The notes beneath the pieces are model-generated. The model did not search any database, was not told the origin of the DNA, and saw nothing but the letters and a program-made list of their open reading frames with translations. Positions 1 through 64,000 of a DNA stretch of 64,000 nt are shown here, piece by piece. Both the position numbers and the translations under genes were made by a program. Source of the DNA: Planctomycetota bacterium (GTDB lineage: Bacteria > Planctomycetota > UBA8108 > SXIK01); contig CBDCXR010000004.1 of the NCBI GenBank assembly GCA_965223845.1, positions 6,592,001 to 6,656,000 of the forward strand. Direction: 5' to 3'. The number at the start of each line of letters is the position of its first letter. Positions within the stretch are counted from its first letter, which is position 1.

Positions 1-2274
1 GCCCGCGTAGAGCTCGAGTCCGAAGACGACATCGCTGCTCGCAGTCGTCGATTGATGGACCTCTACGGCGAGGACGTTCGTCCCTCGAACGAGCGCGCTC
101 GTATCGATCGCAACCGGACCGACGAACACGGCGTTCGAGACCGCCGGAGAGGCGCGTGTCGTCTCGTCGAAGGCGCCCGTCGGCATGTTGAATCGCAGCA
201 CCTCGGCGCCGTTCAGGTAGAACACGGCACCGTCGTCGATGACGTGTCGAATCCGCAGCACCGCTCCCTCGAGCTCGTCGGTGAACTCGAACTCGCGACG
301 GAAATAGAACGTCGTGGGGCCGAGCTCGATCTCGGTGTTCTTGGGGGCGGGGAGATCGGAAGACTCGCGATAGATCAGCGCGGGGCCGAAGGGCCAGTCG
401 CCATGATCGAAGCTCGCGTCCTTCCACGTGGACGGCTGCGGATCTCCGGAGGCGTCGTAGCGCCACACCGATTCGATACCGAGAAGAATGCTCTCATCGA
501 AGACCGGCGGCTTGGCCGGTTCCGGACGGGGATGATAGTGAATCTCGTTGATGACGATGTCGTCACGAAACGCGAATCGATTCTCTTCGCCGGGCGACGG
601 TTCGTTCGGAAGAAAGAAGCGCCCGGTCCCCTCGGGTGAACGTGCGCGAAGCGTCTCTCGGATCGCCGCGGCGTCGACGACGCCCGCACGGTCCGCGGAG
701 TAGAGAAAGAGCTTGTCCGGGGGGACGAGCGCGAACCCGAGCTCTACTTCGTCGACGACTAGGTACCCACCCGGGAGAATCGTCTCCGCTCCAAACTCGA
801 ACGGAGCCGCGCCGTCCGCAGAGGTCGCGAGGACGAAGCCTTCGAGATCGATGGGAGCCGCGCCGAGGTTGACGAGTTCGACCCACGAAGCGCCGACACC
901 GGGCTGGATTTCGTTGATGGCGAGCGGGGTGGACTCGATCGGCGCTCGCTCCGTCGAAAAGTAATCCTCACCCGCAGCGGCCCGCGCGGCGTGCGATGCG
1001 ACGGTCGCCGCTCCGATGGCCCGATTCCAAAACGCGATCTCGTCGAGAGTTCCCGTGAACGCCTGCCGGCGCCCGCTCATGTTGCCGAGATACGCGGAGG
1101 TGGCGCCGCCACTCGTGACCTTCGCTCCCGCGCGGAGATCGACGCGGGCGATCTCTGCGCCGTCGAGGTAGACGATCTTCGCGCCGCTCGTCGAGTCGTA
1201 GGTCGCCGCGATGTGATGCGCGGTGCCGTCCTTCAGCTCGGCGAGCGTCGGTCTTCCGTTCTCACCGTCGAGGAGAATGTCGAGCTCGCTGTACTCCCCG
1301 TCGACGTTGAGGCCGAAGGAGAGGACCGGTCCCGCGGCCGCCAGAGGAGGGTTCGAGCGGCCGTCGTCGTTTCCGTCGTTTTGAAACCCGAGCACGATGC
1401 GATCGCTGCCGTCCTCCTTGCGGAAGATCATGTCTTGGTCGTCGACCGCGCCCGACCACTCGAGGACGAAGAGCGCTTCGATCGTGATGCCGTCGCGGAC
1501 ATCGAAGCTGCTGCCGGCGCCGACGTTCACGAACGCGTCGACGGAATCGTCGAACGCGAGCGCCCCCGCGCCGACGAGTCCCGCGACGCGGTCCGTTGTC
1601 GAGCCGCGGGTCCCCGTGTTGGCTCCGACGGGATCCGTCACGTCGCTCCCGTCACCGTCGAGTGCCCAGTACGCGACGAGCCCCGCGGGGAACCCCGGTC
1701 CCGCCGGTGTCTCGTCGGGAAAGTTGACGGCTCCAGGCGTTCCGCCGATCTGCTCGCTCGCACGCCAATACTGCGGCCCTTCGCGCACCGAGCCGGGATC
1801 GATGCGCGCGAGGCTCGTCCCGGATCCGTCGGGCGAAACCGGCCAACGCCCGGCGTCGAAGTAGCGAACGGAGTCCATGACGCGTCCGCCGACGGCGACG
1901 AGATCGATGCGCTCGCCGCCGTTGTCGAGTCGGCCGAGGTACGGCCCGAAGAGCGCCTCCGGGTCGACGACGTCCGCGAGACTCGTCGGATCGCTTCCGA
2001 CGACGATGTAGCCGCCGCCCGGGATGATCGTTCCCTCGGGGAACGCGAAGTCGATTCCGCCGGTGAGCGACCAGCCGGAGATGTCGACGTCGACCGCCAT
2101 CTGGCTGTGCAGCTCGACCCATTCGTTCGCCGCCTCGTCGGTCGCCGGGTGGTACATGAGCTCGGTGAAGACGACGACGGTATCGGCGCGGAGTGACGGC
2201 GCGAAGAGCGAGACTGCGAGCGCCGCGGCCACGACGAGGCGGGCCGGGCGGAGCTCGGGAGCGGTGCGGTTCAT
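1..2274 (-). CDS. Secreted lamin-tail-domain (LTD) / LamG / galactose-binding-like multidomain protein, partial (3' end runs off the window)
   Basis: Not in the ORF track because no stop lies in the window. Manual translation of the start and of the 3' part from ATG 2274: signal peptide MNRTAPELRPARLVVAAALAVSLFAPSLRA, LTD motifs VFTELMYHP...EWVEL...VDISGWSL and LAINEIQP...WVELVN, LamG-type GLVAYWALDG, and a beta-sandwich YFRREFEF...IDDGAVFYLNGAEV...NVLAVEVHQ. Confidence 0.85.
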   Translation of the reverse strand, partial: MNRTAPELRPARLVVAAALAVSLFAPSLRADTVVVFTELMYHPATDEAANEWVELHSQMAVDVDISGWSLTGGIDFAFPEGTIIPGGGYIVVGSDPTSLADVVDPEALFGPYLGRLDNGGERIDLVAVGGRVMDSVRYFDAGRWPVSPDGSGTSLARIDPGSVREGPQYWRASEQIGGTPGAVNFPDETPAGPGFPAGLVAYWALDGDGSDVTDPVGANTGTRGSTTDRVAGLVGAGALAFDDSVDAFVNVGAGSSFDVRDGITIEALFVLEWSGAVDDQDMIFRKEDGSDRIVLGFQNDGNDDGRSNPPLAAAGPVLSFGLNVDGEYSELDILLDGENGRPTLAELKDGTAHHIAATYDSTSGAKIVYLDGAEIARVDLRAGAKVTSGGATSAYLGNMSGRRQAFTGTLDEIAFWNRAIGAATVASHAARAAAGEDYFSTERAPIESTPLAINEIQPGVGASWVELVNLGAAPIDLEGFVLATSADGAAPFEFGAETILPGGYLVVDEVELGFALVPPDKLFLYSADRAGVVDAAAIRETLRARSPEGTGRFFLPNEPSPGEENRFAFRDDIVINEIHYHPRPEPAKPPVFDESILLGIESVWRYDASGDPQPSTWKDASFDHGDWPFGPALIYRESSDLPAPKNTEIELGPTTFYFRREFEFTDELEGAVLRIRHVIDDGAVFYLNGAEVLRFNMPTGAFDETTRASPAVSNAVFVGPVAIDTSALVRGTNVLAVEVHQSTTASSDVVFGLELYAG

Positions 2275-2369
2275 GGACGAGATCCGAAGGGGGTGCGACG
2301 GTGCGCCGGGAGTTTCCCGGGCGACGGAACCATTTTGGATCGTGAACCGACGATCAGTCCACCTCTTCA

Positions 2370-2436
2370 CGGGGGTGGATCCCGCCGGTCTGGTGTGGCC
2401 GAGGTCGGGGGCTGTTCGTGTGGGCGTCCACCCCCG
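2370..2436. repeat. Small palindromic (REP-like) element, family B, copy 1
   Basis: Arms CGGGGGTGGA (2370-2379) and TCCACCCCCG (2427-2436); similar element at 44043-44100. Confidence 0.5.
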
Positions 2437-2468
2437 CCGGCCGCGGGGAGAGTCGGTCGGCCTCCGCT

Positions 2469-2509
2469 TGACCGATTTTTGACATTCTTCCCCGCACGCG
2501 CCGTAGAGT
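2469..2509 (+). promoter_or_regulatory. Putative promoter / autoregulatory site of the HK-RR pair
   Basis: TGACC 2469 and TGACA 2480 are 11 bp apart. TTGACA 2479-2484 and TAGAGT 2504-2509 resemble -35/-10 (19-bp spacer). ATG follows 6 nt after the -10, so the transcript may be leaderless. Confidence 0.45.
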
Positions 2510-2515
2510 GGCGGT

Positions 2516-4567
2516 ATGGATGGATCTCGGCCGGTGGATCCGCGCCTGCCCGTTCGCGGGACACCGAGGACGAAGTTCCTCTTGCCCGCGTTCGTCGCTC
2601 TCGTCGCGGGGATGGGACTGCTCGCGATCGCGGTTTGGACTCTCGTCGAGAACACCCGCTCGGCCGACGCTGTCGCGCGCGCGGAATCGTCTCGCGTCGC
2701 GACTCTCACCGCCCGGGCGCTCCGCAGCGCACTCGCGTTGCCGTCGTGGCTCGAGTCGATTCCAGCCGCACGGAAGTTCGACGTCCGCGAGGGCGCGCTG
2801 GTCGTCCCCACCGAGCTCGGTTGGGTCGCCCGCGCTCCGGCCCCCTCCTTCTCCGACCTTCTCGCCCCCGACCTTCTCGCGCTCGTCGCCGAAGCTCGAC
2901 GCGAGGAGTTCGAGCGGGATCGAGCGGAAGCCGCTCTCGAGCTTCTCGAAGAGGCGGCTCAGCGAACGGACGCGCGACCCGACGAGGGCGTCTGGCTCGC
3001 GATCGCGGCGGCGCGGCTCGCCGAGCGCGCCGGGCGGGTGGATCGCCGCGGGTATTGGGCGGACGAGGCGTCGGCTCGCTTCGACCGCGACCTCGAGGCG
3101 TCGCCGCCGGGAGCGCCGGTCCACGACGACATCGTCTGCGGCGTCGCGCTTCTCTCTCTCAGTGCGGGTCGCGATCTCACGCCGAAGCTCACCGGCGCTC
3201 TCCTTCGCGCGCAGCCCGAGGCGGCGCTCGCGACTCTCGCGCGGGCCGCCGAGTTCTCGCGCGGCCACGATCGTCGCGCGGAGGAGCTTCGCTCTCTTCG
3301 CACTCGAATCCGCGAGATCGCGGACCGCCGCGCGTTCCTCGCCACTGTCCGTCCGCGTCTCAGCGCTCTCATCGCGAGCGCCTCGGGGGCGCCGATCCGC
3401 GTGGGGAACGAGCTCGGGTTTTTCTTTCCCGAGGGCGATTCCGAATCGGGACGCGGCTGCGTCGTCCCGCCCGCGTTACTCGCTCGAGTGCTCGACGAAG
3501 AGCGAGCGAATGGCGGGCTCCGTTCCGTCGGTACCGCGGGGACGCTCGTCACGGGCGCCGATGCGAGCTCCTCGCCCGACGCGGTCTACGTCTGCCCCCT
3601 CGTCGCCGTTCTTCCCGACCGCGCCGGATTCGAAGGCACGGGGGCGAGCGGAATTCTCGCGGCCGCGTTCGCTGCGCTCATCGTCGTTGTCGCCGCGGGT
3701 CTCGTCCTCGCGGCGCGCGCGCTCGCGCGCGAGCGTCTCGCCGTCTCGACGCGCGAGGAGTTTCTCACCGCCGTGACGCACGAGCTGAAGACCCCGCTCG
3801 CGTCGATCCGGCTGCTGTCGGAGATGCTCGGCCGCGCCGACGCCCGGGACGGCGATCGACTCGTGAAGTACGTCGATCGACTCGGGGCCGAGAGCGCCCG
3901 GCTCGCGATGCTCGTCGAGAACGTGCTCGACGTCGGTCGCACGGAGCGCGGCGACCGGGCCTACGATCTGAGGCCTGAAGATCTCGCGCGAGTCGTGGAG
4001 GAGACGGTCGACATCTACCGGCCGCTCGCGACGCGGGACGGGCTCGATCTCCGCGCGTCGCTCGAAGCTCCCGCCCCGGTCTCGATCGATCGCGGCGCGT
4101 TGGGGCAAGTGATCTTGAATCTCCTCGAGAACGCGCGGCGCTACGCGCGCGACGGCAGGGCGGTGGACATCACGGGAGCGCGAAGCGGGAGCGCGTATCG
4201 CGTTTCCGTGCGCGACTTCGGCGCGGGCGTCGCCGCGGCGGAGCGCGAGCTCGTCTTCGCGAAGTTCGTCCGAGGAGGCGTCGCGGTCGCGAGCGGAAAT
4301 CCGGGAGTCGGGATCGGCCTCTACCTCGCGCGGACGATCGTGCGCGCGCACGGAGGAGAGCTTGAGGTCGGGGCTCCGCGCGACGATGGACCGGGGGCCG
4401 AGTTCGTGCTGTCGATTCCGCTCATCGCTCCGCCGACGGATGCGACGAGCCAAAGTCCGGCCGCTGAACGGAAGGCGCGATCGCCCGCGGCACGTCGCCG
4501 CGCCGGTGAGCGAGTTCGAGACGCGATCCGGCCGGCGGAGCCCGCGATCCGGGAGGACCTCCCGTGA
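2516..4567 (+). CDS. Membrane sensor histidine kinase (HisKA + HATPase_c)
   Basis: Two TM segments; H-box FLTAVTHELKTPL; N-box ILNLLENARRY; G-boxes VRDFGAG and GVGIGLYLAR. Confidence 0.95.
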   Translation: MDGSRPVDPRLPVRGTPRTKFLLPAFVALVAGMGLLAIAVWTLVENTRSADAVARAESSRVATLTARALRSALALPSWLESIPAARKFDVREGALVVPTELGWVARAPAPSFSDLLAPDLLALVAEARREEFERDRAEAALELLEEAAQRTDARPDEGVWLAIAAARLAERAGRVDRRGYWADEASARFDRDLEASPPGAPVHDDIVCGVALLSLSAGRDLTPKLTGALLRAQPEAALATLARAAEFSRGHDRRAEELRSLRTRIREIADRRAFLATVRPRLSALIASASGAPIRVGNELGFFFPEGDSESGRGCVVPPALLARVLDEERANGGLRSVGTAGTLVTGADASSSPDAVYVCPLVAVLPDRAGFEGTGASGILAAAFAALIVVVAAGLVLAARALARERLAVSTREEFLTAVTHELKTPLASIRLLSEMLGRADARDGDRLVKYVDRLGAESARLAMLVENVLDVGRTERGDRAYDLRPEDLARVVEETVDIYRPLATRDGLDLRASLEAPAPVSIDRGALGQVILNLLENARRYARDGRAVDITGARSGSAYRVSVRDFGAGVAAAERELVFAKFVRGGVAVASGNPGVGIGLYLARTIVRAHGGELEVGAPRDDGPGAEFVLSIPLIAPPTDATSQSPAAERKARSPAARRRAGERVRDAIRPAEPAIREDLP

Positions 4568-5301
4568 GCAAGCGACTCCTCTTGGTCGAAGACGACCGCA
4601 CTCTCCGCGAGACGCTCGCCGAAGCGCTCGGGCTCGAAGGCTACGACGTCACGACGACCGAGCGCGGAGATCGCGCCGTCGAAATCGCCGTATCGCGTCA
4701 CTTCGACCTCGTCGTCCTCGACTGGATGCTCCCCGGGATGAGCGGCGTCGATGTCCTGCGTGAGATCCGCGCCGCGAACCTGAGCGTCCCCGTTCTCCTG
4801 CTGACGGTTCGGAGTGCCGAAGAGGACAAGGTGACCGGTCTCGAAGCCGGCGCGGACGACTACGTCACGAAGCCGTTCTCGCTTCGCGAGCTCCTCGCGC
4901 GAACGAAGGCGCTCCTCCGAAGGCGGAGCTCGCCGCTGGCGACGAATGCGGTGGGAGGCGGCGGGATCGACCGATTCCGCCTCGGCAAGGCGATCGTGGA
5001 TCTGGCGGCGTTTCGGGTCGAGTGCGAAGGAGAGGAAGTGCCGCTGTCGCCGAAGGAAGCGGCGATCCTCCGCATTCTTCTCGCCGAGGAAGGTCGCGCC
5101 GTCAGTCGCAGCCGTTTCCTCGACGAGATTTGGGGCGAAGATGCCGCGGTGACGAATCGGACGATCGATACGCACGTTCTCCATCTCCGCCAGAAGCTGG
5201 AGCCGTCCGGAGCGCGTCGCTGTCTCATCACGGTTCACGGCATCGGCTACCGACTCGATCGCGGCTCGGACGACGCGCTCGAAGGGGAAAACCGCACGTG
5301 A
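4564..5301 (+). CDS. OmpR/PhoB-family DNA-binding response regulator
   Basis: LLVEDD, LDWMLPG (phospho-Asp), GADDYVTKPF, winged helix RTIDTHVLHLRQKLE...ITVHGIGY; GTGA overlap with the kinase stop. Confidence 0.96.
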   Translation: MSKRLLLVEDDRTLRETLAEALGLEGYDVTTTERGDRAVEIAVSRHFDLVVLDWMLPGMSGVDVLREIRAANLSVPVLLLTVRSAEEDKVTGLEAGADDYVTKPFSLRELLARTKALLRRRSSPLATNAVGGGGIDRFRLGKAIVDLAAFRVECEGEEVPLSPKEAAILRILLAEEGRAVSRSRFLDEIWGEDAAVTNRTIDTHVLHLRQKLEPSGARRCLITVHGIGYRLDRGSDDALEGENRT

Positions 5302-5336
5302 CATTCTTTTGACACCGAATTGACGACCGGCTGACA
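5299..5336 (+). promoter_or_regulatory. Array of four 11-bp-periodic TGAC(A/G) direct repeats, putative OmpR-family operator
   Basis: TGACA 5299, TGACA 5310, TGACG 5321, TGACA 5332; exact 11-bp period, directly upstream of the next gene. Confidence 0.75.
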
Positions 5337-5410
5337 CGCGACCCGCGCTCGTGTGCGTGAATGGTCGAGAGAACAGAGAAGTACCTCGACCGCGAACCAG
5401 GAGTCTCTAC

Positions 5411-8137
5411 ATGTACCGCCGAGTGATCTCTCTTCGTAGTCTCCTCAGTTTCTGCTTGGGCTTCGTGCTGTTCCATTCGCCGGGAGCATTGCGAGCGCAG
5501 GAATCCCCGAGCCCCGAGAAGCTCCTCGAAAAAGCGCGCGTCGTGCACACAGCCGAGCAAAACCTCACCCTCGCCGAATCGCTTTACCGTCAGGCGATCG
5601 AGCGCGCGAACGGTGACCTCAGAGCTCGCGCATTTCTCCTGCTCGGAAAGTGCCTCGTCGAGAAAGGTGACACCGCCGCCGCCGAGGAGGCGTTTCGCGC
5701 CGCCGCGGAGATCGGTGGACCGAGCGGGGACGAGGCGCGGCGACTCTACGGCGCTACGCGCGAGAATCGCGTCCGCCTCGAGGCCGTCGCCCAGCGGTTG
5801 CTCCAGAATCTCGACGATACCGCGATGGTCGAGCTCGTCAGTCTCGGCGATCCCGTCGTCCCGCTCCTCATCGAGCGTCTCGAGGACGATCGGCTGCAGA
5901 ACCATCCGCCGGACGGGATCGCCCAGACGCTCCTCAATATCGGCAGCCGCCGTGTGGTCGAGTACGTCGAGTCCGTTCTTCGTTCGAACGATCGACTTCG
6001 GGAACGCATCCTCCTCGGAGCGCTCCCTCTGACGCAGGCTCCCCCGCGCGTTCTGCGCGCATTCCGACTCGCGCTCGTCGATCGAGATCCGAGCACCGTG
6101 AAGACCGTTCTCGACCAAGTGGGCAGGGCGTTGGACACCGCGGATCTCGTGGCGGTCCTCGCCAACGACGACGCCGAGGTGCGCGGCGCGGCGCTCTCGC
6201 TCCTTCTCAAGCGCCCGATTTTCGCGGACGAAGCGGCGATGGCGAAGGTTGCACCACACGTTGTCGCGTCGTACGTCGAGTACCTTCGGGGTGGATCTGG
6301 ATCGCCACCCCGGCTGGCGCCCGAGTGGATGCGGACCGCTGCGGGCCGGCGCTGCCTCTACGAACTCGTGCGCGAGGGACTCGAGGTTCCGGTCCCGACG
6401 ATTCAAAACGCGGCTCGAGACGGTGACGTGTTCTCGGCCGAGGAGCTCGTCGAGTTCGATGCCGAGACCAAGGGGAACACTCGGCGCGCCCGCGTCCGTA
6501 CTCTCTTCAGCGAGGCGTCCGACGCCGACCAGCCGTCCCACGGCTGGAACCGGGAAGCGATTCCGTCCGCGCTCGAGCTGGTCGACTCGGATCTCGTCGC
6601 GAGTCCCGACCGTCTCCTTGCGTGGATGATTTCAACCGCGGAGCCGGCGGACGCCGAGTCGATCGCGAAGGCTCTCGGCTACGGTGACTCGTTGATTCAC
6701 GAACTCCTCACATGGTTGCACGAGCACCCGAGCGAGTCGGCGCTCGCTCCTCTCGTCGCCTGGGCGAAGGACCCGGAGTTCCGGCGGCGACTCGCCGAAG
6801 CGAATCCGAGCGGCGCGCGCCGGGGCGTTGCGCTCTTCGTCGACGTCGTCGCCACGGCGGCCCACCACAACTGGAGATCGGCTCTCCTCGATCTCGCCGA
6901 GATCGACCTCAAGCTGTTCGTTCGACCCGTGGGAGACTACCTCGCCGACGGTCGTGCCGAGCTCACGCTCGAAGCGGAAGCCCTCGAGCGCTGGCTCAAG
7001 CTCGAGCTCAGGGGGAGGGGAGGGAACGTCACCTCTCCGCTCCGCGGTCTCGCCTACCGCGGCAGCTATCCGATCAAAGAAGTCCACGCGGCTCTCGACG
7101 ACGCTCGCTCGAACTATTTTCAGGCGCTCCTCTTCGGACGGGCATCGAACGGTCAGGTGGTCGCCTACGACGAGGCGACGCGCGCCGACATCCTCACGGC
7201 GGCGCTTGCGGGAGCGCGGCGCGGCTCGGCCGAGGAGGTGTACGAGGCGCTCACCGATGGCTTCGAGGCCGATCGGTCGGAACTCGCCGTTCCGCCGCGT
7301 CTCGCACGGATCCTCTGTGGACAAGTGCTCGCGGCGAGCGCGCGCGAAGAGTCCTCGTTCACCGAGTGGGTGCTCGAAACGCCCTTCATCGATGCCGAGC
7401 TTCGGCGGGAAGTTCTCGAGCGGGCTCTCCGCGAAGGGGCGTCCTACGATCGTGTCGCGGCACTCCACAGTGAACTCATCGATCGGTCGCACCTCGAGCT
7501 CGTTCGCGCTCAGCTCTCGGGCGAGGAGTCCGTCGCCCGAGCCGCGCTCGACAGTCTGGCAGGGTTCGAAGATACGAGGCTCGCGCCGATCATGGCCGAG
7601 GCGGCAGCGCATCCCGACGAGAACGTTCGCCGAAATTTGGCGTATTCGCTCTATCAGCTTTCCGGTGATGCTGCGCTCGATGCCATCTTGCCCCTCGCCA
7701 AGGATCGATCCGCGCGCGTGCGCGAGACGGTCTGTGATCTTCTTGCCCGCTCGAAGTCCGAACGCGCCGCGGAGGCCCTCGTCGAGGCGACACGCGATGG
7801 TTCGAACAACGTTCGAGTAGCGGCGGAGAAAGCGCTCACCCAGCTCGAGAAGTACTTCGAGCACAAGAAGCGGTGGGACGGATGGCGGCGCGACCTCGCG
7901 CGGGCACAGGGAAGCACGATCGAAAAACTCGTGCGTCAAGCCGGCGTGTCATCTCGGCGCGAGGTGCGGCTCGCGGCGGTGCGCGCGCTCGGAGTCGTGG
8001 GAACGGCGGACGTGCTGCCCGAGTTGATCGCGCTGCTGGCGGAATCGGACGACGAGATCGTGGCGGCGGCGAAAGCGGCGATCGCGGAGGTGGAGGCTCG
8101 GCTGCGAGGGGGCGATGGGAAACCCTCGGGCACATAG
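5411..8137 (+). CDS. Secreted TPR + HEAT-repeat (alpha-solenoid) protein
   Basis: Start moved to ATG 5411 to give signal peptide MYRRVISLRSLLSFCLGFVLFHSPGALRA; N-terminal TPR (RAFLLLGKCLVEKGDTAAAEEAF); HEAT motifs DPSTVK, DDAEVRGAA, DENVRRNLA, DRSARVRETV, VRLAAVRALG. Confidence 0.85.
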   Translation: MYRRVISLRSLLSFCLGFVLFHSPGALRAQESPSPEKLLEKARVVHTAEQNLTLAESLYRQAIERANGDLRARAFLLLGKCLVEKGDTAAAEEAFRAAAEIGGPSGDEARRLYGATRENRVRLEAVAQRLLQNLDDTAMVELVSLGDPVVPLLIERLEDDRLQNHPPDGIAQTLLNIGSRRVVEYVESVLRSNDRLRERILLGALPLTQAPPRVLRAFRLALVDRDPSTVKTVLDQVGRALDTADLVAVLANDDAEVRGAALSLLLKRPIFADEAAMAKVAPHVVASYVEYLRGGSGSPPRLAPEWMRTAAGRRCLYELVREGLEVPVPTIQNAARDGDVFSAEELVEFDAETKGNTRRARVRTLFSEASDADQPSHGWNREAIPSALELVDSDLVASPDRLLAWMISTAEPADAESIAKALGYGDSLIHELLTWLHEHPSESALAPLVAWAKDPEFRRRLAEANPSGARRGVALFVDVVATAAHHNWRSALLDLAEIDLKLFVRPVGDYLADGRAELTLEAEALERWLKLELRGRGGNVTSPLRGLAYRGSYPIKEVHAALDDARSNYFQALLFGRASNGQVVAYDEATRADILTAALAGARRGSAEEVYEALTDGFEADRSELAVPPRLARILCGQVLAASAREESSFTEWVLETPFIDAELRREVLERALREGASYDRVAALHSELIDRSHLELVRAQLSGEESVARAALDSLAGFEDTRLAPIMAEAAAHPDENVRRNLAYSLYQLSGDAALDAILPLAKDRSARVRETVCDLLARSKSERAAEALVEATRDGSNNVRVAAEKALTQLEKYFEHKKRWDGWRRDLARAQGSTIEKLVRQAGVSSRREVRLAAVRALGVVGTADVLPELIALLAESDDEIVAAAKAAIAEVEARLRGGDGKPSGT

Positions 8138-8152
8138 ACGCCTCTATGAGAG

Positions 8153-8388
8153 ATTGCACACGAAGAGAGCGAAGGAACGCGAAGAAAGACGAAGAAGAGA
8201 ACCTATTGATTCAGAAGTAAGAGCGTTAGTTGAATGCGCCGGTTGTATTCGATTGTCGCGACGATCAACGTGCGCAAGATTTGCACCGGGGTTCTCGTTC
8301 GATTGGAACGATTCCTACCCCACACCCCTTTCCCCTTCTCTTCATCCTTCGTCTTTCTTCGCGTTCCTTCGCTCTCTTCGTGTGCAAT
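8153..8388. repeat. Long inverted-repeat intergenic element (family A, MITE/REP-like), copy 1
   Basis: Perfect 42-bp arms ATTGCACACGAAGAGAGCGAAGGAACGCGAAGAAAGACGAAG (8153-8194, reverse complement at 8347-8388), 152-nt loop, between convergent genes. Confidence 0.92.
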
Positions 8389-8401
8389 TCTTCTCGAGAG
8401 T

Positions 8402-11400
8402 CTATGCGCTCGAGTTCTTCCCCGCGCCCAAGACCTCCAAATACCCCCGAGCGTGAGGCCCCAGCTCAAGCGCCGTCGCCATCCACCCCGAGGGTGAACT
8501 CGCGTCGCCTGGCTCCCTCACCTCCACGCGACCGCCGTAGAGCGTCGCGACCACCCGGCCACCGTGGAGGAGGATCTGTGCCCCGACGATTGCCGGCGTG
8601 CGCGGCCCGTCGTCGAGGATGCCCGTCAGGTTGAGCGGGTCGACGCCCGAGACGACGATCCACTCGTCGCCCGCGGCATCTCGGCGGAGCTTGCGCAAGC
8701 GATCGACCGCGTGCGAATCGGCGTACTGCTCGCCCGCGAGCCCGGTGACGAAGCGCCCGCCGCGGATATCCCCGCGTGTCTCGAGACGCCGGTAGACGCG
8801 AACGAGCTCGTGCCAGCGCGGGGCGTTCGGCTCGCGCTCGAGGAGGTCGCGGCACACAACCCCGTAGCGCCGGAGGAGGAGCTCCGCCCAGCGCTCCACG
8901 CGCTCCGGATGGTCCTCGATCTCGAATCCGGGAAACGCGCTCCAGCGCCCTCCCGTCGCCGCCGCTGCGAGCGTGATCGCGTCGCTGTCCCCAGCGCGAG
9001 ACGGCGCGCGTCGACCGCGCCGCGCGGCGGGACCGGCGAGAGACCGAATGACGCCGAAGCCGTCGCTGCTCGCTCGCCCGCTCGCGACGAGCTCGGCGAG
9101 CGCGCGTCGCACTTGCTCGGCCAGGAGCCCGGTTGCGCGCGCGATCTCTTGCTCGAAGAGAGCGCCACGCTTTTCGAGGAGAGCGAGCACGGCGTCCGCT
9201 TCGCCTCCGAGCGCGCGAGTGTCGCGCGCCTCGCGCGGGAGGATCCAGCCGACGTTTTCCCGCTGGACGATGCCGATCGGCGCGGACTTCGTCGCCTGCT
9301 GCGCCGGTCGCTCGGTCGGACGCGGCGGACGGAGGCGTCCCCACTGAACCGCGCCGCCGAGGAGAAGTTGATCGAGGATTCCGCCCTCGTACTCGACGAC
9401 CCGCGTGGGAAGCACGAGCTCTTCCCACGCCGTCGCCGGAACTTCGCAGCCTTCGAGAAGCTCGATCACGGCGAGGAGTCCGCCGCTTCCGAGTGCCATC
9501 TGCTCGGACGAAGCCATCTGGTGCGAGATGAGAAACCGCCAGAACACTTCGCGCGAAACCGGCTCGATCTGTCGGCGGAGGTGGTCGAGCGTCAAGCGGT
9601 GAATCCGCTGGAGGAGGCGGCGATCGCACCACTCGGTCTCGCCGCGGGCGATCGCGGCCTCGGAGTATTGTCCGCGAAGAACGGTTCCCTCTCCTTCGAG
9701 CGCGACGAGAGCGCGTTCGACGAACTTTCGCTCGAGAGCGAGCGCCTCCGCGAGCTCCTCCGCGGTCTGTGGGCCGCAGATTTCGAGTCGCGCGCGAACG
9801 AGCGAAGTGCGGACGTGAGACGCATCCGCGCTCGACGACGCGAGCTCGGGCGGAAGTTCGATCGCCGGCGAGCACTCGGCACCCGAGTACACCTCACGAA
9901 GATTCGGCCACGTTTCCGCGGCGACCAGGAATCGCGCGTCCGCGTTGACGGCGACGACGGACGCGCGCCCGGCGCGGATGAGGTCGTCCGTCCACTCGGC
10001 CCACGCTCCCGCTTCGCCCGCGGGGAGCACGCCGAGGAGGAGGAGCACCTCGTGGAGCTCTTCCGCATCTCGCACTGTCGGCCGGACTTCGCTCCGTACC
10101 GCCGCGATCGCTTCGGGATCGAGCTTCGCGAGTTCCCGCAGAGCTTCGACGTCGAGCGTCCGCCGCGTCGCCACGGCCCGCGCACGTCTCTCCTCGAGCG
10201 GCGCGTTGTCGAGAAACGTGTAGGGATTCGCGTTGAGGAGCTCGTGCGAAAACGGCGACGGCTCGCGCGAATCGATGCCGACGATCGCGATTTCGCCGCG
10301 CTCGAGACGTTCGAGGACGTCGCGACACGCATCGATGTCCATCGCCTCGTAGAGACAATCGTCGACGGTCTGGCGGACGAGAGGATGATCGGGAATCTCG
10401 ATGTCGCCCGAGTGGTTCTCGAGGCAGGCGGTCTGCTGGGGGAACACCGCCGAGAGGACGTCGTCCGCGCGAAACCGCTGCAGCGGCGGCGGGATCTTCT
10501 TTCCGCCGGAGCGCCGGAGAACGACGAGCGAACGCGTCGCGTTCCACCGCCATCGCGTGAGGAACATCGGGACGGCGAGGATCGCTTGCTCGAGCGTGGT
10601 TCGAAGCTGGCGGGAGGGGACCATGCCAAAGAGCGATTCGAGCGGAAAACTGTGCTGCGGCCCGAGTGCGAGCACGATTCCGTTGTCGTTCGCCGCCGCC
10701 TGGAGTTCGAAGTTGAAGCTCCGGCAGAATCGTTTGCGAAGGGCGAGACCCCAAGCGCGAAGGATGCGACTTCCGAAGGGAGCGTGGATCACGAGCTGCA
10801 TTCCACCGGTGTCGTCGAAGAAACGCTCGAACACGACGCGCTCCTGCGTCGGCACGCACCCGAGAGCAGCGACCTCGACCTCGACGTAGCGGTTCGCCTG
10901 CTCGGCGGCCCAGTCGTCTAGAGCTCCGGCCTGGGCGAGCTCACGGAGACTCCTGCCGATCCCATCGCCGCCGCTCCGTCCGGTCTCTTCGAGGTCGCGC
11001 GCGATGTCGGCACGAAGGCGAGAGACCGCCGCAGAGAGCTCGACCGTGCGGCCGGGAGCCTCGCCGAGCCAAAACGGAATCGTCGCGGGGGCCCCCTTGG
11101 CGTCGTGGACAGCGACTTCCCCGCCGCGCACGTGATCGATCTGCCAGGAGGTCGTCCCGAGCACGAAGATGTCGCCGGCCATGCTCTCGAGGGCGAAGTC
11201 CTCGTTCACCGTTCCGACGTAGGTTCCTTCCTCGACGGTGACGACGCGGTAGTCGGCGTTTTCGGGGATCGCCCCGCCGCTTCCGAGCGCGGAGATGCGG
11301 GCGTTGCGCCGCGGTCGCAGCCTCTTGTGGATGCGATCGCGGTGGAGGTAGAGGCCGAAGCGTTTTCCGTTTCGCCGCTCGTCGCTCAGCATGTGAACGA

Positions 11401-12769
11401 CGGCGTCGAAGTCTTCCCGCGCGAGATCGCGAAACGGCCACGCACGCCGGCAGAGAGCGAAGAGAGCATCTTCGTCGATCGCTCCCCGTGCCACGTGAGC
11501 GACGATTTGCTGAGCGAGGATATCGAGCGGCGCGAGCGGAAGCACGATGCGGTCGAGCTCGCCTTCGTTCACCGCCCGAATGAGCGCGATCGATTCCAGG
11601 AGCTCGTCGCGCGTGAGGGGAAACAGCCGACCCTTCGGCGTGAGGCCGAGAGAGTGACCGGCGCGCCCGACGCGCTGGAGGAAGGTCGCGATCGCGCGCG
11701 GCGATCCGATTTGACAGACGAGATCGATGTACCCGACGTCGATGCCGAGCTCGAGCGACGCGGTCGCGACGATCGCTTTCAGCTCGCCGCGCTTCAGCCG
11801 CTCTTCGGCGTCGAGTCGGATCGCGCGCGAGAGGCTCCCGTGGTGGCTCGTAACCTGTCCGTCGCCCAGCTTCGCGGCGAGATGGACGCAGATTTGCTCC
11901 GCCATCTTCCGCGTATTGACGAAGACGAGCGTGCTCCGGTGCTCCTCGATGAGTTCGCTCAGGCGCGCGTAGACTTCGGCCCACGTCTCGTGGGGGCAAA
12001 CCGCGCTCAGCTCGCTCGATGGCACTTCGATCGCGACGTCGAGATCGCGTTGGTGCCCGACATCGACGATCGTGCAGCGGGGATCGCCGGATTCGTCATC
12101 GACGCACTGCGTGCCGACGAGAAAGCGCGCGACGTCTTCGATCGGACGCTGCGTCGCCGAGAGGCCGATTCGCTGAAGAGGTCCTCCCGCGACCTCGCCG
12201 AGACGCTCGAGCGAAAGCGCGAGATGCGACCCGCGCTTGTCGCCCGCGAGAACGTGGATCTCATCCACGATCACGGTGCGGACGGTACGGAGCAGTTTCG
12301 CGGACTTTTCGGCGGTGAGGAGGAGGAAGAGCGACTCGGGAGTCGTGACGAGGATGTGCGGGGGCCGGCGAAGCATCGCCTGACGTTCGGAGGCGGGGGT
12401 GTCCCCGGTGCGAACTCGCGCCGTGATCGCGGGTGCATCGGGAGCTGAGTCGGCGAGGGCCGCGCCGATCTCGGCGAGCGGCGTCTCGAGATTGCGCCGG
12501 ATGTCGTTTGAGAGTGCCTTGAGCGGCGAGACGTAGACGACGTGAACTCCGTCGTCGAGCCGGTCGTCGACCGCCGCGCGAACGAGTCGATCGATGCAGA
12601 CGAGGAACGCCGTCAGCGTCTTTCCCGAGCCGGTCGGCGCGGCGACGAGCACGTGGCCGCCGCCGTCGATCGCCCGCCACCCGTCGAGCTGCGGCGGGGT
12701 CGGTCCCTCGAAGTGGCCTTCGAACCAGCGTCGCGTGAGGGGATGAAAGATCGCGCTCAAGTCGCTCAT
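8402..12769 (-). CDS. lhr: ATP-dependent helicase Lhr (SF2 DExH, full length with C-terminal winged-helix/AlkZ-like region)
   Basis: APTGSGKT, YVSPLKALSND, TTPESL, DEIH, LSAT, HHGSLS, TASLELGIDVG, QRVGRAGH; C-terminal LLRRYGVVCR...GDIRGGRFV typical of long Lhr. Confidence 0.95.
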   Translation of the reverse strand: MSDLSAIFHPLTRRWFEGHFEGPTPPQLDGWRAIDGGGHVLVAAPTGSGKTLTAFLVCIDRLVRAAVDDRLDDGVHVVYVSPLKALSNDIRRNLETPLAEIGAALADSAPDAPAITARVRTGDTPASERQAMLRRPPHILVTTPESLFLLLTAEKSAKLLRTVRTVIVDEIHVLAGDKRGSHLALSLERLGEVAGGPLQRIGLSATQRPIEDVARFLVGTQCVDDESGDPRCTIVDVGHQRDLDVAIEVPSSELSAVCPHETWAEVYARLSELIEEHRSTLVFVNTRKMAEQICVHLAAKLGDGQVTSHHGSLSRAIRLDAEERLKRGELKAIVATASLELGIDVGYIDLVCQIGSPRAIATFLQRVGRAGHSLGLTPKGRLFPLTRDELLESIALIRAVNEGELDRIVLPLAPLDILAQQIVAHVARGAIDEDALFALCRRAWPFRDLAREDFDAVVHMLSDERRNGKRFGLYLHRDRIHKRLRPRRNARISALGSGGAIPENADYRVVTVEEGTYVGTVNEDFALESMAGDIFVLGTTSWQIDHVRGGEVAVHDAKGAPATIPFWLGEAPGRTVELSAAVSRLRADIARDLEETGRSGGDGIGRSLRELAQAGALDDWAAEQANRYVEVEVAALGCVPTQERVVFERFFDDTGGMQLVIHAPFGSRILRAWGLALRKRFCRSFNFELQAAANDNGIVLALGPQHSFPLESLFGMVPSRQLRTTLEQAILAVPMFLTRWRWNATRSLVVLRRSGGKKIPPPLQRFRADDVLSAVFPQQTACLENHSGDIEIPDHPLVRQTVDDCLYEAMDIDACRDVLERLERGEIAIVGIDSREPSPFSHELLNANPYTFLDNAPLEERRARAVATRRTLDVEALRELAKLDPEAIAAVRSEVRPTVRDAEELHEVLLLLGVLPAGEAGAWAEWTDDLIRAGRASVVAVNADARFLVAAETWPNLREVYSGAECSPAIELPPELASSSADASHVRTSLVRARLEICGPQTAEELAEALALERKFVERALVALEGEGTVLRGQYSEAAIARGETEWCDRRLLQRIHRLTLDHLRRQIEPVSREVFWRFLISHQMASSEQMALGSGGLLAVIELLEGCEVPATAWEELVLPTRVVEYEGGILDQLLLGGAVQWGRLRPPRPTERPAQQATKSAPIGIVQRENVGWILPREARDTRALGGEADAVLALLEKRGALFEQEIARATGLLAEQVRRALAELVASGRASSDGFGVIRSLAGPAARRGRRAPSRAGDSDAITLAAAATGGRWSAFPGFEIEDHPERVERWAELLLRRYGVVCRDLLEREPNAPRWHELVRVYRRLETRGDIRGGRFVTGLAGEQYADSHAVDRLRKLRRDAAGDEWIVVSGVDPLNLTGILDDGPRTPAIVGAQILLHGGRVVATLYGGRVEVREPGDASSPSGWMATALELGPHARGYLEVLGAGKNSSA

Positions 12770-12940
12770 GGAGTGCTCGACATAGTTCGTCGGAGTACCG
12801 GTGCGTCCGGGTCGACCGGATGTCCATCCTCACCCCGTCCGGGCCGGGATCAAGCGGGCTTGTGTGCGACTTCGACCGCGGGAGTGCGACCGCGGGCCGA
12901 GGCCGTGCGCGTGACGGTGGGCGGTCGCCTCCTGCATTCC

Positions 12941-12969
12941 TTGACTTGATCCCGCGTTTCGCGTATCAC
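12941..12969 (+). promoter_or_regulatory. Possible sigma70-type promoter for the 13065 gene
   Basis: TTGACT-N17-TATCAC in the divergent intergenic region. Confidence 0.35.
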
Positions 12970-13064
12970 CCCAGGCAGCCGAGAGCCTTTTCGCGTAGTG
13001 GTTTACGGTCGCCGCGAGCTCTCGGGAGAAGAAGAGAAGAGAGCGCCGGAGGCAGCGCCGGAGC

Positions 13065-14843
13065 ATGACTCGAAAGCTGCGCATCGCCCGAACCACGCCC
13101 GCTCGGATGGCCGTTCTGCTTGTGTCCATCCTCGCGGCAGGCTCGGTTCAGGTCGCGACCTTTGCCGACCCGCCGACGGCAAACGAGCCGGCGCCGGAGG
13201 AGGCCCCGCCGGCGAACGTCCCCCTCGTGGACATTCGCGTGGACGACGTCCCGGCGTTCGTGAGCGCCTGGAAGACGACGCTCTCGGGGCGCCTGTTGTC
13301 GCACCCCGCGTGCGTTTCGCTCGCGGCGGGAGTAACCGAGCGCATCGACGCGGAGCTTCGCGAGCTCGCCGAGGAGCTCGGCGGCACGATCGAGCCGGGT
13401 TGGTTTGCGCGACTGCTCGATCGCGCGGTCGACACCAGTTCGGAAGCGAGCGCGACCGGTTCCCGTCGTCTCGTCCTCCGACTCTCGCCCGATCGGCGAC
13501 TCGCGTGGGAGGTCGCGGCCGCGACCGGCGAGATGCCCGCGCTCGCCGTTCCGCCCTGCCTCGCAGAGTACGACCTGATCGGAGCGGTCGACCTCGCGGC
13601 GATCGCCGAGGTTCCGCTCGGCGGCGGCGCGGAGGGGACCGAAGCCGGCGCGCGCGACGATCTCCGTCTCGTCGCGACCGCACTCGGACTCGACTTGCTC
13701 GGAACTCTCTGGTTCGGTGCTCGGGTGCGACGCGGTGCCCTCGAGCTCGAGTTCGCGTTTCCGGATCTCGATCGCCCGCGCGGTCTGCTCGAAGCGATCG
13801 CCGCGGCGGTGCATCCGAAGACGAACGTCGGCGGTGCGCTCGCGTTCGTCCCCGCGCGCACGGAGGCCGTGAGTTCGTTCGCGATTCGCCCCGGCGCTGC
13901 GCTTCGTTCTCTTCGGCAGTTCGTGCGGCGGCGACTCCCGGAGGTCTCGCCGTGGCTCGATGCGCGCGAGGCCGAGGTGAAAGCAGCGATCGGTCTCGAC
14001 GCGGTCCGGAGGATCGAGGGGCTCGGGGATCTTTCCCTGTGCGTCTTCTCCGTCGCTGCGCCCGCCGGCGGAGCCGAGGACACGATCGCGATCGCGCGCG
14101 CCGACGAGACCGCCCCCTACTGGGAGGTTCTCCGGCGCATCGCAGCTCACCTGGCGATCGAACCACGCCGCGTCGTCGTCGACGATTCGTCGCACGGCAC
14201 GATCGAGATCGAGACGTTCGACTTGCGGTCGATCGTCGCTCGCGCGCGGGAGGCGTCGGCTGGCCAAGGAGGAGCGCCGCGGGTCATCGGAGCGGCCGTC
14301 GAGCTCGCGTCGAACACGGTGCCGCTCGTCGCTCGCACGGAGATCGGCGAGGGATGGTGTTGCTACTCGACGTCGACGCAGGCGCTCGTTCGGTACCGGC
14401 GGAGCTATTTGCGCGAGAGAAAGCTCATCTACGACGGCGAAGCACTCGAGCTCGTGACCGCCACGACTCGAGGAGCGATCGTCGGCAGCTGCGCGCGAAG
14501 CGGCGAGGCGATGCTCACCGCCTACAACTCGGTCGTCGCCGAGCTCGGTGCGCCGAGTCGGCCGGGAATTCGACGGCCGGAATGGAAACGCACTCTCGAC
14601 GCGCTCCTCCTTCCCGCCGGCGAGTCGTTCGCCGCGAGCACCGGTTGGGGGGCCATGCGCTGGGAATGGGTGCGCGGCGCAGGGGATGGCGAGCGCTCGG
14701 CGCGCGGAGTTCGCCTCTCGAGCCGGCGCCTCCTCAATGAGCGCTGGTTGGCCGCGTTCCTGCGCGAAACGGACCGGCGCCGAAGCGGCGCGCAACTCAC
14801 CGCGATTTCGCGCCCGCCGCCCGCGGAGAGAGTGGACCGGTGA
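13065..14843 (+). CDS. Hypothetical exported protein
   Basis: GGAG before ATG, signal-peptide-like N-terminus (AVLLVSILAAGSVQVATFA), normal codon usage, GTGA overlap with the next gene; no family recognised. Confidence 0.7.
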   Translation: MTRKLRIARTTPARMAVLLVSILAAGSVQVATFADPPTANEPAPEEAPPANVPLVDIRVDDVPAFVSAWKTTLSGRLLSHPACVSLAAGVTERIDAELRELAEELGGTIEPGWFARLLDRAVDTSSEASATGSRRLVLRLSPDRRLAWEVAAATGEMPALAVPPCLAEYDLIGAVDLAAIAEVPLGGGAEGTEAGARDDLRLVATALGLDLLGTLWFGARVRRGALELEFAFPDLDRPRGLLEAIAAAVHPKTNVGGALAFVPARTEAVSSFAIRPGAALRSLRQFVRRRLPEVSPWLDAREAEVKAAIGLDAVRRIEGLGDLSLCVFSVAAPAGGAEDTIAIARADETAPYWEVLRRIAAHLAIEPRRVVVDDSSHGTIEIETFDLRSIVARAREASAGQGGAPRVIGAAVELASNTVPLVARTEIGEGWCCYSTSTQALVRYRRSYLRERKLIYDGEALELVTATTRGAIVGSCARSGEAMLTAYNSVVAELGAPSRPGIRRPEWKRTLDALLLPAGESFAASTGWGAMRWEWVRGAGDGERSARGVRLSSRRLLNERWLAAFLRETDRRRSGAQLTAISRPPPAERVDR

Positions 14844-15550
14844 AGCGAGTTCTCGTGCTCCGGCACGGAATCGTGATCAACCGGTACTTCATGGTGCCGA
14901 TGGAGCGGTACTTTCGTCGGCTCGGATACGACGTTCACAACCGCGGTTATCCGACGACGAAGAAAGCGGTGCGCGAGCACGCTCGTGACCTCGTCGATGA
15001 AATCCGAGCGATCGACATCGACCTCTCGGCGCGCGGCGAAGAATACGAGCTCTACTGTATTACGCATTCGCTCGGCGGCCTCGTTCTCCGCTACGCGCTC
15101 ACCCACTTCGACCTCCCCCGAGTGCGGCGAGCCGTGCTCCTGGTCCCGCCGAACCAGGGAGCGGTGACGGCGCGTCACTTCAAAAACTTTCCGCCGTACC
15201 GATGGCTCTTCGGGGGGAAGGCGGGCCGCGAGCTGACTCAAGATCCGCCCGGGATCTTCGGTGAGTGCGGCGTTCCCGACAATTGTGAGATCGGGATCAT
15301 CGCGGGCGATGTTCGCTACCGGATGTGGGGCGCCCCCGTCGAGAGACCGCACGACGGTGTCGTCGAGGTGCGGGAGGCGGAGCTTCCGCCGTACCCGCTT
15401 CGCGTCCTTCCCTACGGCCACACGCCGATCCTCTTCGTCCGCTATGCCTGGGAGGAGACCGAGCACTTCCTCCGCCACGGACGGTTTCGTGCGGCCGAAG
15501 CGGCCGGGCGTTCGACGGAATCTTCGGCGAGATCCGGGCCATCGCGGTAA
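14840..15550 (+). CDS. Alpha/beta hydrolase (lipase/esterase-like)
   Basis: Oxyanion motif LRHGI, nucleophile elbow THSLGG, HDGVV, GHT (catalytic His). Confidence 0.88.
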   Translation: MKRVLVLRHGIVINRYFMVPMERYFRRLGYDVHNRGYPTTKKAVREHARDLVDEIRAIDIDLSARGEEYELYCITHSLGGLVLRYALTHFDLPRVRRAVLLVPPNQGAVTARHFKNFPPYRWLFGGKAGRELTQDPPGIFGECGVPDNCEIGIIAGDVRYRMWGAPVERPHDGVVEVREAELPPYPLRVLPYGHTPILFVRYAWEETEHFLRHGRFRAAEAAGRSTESSARSGPSR

Positions 15551-15691
15551 AAGCGAGCTGAGTCCGCTCCCACACTTGCCATAGAATGACGGCAAGATTC
15601 GCATCCGCTCTTCATTCCGTTCGCGGAGTGAGCCGGCGCCGACGATCTCCGCGCAGATTCTCGGCCGGCGTTTCTTTCGGGGGCCAGACTC

Positions 15692-17350
15692 ATGGAACTA
15701 CCCTATGCTTTGAGCTCGGCGGAGGGCCCACCGGGCGCCGGGCGCCGCTCGCGCCGCGTTTCTCTCCTCGTCCTCGGGCTTGCCGGCGTGGTCGCGCCGC
15801 TTGCGGCCTTTGCGCAGGACGGTGAGGTCCTCATTCCGATCGGCGTCGAGTGGCGATACTTCAAGGGGACGGAGGCGCCGCCTGTCGAGTGGAATGCACG
15901 CGATTTCGATGACGGCGACTGGCTCGCGGGCGAGACGGGAATCGGCTACGGAGACGGTGACGACGCGACCATCCTCGACGACATGGAGGACGGCTACGCG
16001 AGCGTCTACTGCCGGCGATCGTTTACCGTCGCCGACGCTGCGTCGCTGCGTCGTCTCATCCTTCGGATCGACTACGACGACGGATTCGTCGCGTACTTGA
16101 ACGGAGCCGAGGTGGTGCGCCGCGGACTCGACGGCGAACCTCCTCCCTTCGATGCGTTCTCCTCTAGCCACGAGGCGGGCACGCCGGAGACGATCGATCT
16201 CAGCGCCGGGCTCGAAGTGATCGAGAACGGAGTGAACGTGCTCGCGGTTCAGGTCCACAACACCTCGATCGGGAGCTCCGACCTGTCGTTCGTCCCGGAG
16301 CTCGCCGCCAACGAGTTGCTCTGCCCGACGAACGCCGCGTGTTCCTTCGCCGAAGGCGAAACGACGGTGACCGTGAGCTGGGTCAATACCACCGAGTACG
16401 ATCGAATCGAAGTTCGCCGGAGTGGGGCGATCCTCACCGATGATCTCGACGGGACGACTCAGGAGTTCGTCGATCTCGACCCGCCGTCGGGCGAGCTCGA
16501 GTACGAGATCGTCGCGATCGACGCCGGTGTGCCGTGCGATCCGCTGCGGTGCACCGTCGCTGTGTTCACGGCACAGGACGTCATGGTCCGTCCCGGCGAC
16601 GAGTGGAGCTACTTCAAGGGGACGGAGCCACCGCCGTCCGCGTGGAATCTACCGGAGTTCGACGACGAAGAGTGGCTCGTCGGCGATACCGGCATCGGCT
16701 ACGGCGACGGCGACGACGAAACGATCCTCGACGATATGGAGGACAACTATCTGACGGTCTTCTGCCGGCGTGTCCTCGACATCGAAGATCCGGACGCGCT
16801 CGCCGCGCTCCGATTCTCTTCGGTTTGCGACGACGGCCTCGTCGTCTATTTGAACGGCGTCGAGGCGGGACGCTACAACATCGACGAGAACGAGGATCCG
16901 GACTACGACACGGCGGCGTCGAGCGCGATCGAGCCGTCGGTTTTCGAGCTGACGCTTCCCGTCGGCGAGCTCGGCCCGGGAGAGAATGTGCTCGCCGTCA
17001 GCGTGCACAACGCCGGAGCGGGCAGCTCCGATCTTTCGTTCATTCCGACGGTGATCCGCATCCTCCGCGTGGAGAAGCCGCGCTTCCGACGCGGCGATGC
17101 GACGAACGATACCGGAGTGAACCTCGCCGACGCGGTGGCCATTCTCGGCTATCTATTCCGGGGGGAGCGCGAACCCGCGTGTCTCGACGCAGCGGACACG
17201 AACGACGACGGGAGCGTGAATCTGAGCGACGCGATCTTCCTCCTCACCGCGCTCTTTAAGGGCGGGCCTGAGCCGCCGGCACCCGGCCGAGAATGCGGCG
17301 AAGACGGGACTGCGGATTCGCTCGGCGTCTGTCGGGGGCGGGGTTGTTGA
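15692..17350 (+). CDS. Secreted protein with two galactose-binding-like beta-sandwiches, an Ig/Fn3-like linker and a C-terminal dockerin-like domain
   Basis: Signal peptide ending AFA; duplicated WxYFKGTExPP...GIGYGDGDD...DDG.V.YLNG...NVLAV.VHN...SSDLSF; C-terminal FRRGDATNDTGVNLADAV...DTNDDGSVNLSDAI. Confidence 0.88.
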   Translation: MELPYALSSAEGPPGAGRRSRRVSLLVLGLAGVVAPLAAFAQDGEVLIPIGVEWRYFKGTEAPPVEWNARDFDDGDWLAGETGIGYGDGDDATILDDMEDGYASVYCRRSFTVADAASLRRLILRIDYDDGFVAYLNGAEVVRRGLDGEPPPFDAFSSSHEAGTPETIDLSAGLEVIENGVNVLAVQVHNTSIGSSDLSFVPELAANELLCPTNAACSFAEGETTVTVSWVNTTEYDRIEVRRSGAILTDDLDGTTQEFVDLDPPSGELEYEIVAIDAGVPCDPLRCTVAVFTAQDVMVRPGDEWSYFKGTEPPPSAWNLPEFDDEEWLVGDTGIGYGDGDDETILDDMEDNYLTVFCRRVLDIEDPDALAALRFSSVCDDGLVVYLNGVEAGRYNIDENEDPDYDTAASSAIEPSVFELTLPVGELGPGENVLAVSVHNAGAGSSDLSFIPTVIRILRVEKPRFRRGDATNDTGVNLADAVAILGYLFRGEREPACLDAADTNDDGSVNLSDAIFLLTALFKGGPEPPAPGRECGEDGTADSLGVCRGRGC

Positions 17351-17380
17351 CGCTGTTTTGTGTTCCTTTGGAGGAGATTC

Positions 17381-17594
17381 ACACGAAGAACGCGAAGGGG
17401 ACGCGAAGGAAGACGAAGGGCAGAGGAGGAATTAGAGAATGAGCATCAAATGCCGATCTCTGATTGAAGAATGAAGTGCAGATGTCGTGACTTGATCTGG
17501 CCGTCCGCGATCTCATTCCGCGCACACACACACACTCACTCTCTCTCTTTCTCTTTCTTCGTCTGCCTTCGCGTCCCCTTCGCGTTCTTCGTGT
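17381..17594. repeat. Long inverted-repeat element family A, copy 2
   Basis: 38-bp arms (17381-17418 and 17557-17594) with one mismatch; loop contains a (CA)n(CT)n tract; between convergent genes. Confidence 0.92.
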
Positions 17595-17612
17595 AAAACT
17601 CTTCTTCGGGAA

Positions 17613-19028
17613 TCAGCGCCGATCTAGCGCCCAAACGCGCAGCACCTCGTCCTTCCCGCCCGAAACGATGTTCCGCCGATCCGGAGTCATCACCGCATCG
17701 AGCGGCGGACGCTCGTGTCCTTCGAACCGGCGGAGCTCGCGTCCGCTCTTCACGTCCCAGACGCCGACGGTGTAATCGGTTCCTGGCCGCCAATCGGTAT
17801 ACGACGTAAACGCACCCCCCGCGGCGGTGATGACGAGGCGTCCGTCCGGAGAGAACCGCGCCGAGTGAACACAGTCGTCGTGGCCATCGATCTTGCGCGC
17901 GAGCTTGCCTGTCCGGAGCGACCAAACGTAGACGACACCGTCCCAGCTCGAGGCGAGCGCGTAGCGGCCGTCCGGGGAAACGTCGACTCGGGTCACGAAC
18001 CCTGACGGCCCGCGCAGTCTGCGGATCGCCCTTTGTTCCGCGATCCCCACGATCTGGACGGTCTGGCCGAACGCGACGACGATCTGATCGCCCTTCGGCG
18101 TAAAGGCGATGCTATTGACCTTGTAGGCGCGAGTCCCCACCGGAAAACGGACATCGCCGAAGCGCTTCCGCGTTCCGAAGAGAATCTCGCCGTCGTCCGA
18201 GCCCGCCGCGATCCAGCGACCGTCGCGCGAGACGGCGATCGAGCGAAGCTCCGCGTCGAAGCCGAGGAACGATTCCATCTCCGCGCCGTCCTTCGCTCTC
18301 CAAAATCGGACCGAGGCGTCATCGCTCGCGGAGACCACCCAGGAGCTGTCCGGTCCGAATGCGACGGCCTTGACCTTGTCGGAATGCCCGGTGAGACGGT
18401 GCATGGGCTCGGATTTTTTGAGGTCCCACAGCCAGAGCGTTCCGTCGGAGCTGCCGGATGCGATGTACTTCCCGTTCGGGGAGACCGCGACCGAATAGAC
18501 CGTATCGGAGTGGCCGCGGAGGAGCGTCGCCTCATCGGTGAGGCCGTTTTCGAGCTTGAACTGCCTCAGCTCCCGTCCGAGCTCGGTGGCATCGGCCTCC
18601 TTTTTCGCGCGGCGGTAGCGGTCGATTCCGCGCTCGTACGCGCGCACGAGCGTCTCGGCGTTCTTCTTTCGCGATGCGATGAACTCCTCGTACGGCTCGA
18701 TCACGGCGGGCGTTTCGGGCGCTGTGCCTTTCCGTTCGAACGCGTTCCGTTCGCCGATGAGGGTACGGGCAGTTTCGCTGTCGCCGCGAGCGGAAGCCGC
18801 TTCGATCTCTGCGTTGAACGTCATGACGAGAGTCATCCGCAGCCGATCGACGTCTTGAGTGAACTCGAGCTTCGCTCGTTCGACCTGTTCGCGAACTGGA
18901 TCGGCAGCGAGCGTCCGACTCGGAGACGTGCACACGACGACGCCCAGGAGCGCGATGGCAACTCGATCCCAGCGGACTCCGCGCCGCCGGAGCGCAGCGA
19001 AGATCGATTTGGCGGCTGTTCGCGTCAT
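17613..19028 (-). CDS. Exported WD40-repeat beta-propeller protein with N-terminal helical domain
   Basis: Repeats such as GHSDTVYSVAVSPNGKYIASGSSDGTLWLWD and GHSDKVKAVAF...VRFW, about 7 blades; N-terminal hydrophobic segment. Confidence 0.92.
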   Translation of the reverse strand: MTRTAAKSIFAALRRRGVRWDRVAIALLGVVVCTSPSRTLAADPVREQVERAKLEFTQDVDRLRMTLVMTFNAEIEAASARGDSETARTLIGERNAFERKGTAPETPAVIEPYEEFIASRKKNAETLVRAYERGIDRYRRAKKEADATELGRELRQFKLENGLTDEATLLRGHSDTVYSVAVSPNGKYIASGSSDGTLWLWDLKKSEPMHRLTGHSDKVKAVAFGPDSSWVVSASDDASVRFWRAKDGAEMESFLGFDAELRSIAVSRDGRWIAAGSDDGEILFGTRKRFGDVRFPVGTRAYKVNSIAFTPKGDQIVVAFGQTVQIVGIAEQRAIRRLRGPSGFVTRVDVSPDGRYALASSWDGVVYVWSLRTGKLARKIDGHDDCVHSARFSPDGRLVITAAGGAFTSYTDWRPGTDYTVGVWDVKSGRELRRFEGHERPPLDAVMTPDRRNIVSGGKDEVLRVWALDRR

Positions 19029-19403
19029 GAACCTTGAACTTCCTCGAGATGGCGAGCGACGGAGCGTCGCGGTGAGACCGCAAACCTTAGCTTAGACTCG
19101 GCGCGACTTCGAGCCGTCCCGGGCGACTCTAGGCCGCGGCTCTCGAACACGCAACCGGTTCGAGCGCAGATTCTCACCGGATCCCTCATTCTGAGGGACG
19201 AACGGGCACCCGGCCAATTCATTCGACCCTCGCGATCGCCGGCGTCGTTCGTCGTTTTCTGCGGAGTGTGGTCCGTTCCGATCGCCGGAGACGGCGCACG
19301 TCTTGCCCCGGCGCGGTTGGCGCCTGCGGTGATTTCCACTATCCTCCGAAACGCATTGTTCAACGCGTCTGCGTTTCGGAACTGTCCGTTCGTGAGGTTT
19401 CTC

Positions 19404-20321
19404 ATGCCAGCGACCACCGATCTTGACCGCGTCGGCGCGGCGGAGTCGGCCTGCCGTCTCGTCCTCTTGACCGTCGCTCTCCTTTCCTTTTGTCTCGTCC
19501 TCGGATGTGAGTCCATGACGCTACACACACGCGAGCAAAGTCGAACGTCGGACGATGAGCCATCGTGGGCGACCGTGGAGAACGTCGTTTCGTGGGACCC
19601 CGAGAGATCGGCGGTCGTGATCTGCGACATGTGGAATGACCACTGGTGTAAGAGTGCGGCCGAGCGTGTGGGGGAGATGGCACCGAGGATGAACGAGGTC
19701 GTGAACAACGCACGCGAACGCGGTCTTTTTGTCATCCACGCGCCGAGCACGACGGTCGAGTTCTATCGCGGCACGCCGCAGCGGGAGCGCGCGCGAAACG
19801 CCCCGCGTCACGAGCCCCCAGTGCCGCTCGCGACGAAGGAACGGTGGGGGACGAACTGGTGCTGGCCGGACGACGAGCGCGAGCCGGCGATGCCGATCGA
19901 CGACTCGGACATGGGCTGTGACTGCGAAACGAAGTGCGAAATCCGCGACGCCTGGTCGCGGCAGATCGCGACGATCGACATCGCGCCCGAAGATGCGATC
20001 AGCGACAACGGGCAGGAGGTGTACAACCTCCTCGCCGAGCGTGGGATCGACAATGTGATCCTCATGGGCGTCCACCTCAACATGTGCGTGCTCGGGCGTC
20101 CGTTTGCGATTCGGCAAATGGTGAAGCTGGGGAAGAACGTCGTTCTCATGCGGGACATGACCGACACGATGTACGACCCTCGACAGCCGCCTCGCGTGAG
20201 TCATTTCCGCGGCACGGACCTCGTGGTCGAGCACGTCGAGCGTTATTGGTGTCCGACGATTTTGAGCACGGACTTTGTGGGTGGGGAGCCATTTCGGTTT
20301 GGGGCGGACGAGGGGCTTTAG
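19404..20321 (+). CDS. Isochorismatase/nicotinamidase-like cysteine hydrolase, probable lipoprotein
   Basis: VVICDMW, VIHAPS, MGVHLNMCVLGRPF (catalytic Cys), RDMTDTMY; start moved to ATG 19404, giving lipobox-like LVLGC. Confidence 0.82.
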   Translation: MPATTDLDRVGAAESACRLVLLTVALLSFCLVLGCESMTLHTREQSRTSDDEPSWATVENVVSWDPERSAVVICDMWNDHWCKSAAERVGEMAPRMNEVVNNARERGLFVIHAPSTTVEFYRGTPQRERARNAPRHEPPVPLATKERWGTNWCWPDDEREPAMPIDDSDMGCDCETKCEIRDAWSRQIATIDIAPEDAISDNGQEVYNLLAERGIDNVILMGVHLNMCVLGRPFAIRQMVKLGKNVVLMRDMTDTMYDPRQPPRVSHFRGTDLVVEHVERYWCPTILSTDFVGGEPFRFGADEGL

Positions 20322-20337
20322 CTTCTTGGGGATGGAG

Positions 20338-20652
20338 ATTTCACACGAAGGGTGCGAAGGGGACGCGAAGGAAGACGAAGGAAGATCGAGAATAGGAGGT
20401 AGAGAGGAAGAGGGATTGGAGAGTAGAGAGAGCGTGCGAGCTGAGTTGGCCCCGCAAGTACTCGACAACGTCTACCGAGGGGAAGCCTTCGTGAACGGAA
20501 AACAGATAGGCCGTCAGAAACGCGCCGCCTGAGACCTTTTCCCACACCTGTTGACGTTCCCCGAAAACCTGAAGATGACCTCTTTCCCAACTCCCTCTTT
20601 TTCTCTTCCCTTCGTCTTCCTTCGCGTTCCCTTCGCACCCTTCGTGTGAAAT
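20338..20652. repeat. Long inverted-repeat element family A, copy 3
   Basis: 44-bp arms (20338-20381 and 20609-20652) with one G/A difference (a G-U pair in + strand RNA); 227-nt loop with purine-rich left and pyrimidine-rich right edges. Confidence 0.92.
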
Positions 20653-20689
20653 TGTCTCCACGGAAGGCCAAATAAGATGAGCAACGTGA

Positions 20690-21196
20690 ATGGACTCTAG
20701 CCGCCGCCCCATCATCGGAGTCATGGGCTCCGGGACCGACCCCCACGCCGAGCTCGCTCGCCCGCTCGGTGCTTGGATCGCCGAGCGAGGATTCCACCTC
20801 CTTACGGGCGGAGGGCGTGGCGTGATGACTTCAGTCGCAAGCGCGTACTGCGCGGTGGCAGGACGCCGCGGTAAGTCGATCGGCGTTCTGCCCGCCGGTC
20901 GTCCCCCCGGAGACTATCCGAACCCGTTTGTCGAGATTCCCATCGTGACTCACCTCGACGGCAAGGGCGGAGCCGCCAGCTCGAGCTCGCGAAATCACAT
21001 CAACGTGCTTTCGTCAGCGGTGATCGTGGCTCTCCCGGGAGGAACCGGCACGCACTCGGAAGTCGACCTCGCCGCGCGCTACGGTCGTCCGGTCATCGCA
21101 TGGTGGCCGCCGTCGGTGGCGGTGCCCGAGAGTGTACCCCGCGCGAGTTCGCTCGATGACGTGATCGCATTCGTCGAGCGGCGCGTCGGCGAGTGA
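20690..21196 (+). CDS. LOG/SLOG-family (TIGR00725 / Moco carrier-like) nucleotide-binding protein
   Basis: IIGVMGSG, LLTGGGRGVM, SIGVLP, RNHINV, ALPGGTGTHSE. Confidence 0.88.
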   Translation: MDSSRRPIIGVMGSGTDPHAELARPLGAWIAERGFHLLTGGGRGVMTSVASAYCAVAGRRGKSIGVLPAGRPPGDYPNPFVEIPIVTHLDGKGGAASSSSRNHINVLSSAVIVALPGGTGTHSEVDLAARYGRPVIAWWPPSVAVPESVPRASSLDDVIAFVERRVGE

Positions 21197-21197
21197 C

Positions 21198-21268
21198 AAA
21201 AAAAAGGCGGCCCCCCGAAGATCGGGAGGCCGCCTTTCGGTCGGCTCCGCGGTTCAGTTGAACCGCGG
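21198..21268 (-). terminator. Rho-independent terminator for the 21283-25698 gene (likely bidirectional) plus a second hairpin
   Basis: AAAGGCGGCCCCCC-GAAGATC-GGGAGGCCGCCTTT stem with an A8 run (U8 on the minus strand); second hairpin CCGCGGTTCA-GT-TGAACCGCGG at 21247-21268. Confidence 0.85.
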
Positions 21269-21282
21269 CCTACGCGAGTGCG

Positions 21283-24200
21283 CTAGCACTTGTCGTAGAA
21301 GACACAGCCGAGCGAGGACGCCGGCTCCGGATCCGGACCACAGTCCGCACCCCTCGGGCCGTGACCGCCGATCGGCGGCGGACCGTCCCCGAACAGGTTG
21401 TTGAGGAGGAAGATCGCGTCGGCGATGTTGTAGCCCGTATCACCGTTCACGTCCGCCGTCTCGAGACAGGTCGGAGCGGATCCGTCACCGAAGAGATCGT
21501 TCAGCATGAAGATCGCATCGGCGATGTTGACGCCGCCGTCGTTGTTGACGTCTCCGCGCTTGATCTCATCTCCCGGCGGCTGGATCTCGGGACTGGTGCT
21601 GGCATCGAGGACGTTCGAATCGAACGTCTCCGTGCCGGCGCAGTTCGAGTAGATCGCGACGCGGAAGCCCGAGCCGCAGCAGCCGTCGGTGAACGACATC
21701 TGGAGGAGATTCGCGCCTGGCGGGATCGAGACCAGAGCGGGTCCGGTCTGGATCGTGTTCGCTCCGCCGTATCCTCGGCCACCGATGTGCTCGAGGACGA
21801 GCTCACCGTTCAGGAAGAGGTGAGCCGAGTCGTCGCTCGCAAAGCCGATGTAGGCTTCGACCGGCGCGGCCGTCTGATTGATGAGGTAGGTGAATCCGGT
21901 CGTACTGTAGTCGTCCTGATCACCGTAGTAGAGCGACGCATCGAAGAGGCCCGGGTCGCCGATCGTTGCCGCCGGGTCGTCGAAACCGTTGAACTCGACG
22001 AGCTCGGAATCGGCGCCGTTGCCGATGTCGCGGATCGCCGTGGTGATGTTCCCGGTCGAACCCGGTCCCACCGGCGCGCCCTCGCGAACGTTGTCGGCGT
22101 CCGGCGTTTCCCCGTCGATCGTGATGTAATCTTCGGGAAGCGCGCCGGCGAGCGAGTTCGCTCCGAACGGCTGATCGAACGGCGAGGTCGGCACGAGCCA
22201 CGTGGCGATGAAGCCCTGCGGCGAGATGTTACCTTCGCCACCCGGGGGACCGACGTCGGGCGGATCGTGGGCGTCCGGATCGTAGCCTTCCGGATCGGTG
22301 GTCGTCGGGACGAAGATCCCGTTCCCGTTCTCGTCCTCGAAGCGGACGCACATGTTGTAGCCGCCGCCGTTCTCGAACGTGTAGATCGAGATGAGGTTCT
22401 TTCCCGGATCGAGCGGCACCTGGAACTTCACGGCGTAGCCGGGATGACCGCGGCACGCCGCGATCGAGTTCACCGGATAGCCGTTGACGCGTGCGCCGCC
22501 CGAGTCGTCCGAGCCGTAGGCCATGTTCACGACCCAGGTCGTATCGGTCGGGTTCACCACGTAGAAGAACGCGATGTTCATCGTCTGGTTGCAGTCGGTC
22601 GGGAAGATCGCGTCGCCGTAGATCGAGCCCGCTTGCCAGTCGAAGAGACCGTCGCCGCGGGTATTCGAGACCTTGGCGATGATTCCATTGCTTCCGACGA
22701 GGTCGAACGGGTCGGTGAGGAACCGATCGCCGCCCTCACCGGTCATGCACTCGTCCCAGCCGCTCACCTGCGGATCACCACCGAACTCGGGGAGAATCTG
22801 CATGCCTTCGCGCGGGATGATCGAGCGGTCGTCAATACCTCCATCTTCGCTGTCGCCGGTGATCCACTCGCCTTCGATCTCGTCGACCGTGACGGCGCAA
22901 CCTTCCGTGAAGGCCATCTTCATCGACGGGGTGACGAGCACTTCCGACACGAACGGGTTCGCCGTACAGGACGAGATCACCGCGTCACCCTTGACGCTGA
23001 AGATATCGGCGCCGAGCTCGAGTGAGCCGGAGACGGTTCCGTCTCCCGGCGTGCAGGGCGTCTCGCGCGACAGCTTGTAGCTGACCGAAGCCGCAGTCAC
23101 GTTCGTCCAGCTCACGGAGTTCGCTCCGGCGACACCGCCTTCGGTAACGTCGGAAACGGTCCATCCCGCGGGGAACGATTCGGTGAGCGAGTAATTCGCC
23201 TCACCGCCGCGATCGACGGCGACGGAGATGTCCGCTTCGATTCCCTGATCGGCGACCGCGATCGTCCGGATGGCACCGCCTTCGATGCCCGGAGGATTCG
23301 CGCTCACGACGAGCTGATTCTCCGGGAAGACCGTGGCGTCACCGCAGCCCCCCGTGATTTGAACGCGGAAGCCAGAGCCGCCGCCGCCCTCGGTGTAGGA
23401 GAGCTGGAGGAGGGAGATGCCGGGCTTCAGCGTGATCGCGGCCGGACCCGTCTGGATCTGGTTCGCGCCGCCAAAGCCGCGACCGGCGAGATGCTGGAGG
23501 ATGAGCTCGCCGTCGACGAAGAGCGCCGCGGCGTCGTCGCTCGCGAATCCGATGAACGCATCGAGCGGGCCACCGGAGACGTTGTTGAGGAACGCGAATG
23601 CGCTGATCGTGTAATTGTCCGGGTTGCCGTAGAAGACCTCACCGTTGAAGAGGCCCGAATCGGTCCCGGAACCCTGGAAAAGGACGAGGCGGGTCGTGCC
23701 GCAGCTCGAGCCGTCCGAGAAGCCGCCGCGGACGCGATCGCTGACACCGATTCCGGCGTCCATCTCCGCACCTTCGCGGATGTTGTCCGCCGTCGGCTCT
23801 TCGAGACCGCCGTCGCCGACGACCTGAATCCAGTCTTCGGGCAGCGTATCGGCGGGTGCGTTCGCGCCGAAGCTCTGATCGAGCACGTGCGCCGGGACGA
23901 GCCACTGCGTGATGAATCCGAACGCGTTCACGCTCGGGACGTCGCCGACGTCAGTGCCGACGATCGGGCTGCAGTCCCGGTCCGGTTCCGGACGGGCCGC
24001 GGGATCGTAACCGTCGGGATCGAGCGTCGTCTCGACGAAAATCGGGACGCCGTTCGAGTCTTCGAAGCGGACGCAGAGGTTCCAGCCACCGCCGTTCTCG
24101 TAAGTCGAGATCGCGACGAGGTTCTTTCCGGGGTCGAGCTGGATCCGCGTCTTGTCCGTGAAGCCGGGATGTCCGCGGCAGACCGTATTGGCGAAAACCG

Positions 24201-25698
24201 GGTAGCCGTTGACCTTGATCCCGACCGAGTCGTCGGAACCGAGACCCATCCACACGCAGCGCGGGCTGTCCCCATTGTTGATCGCGTAGAAGTACGCGAC
24301 GTTCATCGTGTCGCTCGGGTCGGCGCCGTAGATGTCGGCGCGCTGCCAGTCGTAGAAACCCGCACCGTTGGACGTCACAGGAACGAGAATCGCACCCGAC
24401 TCGAGAGCGTCTTCCGGCGCCGTCCAGAAGAGCTCAGCCTGAAGGGGGTCGATCGGCACGAGCCCGCCGGCATTGTTGTTCTCGTAGTCCGGATAGAAGA
24501 CGAGCTCCGCCTCGGGAACGAAGCTGCGCGAATCGAACACCGGGCCGTCCGGCTCGTCGAGATTGCCGCCGACCCATTCGCCGGCGATGAGATCCGCGGG
24601 GACATCGCATCCCTGCGACGGACCCTTGATCAGGAAGGCCGGAGTGACGAGCACGTCCGGCACGAAGCCCGCCGCGTCGCAGCCGGGGACCGACTGGTCG
24701 CCCCGCACGCCGCGGTTCTGATCGTCGACGGTGAGGCGCCCGCTGATGCGACCTTCCTCGGCGGTGCAATCGCCGGCCGCGGTGAGCTTGTACGTGAGCG
24801 TGTCCTCCATGACACCGTCCCAGAAGATGCCGGCTCCGGTGGCCTCGCCACCGCCGGTGACATCGCTCACGGTCCAGCTCTCGGCAAACCGCTCACTGAG
24901 TGAGTAGCTCATGCCACCCGAGGAGATGCCGAGGGTGACGGTGATTTCGTCGCCGTCGCGAACGATGGTGCGCTCTGCCGAAAACTGAGAGTCGCCCGGC
25001 TTCTCGACCGTGATGGTGAAGTCGCCGTCGCCGCTTCCGTCGTCGATGATCGGCTCGAAGGTCTCCGGATCGAAGAGCTGCATGCGCGTGCACCAGCCGC
25101 CGCCGCCTTCGAAGACCTTACCCTGAATGAGGTTGACGCCCTCGAGAAGGGTGATCGGAATCGCGGGGTCCTGAATGACGCCAGCGCCGCCGCAACCGCG
25201 AGGAACGCTGTTGTTGTGGACTTCCTCGCCGTTCACCTTGACCTGGATGCCGTCGTCGCTCGACACGCCGAGCTCGACGTCGCGGTCTTCGCCCGAGTTG
25301 TTGATGACGTACACCCACCAGTAGGCCATGGTGTTGTCGTTCGGGGTGAAGAGCGTGTTGAGGTCGAGCGTGGTGTTGTTCGCGCTCGCGGTCTGAATGA
25401 CCGGATCGTCGCAGGGATCGAGAAAGGAGGTGTCCGCCTTCGCACACCCTCCGGCGTCGGGCTGTCCGAGCTTGAGCCCGTCCTCCGGCTCGATGTCTTC
25501 TTCGCCGATATCTCCGTCGCAGAGGTAATCCTCCGCTTGGGCATCCGGACCGGGGTTGGCACCGCCGGTATTTGCGTACGGCCCCAGAACTAAGTACTGA
25601 AGCGGAAAACCGCTCTCGTCGGTTTGCGCGTACGCCGTCGGAGCGGCGAGCGCGAGCAAGACGAGACAACAGCAGATCCTGGACGAAAGTCGAACCAT
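21283..25698 (-). CDS. Giant secreted protein with five PA14-like (SDD-motif) domains, two Ig/cohesin-like spacers and a C-terminal dockerin-like domain
   Basis: ATG 25698 gives signal peptide ...LLALAAPTAYA; motifs GVSSDDGIQVKVNG, GLGSDDSVGIKVNG, GFASDDAAALFVDG, AYGSDDSGGARVNG, GFASDDSAHLFLNG; internal duplication; KRGDVNNDGGVNIADAI...DVNGDTGYNIADAI. Confidence 0.88.
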   Translation of the reverse strand: MVRLSSRICCCLVLLALAAPTAYAQTDESGFPLQYLVLGPYANTGGANPGPDAQAEDYLCDGDIGEEDIEPEDGLKLGQPDAGGCAKADTSFLDPCDDPVIQTASANNTTLDLNTLFTPNDNTMAYWWVYVINNSGEDRDVELGVSSDDGIQVKVNGEEVHNNSVPRGCGGAGVIQDPAIPITLLEGVNLIQGKVFEGGGGWCTRMQLFDPETFEPIIDDGSGDGDFTITVEKPGDSQFSAERTIVRDGDEITVTLGISSGGMSYSLSERFAESWTVSDVTGGGEATGAGIFWDGVMEDTLTYKLTAAGDCTAEEGRISGRLTVDDQNRGVRGDQSVPGCDAAGFVPDVLVTPAFLIKGPSQGCDVPADLIAGEWVGGNLDEPDGPVFDSRSFVPEAELVFYPDYENNNAGGLVPIDPLQAELFWTAPEDALESGAILVPVTSNGAGFYDWQRADIYGADPSDTMNVAYFYAINNGDSPRCVWMGLGSDDSVGIKVNGYPVFANTVCRGHPGFTDKTRIQLDPGKNLVAISTYENGGGWNLCVRFEDSNGVPIFVETTLDPDGYDPAARPEPDRDCSPIVGTDVGDVPSVNAFGFITQWLVPAHVLDQSFGANAPADTLPEDWIQVVGDGGLEEPTADNIREGAEMDAGIGVSDRVRGGFSDGSSCGTTRLVLFQGSGTDSGLFNGEVFYGNPDNYTISAFAFLNNVSGGPLDAFIGFASDDAAALFVDGELILQHLAGRGFGGANQIQTGPAAITLKPGISLLQLSYTEGGGGSGFRVQITGGCGDATVFPENQLVVSANPPGIEGGAIRTIAVADQGIEADISVAVDRGGEANYSLTESFPAGWTVSDVTEGGVAGANSVSWTNVTAASVSYKLSRETPCTPGDGTVSGSLELGADIFSVKGDAVISSCTANPFVSEVLVTPSMKMAFTEGCAVTVDEIEGEWITGDSEDGGIDDRSIIPREGMQILPEFGGDPQVSGWDECMTGEGGDRFLTDPFDLVGSNGIIAKVSNTRGDGLFDWQAGSIYGDAIFPTDCNQTMNIAFFYVVNPTDTTWVVNMAYGSDDSGGARVNGYPVNSIAACRGHPGYAVKFQVPLDPGKNLISIYTFENGGGYNMCVRFEDENGNGIFVPTTTDPEGYDPDAHDPPDVGPPGGEGNISPQGFIATWLVPTSPFDQPFGANSLAGALPEDYITIDGETPDADNVREGAPVGPGSTGNITTAIRDIGNGADSELVEFNGFDDPAATIGDPGLFDASLYYGDQDDYSTTGFTYLINQTAAPVEAYIGFASDDSAHLFLNGELVLEHIGGRGYGGANTIQTGPALVSIPPGANLLQMSFTDGCCGSGFRVAIYSNCAGTETFDSNVLDASTSPEIQPPGDEIKRGDVNNDGGVNIADAIFMLNDLFGDGSAPTCLETADVNGDTGYNIADAIFLLNNLFGDGPPPIGGHGPRGADCGPDPEPASSLGCVFYDKC

Positions 25699-26127
25699 GA
25701 CCCTTACCCTCACGTAGGAAAGAAGATACGGAAAGAAACTCCAATCGAACACCGGCGACATCGCGCGCGGGGATAACTCGCTTGCGACGACTTCGCACCC
25801 GCGTAAACAGCGCTTGCGCGAACCCGAAAGCTCCGGCCGGAACGGTCCGTTTTCGTGTCCCGCAGTTGCGGGAAAACCCACCCGAACGAGATCCGTATCG
25901 CGTAACCCGGCGCGATCGGGACCCAACACTTTCAATCGTGCCCGTCGTGCGGAGGGGCGTCAAGCGATGAAACGTTCGACGAGCGGAAAAACTACGCCGA
26001 AGCTGGGGTCGTTTTCGCAGCGGGAAACCGGGTCGGAGGACGGGGCGAGTCCGAGGGCGCGACACGATTCGTTCGGGGATCGTTCGCCAAGTCCTCGCTA
26101 GCGCGGCGCGCGGCGATGGCGAGAACT

Positions 26128-26155
26128 TTTACGCCGGCTTCACGCGCTGTTCGCG
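26128..26155 (+). promoter_or_regulatory. Putative Pho-box-like array 1
   Basis: TTTACG 26128, TTCACG 26139, TTCGCG 26150 (11-bp period), about 110 bp upstream of ATG 26264. Confidence 0.6.
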
Positions 26156-26263
26156 CGGAGACGGCATCGTTCAGTCGTTCTCGTATGTGTACCTTCGTTC
26201 CGCCTCGTCGCCACCTCTCGCGAGACGATCCGTCGTGACCGTCCCGGCGCCGCCCGCACCCGT

Positions 26264-27157
26264 ATGATTCGCTTCCCCGCTCTCGCCTCCCGCCCCACGT
26301 CCTTTCTTCTTCTTGCTTCGATGCTGCTCGCGCCCGCATGCGATCGGGACGACCTCACCGATGGCCCGAAGCGTTCGCGGGTCGTCGAGGAGGAGGAGGA
26401 AGAGGAGGCCGAGCTCGAGCGGCCGGACGGAGTGAAGGTGAAGATCAATGAGATCATGCTCGAGAACGAGGCGACGCTCGCCGACGAGAACGGCGCCTTC
26501 TCGCCGTGGATCGAGATCCACAATCCCTCCGACGCGGAGTTTACGCTCGCGGGAGTCGGACTCTCGGACGATCTCGTCGCCCCGGAGAAGTGGGTCTTCC
26601 CCGAAAGCCCGGCGTCGGTCATCGGTCCGCAAGGATTCGTCGTCGTGTTCCTCGACGGGGATCCGGGCGCCGGAGACCTCCACACGAACTTCACCGTAAC
26701 TCCCGGGGCGCCGCTCACTCTGGCCCTCGGGGGTGGAACGGACGACTTTCTCGTCGGGTTCGACACCTCGGCCGCGGGACCGGACCAGTCGCTCGGTCGC
26801 AGCCCCGACGGCGACGGTTCGCTCGCGCTTCTCGCCGAGCCCAGTCCCGGCGCGCCGAATGGCGTACACGCCGACGGCGTCGCGAAGGCCGCGAAGTTTC
26901 TTCGCGGCGACAGCGACGACGACGGCCGTCGAACCTTTGCGGATGTGGTCCGCGTGCTCGAAGTCCTCTCCGCTGCGGCGCCGGTCCCCGACTGCGCCGA
27001 TCGAGCGGACGTCGACGACGACGGTGTGATCGACTTCGCCGACGTTGCGCTCGCGCTCGAGTTCCTTGCCGGGCGCGCTTCTCGCATCCCCGAACCGTAC
27101 GCGTCCGCGGGCGTCGACCCGACTCCGGACGCGCTCGACTGCCGCGAGTCCCGCTGA
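26264..27157 (+). CDS. Lipoprotein with lamin tail domain and C-terminal dockerin-like domain
   Basis: Lipobox-like LLAPAC, poly-Glu linker, LTD KINEIMLEN...WIEIHN...LSDD, and FLRGDSDDDGRRTFADV...DVDDDGVIDFADV. Confidence 0.85.
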   Translation: MIRFPALASRPTSFLLLASMLLAPACDRDDLTDGPKRSRVVEEEEEEEAELERPDGVKVKINEIMLENEATLADENGAFSPWIEIHNPSDAEFTLAGVGLSDDLVAPEKWVFPESPASVIGPQGFVVVFLDGDPGAGDLHTNFTVTPGAPLTLALGGGTDDFLVGFDTSAAGPDQSLGRSPDGDGSLALLAEPSPGAPNGVHADGVAKAAKFLRGDSDDDGRRTFADVVRVLEVLSAAAPVPDCADRADVDDDGVIDFADVALALEFLAGRASRIPEPYASAGVDPTPDALDCRESR

Positions 27158-27571
27158 GTCGTCCGCGCGCCGTCGCTCGCCTCGACGGATGGACGGTCCT
27201 CCGGTTTTGACGGTCTACGGGAACGGGAGTGGGAACGGTGGGGGCCCCGCCGATGCGTACACAGCGATCGTTCCGTGACGCTTCCGTGTAGGTCTTAAGG
27301 ATCGATTCAAGAAGCGTTCAGCGAAATCGCGTCAGAACTCCTCGAGTGTTTCGTTCGCCCTTAAGACGATCTTCCCCGGCGGCGTTCATACTCCGGGCGC
27401 AAACCGGGAGAAAGACCACAGTCCGTTCTTGCTTCGCGAAGTCGAGGTGGACGCCGAGGACACGCGCCGAAACCCGAGCTATCCCCGGGACGGGAGCAGG
27501 CGATGCCGGCGTCGACGGCAGGTTCGATTCACGTTGCGCGAAGCCCAAATTCGAATAGGAGGATTTCTAGC

Positions 27572-29143
27572 ATGCGACGGTTGAGCACCGTGTTGGCGGT
27601 CGTGGTGGCGGTGGCGGGAGTTGAGTCGGCGTACGGTCAGGCGCACTTCCTTCGCGGCGACGCGAACCACGATAAGCAGGTCAACATCGCCGACGGCATT
27701 TACATTCTGAACGACCTCTTCAGCGCGACGGGCGTTCCGCCGCTCTGCCAGGATGCGGCCGATCTGAACGACGACGGGCAGATCAACATCGCCGACCCCG
27801 TCTTCGTGTTTAACTTTCTCTTCGGAACTGGAGGGGCGCCGGCGGCGCCGTACCCCGTGTTCGAAGCGGATCCGACGATCGACGACGAATTCGGTTGCCT
27901 CGAAGTCGAGGAGATCACCGGCGACATCACCGAGGATGTGACGCTCACCGCCGACAAGGCGTACCGTCTCGTTTCCGCGGTGGTCGTGAAGGACGGCGCC
28001 ACACTCAACATCGAAGCAGGCACGACCGTGCTCGGCGATTCGGCCTCAAACGGCCTCCTCGTCATCGAGCGCGGCGGCAAGTTGAACGCGATCGGCACGC
28101 CGACGCACCCCGTCGTCTTTACCAGTGATAAGCCGGTCGGCGAGCGGGGTCGCGGAGACTGGGGCGGGCTCATCTTCCTCGGTCGCGGCGACAACAACCT
28201 CCCGACGAAGGAAGGTCTCGCCGAGGGTCTCGAGAATCAGTTCTGGGGCGGCGGCGAAAACGTCATTCCCGAGGACTCGAGCGGCAAGCTCAGCTACGTG
28301 CGAGTCGAGTTCGGCGGCACCGAGATCAGCGAGGACAACGAGGTCAACGCAATCTCGATCTTCGGCGTCGGCTCCGGTACCGAGTTCGATCACGTCATGG
28401 TGAAGTACAACCTCGACGATGGCTTCGAGTGGTTCGGCGGCGCGGCGAGTCTCAAGTACGGCCTCGCGGTCGGCATCGGTGACGACAGCTTCGACTATTC
28501 GTTCGGCTGGAGCGGCAACGGCCAGTTCTGGGTCGCGCAGCAGAGCGGCGACGACGCGGATCGCGGCTTCGAGGTCGACAACTCGGAGTCCGAGTTCGAG
28601 GCGCGTCCGCTCACGCGTCCGATTCTCTCGAACGTCACTCTGATCGGCGACCCCGACGGTGACGAAGGCTCGGAGAGCACCGACGGAATCACGCTTCGCC
28701 GCGGCGCCGGAACGGTGCTCTACAACGCCACCATCGCCGGCTTCAAGAAGGCCGGAATCGACCTCGACGACGGCGTCACAACGAGCAACTTCGCGACGGA
28801 CGACCTCATCGTCGACTACTCGGTGTTCCAGGGGAACGGCGAGGTCTTCAAGTCCGGCGAGACGGAGGGGAGCGAGGAGACCACGGAGAACGGTTTCGAT
28901 TTCACCACCGAAGCGTTCATTACGGAGATGATGACCAACAACATCTTCGCCGAGGAATCCGTTGTGGTCGATCCGTACAACCTCGCCGCACCGAACTTCC
29001 GTCCGCAGAACGACGCGCTGACGAATCCGTTCGACCCGAGCTCGCTCGGAACGTTCTTCGAGCCGGCTCCGTACCGCGCGGGGGTCGCGCCGGACGGCGA
29101 CGATTGGACTCAGGCACCGTGGATCAGCTACGCGGCCAACTGA
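27572..29143 (+). CDS. Secreted protein with N-terminal dockerin-like domain and beta-helix domain (TBDT-associated family)
   Basis: Strong SD AGGAGG before ATG 27572; SPI signal ending AYG; FLRGDANHDKQVNIADGI...DLNDDGQINIADPV; then GDWGGLIFLG...SGKLSYVRVEFGG...DDGFEWFGG...DDSFD beta-helix coils. Confidence 0.88.
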   Translation: MRRLSTVLAVVVAVAGVESAYGQAHFLRGDANHDKQVNIADGIYILNDLFSATGVPPLCQDAADLNDDGQINIADPVFVFNFLFGTGGAPAAPYPVFEADPTIDDEFGCLEVEEITGDITEDVTLTADKAYRLVSAVVVKDGATLNIEAGTTVLGDSASNGLLVIERGGKLNAIGTPTHPVVFTSDKPVGERGRGDWGGLIFLGRGDNNLPTKEGLAEGLENQFWGGGENVIPEDSSGKLSYVRVEFGGTEISEDNEVNAISIFGVGSGTEFDHVMVKYNLDDGFEWFGGAASLKYGLAVGIGDDSFDYSFGWSGNGQFWVAQQSGDDADRGFEVDNSESEFEARPLTRPILSNVTLIGDPDGDEGSESTDGITLRRGAGTVLYNATIAGFKKAGIDLDDGVTTSNFATDDLIVDYSVFQGNGEVFKSGETEGSEETTENGFDFTTEAFITEMMTNNIFAEESVVVDPYNLAAPNFRPQNDALTNPFDPSSLGTFFEPAPYRAGVAPDGDDWTQAPWISYAAN

Positions 29144-29189
29144 GTCGGCTGACTCTCTAGCCAGCAATCAAAACACAACCTTCCCTGTC

Positions 29190-29231
29190 AGCGCCGGGAG
29201 CCGCGCCGCACCACCGCGCGCTCCCGGCGCT
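29190..29231 (+). terminator. GC-rich hairpin after the 27572 gene (terminator or mRNA stabiliser)
   Basis: AGCGCCGGGAGC...GCTCCCGGCGCT 12-bp stem; no U-tract. Confidence 0.5.
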
Positions 29232-29810
29232 CTTAGCCGCCCGTTGAGAAGTTCAATCGGCAGAGAACAAAGCGAGTTCAGGCTCGGCTCGTCCGCGGCG
29301 GTCCCCGGGAACCACGGAGAACGCTCGGGCGCCGCGGCCGATCGGAATACCGGCGAGCTGTGCTCGACTCGAAGCGCGATTTCAACAGGCTGCCGACGGC
29401 AAGGTTCAATTCCATCGACTCCTATCGAGGGTGGCTGGCGCGGACATCGGACGCGCCAGCAACCCGTTCTCCACCCGCTCGCACCTTCCCCTCTCAAGCT
29501 GCTCGACTCGCGCCCGAATGCGCGACCGCCCCTTCAGAGCTTTCGAGATTCCCCTGTACCTACGGGCCATTCGGTGACGCTTTCTCTCTACCCCAACCTG
29601 GCAAGAAACAGAGTGCGAGAACGGCGACGAGTGCGTTGTCGGCGGCGCTTCTTGGCTGCTGCGCCAAGTGGTGTGCAGTCAGCAGTCCGTGAGTGTCGGC
29701 AGAGTGGCGGCGTTCTGAGCGTTCGGTTCGCGTTGATCGCGATGCTGCGAGCGCTTCGAACGTCCCTAGGCTCCCGGCCGTTTTTTTCATGGGCACATCA
29801 TGACCATCTC

Positions 29811-32435
29811 GTGAGGATCGCCCTCGTTTCTTTCGCAATCGCTGGTCTCGCGTTCGCACAGGAAACGGGAGGGGGGACGGACTACGGCGACGTCCAGACC
29901 TTCACGCTCGAAGAACGGCTGATCGAGCAGGAAGCCTCCGACCGCCAGATGATGCTCGACCGTCGCGAGGCGGCCGAGATCGGCGACCGCATCGGCCGGC
30001 AGGCGATGAGTCGCGACCCGGCGGGAGACGTCGCAACGGTGAGTCGACGATCCCCCGCGGTCACGGTGAAGGGCGGAAAGTTCGTCTTCATCCGCGGACT
30101 CGGCGAGCGTTACAGCCAGACGCTCCTCAATCGCGCAAACATTCCTTCGCCCGAGCCGGACAAGCGCGTCGTCCCGCTCGATCTCTTCCCGACGAGCCTC
30201 ATCGAGTCGGTCAACATTGCGCGCTCGTATTCGCCCGACATGCCCGGCGAGTTTTCCGGGGGAAGCGTGCAGATCAAGACGATCGACGTTCCGCTAGAAG
30301 CGTTCTTCCGACTGAGTCTCGGCGTCAAGTACCGTGACGGCACGACGCTCGAAGACTTCGAGACTTACGACGGCGGCCGGTACGACTACTTCGGCTTCGA
30401 CGACGGCACGCGTGATCTCCCGAGCGAGGTGCCGGGCGAAGAGGTGCGCGAGACCTTCGACGATCGCGGGTTCTCTCCCGAAGAGGTGCAGCGCATCGGT
30501 CGTTCGTTCAAAAACGTGTGGGAGTCGCGCCCGATCGCAGCGCTGCCCGAGCACAAGCTGAGTCTCTCCTTTGGTCGGCGCTTCGGCGAGCCCGGTGGCG
30601 GACAGCTCGGGATCGTCGGGGCGCTCAACTGGGGAAACAAGTACCAGACGATCGAGGACGAGACGTTTCGGATCCTCAAGAACAACGGCTCGATTGCCTC
30701 GCCGAACATCCGTGTGTTCAACGACTTCGATCTGAATTCCTACAAGTTCGAGGCCGAAGTCTCCGGGGTTCTCAACCTCGTCTACGAGATCAATCCGGCG
30801 CAGAAGGTAGGCGTCCGAAATCTCTTTACTCGCGTCGCCGAAGACCGAGTTCGCACGCAGAGCGGAATCGACGGACAGCAGGACCGCGCGATCGAGGTGA
30901 CGCAGCTTCGCTACGTCGAGCGGACCCTCTGGTTCACGCAGGCCTTCGGGGAACACCTCCTCGAGGGTGACACCTTTCTCGATTGGCGGCTCAGCTATTC
31001 GCTCTCGCAGCGTGACGAGCCCGACAATCGCCAGGTCCGCTACGACTTCCAGGACTTCGATCAGGATTTTGTGCTCGAGAACGTCTCCGGGAGTGGACGG
31101 CGCGATTACTACCTGCTCGACGAGAATATCTACGACGGCGGTATCGACTACGCGATCCCCTTCGCCCCGTTCGTGAAGACGGATCCCGACCCCGATCGAC
31201 TCCGGCCGAAGCAGAAGATCCAGCTCGGCCTCGCCGCAACCCTGCGCGATCGTGACTTCGACGCGCGGCGATTCCGCTTTGTTCCGCGGGGATCTCCCGT
31301 GGACGAGTTCGGGAATCGCATCGATCTCACTGCGCCCCCGGAGGAGATCTTCCAACCGGAGAACATCCACACCGATGGCTTCGTCCTCGACGAGAAAACG
31401 CGCAGCACCGACAACTACGAGGCGGAGCAAACGCTGCTCGCCGGCTATCTCTTCACCGATGTTCTCCTCCTCAAGGAGAAGCCTGCCGTCGAGACGCTGA
31501 GACTTCAGCTCGGCGGACGGATCGAGAACTCCGATCAGGAAGTGACGACGTTTCGCCTCTTCGGCGAAAACCCCGAAGAGGTCGAGGCGAAGATCGACAA
31601 GACCGATTTTCTGCCGGCGCTCAACCTGACGTGGGAGTTCGTGAAAGCGATGCAGGTGCGCTTGAGCGCGAGTCGAACCGTCAGCCGGCCGGAGTTTCGC
31701 GAGCTGGCGGAGTTCGAGTTCACCGACGTCGCCCAAGGATTCAAGGCCCGCGGAAATCCCGACCTGAAGCGAGGGCGGCTCTGGAACTTCGATCTCCGCT
31801 GGGAGTGGTTTCCCGCTCCCGCGGACGTCGTGTCCGTCGGTGTTTTCTACAAGCTGTTCGAGGATCCGATCGAAGAGGTGATCATCCCGACCGGGTCGAG
31901 CCTGCTGAAGAGCTGGGACAACGCCGACTCGGCGGATCTCTGGGGAGTCGAGTTCGAGGTCCGGAAGAACCTCGGCTTCCTCGGCGAATGGACGGACGGT
32001 CCGCAGAGCGAGACGTTCCTCCGCGACTTCAGTCTCCTCTTCAACTACGCGCTGATCGACTCCGAAGTGAAGCTCACTTCCGAGCAGGACGCGATCCTCA
32101 CCAACGGCAGCCGCGAGCTGCAGGGACAACCCGAGTTCACGCTGAACACGGGACTCCTCTACGACTCGACGGACCTCGGTCTCACCGTCGCCGTGCTCGC
32201 GAACACCTTCGGGGAGCGGATCTCCGCGGTCGGCGCCTTCGGGCTGCCCGACGAGAAGGAGGAGTCACGCTGGTCGCTCGACGTTTCGATTGCGAAGAAG
32301 TTTGGCCGGAGCACGGTGAAGCTCACCGCACAGAACATTCTCGACGACAAGTTCAGCTTCAAGCAGGGAAGCATTACGACGCGAGAGTTCCGCCGCGGGT
32401 TTTCGATCGGTCTGTCGTACAGCGTGTCGTTCTGA
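29811..32435 (+). CDS. TonB-dependent outer-membrane receptor
   Basis: GTG 29811 (alternative ATG 29742) gives signal MRIALVSFAIAGLAFA; plug IRGLGERYSQTLLN...VPLDLFP...GGSVQI; barrel motifs SRPEFREL and GNPDLK; C-terminal Phe (YSVSF). Confidence 0.93.
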   Translation: MRIALVSFAIAGLAFAQETGGGTDYGDVQTFTLEERLIEQEASDRQMMLDRREAAEIGDRIGRQAMSRDPAGDVATVSRRSPAVTVKGGKFVFIRGLGERYSQTLLNRANIPSPEPDKRVVPLDLFPTSLIESVNIARSYSPDMPGEFSGGSVQIKTIDVPLEAFFRLSLGVKYRDGTTLEDFETYDGGRYDYFGFDDGTRDLPSEVPGEEVRETFDDRGFSPEEVQRIGRSFKNVWESRPIAALPEHKLSLSFGRRFGEPGGGQLGIVGALNWGNKYQTIEDETFRILKNNGSIASPNIRVFNDFDLNSYKFEAEVSGVLNLVYEINPAQKVGVRNLFTRVAEDRVRTQSGIDGQQDRAIEVTQLRYVERTLWFTQAFGEHLLEGDTFLDWRLSYSLSQRDEPDNRQVRYDFQDFDQDFVLENVSGSGRRDYYLLDENIYDGGIDYAIPFAPFVKTDPDPDRLRPKQKIQLGLAATLRDRDFDARRFRFVPRGSPVDEFGNRIDLTAPPEEIFQPENIHTDGFVLDEKTRSTDNYEAEQTLLAGYLFTDVLLLKEKPAVETLRLQLGGRIENSDQEVTTFRLFGENPEEVEAKIDKTDFLPALNLTWEFVKAMQVRLSASRTVSRPEFRELAEFEFTDVAQGFKARGNPDLKRGRLWNFDLRWEWFPAPADVVSVGVFYKLFEDPIEEVIIPTGSSLLKSWDNADSADLWGVEFEVRKNLGFLGEWTDGPQSETFLRDFSLLFNYALIDSEVKLTSEQDAILTNGSRELQGQPEFTLNTGLLYDSTDLGLTVAVLANTFGERISAVGAFGLPDEKEESRWSLDVSIAKKFGRSTVKLTAQNILDDKFSFKQGSITTREFRRGFSIGLSYSVSF

Positions 32436-32469
32436 GGGAGTTTGGGTGCACAGGAAGAGAGCCGAGACG

Positions 32470-33141
32470 ATGAATGCGCAGCGAGTGAAGAGGGTTCGGA
32501 TCTTGGTGCCTTGCGCGGTCGCGATCGCCCTGTACGTCGCGAGCTGCGAGCGGCCGTCGAGCGTCGCGGAGCTGTCCGCTCCGGGATCTTCCGCGGCGAC
32601 TGCTTCCCCGGTGGGGGCTCCGTCCCCGAACCGAGACGAGGCGGACGCCCTTCCAGTTCCAGCGACCGCGGCTGCCAGCGCCGAAGAGGAGAGCGCCGGG
32701 CTGCCGCGTTCGATCTCCGGTGGAGAAGACTCGCGTGACGATCTCGCTCGAGCGGCTCTCGACGCTCTCGCGAGACGCGACGCCGACGCACTCCACGCGC
32801 TCCGCATAAATCGCGCGGAGTACGAGCACATCCTCTGGCCCGAGTTCGAGAAGACGCAGTCGGAGCGGAGCACGCTCAAGTGGGATTTCCACTGGATGCT
32901 TCTCGACTCCAAGAGCAACGCCGGAGTGCGCGATTCGCTCTCCGATTTCGGCGGACAGCCGCTCGAGCTCCTCGAGGTGATTCCGACGCAGGGAATCCGG
33001 GAGTACGACGGATTTCGTGTGCACCGCAAAGTAGAGCTTCGCGTTCGGCGTACGACCGACGGACACGAAGAGCAGATCCGCGCGTTCGGATCGGTGATCG
33101 AGCAGGACGGCCGGTTCAAGATTCTCAGCTTTCCGAGCTGA
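32470..33141 (+). CDS. Hypothetical lipoprotein co-transcribed with the TBDT
   Basis: Lipobox-like LYVASC, low-complexity linker, compact C-terminal domain (EYEHILWPEF...FGSVIEQDGRFKILSF). Confidence 0.72.
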   Translation: MNAQRVKRVRILVPCAVAIALYVASCERPSSVAELSAPGSSAATASPVGAPSPNRDEADALPVPATAAASAEEESAGLPRSISGGEDSRDDLARAALDALARRDADALHALRINRAEYEHILWPEFEKTQSERSTLKWDFHWMLLDSKSNAGVRDSLSDFGGQPLELLEVIPTQGIREYDGFRVHRKVELRVRRTTDGHEEQIRAFGSVIEQDGRFKILSFPS

Positions 33142-33365
33142 GTTGAGATTCGATCGCCGCTCGGAGACCTAGGCCGGTTCTCTCGACCACTAGAACGAAG
33201 GCGGCGCCGACCGACGAGTCGCCGAGCGGTTTCCACGCGTCGTTCATAGAACGATGGTCAAAATCTCACTTTGCCTCTCGCGGCAGTTCGACGCAGGCAG
33301 TGGCGAAGCGCCGTCGCTTCGTTTTCGCGCGTGGCTTCGCCCGAACGAGTGCACTCGAACGATCC

Positions 33366-33415
33366 TTCACGATTCGTTTACGACAACGCGATCGTTTGAT
33401 CACGAAGTCGTCACG
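33366..33415 (+). promoter_or_regulatory. Putative Pho-box-like array 2
   Basis: TTCACG 33366, TTTACG 33377, one degenerate position, ATCACG 33399, GTCACG 33410; all in 11-bp phase upstream of the TonB/Exb operon. Confidence 0.7.
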
Positions 33416-33585
33416 CATCGATGGAAGCGTGCTCCGCGCCGTTCAACACAGATTCCCGCGGTCTTCTCCGCGCGTTTACGAGACCTGTCTATGATTCGTC
33501 ATCCATCGGGACGAGGCGACGAACCACACGCCGCTCGCGTTCCGAAGCGTCGGGGCGAATTCTTCGCTGGTTGAGTACGTACACC

Positions 33586-34509
33586 ATGACCTTCGAGTAC
33601 CGCGGGAGTTCGCGTCTTCTTGACCCGAATCGCCGCACCGGACGTACGGCAGCACTCTTCGTCTGCTCGGTGTTGTCCGCGAATCTACTCTCGGCTCAGA
33701 CTTCCGAGGGAGAGAACGAGTCACCGAACACGGAGTCTCCGTCCACCGCGGCGGCCGCCGATTCGATCGACTTTGGCGTCGCGAATGCGAAGCTACGAAC
33801 CGCACGCCGCGAGCTGCGCGATCTCGAGGACGAAGCGCTGAAGACGCGCCAGTCGCAGATCGAGCGCGAGCGGGAGCTCGTCGCCGAGGAGCGCCTCCTC
33901 GAGCGAAGCCTGAAACATCTCGAGAAGCTCGTCGCCGAGCGGGAAAAGAAGAAGGCCGAGATCGCCGCGAAGATCGCGGAGCGCGAGCAGCGGCTGCGGA
34001 CTCTCGGCGAGCGGGCGGCGCGCGTTCGCGCCGCGATCATCGAGTACCTCAGCGCCGTCGGCGAGAGTGTCGCGAGCGGAATCGAGTGGCAGAAGGAAGC
34101 GCGTCTTCGCTCGCTCGAGGAAACGAAGACGGCGGTGAAGAGCGAGTCCACGGAGCCCGCCGCCGCTCTCGCCTCCGCGGCGCGGATACAGAGCGAGCAG
34201 GAAGCGCTCGCGCGCTCGGTCGAAACGGGATCGATCAAGCTCGACATCGGCGGTGAGACGATCGCCGTGCACGCGTTTCATCTCGGCCTTCTCGCGGTCG
34301 TCTACGCGAGCGAGGACGGGAGCGTGGTCGGGTTCGCACCGGCGGGCGTGCCGCTCGAACGAGCTCGATCTCGCGACGTTGACGCCGATGCGGGCGCCGC
34401 GAACGGGTACCTCGTCGCCGTCGACATTCTCCGGCGCCGCCGGACTCCGGCCGTCGTCGACCTCGTCCTTCCCGCGCTCGATGCTTCGCCGGAAGCCGAG
34501 GAGGAATGA
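33586..34509 (+). CDS. DUF3450-like periplasmic coiled-coil protein (TtpB-like)
   Basis: Signal peptide ending LSA, long coiled coil, C-terminal FHLGLLAVVYAS...AVDILRRRRTPAVVDL; position first in the exbB/exbD/tonB operon. Confidence 0.75.
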   Translation: MTFEYRGSSRLLDPNRRTGRTAALFVCSVLSANLLSAQTSEGENESPNTESPSTAAAADSIDFGVANAKLRTARRELRDLEDEALKTRQSQIERERELVAEERLLERSLKHLEKLVAEREKKKAEIAAKIAEREQRLRTLGERAARVRAAIIEYLSAVGESVASGIEWQKEARLRSLEETKTAVKSESTEPAAALASAARIQSEQEALARSVETGSIKLDIGGETIAVHAFHLGLLAVVYASEDGSVVGFAPAGVPLERARSRDVDADAGAANGYLVAVDILRRRRTPAVVDLVLPALDASPEAEEE

Positions 34510-36401
34510 CCGTGCCTAGGAGCCTACGCGAAGACTTGGACTCGGCGAGACGATCGTCCTCTTTGTCGCGAGAACTCGACGGATTCTCTCGAGTCGCGCG
34601 CCGTTCGCTTAGCGATACCGTCCGAGTTGCGGCGTGTTTCTGCTTCGAATCGGTTCGGGCGCCGGCGAGGAAGGTTCGTCGACGGGAGTGGTCTCCGTCC
34701 CGCTGGGCACTGAGCCTCCTTGTGATCGCGCTCGGCTCTTCGGCCGACGCACAGGATCCCGCTCCGGTCGAAGTGCCCGTCGCTCCGAACGAGATCCGCG
34801 CCGCACTCGAACAGGCCGAGGCTCGCCTCGAGGAGCGGCGTCGCGAGTTCACCGAGGAGACGCAGAATCGGAACCGTGCGATCGCAGAGCGCCAGGCGAG
34901 CGTGTTCGAGCTCCAAGATCGCCAGCAGGCGCTGCGCGATCAGCTTCGTGCGCTCGATCGCGAGCTCGTCGACCTCGATGAGAAGTCGAGCGAAAGCGAA
35001 GCGGCGGTGAAGCAGAAGGAAACGGGGCTCGAGTCTCTCGCGAGCGAAGTCGAGTCGCAGCGATTCGATCTCGACGGGCGCATCCGTCATTCCCTTCTCG
35101 GTCTCGAGCAGCCGGAGCTCATCGAGCGCATCGACGCGCTCAAGCTGCGCGACGACGACGAGAGATCTCCGGAGGAGCGCGCGGAGGCGCTGCTCTCCGT
35201 CCACGCCGACGTGCTCGCTGCGGCTGACGCCATCGGGAAGATGGAGACCGAGGCTCGTCTGAGCGCGAAGGGGGGCGAGGTGAAGAACGTTCGCGCCCTT
35301 CGGCTCGGCCTTCTCGGGGGATTTTACTCCGACCCCGACGGCGGTGAATCCGGCTTCCTCACTCCGGACATCGAAGGCGAGCCGGGCTCGTTTGTCGGGC
35401 AATCGACCGGGCTCACGGCGGAGCAGAAGGCTCGCATCGCGATGTACATCGACGATCCGTCGGACGGCGGTGTTCTCCCGTTCGACGTCACCGGCGGGGC
35501 CGGCATCGCGATCCTTCAGAGCGAGGACACGCTCGCGCGCTGGTTCGAGGTGGGCGGAAAGTTCATGTATCCGCTCGTCGCCCTCGCGCTCATCGCGCTC
35601 GTGCTCAGCATCGAGCGCGGAATCTCGCTCGCGCTTCGGTCGGCCGGAATGAAACGTCGACTCCGTGCGGTGATCGCGCACGTCGAGGCCGGTCGGTTCG
35701 ACGCGGCGGAGGCGCTCGTCGACAAGTCGCGCGGCGCCGTGGGAAGTGTGTGTCGAGCGGCTCTCGTCCATCGCAGCCAGGGGCGCGCAGTGATGGAGGA
35801 TGCCGTTCAGGAAGCGCTTCTGCACCACGCCCCGAGTTTTCATTCTCGCCTCAGCTTCATCGCGCTCTGCGCTGCCATCGCTCCTCTCATGGGTCTCCTC
35901 GGTACCGTCACCGGAATGATCACGACCTTCAAGGCGGTCACGGTGTTCGGGACGAGCGATCCACGCTACATGGCCGGCGGAATCTCCGAGGCGCTGATCA
36001 CGACCCAGGGCGGACTCTACGTCGCGATCCCCGCGCTTCTTTTGCGCGGCGTGCTCGGAGCCGCGGCGGACGCGTCCGTCGGACGTCTCGAAGCGGGCGC
36101 GTTGTCGCTCGTGCGAGCGATCCTCGTCCGCACCGGGAAGTCCCCGGACGACGAACCGGAGGGCGACGGCGACGTTTCGACGGCGAGCGGTGCGGTCGAC
36201 TCAACTCTCGCCGGATCGACGGGTCGCTTCCTCGGCTCCGCCCAGGACCGAGAGGACGCCGAAGCCGAGGATCGCCTCTTCGCCGCGCTTGAGGGAATCG
36301 AGGACGTGGACGAGGTCGACGAAGTCGATCGCGCGTCGCCGCCGTTTAGGCGTCCGAGCGATCGCAGCGCGGAGATCGGCGGGGAGCTAGGTCATGAGTG
36401 A
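34506..36401 (+). CDS. Extended MotA/TolQ/ExbB proton-channel protein with large periplasmic domain (TtpC-like)
   Basis: Coiled-coil periplasmic region, then GGKFMYPL...APLMGLLGTVTGMITTF...AGGISEALITTQGGL; ATGA overlap with the upstream gene. Confidence 0.9.
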   Translation: MTVPRSLREDLDSARRSSSLSRELDGFSRVARRSLSDTVRVAACFCFESVRAPARKVRRREWSPSRWALSLLVIALGSSADAQDPAPVEVPVAPNEIRAALEQAEARLEERRREFTEETQNRNRAIAERQASVFELQDRQQALRDQLRALDRELVDLDEKSSESEAAVKQKETGLESLASEVESQRFDLDGRIRHSLLGLEQPELIERIDALKLRDDDERSPEERAEALLSVHADVLAAADAIGKMETEARLSAKGGEVKNVRALRLGLLGGFYSDPDGGESGFLTPDIEGEPGSFVGQSTGLTAEQKARIAMYIDDPSDGGVLPFDVTGGAGIAILQSEDTLARWFEVGGKFMYPLVALALIALVLSIERGISLALRSAGMKRRLRAVIAHVEAGRFDAAEALVDKSRGAVGSVCRAALVHRSQGRAVMEDAVQEALLHHAPSFHSRLSFIALCAAIAPLMGLLGTVTGMITTFKAVTVFGTSDPRYMAGGISEALITTQGGLYVAIPALLLRGVLGAAADASVGRLEAGALSLVRAILVRTGKSPDDEPEGDGDVSTASGAVDSTLAGSTGRFLGSAQDREDAEAEDRLFAALEGIEDVDEVDEVDRASPPFRRPSDRSAEIGGELGHE

Positions 36402-37086
36402 TCTCATCGAGAGCGCGCTCTCCATCATCCGTGAAGGAACGCTTCCCGTCATGCTGCCGCTCATCGCGTGCAGCATCGGGATCTGGATCCTCATCGTCGA
36501 ACGGAGCTGGTATCTCTTCGACACCGGTTTTTTGTTCTTCTGGCCACCCGCCCGACGGCGCGGGCTCGCCGTAAAGCGCGACGTCGCGCGCCGATTCGAC
36601 GCGTTCCTCGAGGAGCCAACGGAAGACCGGCGGGTTGAGCTCGTCACCGCGTGCGAACGCCACCGGAGCTCCTATCACAGCTTTCTCATCGACGCCCTCG
36701 GAAGAGCCTCCGGGCGCAGTGAACCGGCTGCGGATCTCCGACTGAAGACCGCGGTTCTCAGCGAAGAGCTCCACATGGAGCGCGGGCTCCGCATCCTGTC
36801 GACGCTCGCAAAGGTCGCTCCGCTGCTCGGTCTCCTCGGCACGGTCACCGGAATGATCAAAACATTCCAGATGATGATGGTGTCGACGTCGAACGATCCC
36901 CGGGCGCTCTCGGCCGGAATCTCCATCGCGCTCATCGCGACGGAGGTCGGGCTCGTCGTCTCGATGCCGGGAATCGTCGGCGTGAGCTGGCTCTCACGCC
37001 GAGCGCAGGTGATTCAGGAGGAGATCCGACTCGCCTCGATGCGAATCCTTCAGGCGATCACGCCGGAGAGGGGAGTTGTCTCATGA
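36394..37086 (+). CDS. exbB: MotA/TolQ/ExbB proton channel protein
   Basis: APLLGLLGTVTGMIKTF...SAGISIALIATEVGL. Confidence 0.92.
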   Translation: MSDLIESALSIIREGTLPVMLPLIACSIGIWILIVERSWYLFDTGFLFFWPPARRRGLAVKRDVARRFDAFLEEPTEDRRVELVTACERHRSSYHSFLIDALGRASGRSEPAADLRLKTAVLSEELHMERGLRILSTLAKVAPLLGLLGTVTGMIKTFQMMMVSTSNDPRALSAGISIALIATEVGLVVSMPGIVGVSWLSRRAQVIQEEIRLASMRILQAITPERGVVS

Positions 37087-37496
37087 TCGGCCTCAAGCGG
37101 CGATCGGCGCTCGAAGAGGCCGCGGTCGATATGGCGCCCCTTATCGACATGACCTTTCTCCTTCTCATCTTTTTTCTCGTCAACACGAACTTCATCAAAG
37201 AGACGGGGATCGAAGTGAAGCGCCCCGAAGCGACGTCCGGCGCCGCAAAGAAGGGCGATCTGATTCTCGTCGGAGTGAGCAGCGCGGGAACGATCCACAT
37301 GAACGGACGCCGCGTCGACTTGAGCGCTGTGCGCCCCACCGTCGCGCAGATGCGTCTCAAGACGCCGAACGCGCCGGTGATGGTGATCGCCGACGAAGCT
37401 GCGCGCGCGCAGACGATCGTCCGCGTGATCGACGAGTGCAAGCTCGCCGGCGCCGAAGAGATCAACTTCTCCACTCGCACTGGAGGCGAAGGATGA
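37083..37496 (+). CDS. exbD: Biopolymer transport protein ExbD/TolR
   Basis: DMAPLIDMTFLLLIFFLV with the conserved TM Asp; VIADEAA...VIDECKLAG. Confidence 0.95.
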   Translation: MIGLKRRSALEEAAVDMAPLIDMTFLLLIFFLVNTNFIKETGIEVKRPEATSGAAKKGDLILVGVSSAGTIHMNGRRVDLSAVRPTVAQMRLKTPNAPVMVIADEAARAQTIVRVIDECKLAGAEEINFSTRTGGEG

Positions 37497-38404
37497 ACTG
37501 GAACGTATTCAGCACTCTCGTGACCGCGGTACGCACGCAGCGACCGTCGGAGGCGCGCGGAAAGGAGTCGATCCCGGCGGCGCCTCCCTACGAAGCGATT
37601 CGAACGCGGCGCCGGTTTCCTTGGCTCGCCGCGGCGATCGGCGGGGGGATCTTCACGGCCCTCGTGTTTCTCTTTCTCGGCTCCCTGCAGCCGCCGGTGA
37701 ATAGCAGCGAGAGGCTCGAGCTTCCCCAAGTGCTCACCTTCGATCTCGAAGCGACGAAGGCTCGTAAGCCTCCGCCTCCCCCGCCGAAGCCGGAGAAGCA
37801 GAAGCCAAAGGAGCGAAAGCGTGTCCGGCCGAAGACCCAGACGAAGACCGTCGCGCGTACGACACGTTCGCTGTCGCCGCGACGGACGCGTTCGAGCGCG
37901 GCGCCGCGGATGCGCGCGGACATCGCTCGCGGGCTCGCCGGGATCTCGCTCTCGGCGGCGGGCTCGGGGCTGGGAGGCGGCGGGCTCGCGCTCGACCTTT
38001 CGGGCGAGGCGATGGACTTCGCGGCTGAGGCGGCGGACTTCCTTCAGTACCAGGAGCGCCGGCGCATGGCGAGAGAGCGTCAGTTCTCGCGTGAGCGAAC
38101 GGCGCGGCGATCGGCGTCGACCTCGGCACGCGCCGCGCGGCTCGAGCATCGCGCGCGGCCGGTCTACCCCTACGACGCGCGGAAGAACGAGATCGAGGGC
38201 TGGGTCGTCTTCGACATGCTCGTGGGGATCGACGGCGCCGTGGAGGAGTGCAAGGTGATCGACGGCTCGCCGCCGGGCGAGTTCGAGGACGCGATTCTCG
38301 CGATCGCTCCGCGCTGGCAGTTCTCGCCGGCGAAAGACGACACCGGTCGCCCCATCGAGGAGTGGGTGCGTTACCGCTACGAGTTCAAGCTGGAGGATGC
38401 CTGA
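37493..38404 (+). CDS. tonB: Energy transducer TonB
   Basis: ATG 37493 overlaps the exbD stop; TM anchor, Pro/Lys-rich linker PPPPPKPEKQKPK, C-terminal PVYPYDARKNEIEGWV...WQFSPAK. Confidence 0.92.
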   Translation: MNWNVFSTLVTAVRTQRPSEARGKESIPAAPPYEAIRTRRRFPWLAAAIGGGIFTALVFLFLGSLQPPVNSSERLELPQVLTFDLEATKARKPPPPPPKPEKQKPKERKRVRPKTQTKTVARTTRSLSPRRTRSSAAPRMRADIARGLAGISLSAAGSGLGGGGLALDLSGEAMDFAAEAADFLQYQERRRMARERQFSRERTARRSASTSARAARLEHRARPVYPYDARKNEIEGWVVFDMLVGIDGAVEECKVIDGSPPGEFEDAILAIAPRWQFSPAKDDTGRPIEEWVRYRYEFKLEDA

Positions 38405-39972
38405 TGGCGTCGAGCTCTCCGCGGGGAGATCGGTATCGATGCATCGGCACGAGCGCATTGCTCGGCGTCTGGGTCGCCGGGGCGGTCGCGTGCAAGAGCA
38501 TGACGACCGTCCAGGAACGCTTCAGCCGAGAGCAGCAGCGGGCCGAAGAGACTCGGGCCCAAGTGAAGAAGGACGCCGCACGGGACGTCGCGGCGCTCGA
38601 GGAAGAGGAGCGTGAGCTTCGCCGCCAGGGAAAGCGAATCGAGCTTCAACGAAAGCGGCAAGAACTCCGCGCAGAAGCAGGGGAGGCGCTCGCCGCCGGG
38701 GAGAATGCGCGCGTCCTCGAGATCGCCCGCGAGATCTTCGATCTCTCGGAGACGGGCGACTTCGATGTCGATCTCGAGGAGTTCATCAAGGCGCCGGAAA
38801 TGGCGCGCGCCGAGCGCGCGCGAGTGTTCTCGCTGATCGGCTCGGCGCACTATCAGCTCGGGAACAAGGACAAAGCGATCACCGCGCTGCAAAAAGCGTC
38901 GGAGCTCGATCGGACGCTCCGCGACGCGCGACGAAACCTCGGCAAGATCCTCTTCGTCGAGGGGCGTTACGCCGAGGCCGTGAAGGCATTTGAAAAGGAG
39001 CTCGCGGACGGGTACCAGGACGCGGATCTCCTCTTCCTCCTCGCGAAGGCGCGCTACGAGCTCGCGCACTCATCGGGCGAAGCCTTTCACAAGGAAGCGG
39101 CGCGTCTCGCGCTCGAGCGCGTGGTGGTCGAGCGACCCGGCGACCGCGACGCCCGCTACTGGCGCGCGATGCTCACCTACGAGACGGGCCGCTATCGCGA
39201 AGCGATTCGACTTCTCGCGGAGCTTCGACAGAGTGAGCCGCTCGAGATCGAGCACGTGACGCGACTCGCGGACGCGCACCGGAAGCTCGATCAGAACGAG
39301 CAAGCCATCGACTATCTCGAGCTCGCGGCGCAGATCTACGAGGCGAAGGCGAAGCCAGTGCCGAAGTCGATCGCGCTCGATCTCTCGGCGCTTTACGCCG
39401 ACACCGGCAACGCGCCGGGAAGCGCCGCGGCGTGGCTCAGTCGGGCCTACGGTGACGATCCCACGGGCGCGACGAACGGGGATCGCCTCCTCGCGGGTCT
39501 CCTCTTCGCCGATGCCGGAATCTACGCGAAGGCGACGCGCTGGCTCGACGCGGTGGACGAGAGCTCGGACTCCGAGTTCGTCGACGCGCAGGCACGGCTC
39601 GCCGTGATCTACGAAGAGCGCGGCGACTCGGCCCTCGCGATCACCGCGTACGACCGCGTGCGAGCACGCCGGCCGGACGACGGTTACGCCCATCTGGCGG
39701 CCGCAGATATCTACATGGATCGCGGCCGGCACGACGAAGCGCTCGCGGCCTACGCGAAAGCCGCGGCGCTCGAGGACACGAAGGCCGACGGACTCGCCGG
39801 TGTCGCAGAGGTGCACTACGCGAAGGGCAACCTCGACGCCGCTCTCAAGGAGTACGAGCGCGCGCTCGAAGTGCGACCGGACGATCCGCGCTATGAGGCG
39901 GCCGCGCGAGAGATCCGCGCGGAGCGGGACCAGGCGCGCGCGGAAGAAGAGCGAACGCGCGCGGGGGACTGA
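38404..39972 (+). CDS. TPR-repeat lipoprotein (TtpD-like)
   Basis: ATG overlaps the tonB stop; lipobox-like AVAC; many TPRs (e.g. LIGSAHYQLGNKDKAITALQKA). Confidence 0.88.
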   Translation: MASSSPRGDRYRCIGTSALLGVWVAGAVACKSMTTVQERFSREQQRAEETRAQVKKDAARDVAALEEEERELRRQGKRIELQRKRQELRAEAGEALAAGENARVLEIAREIFDLSETGDFDVDLEEFIKAPEMARAERARVFSLIGSAHYQLGNKDKAITALQKASELDRTLRDARRNLGKILFVEGRYAEAVKAFEKELADGYQDADLLFLLAKARYELAHSSGEAFHKEAARLALERVVVERPGDRDARYWRAMLTYETGRYREAIRLLAELRQSEPLEIEHVTRLADAHRKLDQNEQAIDYLELAAQIYEAKAKPVPKSIALDLSALYADTGNAPGSAAAWLSRAYGDDPTGATNGDRLLAGLLFADAGIYAKATRWLDAVDESSDSEFVDAQARLAVIYEERGDSALAITAYDRVRARRPDDGYAHLAAADIYMDRGRHDEALAAYAKAAALEDTKADGLAGVAEVHYAKGNLDAALKEYERALEVRPDDPRYEAAAREIRAERDQARAEEERTRAGD

Positions 39973-40079
39973 ACGGGACGGTTTGTCGGCCCGACCAGTC
40001 GGTGTCGCTGAGCGGAACGCGGCTGGACGAGTTGGATTCGTACCACGTGAGATCGCCTTCGCCCCTATGATGGGCGGTC

Positions 40080-40526
40080 ATGAAATCTCGCGATTCGAGT
40101 CGAGCCAAGAAGATCGTCGACACACTCGTGTCCCTGATCGCGCTCATGGTCCTCATGGCCGTTGTCTACGGTTTCCATACGAACGTTCGGCAAAGTCCCG
40201 TCTTCGGAGAGCGATCTTCGTCGTACTCGAAAGGGGCGCTTGGCGATGAGGACTGGGTCGAGAGAAATCCAGAGCTCGCAGCGTGGGTTCGTTCTCTACC
40301 CCTGCGCGGACTGGGAAACATCGCCGCGCTCTGTGCCTTGGGTTTAGCCTGGACATGGGTCTACTTCCTCCCCGTCGCAGCGCTCGCCGCGGGGATAGCT
40401 CGCGTACTCGAGTCGCTTCTTTTTCGCCGAGGTCGGGTCGCCCTCTGGTGGCTATTACCCGCCACGCTCACCATCGGATTCTCGTTGCCCGTACTGAAGG
40501 GTGCGATCATCGTGTGCCTCGATTGA
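40080..40526 (+). CDS. Hypothetical membrane protein
   Basis: 148 aa with 3-4 hydrophobic segments; no family recognised. Confidence 0.55.
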   Translation: MKSRDSSRAKKIVDTLVSLIALMVLMAVVYGFHTNVRQSPVFGERSSSYSKGALGDEDWVERNPELAAWVRSLPLRGLGNIAALCALGLAWTWVYFLPVAALAAGIARVLESLLFRRGRVALWWLLPATLTIGFSLPVLKGAIIVCLD

Positions 40527-40540
40527 CGGGCGAGGTCAAG

Positions 40541-41053
40541 GTGCCGCATTCGTTTCCTTTGGTCATCGATCGGCCCGACATTGAGCACGACTTCTTGAAG
40601 CCAGTCTCCTCGCGATCATTCTTACTCCTAGGACTGATGGGGTTCGCGATGCTCGTCGTCGGGTCGCGTACCGACCGCGCCGAAATGGATCTCTGGGCGG
40701 ATCGGCGGCTCTGCGTGAGCCGCTCGCTCGAACGGGGCGGTCGGTCGTACAAGCGTCGACTCGAACTCTACGCGGACGCCGAGCGCGTCGACGCGCTCGA
40801 GCTATTTACCGACACCGGAGGCTACAGTCGCGTCAACGTGTTCGGGTCGACGCCGAAGCGCGGCGTGGTCATCGCGACCTTCGACGAGGTGTACGAAGTC
40901 TCTACCGAGCGGTTCCGGCCGCTCCCACGGTCGGGCCACGCGGCGTCGGACGGAACCTTCCTCGGTGCGTTCGACGTCGATCGCGCGGGAAGGTGGCGAT
41001 TCATCTCGGCGAACGAGGCGCCCCTTCGACCGACCGAGAGACGCGGCGGATAA
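40541..41053 (+). CDS. Hypothetical exported protein
   Basis: Frame of ORF 40283-41053; start uncertain (GTG 40541); hydrophobic segment FLLLGLMGFAMLVVG followed by a beta-rich domain. Confidence 0.5.
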   Translation: MPHSFPLVIDRPDIEHDFLKPVSSRSFLLLGLMGFAMLVVGSRTDRAEMDLWADRRLCVSRSLERGGRSYKRRLELYADAERVDALELFTDTGGYSRVNVFGSTPKRGVVIATFDEVYEVSTERFRPLPRSGHAASDGTFLGAFDVDRAGRWRFISANEAPLRPTERRGG

Positions 41054-41110
41054 ACTCTCGCCTACAAACCCCTCTCCTCTTTCCCGCCCCACGCTCGCCT
41101 GTCCCCTCTT

Positions 41111-41150
41111 CCTTCGTCTTCCTTCGCGACCTTCGCGCTCTTCGTGTGAA
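41111..41150. repeat. Family A element, solo right arm (copy 4)
   Basis: CCTTCGTCTTCCTTCGCGACCTTCGCGCTCTTCGTGTGAA matches the right-arm consensus; no left arm found nearby; between convergent genes. Confidence 0.85.
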
Positions 41151-41169
41151 CCTCTTCTCTTCTCTTCTC

Positions 41170-41877
41170 TTACCGCGGCGATGCCACGTCCTGTTCCGCG
41201 AGCTTGTAGCCCACGCCCCGCACCGTCACGATCAGATCGCGTGCGGGTCCGAGCTTACTTCGAATCGAGCGGATGCGTACGTCGATGTTCCGCTCGTCGA
41301 CCCTTCCGCCGCGCTGCATGCGCTGCAGAAGCTCTTCGCGTGTGAAGGCCCGACCGGGCTGGGTTGCAAGCGCAACGAGGAGCTGAAACTCGGAGAGACT
41401 GAGTGAGACTTCCGTGCCGTCGACGAGAACGACGTGTCGATCGGTGTCGATGAAGATGCCGTTGTGCTCGATCGCGATCCCCGGCGGGAGCGATACGCGG
41501 ATGCGGCGCCGCTTGATGATCTGGCGGAGGCGCTCGACGCAGCGGTCGGTTTCGATCGGGCCGAAGACGCAGTCGTCGGCTCCCTGGGCCCGACAGCCGT
41601 CGATGTGGCACGATCCCGGGTGGAGGGCGAGTAGCACGATCGCCGCCTCGCGCGACCCCGGTTCTTCGCGGAGCCGCTGGATCCAATCGAAGCGGTCGTC
41701 GCCGGGTGAGCTCGGCGAAACGAGGACGAGACTCGGGCAGATCTCGTGCGCGGCGCGGACGCAGCGCTCGTCGCGTTCCTCCGAACGGACCGTGGCACCT
41801 TCCAGTTCGAGGGCTTCAGAGAGCTCGGAGATCTCAGCGTCGGGATAACCGACGCACAGTATGGTTTCGCCTTTCAT
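41170..41877 (-). CDS. Atypical (pseudo-receiver) OmpR/PhoB-family regulator
   Basis: Intact winged helix (LSLSEFQLL...RNIDVRIRSIRSKLG...TVRGVGY); receiver lacks the acidic pair, phospho-Asp, Thr and Lys. Confidence 0.85.
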   Translation of the reverse strand: MKGETILCVGYPDAEISELSEALELEGATVRSEERDERCVRAAHEICPSLVLVSPSSPGDDRFDWIQRLREEPGSREAAIVLLALHPGSCHIDGCRAQGADDCVFGPIETDRCVERLRQIIKRRRIRVSLPPGIAIEHNGIFIDTDRHVVLVDGTEVSLSLSEFQLLVALATQPGRAFTREELLQRMQRGGRVDERNIDVRIRSIRSKLGPARDLIVTVRGVGYKLAEQDVASPR

Positions 41878-42015
41878 CGTGCGCGAGTCTTGAAGTCTTC
41901 GAGGCTCCTTTGTTGCGGAGAGAATCGTCGCCGAACGACGCGAACCCCGGCGAATCGCGGTCGCGCGGTTCGCCGGAGCTCTCGTCTTGACCTCGACGTG
42001 CCCGAGGCACTCCCC

Positions 42016-42318
42016 CTAGCCGCCCTTCCGCTCCTCGTACGCGGCAATCAGACGCTCCTGTAACGACGGATCGTCCGTATCGACCTCGAAGACGAGCGTC
42101 TCGCCGTTCGGACCTTCACCGATCATGGTGTAGGTGTACGGCATGTGCTGCGTCTCCTTGAAACCGTTCAAGCTCTCCTCGCTGCCGAAGACGTAGATCC
42201 GCCCTTCGTGCGCGTGCTCGAAGTAGTCGCCGTCGCCACCGCCGTGCTCTGAGAAGAGATGGCATCCGGAGAAGAGGCCGAGGGTGAGCGACAGACAAGC
42301 GAGTCTCATCCAAAACAT
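42016..42318 (-). CDS. Small lipoprotein divergent from pstS
   Basis: GGAGG upstream of ATG 42318; lipobox LFSGC; EHAHEGRIYVFGS...HMPYTYTMIGEGPNGETLVFE. Confidence 0.78.
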   Translation of the reverse strand: MFWMRLACLSLTLGLFSGCHLFSEHGGGDGDYFEHAHEGRIYVFGSEESLNGFKETQHMPYTYTMIGEGPNGETLVFEVDTDDPSLQERLIAAYEERKGG

Positions 42319-42598
42319 TGCGATCCATACCTCCCACGCGTCCGACACCGACCCGCAGTCGAGAGGTCGGACTCGGGCTTCGAAGCTAAACCGCCGGAAT
42401 GCGCGGCCCGCGAAGAACGGACGGCAGAACATGCCGGCACGAAACGACTCGCCGGTAGCGATACGAGGGCGATCCACCGGATTCCCCGATCGCGGGGAGC
42501 ACGGAGCTCACCTCGTCGCTGACTGGCGTGGGGGGCGGGGGCTCGGAACCGCGTTAGCTCGGCGCTCCCGGGCCTTCGCGATGAACCTAACGGGTTTT

Positions 42599-42626
42599 CG
42601 TGAAGTGGGGGTGAACTCGGCGTGAA
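42599..42626 (-). promoter_or_regulatory. Putative Pho-box-like array 3 (facing the lipoprotein and pseudo-regulator)
   Basis: GTGAA at 42600, 42611 and 42622 on +, i.e. TTCACG/TTCACC/TTCACG on - with an 11-bp period. Confidence 0.72.
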
Positions 42627-42698
42627 AACGCGAGGCGGTGGAGAGGATCACGGGCGCCGCATCCCTCCGCCGGCCGGCGCGACCGGATCGCGAACAGC

Positions 42699-42737
42699 TT
42701 CACACCGAATTTACCGAGCGTCTACTCGTCGATCACA
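42699..42737 (+). promoter_or_regulatory. Putative Pho-box-like array 4 upstream of pstS
   Basis: TTCAC 42699, TTTAC 42710, TCTAC 42721, ATCAC 42732; exact 11-bp period. Confidence 0.72.
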
Positions 42738-42990
42738 TTGCGCGGCTAACCTCCGAGGCGTCGACTCGATTCGATCGATGGTCTTTTGCCCGATTGCTTC
42801 GGGCGGCCGAGGCTCTCGAGAGTCCGGAAGCGGAGGAGAGTTTCCCCACCGGGGGGCGGAGGAAGCTCGAACCCGCGAGACGAGATCGTTTCGAGACGCA
42901 GACCGTTCGATTCTCGATGTTGTTCGACGCGCCCATTAGCGGCGATTTGCGACCAAGGAAACCCCATAGGGAACAAGGAGTTCGATTCGC

Positions 42991-43977
42991 ATGAAATCGA
43001 TCACGACGTACGCAGTCATTCTCGGTGTCGCGCTGTTCTCCGGCAGCGCGTTCGCGCAGGCCGTGAAGGTCGACCCGAAGCTTCCGAAGTACAAGCCGGT
43101 GAGCGGAATCTCCGGAAACCTGAGCTCGGTCGGCTCCGACACGCTCAACAATCTGATGACGCTCTGGGCGGAGAGCTACCGGAAGCAGTATCCGAGTGTA
43201 CGGATTCAGATCGAGGGCAAGGGATCGTCGACCGCGCCGCCCGCGCTGATTTCCGGAACCGCTCAGTTCGGCCCGATGAGCCGGAAGATGAAGGACACGG
43301 AGATCGACGCGTTCGAGAAGAAGTACGGCTACAAGCCGACGATGATCCCGGTCGCAATCGACGCGCTCGCGGTCTACGTGAACAAGGACAACCCGATCAA
43401 GGGTCTCTCCCTGCCGCAGGTCGACGCGATCTTCTCGAAGACGCGGAACGGCTCCTACCCGAAAGACGTCATCACGTGGGGTGACGCCGGGCTCCCCTCG
43501 AGCTGGGCGGCGAAGCCGATCAGCCTCTACGGCCGGAACTCGGCCTCGGGAACGTACGGCTACTTCAAGAAGGTCGCGCTCTTCAAGGGCGACTATCGCG
43601 AGACCGTGAAGGAGCAGCCGGGCTCGGCTTCGGTCGTTCAGGGTGTCACCGAGGATCTCTACGGCATCGGCTACAGCGGCATCGGCTACAAGACGTCCGG
43701 CGTCCGCACCGTCCCCCTCGCGAAAGAAGAAGGCGGTAAGTTCATCGAAGCGAACGCTCAGGGCGTCCTCTCCGGTAAGTATCCGCTTTCGCGTTTCCTC
43801 TACGTCTACGTGAACAAGGCCCCCAACAAGCCGCTCGATCCGCTCGTCGGTGAGTTCATCCGCTTCGTTCACAGCCGCGAAGGTCAGACGATCGTTGTGA
43901 AGGACGGCTATCTCCCGCTCTCCGCTCCGATCATTGCGAAGACCCACAAGGCGCTCAAGGGCCGCTCGATCGACTAG
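42991..43977 (+). CDS. pstS: Phosphate ABC transporter substrate-binding protein PstS
   Basis: SD AAGGAG; [52 protein letters not shown]. Confidence 0.96.
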
Positions 43978-44042
43978 CCGATCGGTTGCCCACCATCGAG
44001 CTCGAGCGTCCCCGTTCGGGGGCCGCCCGAGCTCGCACCCAC

Positions 44043-44100
44043 TCGGGGGGTGGATCCCCGCGCCGCGGAGGTCGATCTGCGGGCGGAGATTCACCCCCGA
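44043..44100. repeat. Small palindromic element family B, copy 2 (pstS-pstC intergenic hairpin)
   Basis: TCGGGGGGTGGAT...ATTCACCCCCGA arms; loop contains GAGGTCG as in copy 1; preceded by another hairpin (CGAGCTCG...CGAGCTCG). Confidence 0.5.
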
Positions 44101-44203
44101 TCCGTCTCCCGAAGGAAAGCCGGCGCGCGGCGAAGCACGTGAGCGCTCACTTCGGGAAGAGCCATCACACGACGCCCGACGCGCTGCGGGAAGCGAATTG
44201 ACC

Positions 44204-46495
44204 GTGAGTTCGACTAACGAGAACGAAGACCAGCCAGCGATCCGGAACGACACGCTCGTCATCGGTACGATCCCGACGGCGAGGCGGATCTTCGATCGCA
44301 TCGCGACGAGCGGCGTGACGGGTGGCGGAGTCGCGATCATCCTCGCGATCTTCGGTATCCTCGCGTTCCTTCTCGCCGAGGTTCTGCCGCTTTGGTCGAA
44401 AGCCGAAATCGACGTAGGCACGCGATTGCGCTGGGCGGGCGAGCCGCCGGCCGCGCTCCTATGCGACGAGTACCGCACCCTGTTGGCGACTCTCTCCGCC
44501 GATGGCGCCCTGCGCCTAGTTCGATTCAGCAGCGGCGAAGTCGAGGCCGAAGCCAACCTCTTTCCGCCGTCCGAGGACGCCGACGAAGCCGCGCGTCGTC
44601 TCGTCCATGTTTCCCGTCTCGGGAGAAGCTCACTTCTCGCGGGATCCACCGAGGACGGGCACGTCCTCATCCGCGGCGTCGACTGGGAGATCGAATTCGA
44701 CGACGAGGGGCGGCGCTCGATCAATGGAAGCTTCGGAGTCGTCATCGATTTCGAGTTCGATCCGGACGGGAAACCCGTCCGCACCTATTCCGTCGCCCCC
44801 GGCGAAGGAGAGGGCGCCGCGATCGAGCTCAGCGGGGCGGCGCAGCTGGCGGACGGTCGGATCGTCCTCGTGCGTCGAACGGCCGAGGAGAATCTGTTCA
44901 CCGAGGAAGTCGAGGAGACCATCGAGCGAGTCGAAGGTCCGACCGCTCCGCCCCTTCGGTTCTTGGCCACCGGTGCGGACGGCTCTCGTTACTTCGCCGT
45001 CGGCGAGGACGACGCTCTCTACTGGTGGATTGCGGACGGCCGCACGCTCGGGGAGACACAGCGCGTCGCGCGCCCGGCCGACGCGCCGTCGATCACTGCT
45101 GCACATCTTCTCCACGGAGGTCGTTCCCTGGCCGTCGGGACGGAAACCGGATCGATCGAGATTTGGTCGACGGCTCGCGGCGAGGGTTCGGCCCTCCGTT
45201 TCGTCGAGATGCATAGCTTTCCGGCGACCGGTTCGGCCGCTCGGACGATCGCCGTGTCACCGCGGAACCGAACGTTCGCGGTCGTCGATGCGGACAGTGA
45301 GCTCCACCTCCACCACTCGACGGCGGAGCGGGGCGTCTGGACGGGCGCGGCGCCGGTTTCGCCGGTCACCGCTCTGAGCTTCGCCCCGAAGTCCGACGGG
45401 ATCTGCGTCGCGTCACCGGGCGAGCTCGTCCTACTCGACATCGACAATCCGCATCCGGAGACCAGCGCGTCGGCACTCTTCGGCGAGGTCTGGTACGAGA
45501 ACTATCCGGAGCCGGATCACGTCTGGCAGTCGACGGGAGGCGTGGACACGTTCGAGCCGAAGCTCAGCCTCACGCCGCTCCTCTTCGGCACGCTCAAGGG
45601 AACGATCTACTCGCTTCTCCTCGCGATTCCGCTCGGCGTGCTCGGCGCTCTCTACACTTCGCAGTTCATCGGCCGACGTCTCCAACGCGTCGTCAAGCCG
45701 ACCGTCGAGATCATGGCTGCGCTGCCGACGGTGATTCTGGGATTTCTCGCCGGACTGTGGCTCGCGCCGCGCATGGAACAGTACTTCCCCGTGCTGCTCG
45801 TCCTCGTCGTTCTCCTCCCGACGCTTACTCTTCTCGCTGGGCGCTACTGGGAGAAGATCGTCCATCGCTACCGCTTGTTCTCGCTTCCCGACGGGTTTGA
45901 CGTCCTCGTCTTCGCGGTCGTGATCACCGCTGCCGTCGGTCTCAGCCTCCTCCTCGGCCCCGTCCTCGAGGGGCTCGTGTTCCGCGGTGACTTTCGCACC
46001 TGGCTCTTCGAGGTCACGGGCCTCCGCTACGATCAGCGAAACGCGATCGTCGTCGGGCTCGCAATGGGCTTTGCGGTGATCCCGATCGTCTTCACGATCT
46101 CCGAGGAGGCGTTTTCGAGCGTCCCGCGCAATCTCATCTCGGGATCGCTCGCGCTCGGGGCGAGCCGCTGGCAGACCGTCGCTCGCGTCGTTCTTCCCGC
46201 CGCGAGTCCGGGGGTATTCGCCGCGATCATGGTCGGATTCGGTCGCGCCGTCGGCGAGACGATGATCGTCCTCATGGCGACCGGAAACACGCCCACGATG
46301 GACTGGAGCCCGTTCAACGGCTTCCGCACGCTGTCGGCGAACATCGCGGTCGAGATTCCGGAGGCGCCGCACGGCGGAACGCTCTACCGGACGCTCTTTC
46401 TCTCGGCCCTTCTTCTCTTCGGCGTGACGTTCGCCGTGAACACGATCGCCGAGGTCGTCCGTGTTCGCCTCCGCAAGCGGTTCTCGCAGTTCTAG
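44204..46495 (+). CDS. pstC: Phosphate ABC permease PstC with large periplasmic beta-propeller-like insertion
   Basis: Start about GTG 44204; VWYENYPEPDHVWQS, PLLFGTLKG, KPTVEIMAALPTV, GRAVGETMIVLMATGN. Confidence 0.93.
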   Translation: MSSTNENEDQPAIRNDTLVIGTIPTARRIFDRIATSGVTGGGVAIILAIFGILAFLLAEVLPLWSKAEIDVGTRLRWAGEPPAALLCDEYRTLLATLSADGALRLVRFSSGEVEAEANLFPPSEDADEAARRLVHVSRLGRSSLLAGSTEDGHVLIRGVDWEIEFDDEGRRSINGSFGVVIDFEFDPDGKPVRTYSVAPGEGEGAAIELSGAAQLADGRIVLVRRTAEENLFTEEVEETIERVEGPTAPPLRFLATGADGSRYFAVGEDDALYWWIADGRTLGETQRVARPADAPSITAAHLLHGGRSLAVGTETGSIEIWSTARGEGSALRFVEMHSFPATGSAARTIAVSPRNRTFAVVDADSELHLHHSTAERGVWTGAAPVSPVTALSFAPKSDGICVASPGELVLLDIDNPHPETSASALFGEVWYENYPEPDHVWQSTGGVDTFEPKLSLTPLLFGTLKGTIYSLLLAIPLGVLGALYTSQFIGRRLQRVVKPTVEIMAALPTVILGFLAGLWLAPRMEQYFPVLLVLVVLLPTLTLLAGRYWEKIVHRYRLFSLPDGFDVLVFAVVITAAVGLSLLLGPVLEGLVFRGDFRTWLFEVTGLRYDQRNAIVVGLAMGFAVIPIVFTISEEAFSSVPRNLISGSLALGASRWQTVARVVLPAASPGVFAAIMVGFGRAVGETMIVLMATGNTPTMDWSPFNGFRTLSANIAVEIPEAPHGGTLYRTLFLSALLLFGVTFAVNTIAEVVRVRLRKRFSQF

Positions 46496-46537
46496 ATTCC
46501 CGCACGAAGTGTCCGTTTTTACTTTGGAGCCTCAAGT

Positions 46538-48232
46538 TTGGATCTCTCCCACGGAGTGACGAGCGCGAAGAAGCGCGATCCCTACGGCCGCTACATGGTG
46601 TGGCTGTGCAGCGCCGCGCTCGCGTTCAATCTGCTCATGGTCGGCGGGATGATCGCGCTGCTCGTCTATCACGGCTTCGGCGCGTTTTGGCCGGCACGAG
46701 TCCACGAGCTCGCTCTCAAGGACGGAACGCGCGTGCTCGGCGAGATTCACGAGCGCGAGGAGCGGCACGTCTTCGCCGAAGAAGTCGAGGACGCTCCCGA
46801 CGACGCGACGGCCGCGCCCGAATCGGACTCAGGCGAATATCGTCTCCGGCTCAAGGTCGGGAACAAGGATCTAACGGACAAGGACTTCGTGTGGGTCGAC
46901 GAGAGCGAGATCGAGACCCGCAGCGTTCCCCCGGACGCCGCCGTTCTCGAGCGGGTCGAGTGGGGGAACTTCTACGGCTACCCCGTGGAGCTTCGACGCG
47001 GCGAAGAGGTGCTCGCGACCGCGGGAGAGGGTTTCTGGGATGAGTTCGAACAGGTTTACGGAAACACACGAGATCTCCTCGGCCAGGTCGAAGCCCTCGA
47101 GAAGGGCGAGATCGACGACCTGAACTACGCGATCTCAGCGCTCCGGCTCGAACGAAGGGGAATCGAGAAGCGGAAGCTCCCCGCCGAGGACGAGCAACGG
47201 GAGCTCGCTAGGATCGACTCCGAGCTCGACGAGCTTCAGAAGCGTTACGGCGAGAAGGCGACCGAGCTCTTCGCGCTTCGCGATCAAGCGGACATCGAAA
47301 CTCTCGTCATGCGCGACGCGAACGGAACCGAAAAGGAAATCCTCCTGAGCGCGGTCGTCGACGTGACTCTCCCGAACGCACTCGAGACTTCGGAGTCGTG
47401 GGGGGTCTTCTTTCATCGCATGAAGGGATTCCTGCTCGACAACCCGCGCGAAGCGAACACCGAGGGCGGCATCTTCCCGGCGATCTTCGGGACGGTGATG
47501 ATGGTCTTCCTCATGACGCTCTTCGTCGTTCCTCTCGGCGTCCTCGCGGCACTCTACCTTCGCGAGTACGCGAAGGACGGCGTCGTCGTCCGTCTCGTGC
47601 GCATCGCCGTCAACAACCTCGCCGGAGTGCCCTCGATCGTCTTCGGAGTGTTCGGACTCGGATTCTTCGTCTATCTCTGCGGCAATTCGATCGACGCGCT
47701 CTTCTATTCCGATGCGCTGCCGACTCCGACTTTCGGAACCGGCGGCATCCTTTGGGCGAGTCTGACTCTAGCCCTACTCACGCTCCCCGTCGTGATCGTT
47801 GCGACCGAAGAAGGCCTCGCGGCGGTGCCGAGTGCCCTCCGGGCCGGCTCCCTAGCACTCGGTGCGACCAAGTGGGAGACCATTCGCCGAGTCGTTCTCC
47901 CGAGCGCTTTCCCCGGCGTTCTCACCGGAACGATCCTCGCCATGGCGCGTGCGGCCGGCGAAGTCGCGCCGCTCATGATCGTCGGGATGGTGAAGCTCGC
48001 CGACACTCTTCCCGTCGACCATCACTTCCCGTATGTGCACGTCGACCGGAAATTCATGCACCTCGGGTTCCACATCTACGACGTCGGCTTCCAGAGTCCG
48101 AACGTCGAAGCGGGGAAGCCGCTCGTCTTTGCGACGTCGCTCCTTCTCGTGGTTCTCGTCGTTCTCATGAATCTGGTCGCGATCGCCGTCCGTAACCACC
48201 TCCGGAGCAAGTACACCTCGAGTTCCGTTTAA
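46538..48232 (+). CDS. pstA: Phosphate ABC permease PstA (long form with periplasmic coiled coil)
   Basis: [47 protein letters not shown]. Confidence 0.95.
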
Positions 48233-48240
48233 TCGTCGAG

Positions 48241-49131
48241 ATGTCTCCCATGTACGACATGTCAAAAGCGAGCGAGGCGGGCGCTGCGCCGCCGATTCCG
48301 AACGACCTCACCGATGCCGGCCCGGTCACCGAAGTGTCCGAGAGCGGCAGCGACCCCGCCGAGAACTTCGACAACGCAACACCCGCGCTCGTCGTGAAGT
48401 CGCTGTCGCTCTGGTACGAGCGGGCGCAGGCCCTCTTCGACGTGTCGCTCGAGATCCCCGAACGCCGCATCACGGCGTTCATCGGTCCTTCGGGCTGCGG
48501 CAAGTCCACGCTTCTGCGGTGCTTCAATCGTCTGAACGATCTCATCCCGGGGGTTCGCATCGAAGGGGACATCGAGCTCTACGGCGCGAGCCTGCTCGAT
48601 CCGTCCGTCGATGTGACGGCGCTCCGCCAGCACATCGGCATGCTCTTTCAAAAATCGAACCCGTTCCCGATGTCGATCTACGAAAACGTCGCCTACGGGT
48701 GCCGCATCCTCGGGATGAAGGACCGGCGAGAGTTCGACGAGATCGTCGAGCGGAGCCTCCGCGGTGCGGCCCTCTGGGACGAGGTGAAGGATCGAATGAA
48801 GGAGTCGGCGATGGGACTTTCGGGCGGGCAGCAGCAGCGACTCTGCATCGCGCGGGCGATCGCCGTGGAGCCGGAAGTGATCCTTCTCGACGAGCCGTGC
48901 TCGGCGCTCGATCCGATCGCGACGATGAAGATCGAGGACCTGATGCAGGACCTGAAGAAGAAGTACACGCTGGTCATCGTGACCCACAACATGCAGCAGG
49001 CGTCACGCGTTTCGGACTACACGGCGTTCATGTACCTCGGAAAGCTCGTCGAGGTGGGGCCGACGGAGAAGATGTTCGTGAAACCGGAGAACGAGCAGAC
49101 TCGGGATTACATCTCGGGGCGCTTCGGGTAG
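48241..49131 (+). CDS. pstB: Phosphate ABC ATPase PstB
   Basis: [63 protein letters not shown]. Confidence 0.97.
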
Positions 49132-49148
49132 GAGGGAGAGAGAACCGG

Positions 49149-49372
49149 TTCACACGAAGTGCGCGAAGGGGACGCGAAGGAAGACGAAGGAGAGAGGGAA
49201 TAGAGGATGTGAGATTGAGTGTGTCGGAGATTCTACGTCTCACTCGACGTTCGTCGTCTCCGTCGATTTGCTGGTTGGGCCGCTGCCCTCTCGTTCGCAT
49301 CGCTCTTCTCTCTCCGCCTTCTACAAATCAACGATTTCCTCTGCTTCCTCTTCCTTCGCGCACTTCGTGTGA
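49149..49372. repeat. Long inverted-repeat element family A, copy 5
   Basis: Full left arm 49149-49190; right arm 49353-49372 pairs perfectly over 20 bp (TCACACGAAGTGCGCGAAGG) and lacks one internal unit; between convergent genes. Confidence 0.88.
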
Positions 49373-49397
49373 GTCTCTTTCCCTTCCGAATCACGCT

Positions 49398-52364
49398 TCA
49401 GCATCCCACTTCCCCACCCGGAGCCGCCCCCTCGCCAAACAGGAAGTTGAGCACCCGCAGCGCGTCCCCCAGCTCGAGGCTTCCCGACCCGTCCGTGTCG
49501 CAAGCCTCGCGACATCCCGGTGCGCCTCCTCCGCCGTAGAGGTGGAAGATGAGGTGCACCGCGTCGGCGATGTTGAGCCGCCCGTTCGCGTCGCAATCGC
49601 CGCGGAGGAAGCGATCCCCCGGGACGCTCGACGCATCGGCGGGATCCGTCCCGGCGTCGATCTCGTCACCGTCAAACGCTCCGTCACCGTCGCGGTCGAG
49701 CCCGAAGCGTGTCCCCATCGTTCGCGGCACGATCGTGAAGGTCATCACCGCATCGTTTCGCTCGATCGCGCTCAGTAGGTCGACGTCGGTCAGGCTCTCC
49801 GTCGCCCGGTCCGCTTGAAATCGTCCTTCCGGCGTGAGGACGAATCCGCGTTCTTCGCTTGCGAATCGACCGCGCGCGACGAGCTCGCCGTCCCCGGCGC
49901 CGGCGCGAAGGCGGAGAAGCTCGTAACGCGTTCGGCGCTCCGCGATCGTGTCGGCCCGGAGGGTGATCTGCTGCCCGACGATCGGCGCGAGACCGGTCGG
50001 GAACTCGAGCATGTAGGCTTCGAGCTCGCGCGCTTTTTGATCTCCGCTCCGTCCGCCGATTCCGTCCGGGAACGTGAAATCGCCGAGCGCATTTCGGAAG
50101 AAGTTGTAGATCGTCGGCATGGCGCCGTCATTCAGGAACCCGAACCCGCGCACTTGATCACCGAGGTGCGGCGTCGGAACGGGAGTGAAGAGGAGGGGTT
50201 CCTCACTCACGACGTCCGGCATCGAGAAGCCGAACATGCCGACCTTCTGGTAGAGCGCGCGGAGGTGGGGGACTTTGAAATCCTGCGGCAGCGCGATGAA
50301 CGCGCCCTTGCCGTCGGCTCCGTCGGCCCCGGGGTGGCACTGTGCGCAGGCCGTACCGTCTCCACCGAGTCCGGTTCGACTGCCCGGACCGTCGAAGATC
50401 TCTTTTCCCGCTACGGCCACGGGGCTGAACGATCCGCCGAGTGGCGCGATCGGGTTGGGGCCGAGACGGATCGGCAGCACGAAGTCGGCGAGTTGCTCCA
50501 TCGTCTCGTCCGGAAGCGGCTCTCGGCGCCCGAGGAGTCGCTCGAAGGTCGGCTTGAACGACAAGAAGCTCTTTCGAGTGTCGAGCGGGTCGTCTTCGCC
50601 GCCATTCTGATCGCCGCGCCAGTGTAGGCTTCCCGCGCCGTCGAGGCCGCGGAAGCTCAGCGTCGTCATCGGCCCCTTGAGCGGATGGAAGGGCGCGAGA
50701 GTCGTCCCCGCCTGCGGGAGGACGGGCGGAACGACATTCGCCTCGATCGCACCCTCGGGATCGCCGAGGTTCCACGCGAGAGCGTCGATATCGCCAAAGA
50801 TGTGACAGCTCGCGCACGAAGAGTCGGCGTGAGCCGACTGCCGCGTATCGTAGAGGACGGCGCGGCCCGTGCGAATCGCCGCCGGCTCGGGGTCGTGTCC
50901 GATCGGGATGGCCGTTACCGCTCGGCGAGCTTCCGTGTCGACAACGGAGATCGTGTGGTCGACGCGATCGAAGACGTAGAGACGCGCGCGTTCGGGGTCG
51001 AGGGCGAGGCCCGAGGGTCCCTTTCCGACGGCGATGCGATCGATGACGGCGCCGCTCGAATCGATCACCGCAACGCGATCCGATCCCATCGCGGCGATAT
51101 ACGCTCGCTCTCCAGACGGATCGAACAGGATCTCGGTCGGGAGGGCGAGGGCCTGGGCGCGAAGCTCGTCCGTGCTTTCGCGAGTGCGGTCGATCTGCGG
51201 GTTGAGGTCGACCGCGCGGATCGTTTCGCTCGCCGTTCGCGGATCGATGATCGAAACTCGGTTGTCGACGATGTGGCCTTCGAGCCGCGTGAGAAAGGGC
51301 GTCGCGTTCCGCGACTCGAGGTTCGTCGCGAAGACCCGACCCGTCGCCGGATCGACCGCGAGACCGAAGATCGTCGTCCCGACCGAACTCACCCGCGCGG
51401 TCTCGCGGGGCGGTGTCGTGGTCGCGTCGATCTCGAAGACGTCGTAGTCGGGGAGATCGAACCGGATGCGCGGCGACCAATCCCGGCCGTCTGCGTCGAG
51501 CCATCTCGAGCCGTCGAAGCGGACGATGATCCCCGTCTCGGGTGGCTGATCCCCGGGAGGACCCTGGTACTCGCGGGGCGGAGGAAGCGATCCCGGCGCC
51601 GAGAAGCCGTCGTCGATGAGCCGGTCGGCATCGAGCGAGCGGGAAGCGGCGACGAAGTGGATGCTCGTCGTCTGATTGCCCGAAAGAAACGCGGCGGCAT
51701 AGACGCGCCGGCCGTCGGGACTCACCGCGAGAGCGCGCGGAGTATCCGCGAATAGACTCAGAATTGTCGGTTCGGTGCTCGGATCCGAGACTTCGAAGAC
51801 CCACACGTCCGCGCGGCCGACGCCGGGTGTCGTGAGCTCCGGATCTCCCGGGCGGTTCTGTCCGCGGTGCGCCGCGGTGATGAACGCGCGCTCACGCGCG
51901 GCGCCCGCGAAAACGATGTCGCGCGGTTCGTCACCGACGAGGAGCGTCTCGCGCACGAACGGACGCTGCGGATCGCGGACGTCGACGATCGAGACGCTGT
52001 CGGAGAGATGATTGACGACCCAGAGCTCGCCGTCGCGCGCCGCAATCGCGACCGGCTCGAGCCCGACGGCGACGGACGCGATGCGGGTGAAGTCGGACGC
52101 GTTCTCGCGCGCGCCGGAGAGCCGGAAGATCTCGACGTGGTGGTCGGAGATGTTCGCGGCAAAGAGGAGATCGCCTCCCGGAGAGAGAGCGATCGGGCGC
52201 ACGGGGCCCGACTCGAAGTGCACGAATCCAGCGTCGTCGCTTGCGCCGTCTGCGATCGCGAACGACGCCAGCACGCTCGCGATCGCGACGATCCCGAGCG
52301 AGCCTTTGATCCGGATCGGCGCGTCTTGCCGCTGGTGAATTCTTGTTGTTCTCGCGCTACTCAT
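49398..52364 (-). CDS. Secreted YVTN-type beta-propeller + di-heme cytochrome c (peroxidase-like) protein with C-terminal dockerin-like domain
   Basis: ATG 52364 overlaps the upstream stop (ATGA); propeller motifs VGLEPVAI...WVVNHLSDSVSIVD and VGKGPSGLALD; two CxxCH (CASCH, CAQCH); FLRGDCDANGRLNIADAV. Confidence 0.88.
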   Translation of the reverse strand: MSSARTTRIHQRQDAPIRIKGSLGIVAIASVLASFAIADGASDDAGFVHFESGPVRPIALSPGGDLLFAANISDHHVEIFRLSGARENASDFTRIASVAVGLEPVAIAARDGELWVVNHLSDSVSIVDVRDPQRPFVRETLLVGDEPRDIVFAGAARERAFITAAHRGQNRPGDPELTTPGVGRADVWVFEVSDPSTEPTILSLFADTPRALAVSPDGRRVYAAAFLSGNQTTSIHFVAASRSLDADRLIDDGFSAPGSLPPPREYQGPPGDQPPETGIIVRFDGSRWLDADGRDWSPRIRFDLPDYDVFEIDATTTPPRETARVSSVGTTIFGLAVDPATGRVFATNLESRNATPFLTRLEGHIVDNRVSIIDPRTASETIRAVDLNPQIDRTRESTDELRAQALALPTEILFDPSGERAYIAAMGSDRVAVIDSSGAVIDRIAVGKGPSGLALDPERARLYVFDRVDHTISVVDTEARRAVTAIPIGHDPEPAAIRTGRAVLYDTRQSAHADSSCASCHIFGDIDALAWNLGDPEGAIEANVVPPVLPQAGTTLAPFHPLKGPMTTLSFRGLDGAGSLHWRGDQNGGEDDPLDTRKSFLSFKPTFERLLGRREPLPDETMEQLADFVLPIRLGPNPIAPLGGSFSPVAVAGKEIFDGPGSRTGLGGDGTACAQCHPGADGADGKGAFIALPQDFKVPHLRALYQKVGMFGFSMPDVVSEEPLLFTPVPTPHLGDQVRGFGFLNDGAMPTIYNFFRNALGDFTFPDGIGGRSGDQKARELEAYMLEFPTGLAPIVGQQITLRADTIAERRTRYELLRLRAGAGDGELVARGRFASEERGFVLTPEGRFQADRATESLTDVDLLSAIERNDAVMTFTIVPRTMGTRFGLDRDGDGAFDGDEIDAGTDPADASSVPGDRFLRGDCDANGRLNIADAVHLIFHLYGGGGAPGCREACDTDGSGSLELGDALRVLNFLFGEGAAPGGEVGC

Positions 52365-55300
52365 CCCTCGCATCCCGGAAAGATCCCGCACGCGAGCTCG
52401 GCGTCGGGAAGCACGGCATCGCACTCGTCGAACGGCGGCGGGGGAGGCATCCCGTCCCCGAAGAGGTAGTTCAAGTGGTAGATCGGATCGGCGATGTTGA
52501 GCGCGTCGTCCGCATTGGTGTCCGCGGAGGCCGCGCAGTCGAGCGTCGTCTCGTCCGCGAAGAGGAATCCCAACACGAAGATCGGGTCGGCGATGTTGCT
52601 ATCGCCGTCGATGTTCGCATCGCCGCGACGAAACTTCGACGAAACGAACTCGAGCGCCCCCATGTCGACTGCGGGCCCGAGGATGCGCGGTCGACCGTCG
52701 AGATCGATCGTGGTCGGGACGGGCTCCGAGCCTGAATCGATCGCGGGTGACCCGGCCCGGAGGCGGTAGTCGCCCGCTACCCAAACGACGCCCTCGCCTT
52801 CGCCCGGCCGACGGAACATCGGATCGGCGTCGAGGACCTCGGTGATCTCCGCGTGCCCGGGAAGCACTCCTTCGACGATCGAGTGCGACACGCGGGTGAA
52901 CCCGACGGGTTGCTCCTCGTTTCTCTCGTGCACGATGCCCTTCCCCACGCCGTTACCCGAGACGACGGAGTTCCGCACGGTCAGCTCGGACTGCCAGACG
53001 TGGACAGCCGACGTATCGTCGCCGGCTTGATCCCCGTTGTTCTCTGTGATCGTGCAGCCGACGAGGTCGACGCGGAGCTCGCCACCGACCAGCGCGCTAC
53101 CGGAATAGCCGTGATTCCCGGCGATGATCGAGTCCCAGATCGTAAAGGACGAGTTGTAGCTCTGAATCCCCGATAGCCCGTTCGCGACGATTCGACTGCC
53201 GACGATCTTGAGGTCGTCGCCCTGTGACGAGAAGATCCCGTTCACGAAATTGCGCTCGATGCGGCAAGCCGTGAGCTCGGCCTTGACCGATCCGGCCGAG
53301 TAGAAGCCTCCGCCGAAGCGCCTTCCGTGACCCCCCACGAAGCCGCGGGAGCGGGAGAGGACCGAGCGCTCGATCACGACCTTCGCGTCCTCCCAGCAGG
53401 TCACGCCGTTCTGCTCGTTCTCGTCGATGATCGCGTCCGCGATGCGCACCTCGGACTTGGGCCCGCAGACGATCCCGGAACTGGCGTGCCTGACCACGAC
53501 GACGCGCTCGACGTTCGATGCAGAATCCGCGGACACGAAGATGCCGATGCCGTCGCTGCCCTCGACTCGAAGGTCGGAAACGTTTCCCCGAACGTCGACG
53601 AGCCGTCCGGAGATCGTGCTGCTCGAGGGACCCGATCCGGCGAGGCTCACGCCGGGTCCGAGAAGAAAGGTGCCGACGTACGTTCCCGGAGCGAGGTGGA
53701 TCGTGCGGTTCGGCGCGCTCGGAGCCGAACAGGTGGGAAACGGTGCACCCATGTCGCCTGCGTCACGCCCGGTGCCGAGGCACGGCGATTCCTGCGAGAG
53801 GGCGAAGCTCGGATCGACCGCGCGATCGAGCGTCTGGTACGGCCGGTCTCGCGTTCCGTCGCCCCCGGGCTCGACGTCGGCATCCACCCAGACCGCCGCG
53901 GATTCACCAAACCCACAGAATCTCGGATCGAGGTTTATGTTTCCTTCGCCCGCGGGCGGCTCACCCTCGACGCACGAGAACGACACCTCGACCGGATTCT
54001 CTTCGAGCGCACCCGCGAGGCCGCCGGCCGAATTGTCCCAGAGGATGCTGCTCTGAATCTGCGCCGGACCGCCCACCCAGACGCCGCAGCCGAAGACTCC
54101 GAAATTGTGCGCGATCGTCGTGCGATCGATCCAAAGTTGGGTGCCATGTGTGGTCACCGCGCATCCGTCGTTGGCTACGAGCAGCGATCGGGAGACGTCG
54201 GCGCTGCCGTCGACGAAGTTGAGCCCACCCGCATTTCGCTCGATCCGCGAGTCCTCGATTTCGATCTCTGCGCCTCGAGAGGCGAGGCCGATTCCGTTGT
54301 TGCCGCGGATCGTGACGTTTGCGAACGACGGTTTGGAGCCGATCTCGCAGAACGCTCCTCCGAACGCTCCTTCCGTGATGAGAGAGTCCTCGATCAGTGG
54401 CTCGGACTCGACGCCACACTGGAGAGCGTAGGGAAAGCCTCCCCGCAGTGTGCACGCCGTAATGACGGGGGCCGCGCCGCGCGCGACGTAGACGTGTCCT
54501 TCGACTGTGACGTCGCGCACGACGGCATCCGCCCGTACGTCGCGAAGGTCTCCGGCGATGGTCGTGCGCGACGCTCCCGCACCCGCGATCGAGAGCGGGG
54601 CGGGAAGCGCGGCGACGATCTCGTACCGACCACTCGCCAGATGAAGCGCGGCGCTACTCGGGCCCGGTTCGTCGCACGAGGTCCCCGGCCAGCCTCGATC
54701 CGCGCCGTTCTCGCCGGTCGCTCGACACGGTGAGTTCGGTGCGAGCGCCCAGTCGTAGGCGCTATCGAGACGGAGAGCGCGAAACGGCCGATCGGCAGTA
54801 CCGTCGCCGCCGGCGGCGGCGCCCGCGTCGACGTAGAAATCGCCGCGTGCCCAACCGCAGAAGAGTGGATCGACGGAGATGTTGTTCTGGCCTCGGTCGA
54901 CGAAGGGCTCGGGCAGGCAGGAGAAATCGACGAGGAGTTGACCGTCGCCGTGGATCAAGATCTCCTCGTCCGCGGAGTTCGCCCACACGACCGAGTCGCG
55001 AAGTGAAACTTGCCCGCCGTTGATCCGCAAACCGATCGACGAATTTCCCGCGATGGTGACGCCTCGCGCGTTCACGCTGCTAGCATTGTCGACGACGAAG
55101 ATGCCCGCGGCGCCTGCGGAGGACACGTTCGCGGCGACCAAGCAGTCCGCGATCTCCGCCCGGGTGGCGATCAGATAGATTCCGGCACCGAAAAAGCCGT
55201 CGGTTAAGTTCGCTAGCACGCGGCAACTTCTGATCTCGACGCGCATCGATCTCATGAACAAGCCACCGGTTCCGCGGCAGCGAACGACATCGACGTTCTC

Positions 55301-56767
55301 GAGCGCCGAGGATGCGTCGGGCAAGGTCGGTTCGTCGGCCCAGATCCCTCCAGCCGGACCAACCTCGATCGTGACGTCGCGGACGGAGGAACCCGGCCGT
55401 AGGCCGACGAGCGTACCTTGGACGGTGGTTTGATCGCGCCCTGCTCCGTGTAGAGTCACGTTCCGGTGGAGCGGAAGAACCGCGGCGGCGTAGCGCCCCG
55501 GTGCGGCGATCAGGGTCGTGCGATCCGGACCCTTCTCCGCGCATCCGGGGACGTCCGCTCCGATCGGACCACCGTCGCCGCCGGCCGTCATGCAAGGCGA
55601 CGCGGCCGAGAGGCCGTAGTCGTACCGAAGCGCCTCGCCGATCGAAGCGAACGGACGCTCGGCAGATCCGTCGCCATCCGGTGGAGCACCGGCGGAAACG
55701 TAACGGGTGTCGCCGCCCCAAGCGCAGAAAAGCGGATCTGTATCGATGACCGTTTCGGCGAACTCTAGCTCGTAGTCTTCGAGGCAGGAGTGCTTGACGT
55801 CGATCAGCCCATCGAGGCGCCACGAACCGCGCCACAGATTTCCCCAGACGATCGAGTTCGTGAGCTCTCCCCCCCCGCTCATTCTGAGCGGCTGCTCGAA
55901 GAGATGGTTCCCGGCGAGCGTGAGCCGGTCGACGGAGATGCTTTGTTCTCCGTACATGTCGATTCCGTGGCCACGACTGAAGTTGTCCGCGACGAGGCAG
56001 TTCGAGATCGAGACGACGCGATCGTAGAGACCGACGAGAGATCCCCACTGCTGATTCTGGTTCGCGATGATCCGCACGCCGTCGATCGTCACGTCGGAGT
56101 TGGTCGAGTAGATCGCGACGAAGGAGTCAGCGATGTTGCCCCTGAGCTCCGTGTCGACGAGCTCGAGGGTGGCGTTCTCCAAATGAAAGCCTCCGCCGAT
56201 GCGGAACGTACTCCCACTCGAGCGCGTCAAATTCTCGACGACGAGACACTTCGAGACGCGCACGGCCGAACGATCGCGAATGAGAAACCCACCGCCTGCG
56301 CGCTGCGTGCGGACGCCGCGTCCACCGACGGTTCTCGTGAGTCTCCCTTGGCCCTCGCGGACCGTAAAGCCCTCGACCACGCTCCGGATCGATTCTCCGC
56401 GCTCGAACACGAAGACACTCGACTCGTCGGGATCGTCGGGCGTCTCGCTCATCCGAATGATCGTCGCCTCTGCACCCGTTTCGGAACGGAGCTCGAGATC
56501 TTTGCGCGGAGGCGACGTGTCGTCGCCCGGAACGTGCAGGCGATTGAAGTTGAGCGGCGCCGAGATCGCGTACTCGCCTGGAGCGACGAGCACGGTGTCC
56601 CCGTCCGCGGCGACGTCGAGCGCCTCTTGAATCGTCGGGCGATCGGCGGGTACGCGGATGACATCTCCCGCCGCGCGACCCGGGCTCATCGTGACGACGA
56701 TGGCGGCGAGAAGCACCGCGGGCAGAGAAATGCGGAGTGGCTCGGAAACGATTCGGTTTGCTCCCAC
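52361..56767 (-). CDS. Giant right-handed beta-helix (pectin-lyase fold) repeat protein with C-terminal dockerin, paralog C
   Basis: Signal peptide; IRVPADRPTIQEALD...TVLVAPGEY cap; four beta-helix blocks separated by DP.FC...GDG...P[FY]...SPC junctions; choice-of-anchor-Q-like DYRLRAGSPAIDSG...VDMGALE; FRRGDANIDG. Confidence 0.9.
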   Translation of the reverse strand: MGANRIVSEPLRISLPAVLLAAIVVTMSPGRAAGDVIRVPADRPTIQEALDVAADGDTVLVAPGEYAISAPLNFNRLHVPGDDTSPPRKDLELRSETGAEATIIRMSETPDDPDESSVFVFERGESIRSVVEGFTVREGQGRLTRTVGGRGVRTQRAGGGFLIRDRSAVRVSKCLVVENLTRSSGSTFRIGGGFHLENATLELVDTELRGNIADSFVAIYSTNSDVTIDGVRIIANQNQQWGSLVGLYDRVVSISNCLVADNFSRGHGIDMYGEQSISVDRLTLAGNHLFEQPLRMSGGGELTNSIVWGNLWRGSWRLDGLIDVKHSCLEDYELEFAETVIDTDPLFCAWGGDTRYVSAGAPPDGDGSAERPFASIGEALRYDYGLSAASPCMTAGGDGGPIGADVPGCAEKGPDRTTLIAAPGRYAAAVLPLHRNVTLHGAGRDQTTVQGTLVGLRPGSSVRDVTIEVGPAGGIWADEPTLPDASSALENVDVVRCRGTGGLFMRSMRVEIRSCRVLANLTDGFFGAGIYLIATRAEIADCLVAANVSSAGAAGIFVVDNASSVNARGVTIAGNSSIGLRINGGQVSLRDSVVWANSADEEILIHGDGQLLVDFSCLPEPFVDRGQNNISVDPLFCGWARGDFYVDAGAAAGGDGTADRPFRALRLDSAYDWALAPNSPCRATGENGADRGWPGTSCDEPGPSSAALHLASGRYEIVAALPAPLSIAGAGASRTTIAGDLRDVRADAVVRDVTVEGHVYVARGAAPVITACTLRGGFPYALQCGVESEPLIEDSLITEGAFGGAFCEIGSKPSFANVTIRGNNGIGLASRGAEIEIEDSRIERNAGGLNFVDGSADVSRSLLVANDGCAVTTHGTQLWIDRTTIAHNFGVFGCGVWVGGPAQIQSSILWDNSAGGLAGALEENPVEVSFSCVEGEPPAGEGNINLDPRFCGFGESAAVWVDADVEPGGDGTRDRPYQTLDRAVDPSFALSQESPCLGTGRDAGDMGAPFPTCSAPSAPNRTIHLAPGTYVGTFLLGPGVSLAGSGPSSSTISGRLVDVRGNVSDLRVEGSDGIGIFVSADSASNVERVVVVRHASSGIVCGPKSEVRIADAIIDENEQNGVTCWEDAKVVIERSVLSRSRGFVGGHGRRFGGGFYSAGSVKAELTACRIERNFVNGIFSSQGDDLKIVGSRIVANGLSGIQSYNSSFTIWDSIIAGNHGYSGSALVGGELRVDLVGCTITENNGDQAGDDTSAVHVWQSELTVRNSVVSGNGVGKGIVHERNEEQPVGFTRVSHSIVEGVLPGHAEITEVLDADPMFRRPGEGEGVVWVAGDYRLRAGSPAIDSGSEPVPTTIDLDGRPRILGPAVDMGALEFVSSKFRRGDANIDGDSNIADPIFVLGFLFADETTLDCAASADTNADDALNIADPIYHLNYLFGDGMPPPPPFDECDAVLPDAELACGIFPGCEG

Positions 56768-56889
56768 GGGACTTCCCCAGATTCCCTGCCGCTGGTCTAG
56801 CCTGTCGACGCGCTGAGCGATCGAACGTCACACCCGTCCGCACGCCCCGAGGATGCTTTCCATTCTCAACGTTCTCGACGGCGCGAGCA

Positions 56890-59800
56890 TCATTCGCAGC
56901 CAGGAAAGATCTCGCAGTCGAGCATCTGTTCGGGTGACGTTTCCCCGCATTCCTCGAACGGAGGCGGCGGAGGAGATCCGTCGCCGAAGAGATAGTTCAG
57001 GTGATAGATCGGATCGGCGATGTTGAGAGAGTCGTCCGCATTGACGTCGGCGGCGGCGGCGCAGTCGAGCGCGGCTCCGTCCTCGAAAAGGAATCCGAGC
57101 ACGAAGATCGGGTCGGCGATATTGCTCGCGCCGTCGAGATTCGCGTCACTCCGGCGGAAGGGCGACGTGCAGTATTCGTATGCTCCGAGATCGACGAGCG
57201 GTCCGCAGACTCGCGCGCGTCCGACGAGATCGACCGACGTGGGAACCGGCATCGAGCCGACATCGATCGCGGGAGAGCTCGGCTGAAGCCGGTAGTCACC
57301 CCTCTCCCAAGCAGCGCCGTCTCCTTCGCCGCGGGCGTGAAAGAGCGGATCGGCATTGATGACATCCGCGAGTTCCGCATGCTCGGGGAGCTCGCCTTCG
57401 ACGAGCGAGCTCGTCACCTTCGTGAATCCCTGCGGAGGATCTTCGTTTCGGTAGTGCATGATGCTCGCTCCGAGTCCGTTCCCCCAAACAATCGAATTGC
57501 GGAGAGTGAACTCGGAGTTGTGGAGAACGATCGCCTGAGTCCTGTCGTCTCCCGGACCGCTGCGATTCTCGGTCACGGTGCAGCCGATCATCTCGACCGT
57601 TAGGTTTCCGCCGGTGAGCGCCGTTCCGTCGTAGCTGTGGTTCCCCGCGATGAGCGAATCGGTGAGCTGCAGCTTGCCGTTGTGCGCTTGAATGCCCGAC
57701 TGATTGTTAGCGGTCACCTCACATGCCACGATGGAGATTTCGTCGCCGTTCCCCGCGAAGATCCCGCTCACGTCGTTGCGCTCGAGAAGACAGTGAGTGA
57801 GAGTCGCTTTCACGAGGCTCGCCGCGTAGAATCCTCCGCCGAAACGGGAACCGTGCCGCCCCGGGAAGCCCGCGGATCGAGCGATCGTCGTGTGATGGAC
57901 CTCGATCTGAGCCCCTTCCCAGCACGCGATGCCGGCTTCGCCGTTGTCGTCGAAAACGGAACTCTCGACCACGACGTTCGAATTCGGTCCGCAGACGATG
58001 CCGGATCGCGCCGCTCCGACGACGAACACGCGCTCGATGTGCGCGCTCGCTCCCGTCGAGACGAGGATTCCATCGGCGTCGCTCCCGTCGACACGAAGAT
58101 TCGAGACGCCTCCGCGCAAGTCGGCGATCCCGCCGTGGATCACCGTCTCCCCTGAGCCCGCTCCGACGAGATCGATTCCGGAGCCGAGGACGATCGGTCC
58201 GGAATAGTCGCCGCTCGCGAGATGGATCGTCCTCGCGTCGGCGCCGGTGGTCGCACACGGCTCGAATGGGATTCCGATATCACCGCCGTCCGTGCCGGCG
58301 CCGAGGCAGGGTGAGCCTTCGGCGAGCGCGAAGCTGAACTCGGTCGCCGCGTTCGGGTGGGTGAACGGAGTCTCGCGCGAGCCGTCGCCACCGGCGGGAG
58401 CGTTCGCGTCGACCCACATTTCGTCGGCCGCACCGAGTCCGCAAAATGCGGGATCGAGATTCAGGTTTCCTTCACCTGGTACGAGCTCGCCTTCAACGCA
58501 AGAGTAGGAAACGGTCGCGTTCGCTGCGCTGAGGAGACTCTTCTCGGTGTTGCCCCATATGATGCTGTCTCGAATCGTCGTTTCGCCGGACGCGGTAACC
58601 GTGCAAGAAAACGCACCGTAGTTCCGAGCGATCGTCGTTTGGGCGACGGTGAGCTGCGTCCGCTGCGAGGAAATCGGGCAGCCCGAGTTGCGCGCGATGA
58701 GGCAGCGCGTGATCGTCGCGGAACCGCTGTTGAGACTGAGCCCACCTCCGTTCGCGAGGATGCTCGAGTCGACGAGCTCGATGGTCGCCTCTTGAGAGAT
58801 GAGCGCGACGCCGACATACCCTCGGACTTCGATGCCCTGAAATACGGGTCGAGACGTCGATTCACAGGTGATCGCGTTGGCCGAACCGTCCCTGAACGTC
58901 GTGTCGGAGATCAAAGGATCGGATCCTGCGCGGCAAACGAGAGCGGTGCTCGATCCGCCGCTGAGGACGCTGTTCTCGATCGTCGCCGATGCCTCCCTCG
59001 CCACGTAGACCGTTCCCTCGACCGCTAGGTCGCGGAGACTCGAAGTACCGGAGAGCTCGGCGATGCCTCCCGCGATGGTCGTTTGATCGGCTCCCGCGCC
59101 TTCGATTCGAACGGGTCCGGGGAAGGATGCGTCGAGGCGATACCGTCCCGCCGCGATGTCGATCGAGAGCTCCGCGGGGCCGCGGTCGCCGCAGGACGGC
59201 GCCGACCAACCGCGATCGACTCCGTTCTCACCGGATCCGCGGCAAGGCGACGCGTCCGCGAGCGCCCAGTTGTAACCGAGACCGGCATCGAACGAACGGA
59301 GCGGTCGTTCCGCGCTGCCGTCGCCGCCCACTGGAGCGGCCGCGTCGACATGCAGGCTTTCGCGTCCCCATCCGCAGAAAAGCGGATCGACCGAAATGTT
59401 CTCCTTGCCGCGCGCGAACGGTTCCGGCAGGCACGAGTACTCCGCGTCGAGTACGCCGCCGGACAGTCGGATGTCTTCGCTCGAAGCGTTCCCCCACACG
59501 ATCGAGTTTTTCATCGTGACTTGGCCGTTCCCGATGAGAAGACCGGTACCCGACGGTGTCCAATTGCCCGCGATCGTCACGCGGTTGAGGTCGACGGACG
59601 GAGCAACTCCCGAGACCGTGAGGGCGCCGCTCCCCGAGAGGAAGCGATTCCCGGCGATGAGACTGTCTTCCATTTTGATCGCTCCGCCTGAATGCCAGAC
59701 GGCGCTTCCGAGCGTCCAATCGGCGGAATTGTCGACGACGCGGCAGGCGCGCATCGTGAGATTCGCGTTCTGCACGACCACGCCGCCGTTCGCCCGGCAG

Positions 59801-61296
59801 CGGCGGATGTCGACCGATTCCATCACGACCGGCGGCTCGGCGATGGTCATCTCGCCGATCCAGACTCCGCCCGATGGTCCTTCGGCGATCGTGATGTCGC
59901 GAATCTCCGCCCCGGGGCGTGCGCCGACGAGCGTTCCGCGAACTGTCGTCGCTTGGGCGTCGCTTCCGTGAATGCTCACGTTCTGACCGAGCGGGACGAT
60001 CGGAAGCTCGTAGTCTCCCGGCTCGAGAACGATTCGCGTGCGATCGCGACCGGCAGTCTCGCACGACTCGAGCTCCGCCCCGATGGGCCCGCCGTCCTCA
60101 CCGGCGGTTCGACACGGCGATGTCGCGCCGAGACCGTAGCCGTAGCGGAGTGCGTCGCGAAGCGAATCGAACGGTCGCTCCGGAGTCCCGTCTCCTCCCG
60201 GTGCGGCATCGTCATCTACTCGAAGTGATTCGAGATCTCCCCAGGCGCAGAACTCGGGATCCTGATCGATCACCGTTTCGCCGAGTCGAGGGGCTCGGTT
60301 CTGAATGCACGAGTGGTGGACGTCGACCGCCTCGGAGAAGTCGATGGGCGGGCGATGAAGGTTTCCCCAGATGATCGAATTCTCGAGCTCGGCGGGGACG
60401 CTCAAGTAGATCGGCGCGTCGCGGAAGAGGTTCCCGGCGATGGTGAGTCGATCGATCGAGGCGGGGTTCGCGCCCCAGATGTTGACTCCCCCCGCTTGGC
60501 TGTAGTTGTCGGCGACGAGGCAGTCGGAAATCCTGAGCTCGCAGTTCCCGAACTGCGCCATCGGGACCCAGCCGCGGTTGTGATTCGCCAGGATGCGAAC
60601 CGTCGCGAGAGAGACGTCGGAGTCGGTCATAAAGACTGCGGCACCCCAGTCGCCGACGTTTGCGCTGATTTCGCTCTCGGTGATCTCGACGATCGAGTTT
60701 TCGACGTAGAGACCGCCGCCCACGTGGGAGGTGTTCTCCTGAATCCGAGTGAAGTTCCCCGTGATCGCGCAGCTCGCAATGCGTACCGCAGACCGGTCTC
60801 GGATGAGGAAGCCGCCTCCCTGTCGCTGCGGGCCGTAGCAAAAGAAACAGCTCACGCTCGTGGCGAGGCGGCCCTGTCCGCCCGTGACGGTGAATCCTTC
60901 TACGAAGCTCCGGTTCGATTCGCCTTTCTCGAACACGAAGACACTCGCCTCGTCGGGGTCGTCCGGCTCGTCGTGCATTCGAATCACGGTCGCGTCGGCG
61001 CCGGATTCGGAGCGAAGCTCGAGATCCTTGAGCGCGGGCGAGGTAGCGTCGAGTGGATCGTGAAATCGATTGAAGCTGAGCGGGTTCGTGATGACGTACT
61101 CGCCCGGGGCGACGAGGATCGTGTCGCCGTCTGCGGCGACGTCGAGAGCCTCTTGAATGGTGGCGTGATCAGCGGGGACGCGGAGGATGTCGGTGTGCCC
61201 GACTCGGGCTCCGAGCGCGATCACTCCGAGCGCGATGATTCCGCGCAGGCTCAGGCGGTCCGGCCGACTGGTCCGCTCGATCGAGTTCGATCCCAC
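56890..61296 (-). CDS. Giant beta-helix repeat protein with C-terminal dockerin, paralog B
   Basis: Start moved to GTG 61296 (GAGGGG upstream; parallels paralog C start); collinear with 52361-56767 along its length. Confidence 0.9.
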   Translation of the reverse strand: MGSNSIERTSRPDRLSLRGIIALGVIALGARVGHTDILRVPADHATIQEALDVAADGDTILVAPGEYVITNPLSFNRFHDPLDATSPALKDLELRSESGADATVIRMHDEPDDPDEASVFVFEKGESNRSFVEGFTVTGGQGRLATSVSCFFCYGPQRQGGGFLIRDRSAVRIASCAITGNFTRIQENTSHVGGGLYVENSIVEITESEISANVGDWGAAVFMTDSDVSLATVRILANHNRGWVPMAQFGNCELRISDCLVADNYSQAGGVNIWGANPASIDRLTIAGNLFRDAPIYLSVPAELENSIIWGNLHRPPIDFSEAVDVHHSCIQNRAPRLGETVIDQDPEFCAWGDLESLRVDDDAAPGGDGTPERPFDSLRDALRYGYGLGATSPCRTAGEDGGPIGAELESCETAGRDRTRIVLEPGDYELPIVPLGQNVSIHGSDAQATTVRGTLVGARPGAEIRDITIAEGPSGGVWIGEMTIAEPPVVMESVDIRRCRANGGVVVQNANLTMRACRVVDNSADWTLGSAVWHSGGAIKMEDSLIAGNRFLSGSGALTVSGVAPSVDLNRVTIAGNWTPSGTGLLIGNGQVTMKNSIVWGNASSEDIRLSGGVLDAEYSCLPEPFARGKENISVDPLFCGWGRESLHVDAAAPVGGDGSAERPLRSFDAGLGYNWALADASPCRGSGENGVDRGWSAPSCGDRGPAELSIDIAAGRYRLDASFPGPVRIEGAGADQTTIAGGIAELSGTSSLRDLAVEGTVYVAREASATIENSVLSGGSSTALVCRAGSDPLISDTTFRDGSANAITCESTSRPVFQGIEVRGYVGVALISQEATIELVDSSILANGGGLSLNSGSATITRCLIARNSGCPISSQRTQLTVAQTTIARNYGAFSCTVTASGETTIRDSIIWGNTEKSLLSAANATVSYSCVEGELVPGEGNLNLDPAFCGLGAADEMWVDANAPAGGDGSRETPFTHPNAATEFSFALAEGSPCLGAGTDGGDIGIPFEPCATTGADARTIHLASGDYSGPIVLGSGIDLVGAGSGETVIHGGIADLRGGVSNLRVDGSDADGILVSTGASAHIERVFVVGAARSGIVCGPNSNVVVESSVFDDNGEAGIACWEGAQIEVHHTTIARSAGFPGRHGSRFGGGFYAASLVKATLTHCLLERNDVSGIFAGNGDEISIVACEVTANNQSGIQAHNGKLQLTDSLIAGNHSYDGTALTGGNLTVEMIGCTVTENRSGPGDDRTQAIVLHNSEFTLRNSIVWGNGLGASIMHYRNEDPPQGFTKVTSSLVEGELPEHAELADVINADPLFHARGEGDGAAWERGDYRLQPSSPAIDVGSMPVPTSVDLVGRARVCGPLVDLGAYEYCTSPFRRSDANLDGASNIADPIFVLGFLFEDGAALDCAAAADVNADDSLNIADPIYHLNYLFGDGSPPPPPFEECGETSPEQMLDCEIFPGCE

Positions 61297-61421
61297 GGGG
61301 TCCCCCTCGGATTCAACGGTGGAAGCGAGAATGACTCGAGCGAACGGTGGACCCTCGAGATTCGCGCACACTTCGAAACGACTTGGCACCATTCTCTGCC
61401 CTCTTTTCGCCGCCCGCATCA

Positions 61422-64000
61422 TCATTCGCAGCCGGGAAAGGCCTCGCAGTCGAGCGTCTCGTCGGGATCGGCTTCGCCGCACGCCTCGAACGGCGGCGGC
61501 GGAGGCGAACCGTCACCGAAGAGATAATTAAGCAGGTAGATGGGATCGGCGACGTTCACTCCGTCGTCGGCGTTGAGATCCGCGGCGGCGGCGCACTCGA
61601 GCGTGATGCCGCCCTCGAAGAGGAATCCGAGGACGAAGATCGCATCGGCGATGTTGCCCGCACCGTCGGTGTTCGCGTCGCCGCGGCGGAAGGCGGACGT
61701 GCAGTACTCGTACGCGCCGAGGTCGCTGGCGGGACCGCAGACGCGGGGACGACCCGCGAGGTCCATCGCCGTCGGGATGGGTTCCGCGCCGGCGTCGATC
61801 GCGGGAGAGTCCCGACGAAGACGGTAGTCGCCGCGAGTCCAGCTCGGACCCTGCCCGTCGCCGCGCAACCGGAAGAGCGGGTCGGTGCCGACGATGCCGG
61901 TCAGCTCGGCGTGCTCGGGGATCTCGCCGTCGACGATCGAGTTCGTGAGTTTCGTAAACCCGATGGGGTCTTCGTCGCTCCGGTTGTTCTCGATGCTCTG
62001 CCCGTTGCCGTTTCCCCACACGATCGAGTTCCGCACGCGAATTTCGGATTCGTGCGCCGCGATCGCCGCGTGGACGTCTCCGGCGCCCGCTCGAAACCCA
62101 CCGAATTGATTCTCCGTCACGGTGCAGCCGACCAGTTCGAGAACGAGTTGGTGTCCGGTGATCGCAGTGCCACTGAAGTTCTCGTTGCCGGTCAGAAGCG
62201 AATCGACCACGCTCAGTCTCGCGCCAAACCCTTGAATCCCTGCCCGGCCGTTCGCGCTGATGTCGCAGGCGGTGAGGACGACGTCGTTCTCGCTTGACGC
62301 GACGATGCCGGTCACGCGATTCCGCACTACGCGAGAGCGAGTGAGCTCCGCCTTCACGTCCTCGGCGAAGAGGAGACCGCCGCCGAACAGAGCTCCGTGG
62401 CGGCCGGGGACGCCGCGCGTATGGGAAACCGTCAACCCGTGAGCGCGAAGCTGCGTGCCCGACCAACACTCGACTCCGCTCGCACCGCTTCCGTCGATCC
62501 ACGTGCCGGTGATGCTTACATTTGAATCCGATCCGCAGACGACCGCAGACCGCTCTGCGCCTTCGATCGCCAGCCTTTCGAGAACTGCGGTGGCTCCGGC
62601 CGGAACGATGACTCCGTCGCCCACGATCGGCTCGACGCGGAGATCCGCGACTCGTGCGTGTACATCGACGACCGCTCCGCGAATGATCGTTCTCGTCCGC
62701 CCGGCACCCGCGAGCGTCACCCCCGGGCCCAGTCCGATCGATTGCGGATAGATGCCTTGCGCCAGATTCACCGCGCGCTTCGCCAGTCCGGGCGCAGGGC
62801 AGATACCGAGGGACGCACCGATGTCGCCCCCGTCGCTGGCGGAGGCGCGGCACGGAGAGTTCTCCGCCAGCGAATAACGAAAATCGAGTGCATCGAGGAG
62901 GCTGCGGTGCGGTCGTTCGCGGGACCCGTTCCCTTCTGCCGGAGCGGACGGATCGACCCAGGTGTCCTCTGCCCCGTCGAAACCGCAGAACATCGGATCG
63001 ACATTCAAGTTCCCCTCGCCGGGGAAGAGCTCTCCTTCGATGCACGAATGGGAGACGACGAGGCCTCGGCCAGCGGTGAGGGTCAGTCCAGAATTCGCCC
63101 ACACGATGGAGTCGCGAATCGTCGTCGAGCCTTCGAGCAACACGCTCGCCGAAGTCGGATTCGTGTTGTGCGCAATCGTGGTGCCGACGAGTGTCAGCAC
63201 GGTGCGCGAAGCCACGATGAGCTGGCCGAAGTTGCGCGCGACGAGTCCACCGGAGATGCGAGCGACTCCTCCGGACAAATGCAGTCCGCCCGCGTTCCTG
63301 AGGATCTTCGGTTCGAGGAGCTCGACTTCGGCGCCGTTGGCACTGAGCGCGACACCGCCGTTATCGGAGATGACCACGCGCTCGAAAATCGGCTGCGAGC
63401 GGTCCCCGCAGACGACCGCCGTCGTCGCGCTGCCCGTGATCGTCGTGTCGACGACGCGCGGCGCCGATTCACGTTCACACACGAGCCCACTCTCATCGTC
63501 GCCGCGAAGCGTGCAAGATTCGATCAGGGCTGAATCGCCGGCAGCGACGTAGACCGAACCTTCGATCGTGAGTCCGCGCAGCGCGGAGCCCTCGCGAAGA
63601 CGGCGAACGTCCCCGGCGACGATGGTGTTCTCCGCTCCTTCCCCCTCGATCACGATGGAATCGTTGAGGGGCGTATCCAGCACGTAGCGGCCGCGGGCGA
63701 GTCGGACCGTCGTCGCGCGGACTCGATCGCCTACGCACGGTTCGGCCGACCACCCGCGATCCACTCCGTCTTTGCCGGTCCCGCGACAGGGAGAGTCCTC
63801 CGCGAGCGCCCAACTGTACTCGAGTCCGTCGGTGAGCGCTCTAAACGGGCGGCTTTCGGTGCCATCCCCGCCGTTTGCTTCGCGAGCGTCGACATAGGCG
63901 AGATCTCGCGCCCATCCGCAGAAGAGCGGGTCGACCGCGATATTGTTCGAGCCGAAGTCGGTGAACGTCTCAGGTATGCAAGAGAACTCCGGGAAAAACA
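61422..64000 (-). CDS. Giant beta-helix repeat protein with C-terminal dockerin, paralog A (5' part outside the window)
   Basis: Frame stays open to the window edge (...FSCIPETFTDFGSNNIAVDPLFCGWARD...); aligns to the C-terminal part of paralogs B and C. Confidence 0.9.
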   Translation of the reverse strand, partial: FFPEFSCIPETFTDFGSNNIAVDPLFCGWARDLAYVDAREANGGDGTESRPFRALTDGLEYSWALAEDSPCRGTGKDGVDRGWSAEPCVGDRVRATTVRLARGRYVLDTPLNDSIVIEGEGAENTIVAGDVRRLREGSALRGLTIEGSVYVAAGDSALIESCTLRGDDESGLVCERESAPRVVDTTITGSATTAVVCGDRSQPIFERVVISDNGGVALSANGAEVELLEPKILRNAGGLHLSGGVARISGGLVARNFGQLIVASRTVLTLVGTTIAHNTNPTSASVLLEGSTTIRDSIVWANSGLTLTAGRGLVVSHSCIEGELFPGEGNLNVDPMFCGFDGAEDTWVDPSAPAEGNGSRERPHRSLLDALDFRYSLAENSPCRASASDGGDIGASLGICPAPGLAKRAVNLAQGIYPQSIGLGPGVTLAGAGRTRTIIRGAVVDVHARVADLRVEPIVGDGVIVPAGATAVLERLAIEGAERSAVVCGSDSNVSITGTWIDGSGASGVECWSGTQLRAHGLTVSHTRGVPGRHGALFGGGLLFAEDVKAELTRSRVVRNRVTGIVASSENDVVLTACDISANGRAGIQGFGARLSVVDSLLTGNENFSGTAITGHQLVLELVGCTVTENQFGGFRAGAGDVHAAIAAHESEIRVRNSIVWGNGNGQSIENNRSDEDPIGFTKLTNSIVDGEIPEHAELTGIVGTDPLFRLRGDGQGPSWTRGDYRLRRDSPAIDAGAEPIPTAMDLAGRPRVCGPASDLGAYEYCTSAFRRGDANTDGAGNIADAIFVLGFLFEGGITLECAAAADLNADDGVNVADPIYLLNYLFGDGSPPPPPFEACGEADPDETLDCEAFPGCE

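What the first reader, a model, noticed from the sequence alone, without database searches (positions are those of the whole stretch)
8153..49372. Intergenic long-inverted-repeat family whose two arms co-vary within each copy and enclose unrelated cargo
Seen: five copies in 64 kb (8153-8388, 17381-17594, 20338-20652, solo arm 41111-41150, 49149-49372). Each arm is about 40 bp built from four CGAAG units (consensus CACACGAAG-NNNG-CGAAGG..CGCGAAG.AAGACGAAG). The variable tetramer differs per copy (AGAG, AACG, GGTG, AGCG, TGCG) but is identical in both arms of every paired copy. Arms are therefore more like their partner than like other copies. The 138-227 nt loops are mutually unrelated, with purine-rich left and pyrimidine-rich right edges. 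Four of five copies lie between convergent genes, and no transposase is in the window. Inference: either selection maintains a long RNA/ssDNA stem, or a mechanism templates one arm from the other. It could be a non-autonomous mobile or cassette-capture element, or a 3'-end processing signal. From unverified memory, similar CACGAAG-periodic arms flank small GxxExxY (PD-(D/E)XK-like) genes in some genomes, which would be a candidate mobiliser.
Basis: partly seen in the sequence, partly recalled or inferred. Interest (0 to 1): 0.8.

Follow-up and report, generated by a model that had tools for sequence, protein, structure and literature searches.

The report
Hairpin repeats linked to GxxExxY nuclease
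These are copies of a genome-specific family of long hairpin-forming repeats sitting just after gene ends; they belong to a widespread, apparently undescribed class of small selfish-looking elements that sometimes carry a tiny nuclease gene, resembling the intervening sequences of ribosomal RNA.

Summary
The window holds 9 arms against 0.36 expected. The genome holds about 141, as 38 inverted pairs plus about 57 true solos.

Arms are 4-5 tandem 9-11-nt units ending in CGAAG. The outer edge is sharp and the inner purine tail fades.

Partner arms share variants beyond chance, but modestly. Identity is 0.855 within pairs and 0.80 between copies. The tetramer is identical in 17 of 29 scorable pairs, with 6.3 expected.

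Pairs are units: 24 double-armed convergent spacers against 0.65 expected. They have no target duplication, and their loops are unrelated and low in GC.

The widest pair encloses an intact GxxExxY (PD-(D/E)XK) gene.

Across the phylum, GxxExxY genes and the unrelated four-helix-bundle "23S IVS protein" genes are bracketed by the same kind of inverted tandem-unit arms. Gene-less arrays far outnumber the genes.

Best reading (0.55): gene-less members of a REPIN/RAYT-like, IVS-like selfish hairpin-element class. Mobility and the nuclease's role are inferred, not shown.

The parts
8149..8204 (+). Copy 1, left arm (AGAGATTG-CACACGAAG-AGAG-CGAAGG...), 11 nt after the stop of the HEAT/TPR gene 5456-8137
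8205..8336 (.). Copy 1 loop, unique low-GC sequence with purine-rich left and pyrimidine-rich right edges
8337..8392 (-). Copy 1, right arm (inverted), 9 nt after the stop of the Lhr-type helicase gene 8402-12769 (-). The whole element folds as RNA into a ~55-bp stem, -133 kcal/mol, z -12.7
17372..17427 (+). Copy 2, left arm, 21 nt after the stop of gene 15692-17350
17548..17603 (-). Copy 2, right arm, 9 nt after the stop of the WD40 gene 17613-19028 (-)
20334..20389 (+). Copy 3, left arm, 12 nt after the stop of gene 19329-20321
20446..20565 (.). Nested ~105-bp repeat inside the loop of copy 3, shared only with the loops of two other copies (C4:1.656 Mb and 6.408 Mb)
20601..20656 (-). Copy 3, right arm, 33 nt upstream of the start of the same-strand SLOG-family gene 20690-21196 (tandem, not convergent, context)
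41101..41156 (-). Solo arm, 13 nt after the stop of the response-regulator-type gene 41170-41877 (-). It lies in a 116-nt convergent spacer with no room for a partner and no downstream complement
49143..49198 (+). Copy 5, left arm, 11 nt after the stop of the ABC-ATPase gene 48250-49131
49334..49379 (-). Copy 5, right arm, lacking one CGAAG unit, 18 nt after the stop of gene 49398-52274 (-)

Best explanation
The five window copies are gene-less members of a genome-specific family of hairpin elements. The family has about 141 arms, as 38 pairs plus about 57 true solos, and a 37-arm sister family.

**Anatomy.** Each element is a unit made of two inverted arms and a unique low-GC interior. Each arm is a tandem array of 4-5 units of 9-11 nt ending in CGAAG, with a fixed head (AAGAGnTTCAC).

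**Class.** The family is one local version of a phylum-wide class. In that class, inverted arrays of short tandem units bracket either nothing or a small gene. The gene is a GxxExxY PD-(D/E)XK nuclease or an Avd-like four-helix-bundle "23S IVS" protein. This genome keeps one gene-bearing copy, with all invariant residues of the family present, at C4:7761174-7761835.

**Inferred mechanism.**
- The elements enter short promoter-free spacers, usually right behind a stop codon, without duplicating the target.
- They are co-transcribed with the neighbouring gene.
- They fold into a 45-55-bp stem, as ssDNA or RNA. That stem is the feature recognised for propagation or maintenance.
- The relation to the single nuclease gene resembles that of REPINs to their RAYT. 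The layout resembles rRNA intervening sequences, whose stems RNase III cuts.
- Partner arms stay alike because they arrive together and then correct each other by arm-to-arm gene conversion, or because pairing is selected.
- Solo arms are decaying remnants of pairs.

**Shown:** anatomy, counts, context, pair-as-unit, co-variation, the gene association here and across the phylum.
**Inferred:** mobility, the nuclease's role, RNA folding in vivo.
For: **Family and anatomy**
- 114 core matches against 2 for the reversed control.
- nhmmer census: 135 arms at E<0.01.
- Sharp outer edge and fading inner edge.

**Pairs are units**
- 24 double-armed convergent spacers against 0.65 expected from independent arms.
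- Element-free convergent spacers have a median of 62 nt, matching the summed outer flanks of pairs.
- Loop GC is 0.54-0.57, like the cargo ORF (0.58) and unlike ordinary spacers at 0.64-0.66.
- Paired arms are better conserved than solos: median 44.1 against 38.3 bits, p = 1e-4; 3.61 against 3.04 intact units. This is the signature reported for REPIN doublets against singlets (passages of PMC3116915).

**Co-variation**
-, including 11 shared variants that are rare elsewhere in the family.

**Gene link in this genome**
- The genome's best PDDEXK_3 hit (E 6e-41) lies inside the widest pair.
- TIGR04256 scores 147 bits against a cut-off of 35.
- All 13 invariant residues are present, including D74, E84 and K86.
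- The model has pLDDT 93.8 with a restriction-endonuclease-like fold.

**Generality across the phylum**
- GxxExxY occurs in 55 of 121 genomes, many copies truncated.
- Inverted tandem-unit arms flank the gene in 19 of 30 loci above the maximum of 200 control genes; by eye in 28-29 of 30.
- Four-helix genes: 25 of 30 loci above that control maximum.
- Own-pair scores have medians of 41-42 against 17-18 for cross-copy pairs.
- Arrays (22-74 per genome) far outnumber cargo genes. In G117 the gene-bearing pair uses the same unit as that genome's gene-less hairpins.

**Patchiness**
- 0 of 3 same-family genomes have the gene.
- The exact family is at control level in the 40 relatives searched.

**Stop-codon proximity**
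- Here: 101 of 141 arms, median 19 nt.
- Cassettes elsewhere: medians of 19 and 4 nt.

**Folding**
- -133 kcal/mol, z -12.7.

**The IVS parallel**
- Passages of PMC4990558 describe a 28-bp terminal inverted-repeat stem, an AG-rich tract, tandem GACAGAT heptamers, a small ORF in the loop, and RNase III cuts in the stem.
Against: - No two copies share a loop, so there is no trace of recent copy-and-paste of a whole element.
- No remnant of either cargo gene is detectable in the other 37 loops.
- No target duplication. No strict empty site: relatives are only 50-65% identical and synteny differs. No presence/absence polymorphism in four DNA runs of one study.
- The nuclease's role rests on co-location only.
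- Cassettes with the four-helix protein carry no nuclease, so arms may be moved or maintained by something else.
- Stems are imperfect: 436 one-arm-only differences in 38 pairs.
- The gene-bearing copy has rather dissimilar arms (0.78 identity).
- Arms are conserved while loops are saturated. That needs ongoing conversion or selection, which could equally indicate a host function.
Confidence: 0.55

Rival explanations
1. Host-serving 3'-end RNA hairpins. The arms are kept by selection because the long stem right after the stop codon ends, stabilises or processes the upstream mRNA, for example as an RNase III site or an exonuclease block. The nuclease gene is an incidental passenger.
For: - 101 of 141 arms lie a median of 19 nt behind a same-strand stop codon.
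- Strong enrichment in convergent spacers (43 of 789) over divergent ones (6 of 789).
- Arms are conserved while loops are not.
- Shared variants keep pairing.
- Very stable predicted RNA stem.
- STRR hairpins have been proposed to stabilise transcripts (passage of PMC2670836).
Against: - The family is missing from the relatives searched, including 3 same-family genomes, so the flanking genes manage without it elsewhere.
- Flanking genes are functionally unrelated.
- No T-run, whereas a canonical terminator is used in the next spacer.
- Stems carry many mismatches.
- Solos cannot form the stem and look decayed.
- The association with two patchy, often degraded gene families is typical of selfish DNA.
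Confidence: 0.12
2. The hairpins are landing pads, not vehicles. Small selfish genes (GxxExxY, four-helix bundle) insert preferentially into the loops of pre-existing tandem-unit hairpins, which arise and spread by another route.
For: - Only 1 of 38 pairs here carries a gene.
- Two unrelated gene families occupy the same kind of hairpin.
- Arrays greatly outnumber genes.
- Classical IVSs sit in rRNA hairpin loops (recalled; PMC4990558 places its IVS in helix 45).
Against: - In most of the 59 other loci the arms bracket the gene tightly, with gaps of about 5-90 nt.
- The gene-bearing pair uses the genome's own unit type.
- This does not explain how the hairpins themselves multiply.
- Neither point excludes this reading.
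Confidence: 0.12
3. An ordinary MITE: terminal inverted repeats of an insertion sequence, moved in trans by a conventional transposase encoded elsewhere in the genome.
For: - Inverted arms, small size, intergenic location and many copies.
- Repeated subterminal units resemble multiple transposase-binding sites (sequence; established knowledge of Tn7 and Mu ends, recalled).
Against: - No target-site duplication: 3.45 against a control of 3.35.
- Interiors are unrelated.
- No transposase in the window.
- Wider + / - arm pairs enclose ordinary genes, not a transposase.
- Only two marginal Y1 transposase hits (23 bits), not near arms.
- The only gene found between arms is the PD-(D/E)XK protein.
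Confidence: 0.07
4. Break-healing origin. Both ends of a double-strand break are extended from the same template by unit-wise synthesis and then joined with filler DNA. This yields two inverted arms, matching each other, around unrelated DNA.
For: - Sharp outer and ragged inner arm boundaries, with slippage-like purine and microsatellite tails.
- Unit-number variation between arms.
- Unrelated loops.
- No target duplication.
- Partner arms share rare variants.
Against: - Purely inferential: no template or polymerase was identified.
- Loop composition resembles cargo rather than local DNA, but filler of unknown source is not excluded.
- It does not explain the tight, phylum-wide association with two gene families.
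Confidence: 0.07
5. Pairs are coincidences. Each arm is an independent 3' module of its own gene, and convergent genes that both have one look like an inverted repeat.
For: Arms are sense-oriented behind stop codons, and true solos are common.
Against: - Expected double-armed convergent spacers under independence: 0.65. Observed: 24.
- A further 13 pairs sit in tandem contexts where the second arm has no gene of its own.
- Partner arms share variants.
Confidence: 0.02

Closest known systems
REPIN / RAYT systems (REP doublets forming hairpins and their single-copy Y1 transposase; PMC3116915, abstract and passages read)
   Same: - Genome-specific repeat families in extragenic space.
- Inverted doublets are over-represented and better conserved than singlets.
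- The spacer is less conserved than the arms.
- Compensatory changes occur across the hairpin.
- An associated gene sits next to or between the repeats at about one copy per genome.
- No target duplication (this last point is recalled).
   Different: - The associated gene is a PD-(D/E)XK GxxExxY protein, not an HUH/Y1 RAYT. Y1_Tnp gives only two marginal hits, unlinked to arms.
- Each arm is a tandem array of 9-11-nt units, not a short palindrome.
- Spacers are 60-560 nt and mutually unrelated, rather than short and of fixed length.
23S rRNA intervening sequences with an S23p / four-helix-bundle ORF (PMC4990558, abstract and passages read)
   Same: - A long stem made of terminal inverted repeats.
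- An AG-rich tract and short tandem repeats next to the stem.
- A small ORF of unknown function in the loop.
- ORF decay.
- Regarded as selfish.
- The four-helix-bundle family (PF05635) is bracketed by inverted tandem-unit arms in 25 of 30 loci here.
   Different: - None of the G000 copies, and none of the 59 cassette loci examined, lies in an rRNA gene.
- G000 has no PF05635 gene.
- RNase III excision is untested here.
Cyanobacterial STRR (short tandemly repeated repetitive) sequences (passage of PMC2670836; the original description is recalled, not read)
   Same: Tandem short-unit (7-bp) repeats in intergenic DNA that can form hairpins, with function unknown.
   Different: - Units here are 9-11 nt.
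- A link of STRR to GxxExxY or four-helix genes was not tested here, and I did not find one in print.
MITEs such as Correia or ERIC elements (recalled; review PMC3184786 seen only in a search listing)
   Same: Small, intergenic, with inverted ends, many copies, often co-transcribed with neighbours.
   Different: No target duplication, no conserved interior, and no cognate transposase.

Membership tests
Classical MITE | Terminal inverted repeats | tested here: met
   38 inverted pairs, arms of about 45-55 nt
Classical MITE | Target-site duplication flanking the element | tested here: not met
   Longest shared direct word in 14-nt flanks is 3.45, against 3.35 +- 0.15 in shuffled pairings
Classical MITE | Interior related among copies and to a parent IS that has a transposase | tested here: not met
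   Loops are unrelated. No transposase between arms or in the window
REPIN / RAYT | Inverted doublets over-represented and able to form a hairpin | tested here: met
   24 double-armed convergent spacers against 0.65 expected; fold at z -12.7
REPIN / RAYT | Doublets more conserved than singlets | tested here: met
   Median 44.1 against 38.3 bits, p = 1e-4. Caveat: the profile was built from both kinds of arm
REPIN / RAYT | Associated single-copy RAYT (Y1/HUH transposase) flanked by the repeats | tested here: not met
   PF01797 gives two 23-bit hits far from any arm. The flanked gene is TIGR04256 GxxExxY
REPIN / RAYT | Each repeat is itself a short imperfect palindrome (REP) | tested here: not met
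   Arms are direct tandem arrays of CGAAG units
23S rRNA intervening sequence | Long stem of terminal inverted repeats around a variable interior, sometimes with a small ORF | tested here: met
   Features taken from passages of PMC4990558
23S rRNA intervening sequence | Inserted in a helix of the 23S rRNA gene | tested here: not met
   The single 23S gene is at C4:2871475-2874468, without an arm. No rRNA in the 59 cassette loci
23S rRNA intervening sequence | Excised from the transcript by RNase III | not testable with these tools
   No RNA run is listed for this organism
Intrinsic (rho-independent) terminator | GC-rich stem followed directly by a T-run | tested here: not met
   No element among the 8 terminator-like sites in 7900-21300. 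A canonical one lies at 21202-21238
Any Rfam family | Match at the gathering score | tested here: not met
   0 matches in the window. The permissive scan gives only a 41-bit hit to a plant miRNA precursor model whose gathering score is 137
GxxExxY protein (TIGR04256 / PF13366), for the ORF in the C4:7.761 Mb copy | Profile match above the cut-off, with the invariant residues present | tested here: met
   147.3 bits against a cut-off of 35. G29, G31, L33, E34, Y37, E44, D74, E84, K86, Q98, N115, F116 and R127 are all present
PD-(D/E)XK nuclease fold, for the same ORF | Restriction-endonuclease-like fold | tested here: met
   pLDDT 93.8. The top hits I could recognise by name are PD-(D/E)XK proteins, but weak: Foldseek E 2.5e-3, VIA Z at most 7.7. 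No specific subfamily can be named

The most novel reading that the evidence does not exclude
Inverted arrays of short tandem units are the common chassis of a large, unrecognised class of bacterial selfish elements.

- Their gene-less hairpins form genome-specific populations, like REPINs.
- They are propagated or maintained by a small PD-(D/E)XK GxxExxY nuclease, in the role that RAYT plays for REPINs.
- The same chassis carries the Avd-like four-helix-bundle protein.
- 23S rRNA intervening sequences, and perhaps cyanobacterial STRR hairpins, are special cases of this class.

This would give a first function to two widespread orphan protein families and explain where rRNA IVSs come from.
Probability: 0.35. 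Interest if true: 0.85.

Novelty: new variant of a known kind. Interest (0 to 1): 0.72.

Why it matters
GxxExxY (PF13366/TIGR04256) and the non-DGR members of PF05635 are common, patchy and functionally blank. PF13366 is listed as "unknown, multiple transfers" in PMC3424549 (table row read). The word "GxxExxY" occurs in only 3 papers of the held library.

This work shows that both families ride in the same kind of tandem-unit hairpin, and that gene-less hairpins form large genome-specific populations. That turns these proteins, the origin of rRNA intervening sequences, and STRR-like repeats into one testable question.

It would also add a second, mechanistically different example beside REPIN/RAYT of a repeat population tied to a single-copy nuclease gene.

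Practically, these 45-55-bp stems directly behind stop codons should matter for mRNA ends, operon polarity and assembly breaks. Contigs of four runs break exactly at the arms.

Tried and rejected
**Searches for the family elsewhere**
- Rfam at gathering score and permissive: nothing real.
By my own estimate this is the chance level; no multi-copy genome was listed.
- Metagenome scan with a 23-base three-unit pattern: 4 contigs. Two (L120, L122) have a second inverted arm and a short loop. None is close to this genome.

**Expression and population data**
- RNA evidence: no RNA holder listed.
- Contigs of 4 DNA runs (one study) laid on window 5000-24999: they break at arms. Only short-sided joints between arms appear, which are typical of repeats. 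No supported joint removes an element.

**Tests of element structure**
- Target duplication, stem extension outside the arms, and tail similarity: none.
- Remnants of GxxExxY or four-helix genes in the other 37 loops: no score above shuffled loops.

**Possible cargo or mobilisers**
- Wider + / - arm pairs (1016, 1358 and 3027 bp) as composite elements: they bracket ordinary ORFs. Judged from the ORF lists only, without a Pfam scan.
- The second PDDEXK_3 hit, at 7.043 Mb: no flanking arms.
- PF05635 in this genome: none.
- Y1 transposase: two marginal hits, not associated with arms.

**Protein structure**
- PDB by sequence: no match.
- Fold searches: only generic PD-(D/E)XK similarity.

**Comparisons with relatives**
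- Empty-site test at the pstB-like gene: the 8 relatives' loci carry no comparable repeat behind the gene, but identity is 50-65% and downstream synteny differs. It is not a true empty site.
- GC ahead of solos, 0.60, is intermediate and undecided.

**Considered and dropped without a test**
- An integron attC-like reading: the repeats flank the cargo on both sides, and no integrase was sought.

**Literature searches that found no description of the architecture**
-. Subscription journals and database family comments could not be searched.

Full report
**1. The observation**

The core CACACGAAG-NNNN-CGAAGG, with up to 2 mismatches, occurs 9 times in the window against 0.36 expected; 0 of 100 shuffles reach 9. 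The window is G000:C4:6592001-6656000, in a 7.93-Mb, 65% GC genome. Genome-wide the core, with up to 1 mismatch, occurs 114 times against 2 for the reversed control.

An iterated nhmmer profile finds 159 arms at E<=1 and 135 at E<0.01. I worked with 141 arms at E<0.05.

Each arm has a fixed head (AAGAGnTTCAC), then 4-5 units of 9-11 nt each ending in CGAAG. It has a sharp outer boundary and a purine-rich inner tail that fades over about 30 nt. Rfam has nothing.

**2. Pairs, solos and loops**

38 arm pairs lie head-out, spanning 167-662 bp. The order is always + then -.

About 8 of the 65 unpaired arms have a variant partner that my threshold missed. 57 have no downstream complement.

Loops are 63-558 nt and mutually unrelated. 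The exception is a nested ~105-bp repeat present in three loops only.

There is no target-site duplication, no pairing outside the arms, and no partner similarity in the tails.

**3. Co-variation**

- Partner arms are 0.855 identical against 0.80 between copies; 0 of 5000 permutations reach this.
- The partner is the best or tied-best match for only 22 of 76 arms.
- The tetramer is identical in 17 of 29 scorable pairs, with 6.3 expected.
- Column by column, partners share 134 non-consensus states against 84 +- 7 expected (maximum 110 in 2000 permutations).
- These sit almost entirely in the three spacers. 11 of them are rare elsewhere in the family.
- 436 differences sit on one arm only.

**4. 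Context**

With a codon-usage gene caller of my own, 101 of 141 arms lie within 100 nt behind a same-strand stop codon, at a median of 19 nt.

- Pairs: 24 convergent, 13 tandem, 1 divergent.
- Solos: the same-strand gene lies behind the arm in 52 of 65.
- Arms occupy 43 of 789 convergent, 51 of 3315 tandem and 6 of 789 divergent spacers.

If arms were placed independently, 0.65 convergent spacers would have two; 24 do. So the pair is a unit.

Element-free convergent spacers are short (median 62 nt) and have GC 0.66. Loops have GC 0.54, or 0.574 in their centres. So the loop is not local spacer DNA; arm-loop-arm appears to sit in a formerly short spacer.

Paired arms are better conserved than solos: 44.1 against 38.3 bits, p = 1e-4.

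Copies are concentrated around the cumulative GC-skew minimum (5.75 Mb) and are rare near its maximum (1.9 Mb). By the usual reading of GC skew these are the origin and terminus.

The first window copy folds as RNA into a ~55-bp stem (-133 kcal/mol, z -12.7). The elements lack a T-run, while a canonical terminator lies in the next spacer.

**5. The gene**

The genome's best PF13366 match (E 6e-41) lies exactly inside the widest pair, C4:7761174-7761835. It is a 130-aa ORF with a literal G-LL-E-SA-Y motif.

- It scores 147 bits on TIGR04256.
- It keeps all 13 invariant residues of a 22-member alignment, including D74, E84 and K86.
- It models confidently (pLDDT 93.8).
- Its fold is a generic restriction-endonuclease-like one: the best hits are Cas4, a Spirosoma REase-like protein and Hjc, with Z at most 7.7.

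The second, weaker PDDEXK_3 hit has no arms. This genome has no PF05635 gene and only two marginal Y1-transposase hits. No transposase family was found among 33 called window proteins.

**6. Generality**

*GxxExxY.* TIGR04256 occurs in 55 of 121 sampled genomes of the phylum, at 1-13 matches each, many of them truncated or with stops.

- In 30 fetched loci the gene is bracketed by inverted arms made of 3-4 tandem units of the form CAC/CGC plus purines. Examples are CACGAAG, CACAGAG, CGCAAAG, CACGGAG, CACGGAA and CACAGAT.
- 19 of 30 loci score above the maximum (36) of 200 control genes. By eye, 28-29 of 30 show such arms.
- A strict three-unit regex finds inward-facing arrays on both sides in 17 of 30 loci. 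Array density there is 0.64 per kb, against 0.028 per kb in G000 overall.

*Four-helix bundle.* The unrelated PF05635 family occurs in 61 of 121 genomes.

- It is likewise bracketed by inverted tandem-unit arms in 25 of 30 loci above the control maximum.
- Its units are much more varied.

*Own pair against cross-copy.* An arm matches its own partner far better than arms of other loci: medians of 41-42 against 17-18.

*Arrays against genes.*
- Generic three-unit arrays occur in 52 of 121 genomes, and reversed-pattern controls are mostly 0 (at most 4).
- Several genomes have 22-74 arrays but only 0-7 GxxExxY genes.
- In G117, compact ~75-nt gene-less hairpins and the gene-bearing pair use the same unit.

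*Location.*
- Cassettes elsewhere also abut stop codons, at medians of 19 and 4 nt.
- None of 59 cassette loci lies in an rRNA gene.
- Nor does any G000 arm.

*Close relatives.*
- 0 of 3 same-family genomes and 5 of 17 same-order genomes have the gene.
- Arrays are likewise patchy.
- The exact G000 family is at control level in 40 relatives.

**7. What it most likely is**

The simplest account of sections 2-6 is a selfish hairpin element whose vehicle is the pair of inverted tandem-unit arms. The window's copies are its gene-less majority.

Three known systems frame it:

- **REPIN/RAYT** (PMC3116915, passages). It shares the over-represented and better-conserved doublets, the decaying singlets, the compensatory changes, and a single associated gene among the repeats. 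It differs in the enzyme (PD-(D/E)XK, not Y1), in the arm grammar, and in the long, unrelated spacers.
- **23S rRNA intervening sequences** (PMC4990558, passages). They share the stem, the AG-rich tract, tandem heptamers and a small ORF in the loop. The copies here are not in rRNA.
- **STRR hairpins** (PMC2670836, one passage). These are tandem 7-bp units forming intergenic hairpins of unknown function.

That the arms are recognised as a folded stem, that the GxxExxY protein acts on them, and that they are mobile are inferences.

The co-variation needs no special templating mechanism. Joint origin of the two arms, plus arm-to-arm gene conversion between close inverted repeats (established for palindromes and quasi-palindromes; recalled), or selection for pairing, would produce it.

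**8. What speaks against it, and what is open**

- No two copies share a loop.
- No cargo remnants are detectable.
- No empty site, polymorphism or RNA data could be had.
- Four-helix cassettes carry no nuclease.
- Arms are conserved while loops are saturated. That requires ongoing conversion or selection and leaves room for a host function.

The rivals are scored in their own sections: host 3'-end hairpin, landing pad for small genes, ordinary MITE, break-healing synthesis, and coincident solo modules.

**9. Novelty**

I found no description of the arm architecture, or of its link to GxxExxY, in the searchable library.

- PF13366 is listed as function unknown (PMC3424549, table row).
- PF05635 is noted as Avd-like (PMC10053308, one passage).
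- Curators' comments on the NCBIfam models, and subscription journals, could not be checked.

I rate it a new variant of known kinds (REPIN-like, IVS-like), with a substantial chance of being a distinct class.

Noticed in passing
G000:C4, 37 sites (e.g. 5413717/5413940, 7388338/7388561); none in the window: A sister repeat family with head TTCACCACGAAGG and units CACGAAGG: 37 arms, 6 inverted pairs of 146-270 bp. It is spread more evenly along the chromosome. 23 of 37 arms lie behind a same-strand stop codon.
   Followed up: partly
L011 215-260 (G000:C4:6701514-6701559): A minimal perfect hairpin made only of the outermost ~18 nt of the arm (AAAGAGGTTCACACGAAG, 8-nt loop, then its complement). 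It lies about 35 nt after a full arm.
   Followed up: no
window 20446-20565; also C4:1656098-1656201 and 6408081-6408146: A ~105-bp repeat, partly self-complementary, that occurs only inside the loops of three hairpin elements, in either orientation.
   Followed up: partly
G000:C4, whole chromosome: Arms cluster around the cumulative GC-skew minimum (5.75 Mb): 121 of 141 lie between 3 and 7.9 Mb. They are nearly absent around the skew maximum (1.9 Mb).
   Followed up: no
window 21202-21238 (-): A canonical intrinsic terminator (17-bp stem plus T-run) between the SLOG-family gene and the large dockerin/PA14 gene. It shows that this genome uses ordinary terminators.
   Followed up: no
G000:C4:142192 (-), 7761835 (-) and others: Some arms run straight into (GA)n and then (GT)n microsatellites of 30-40 nt.
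   Followed up: no
G003:C1:1302718-1302868: A same-family relative without the gene has one long head-to-tail array, spanning about 150 nt, of the 9-mer CACGAAGAG, the same unit type as G000's arms.
   Followed up: no
G048:C1, at least 35 sites: One genome has at least 35 PF05635 matches. Groups of them share the same E-values and the same in-frame stops (1 TGA, or 1 TGA + 1 TAG), which suggests a recently amplified, interrupted copy.
   Followed up: no
L185 (G075:C16:3486-5470): A four-helix cassette with a 117-nt almost perfect inverted repeat, ending in GTGTAGAAG-type units. It is much longer than the usual arms.
   Followed up: no
window 52361-63998 (-) and 29811-38404 (+): Three consecutive very large Beta_helix/NosD-like genes (1451, 1493 and >780 aa), and a TonB-dependent receptor with an ExbB-ExbB-ExbD-TonB cluster. 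Neither is related to the repeats.
   Followed up: no
L120 373-491 and L122 584-718 (metagenome contigs): CGAAG-unit arms as inverted pairs around loops of about 45-75 nt, in unrelated metagenome contigs.
   Followed up: partly
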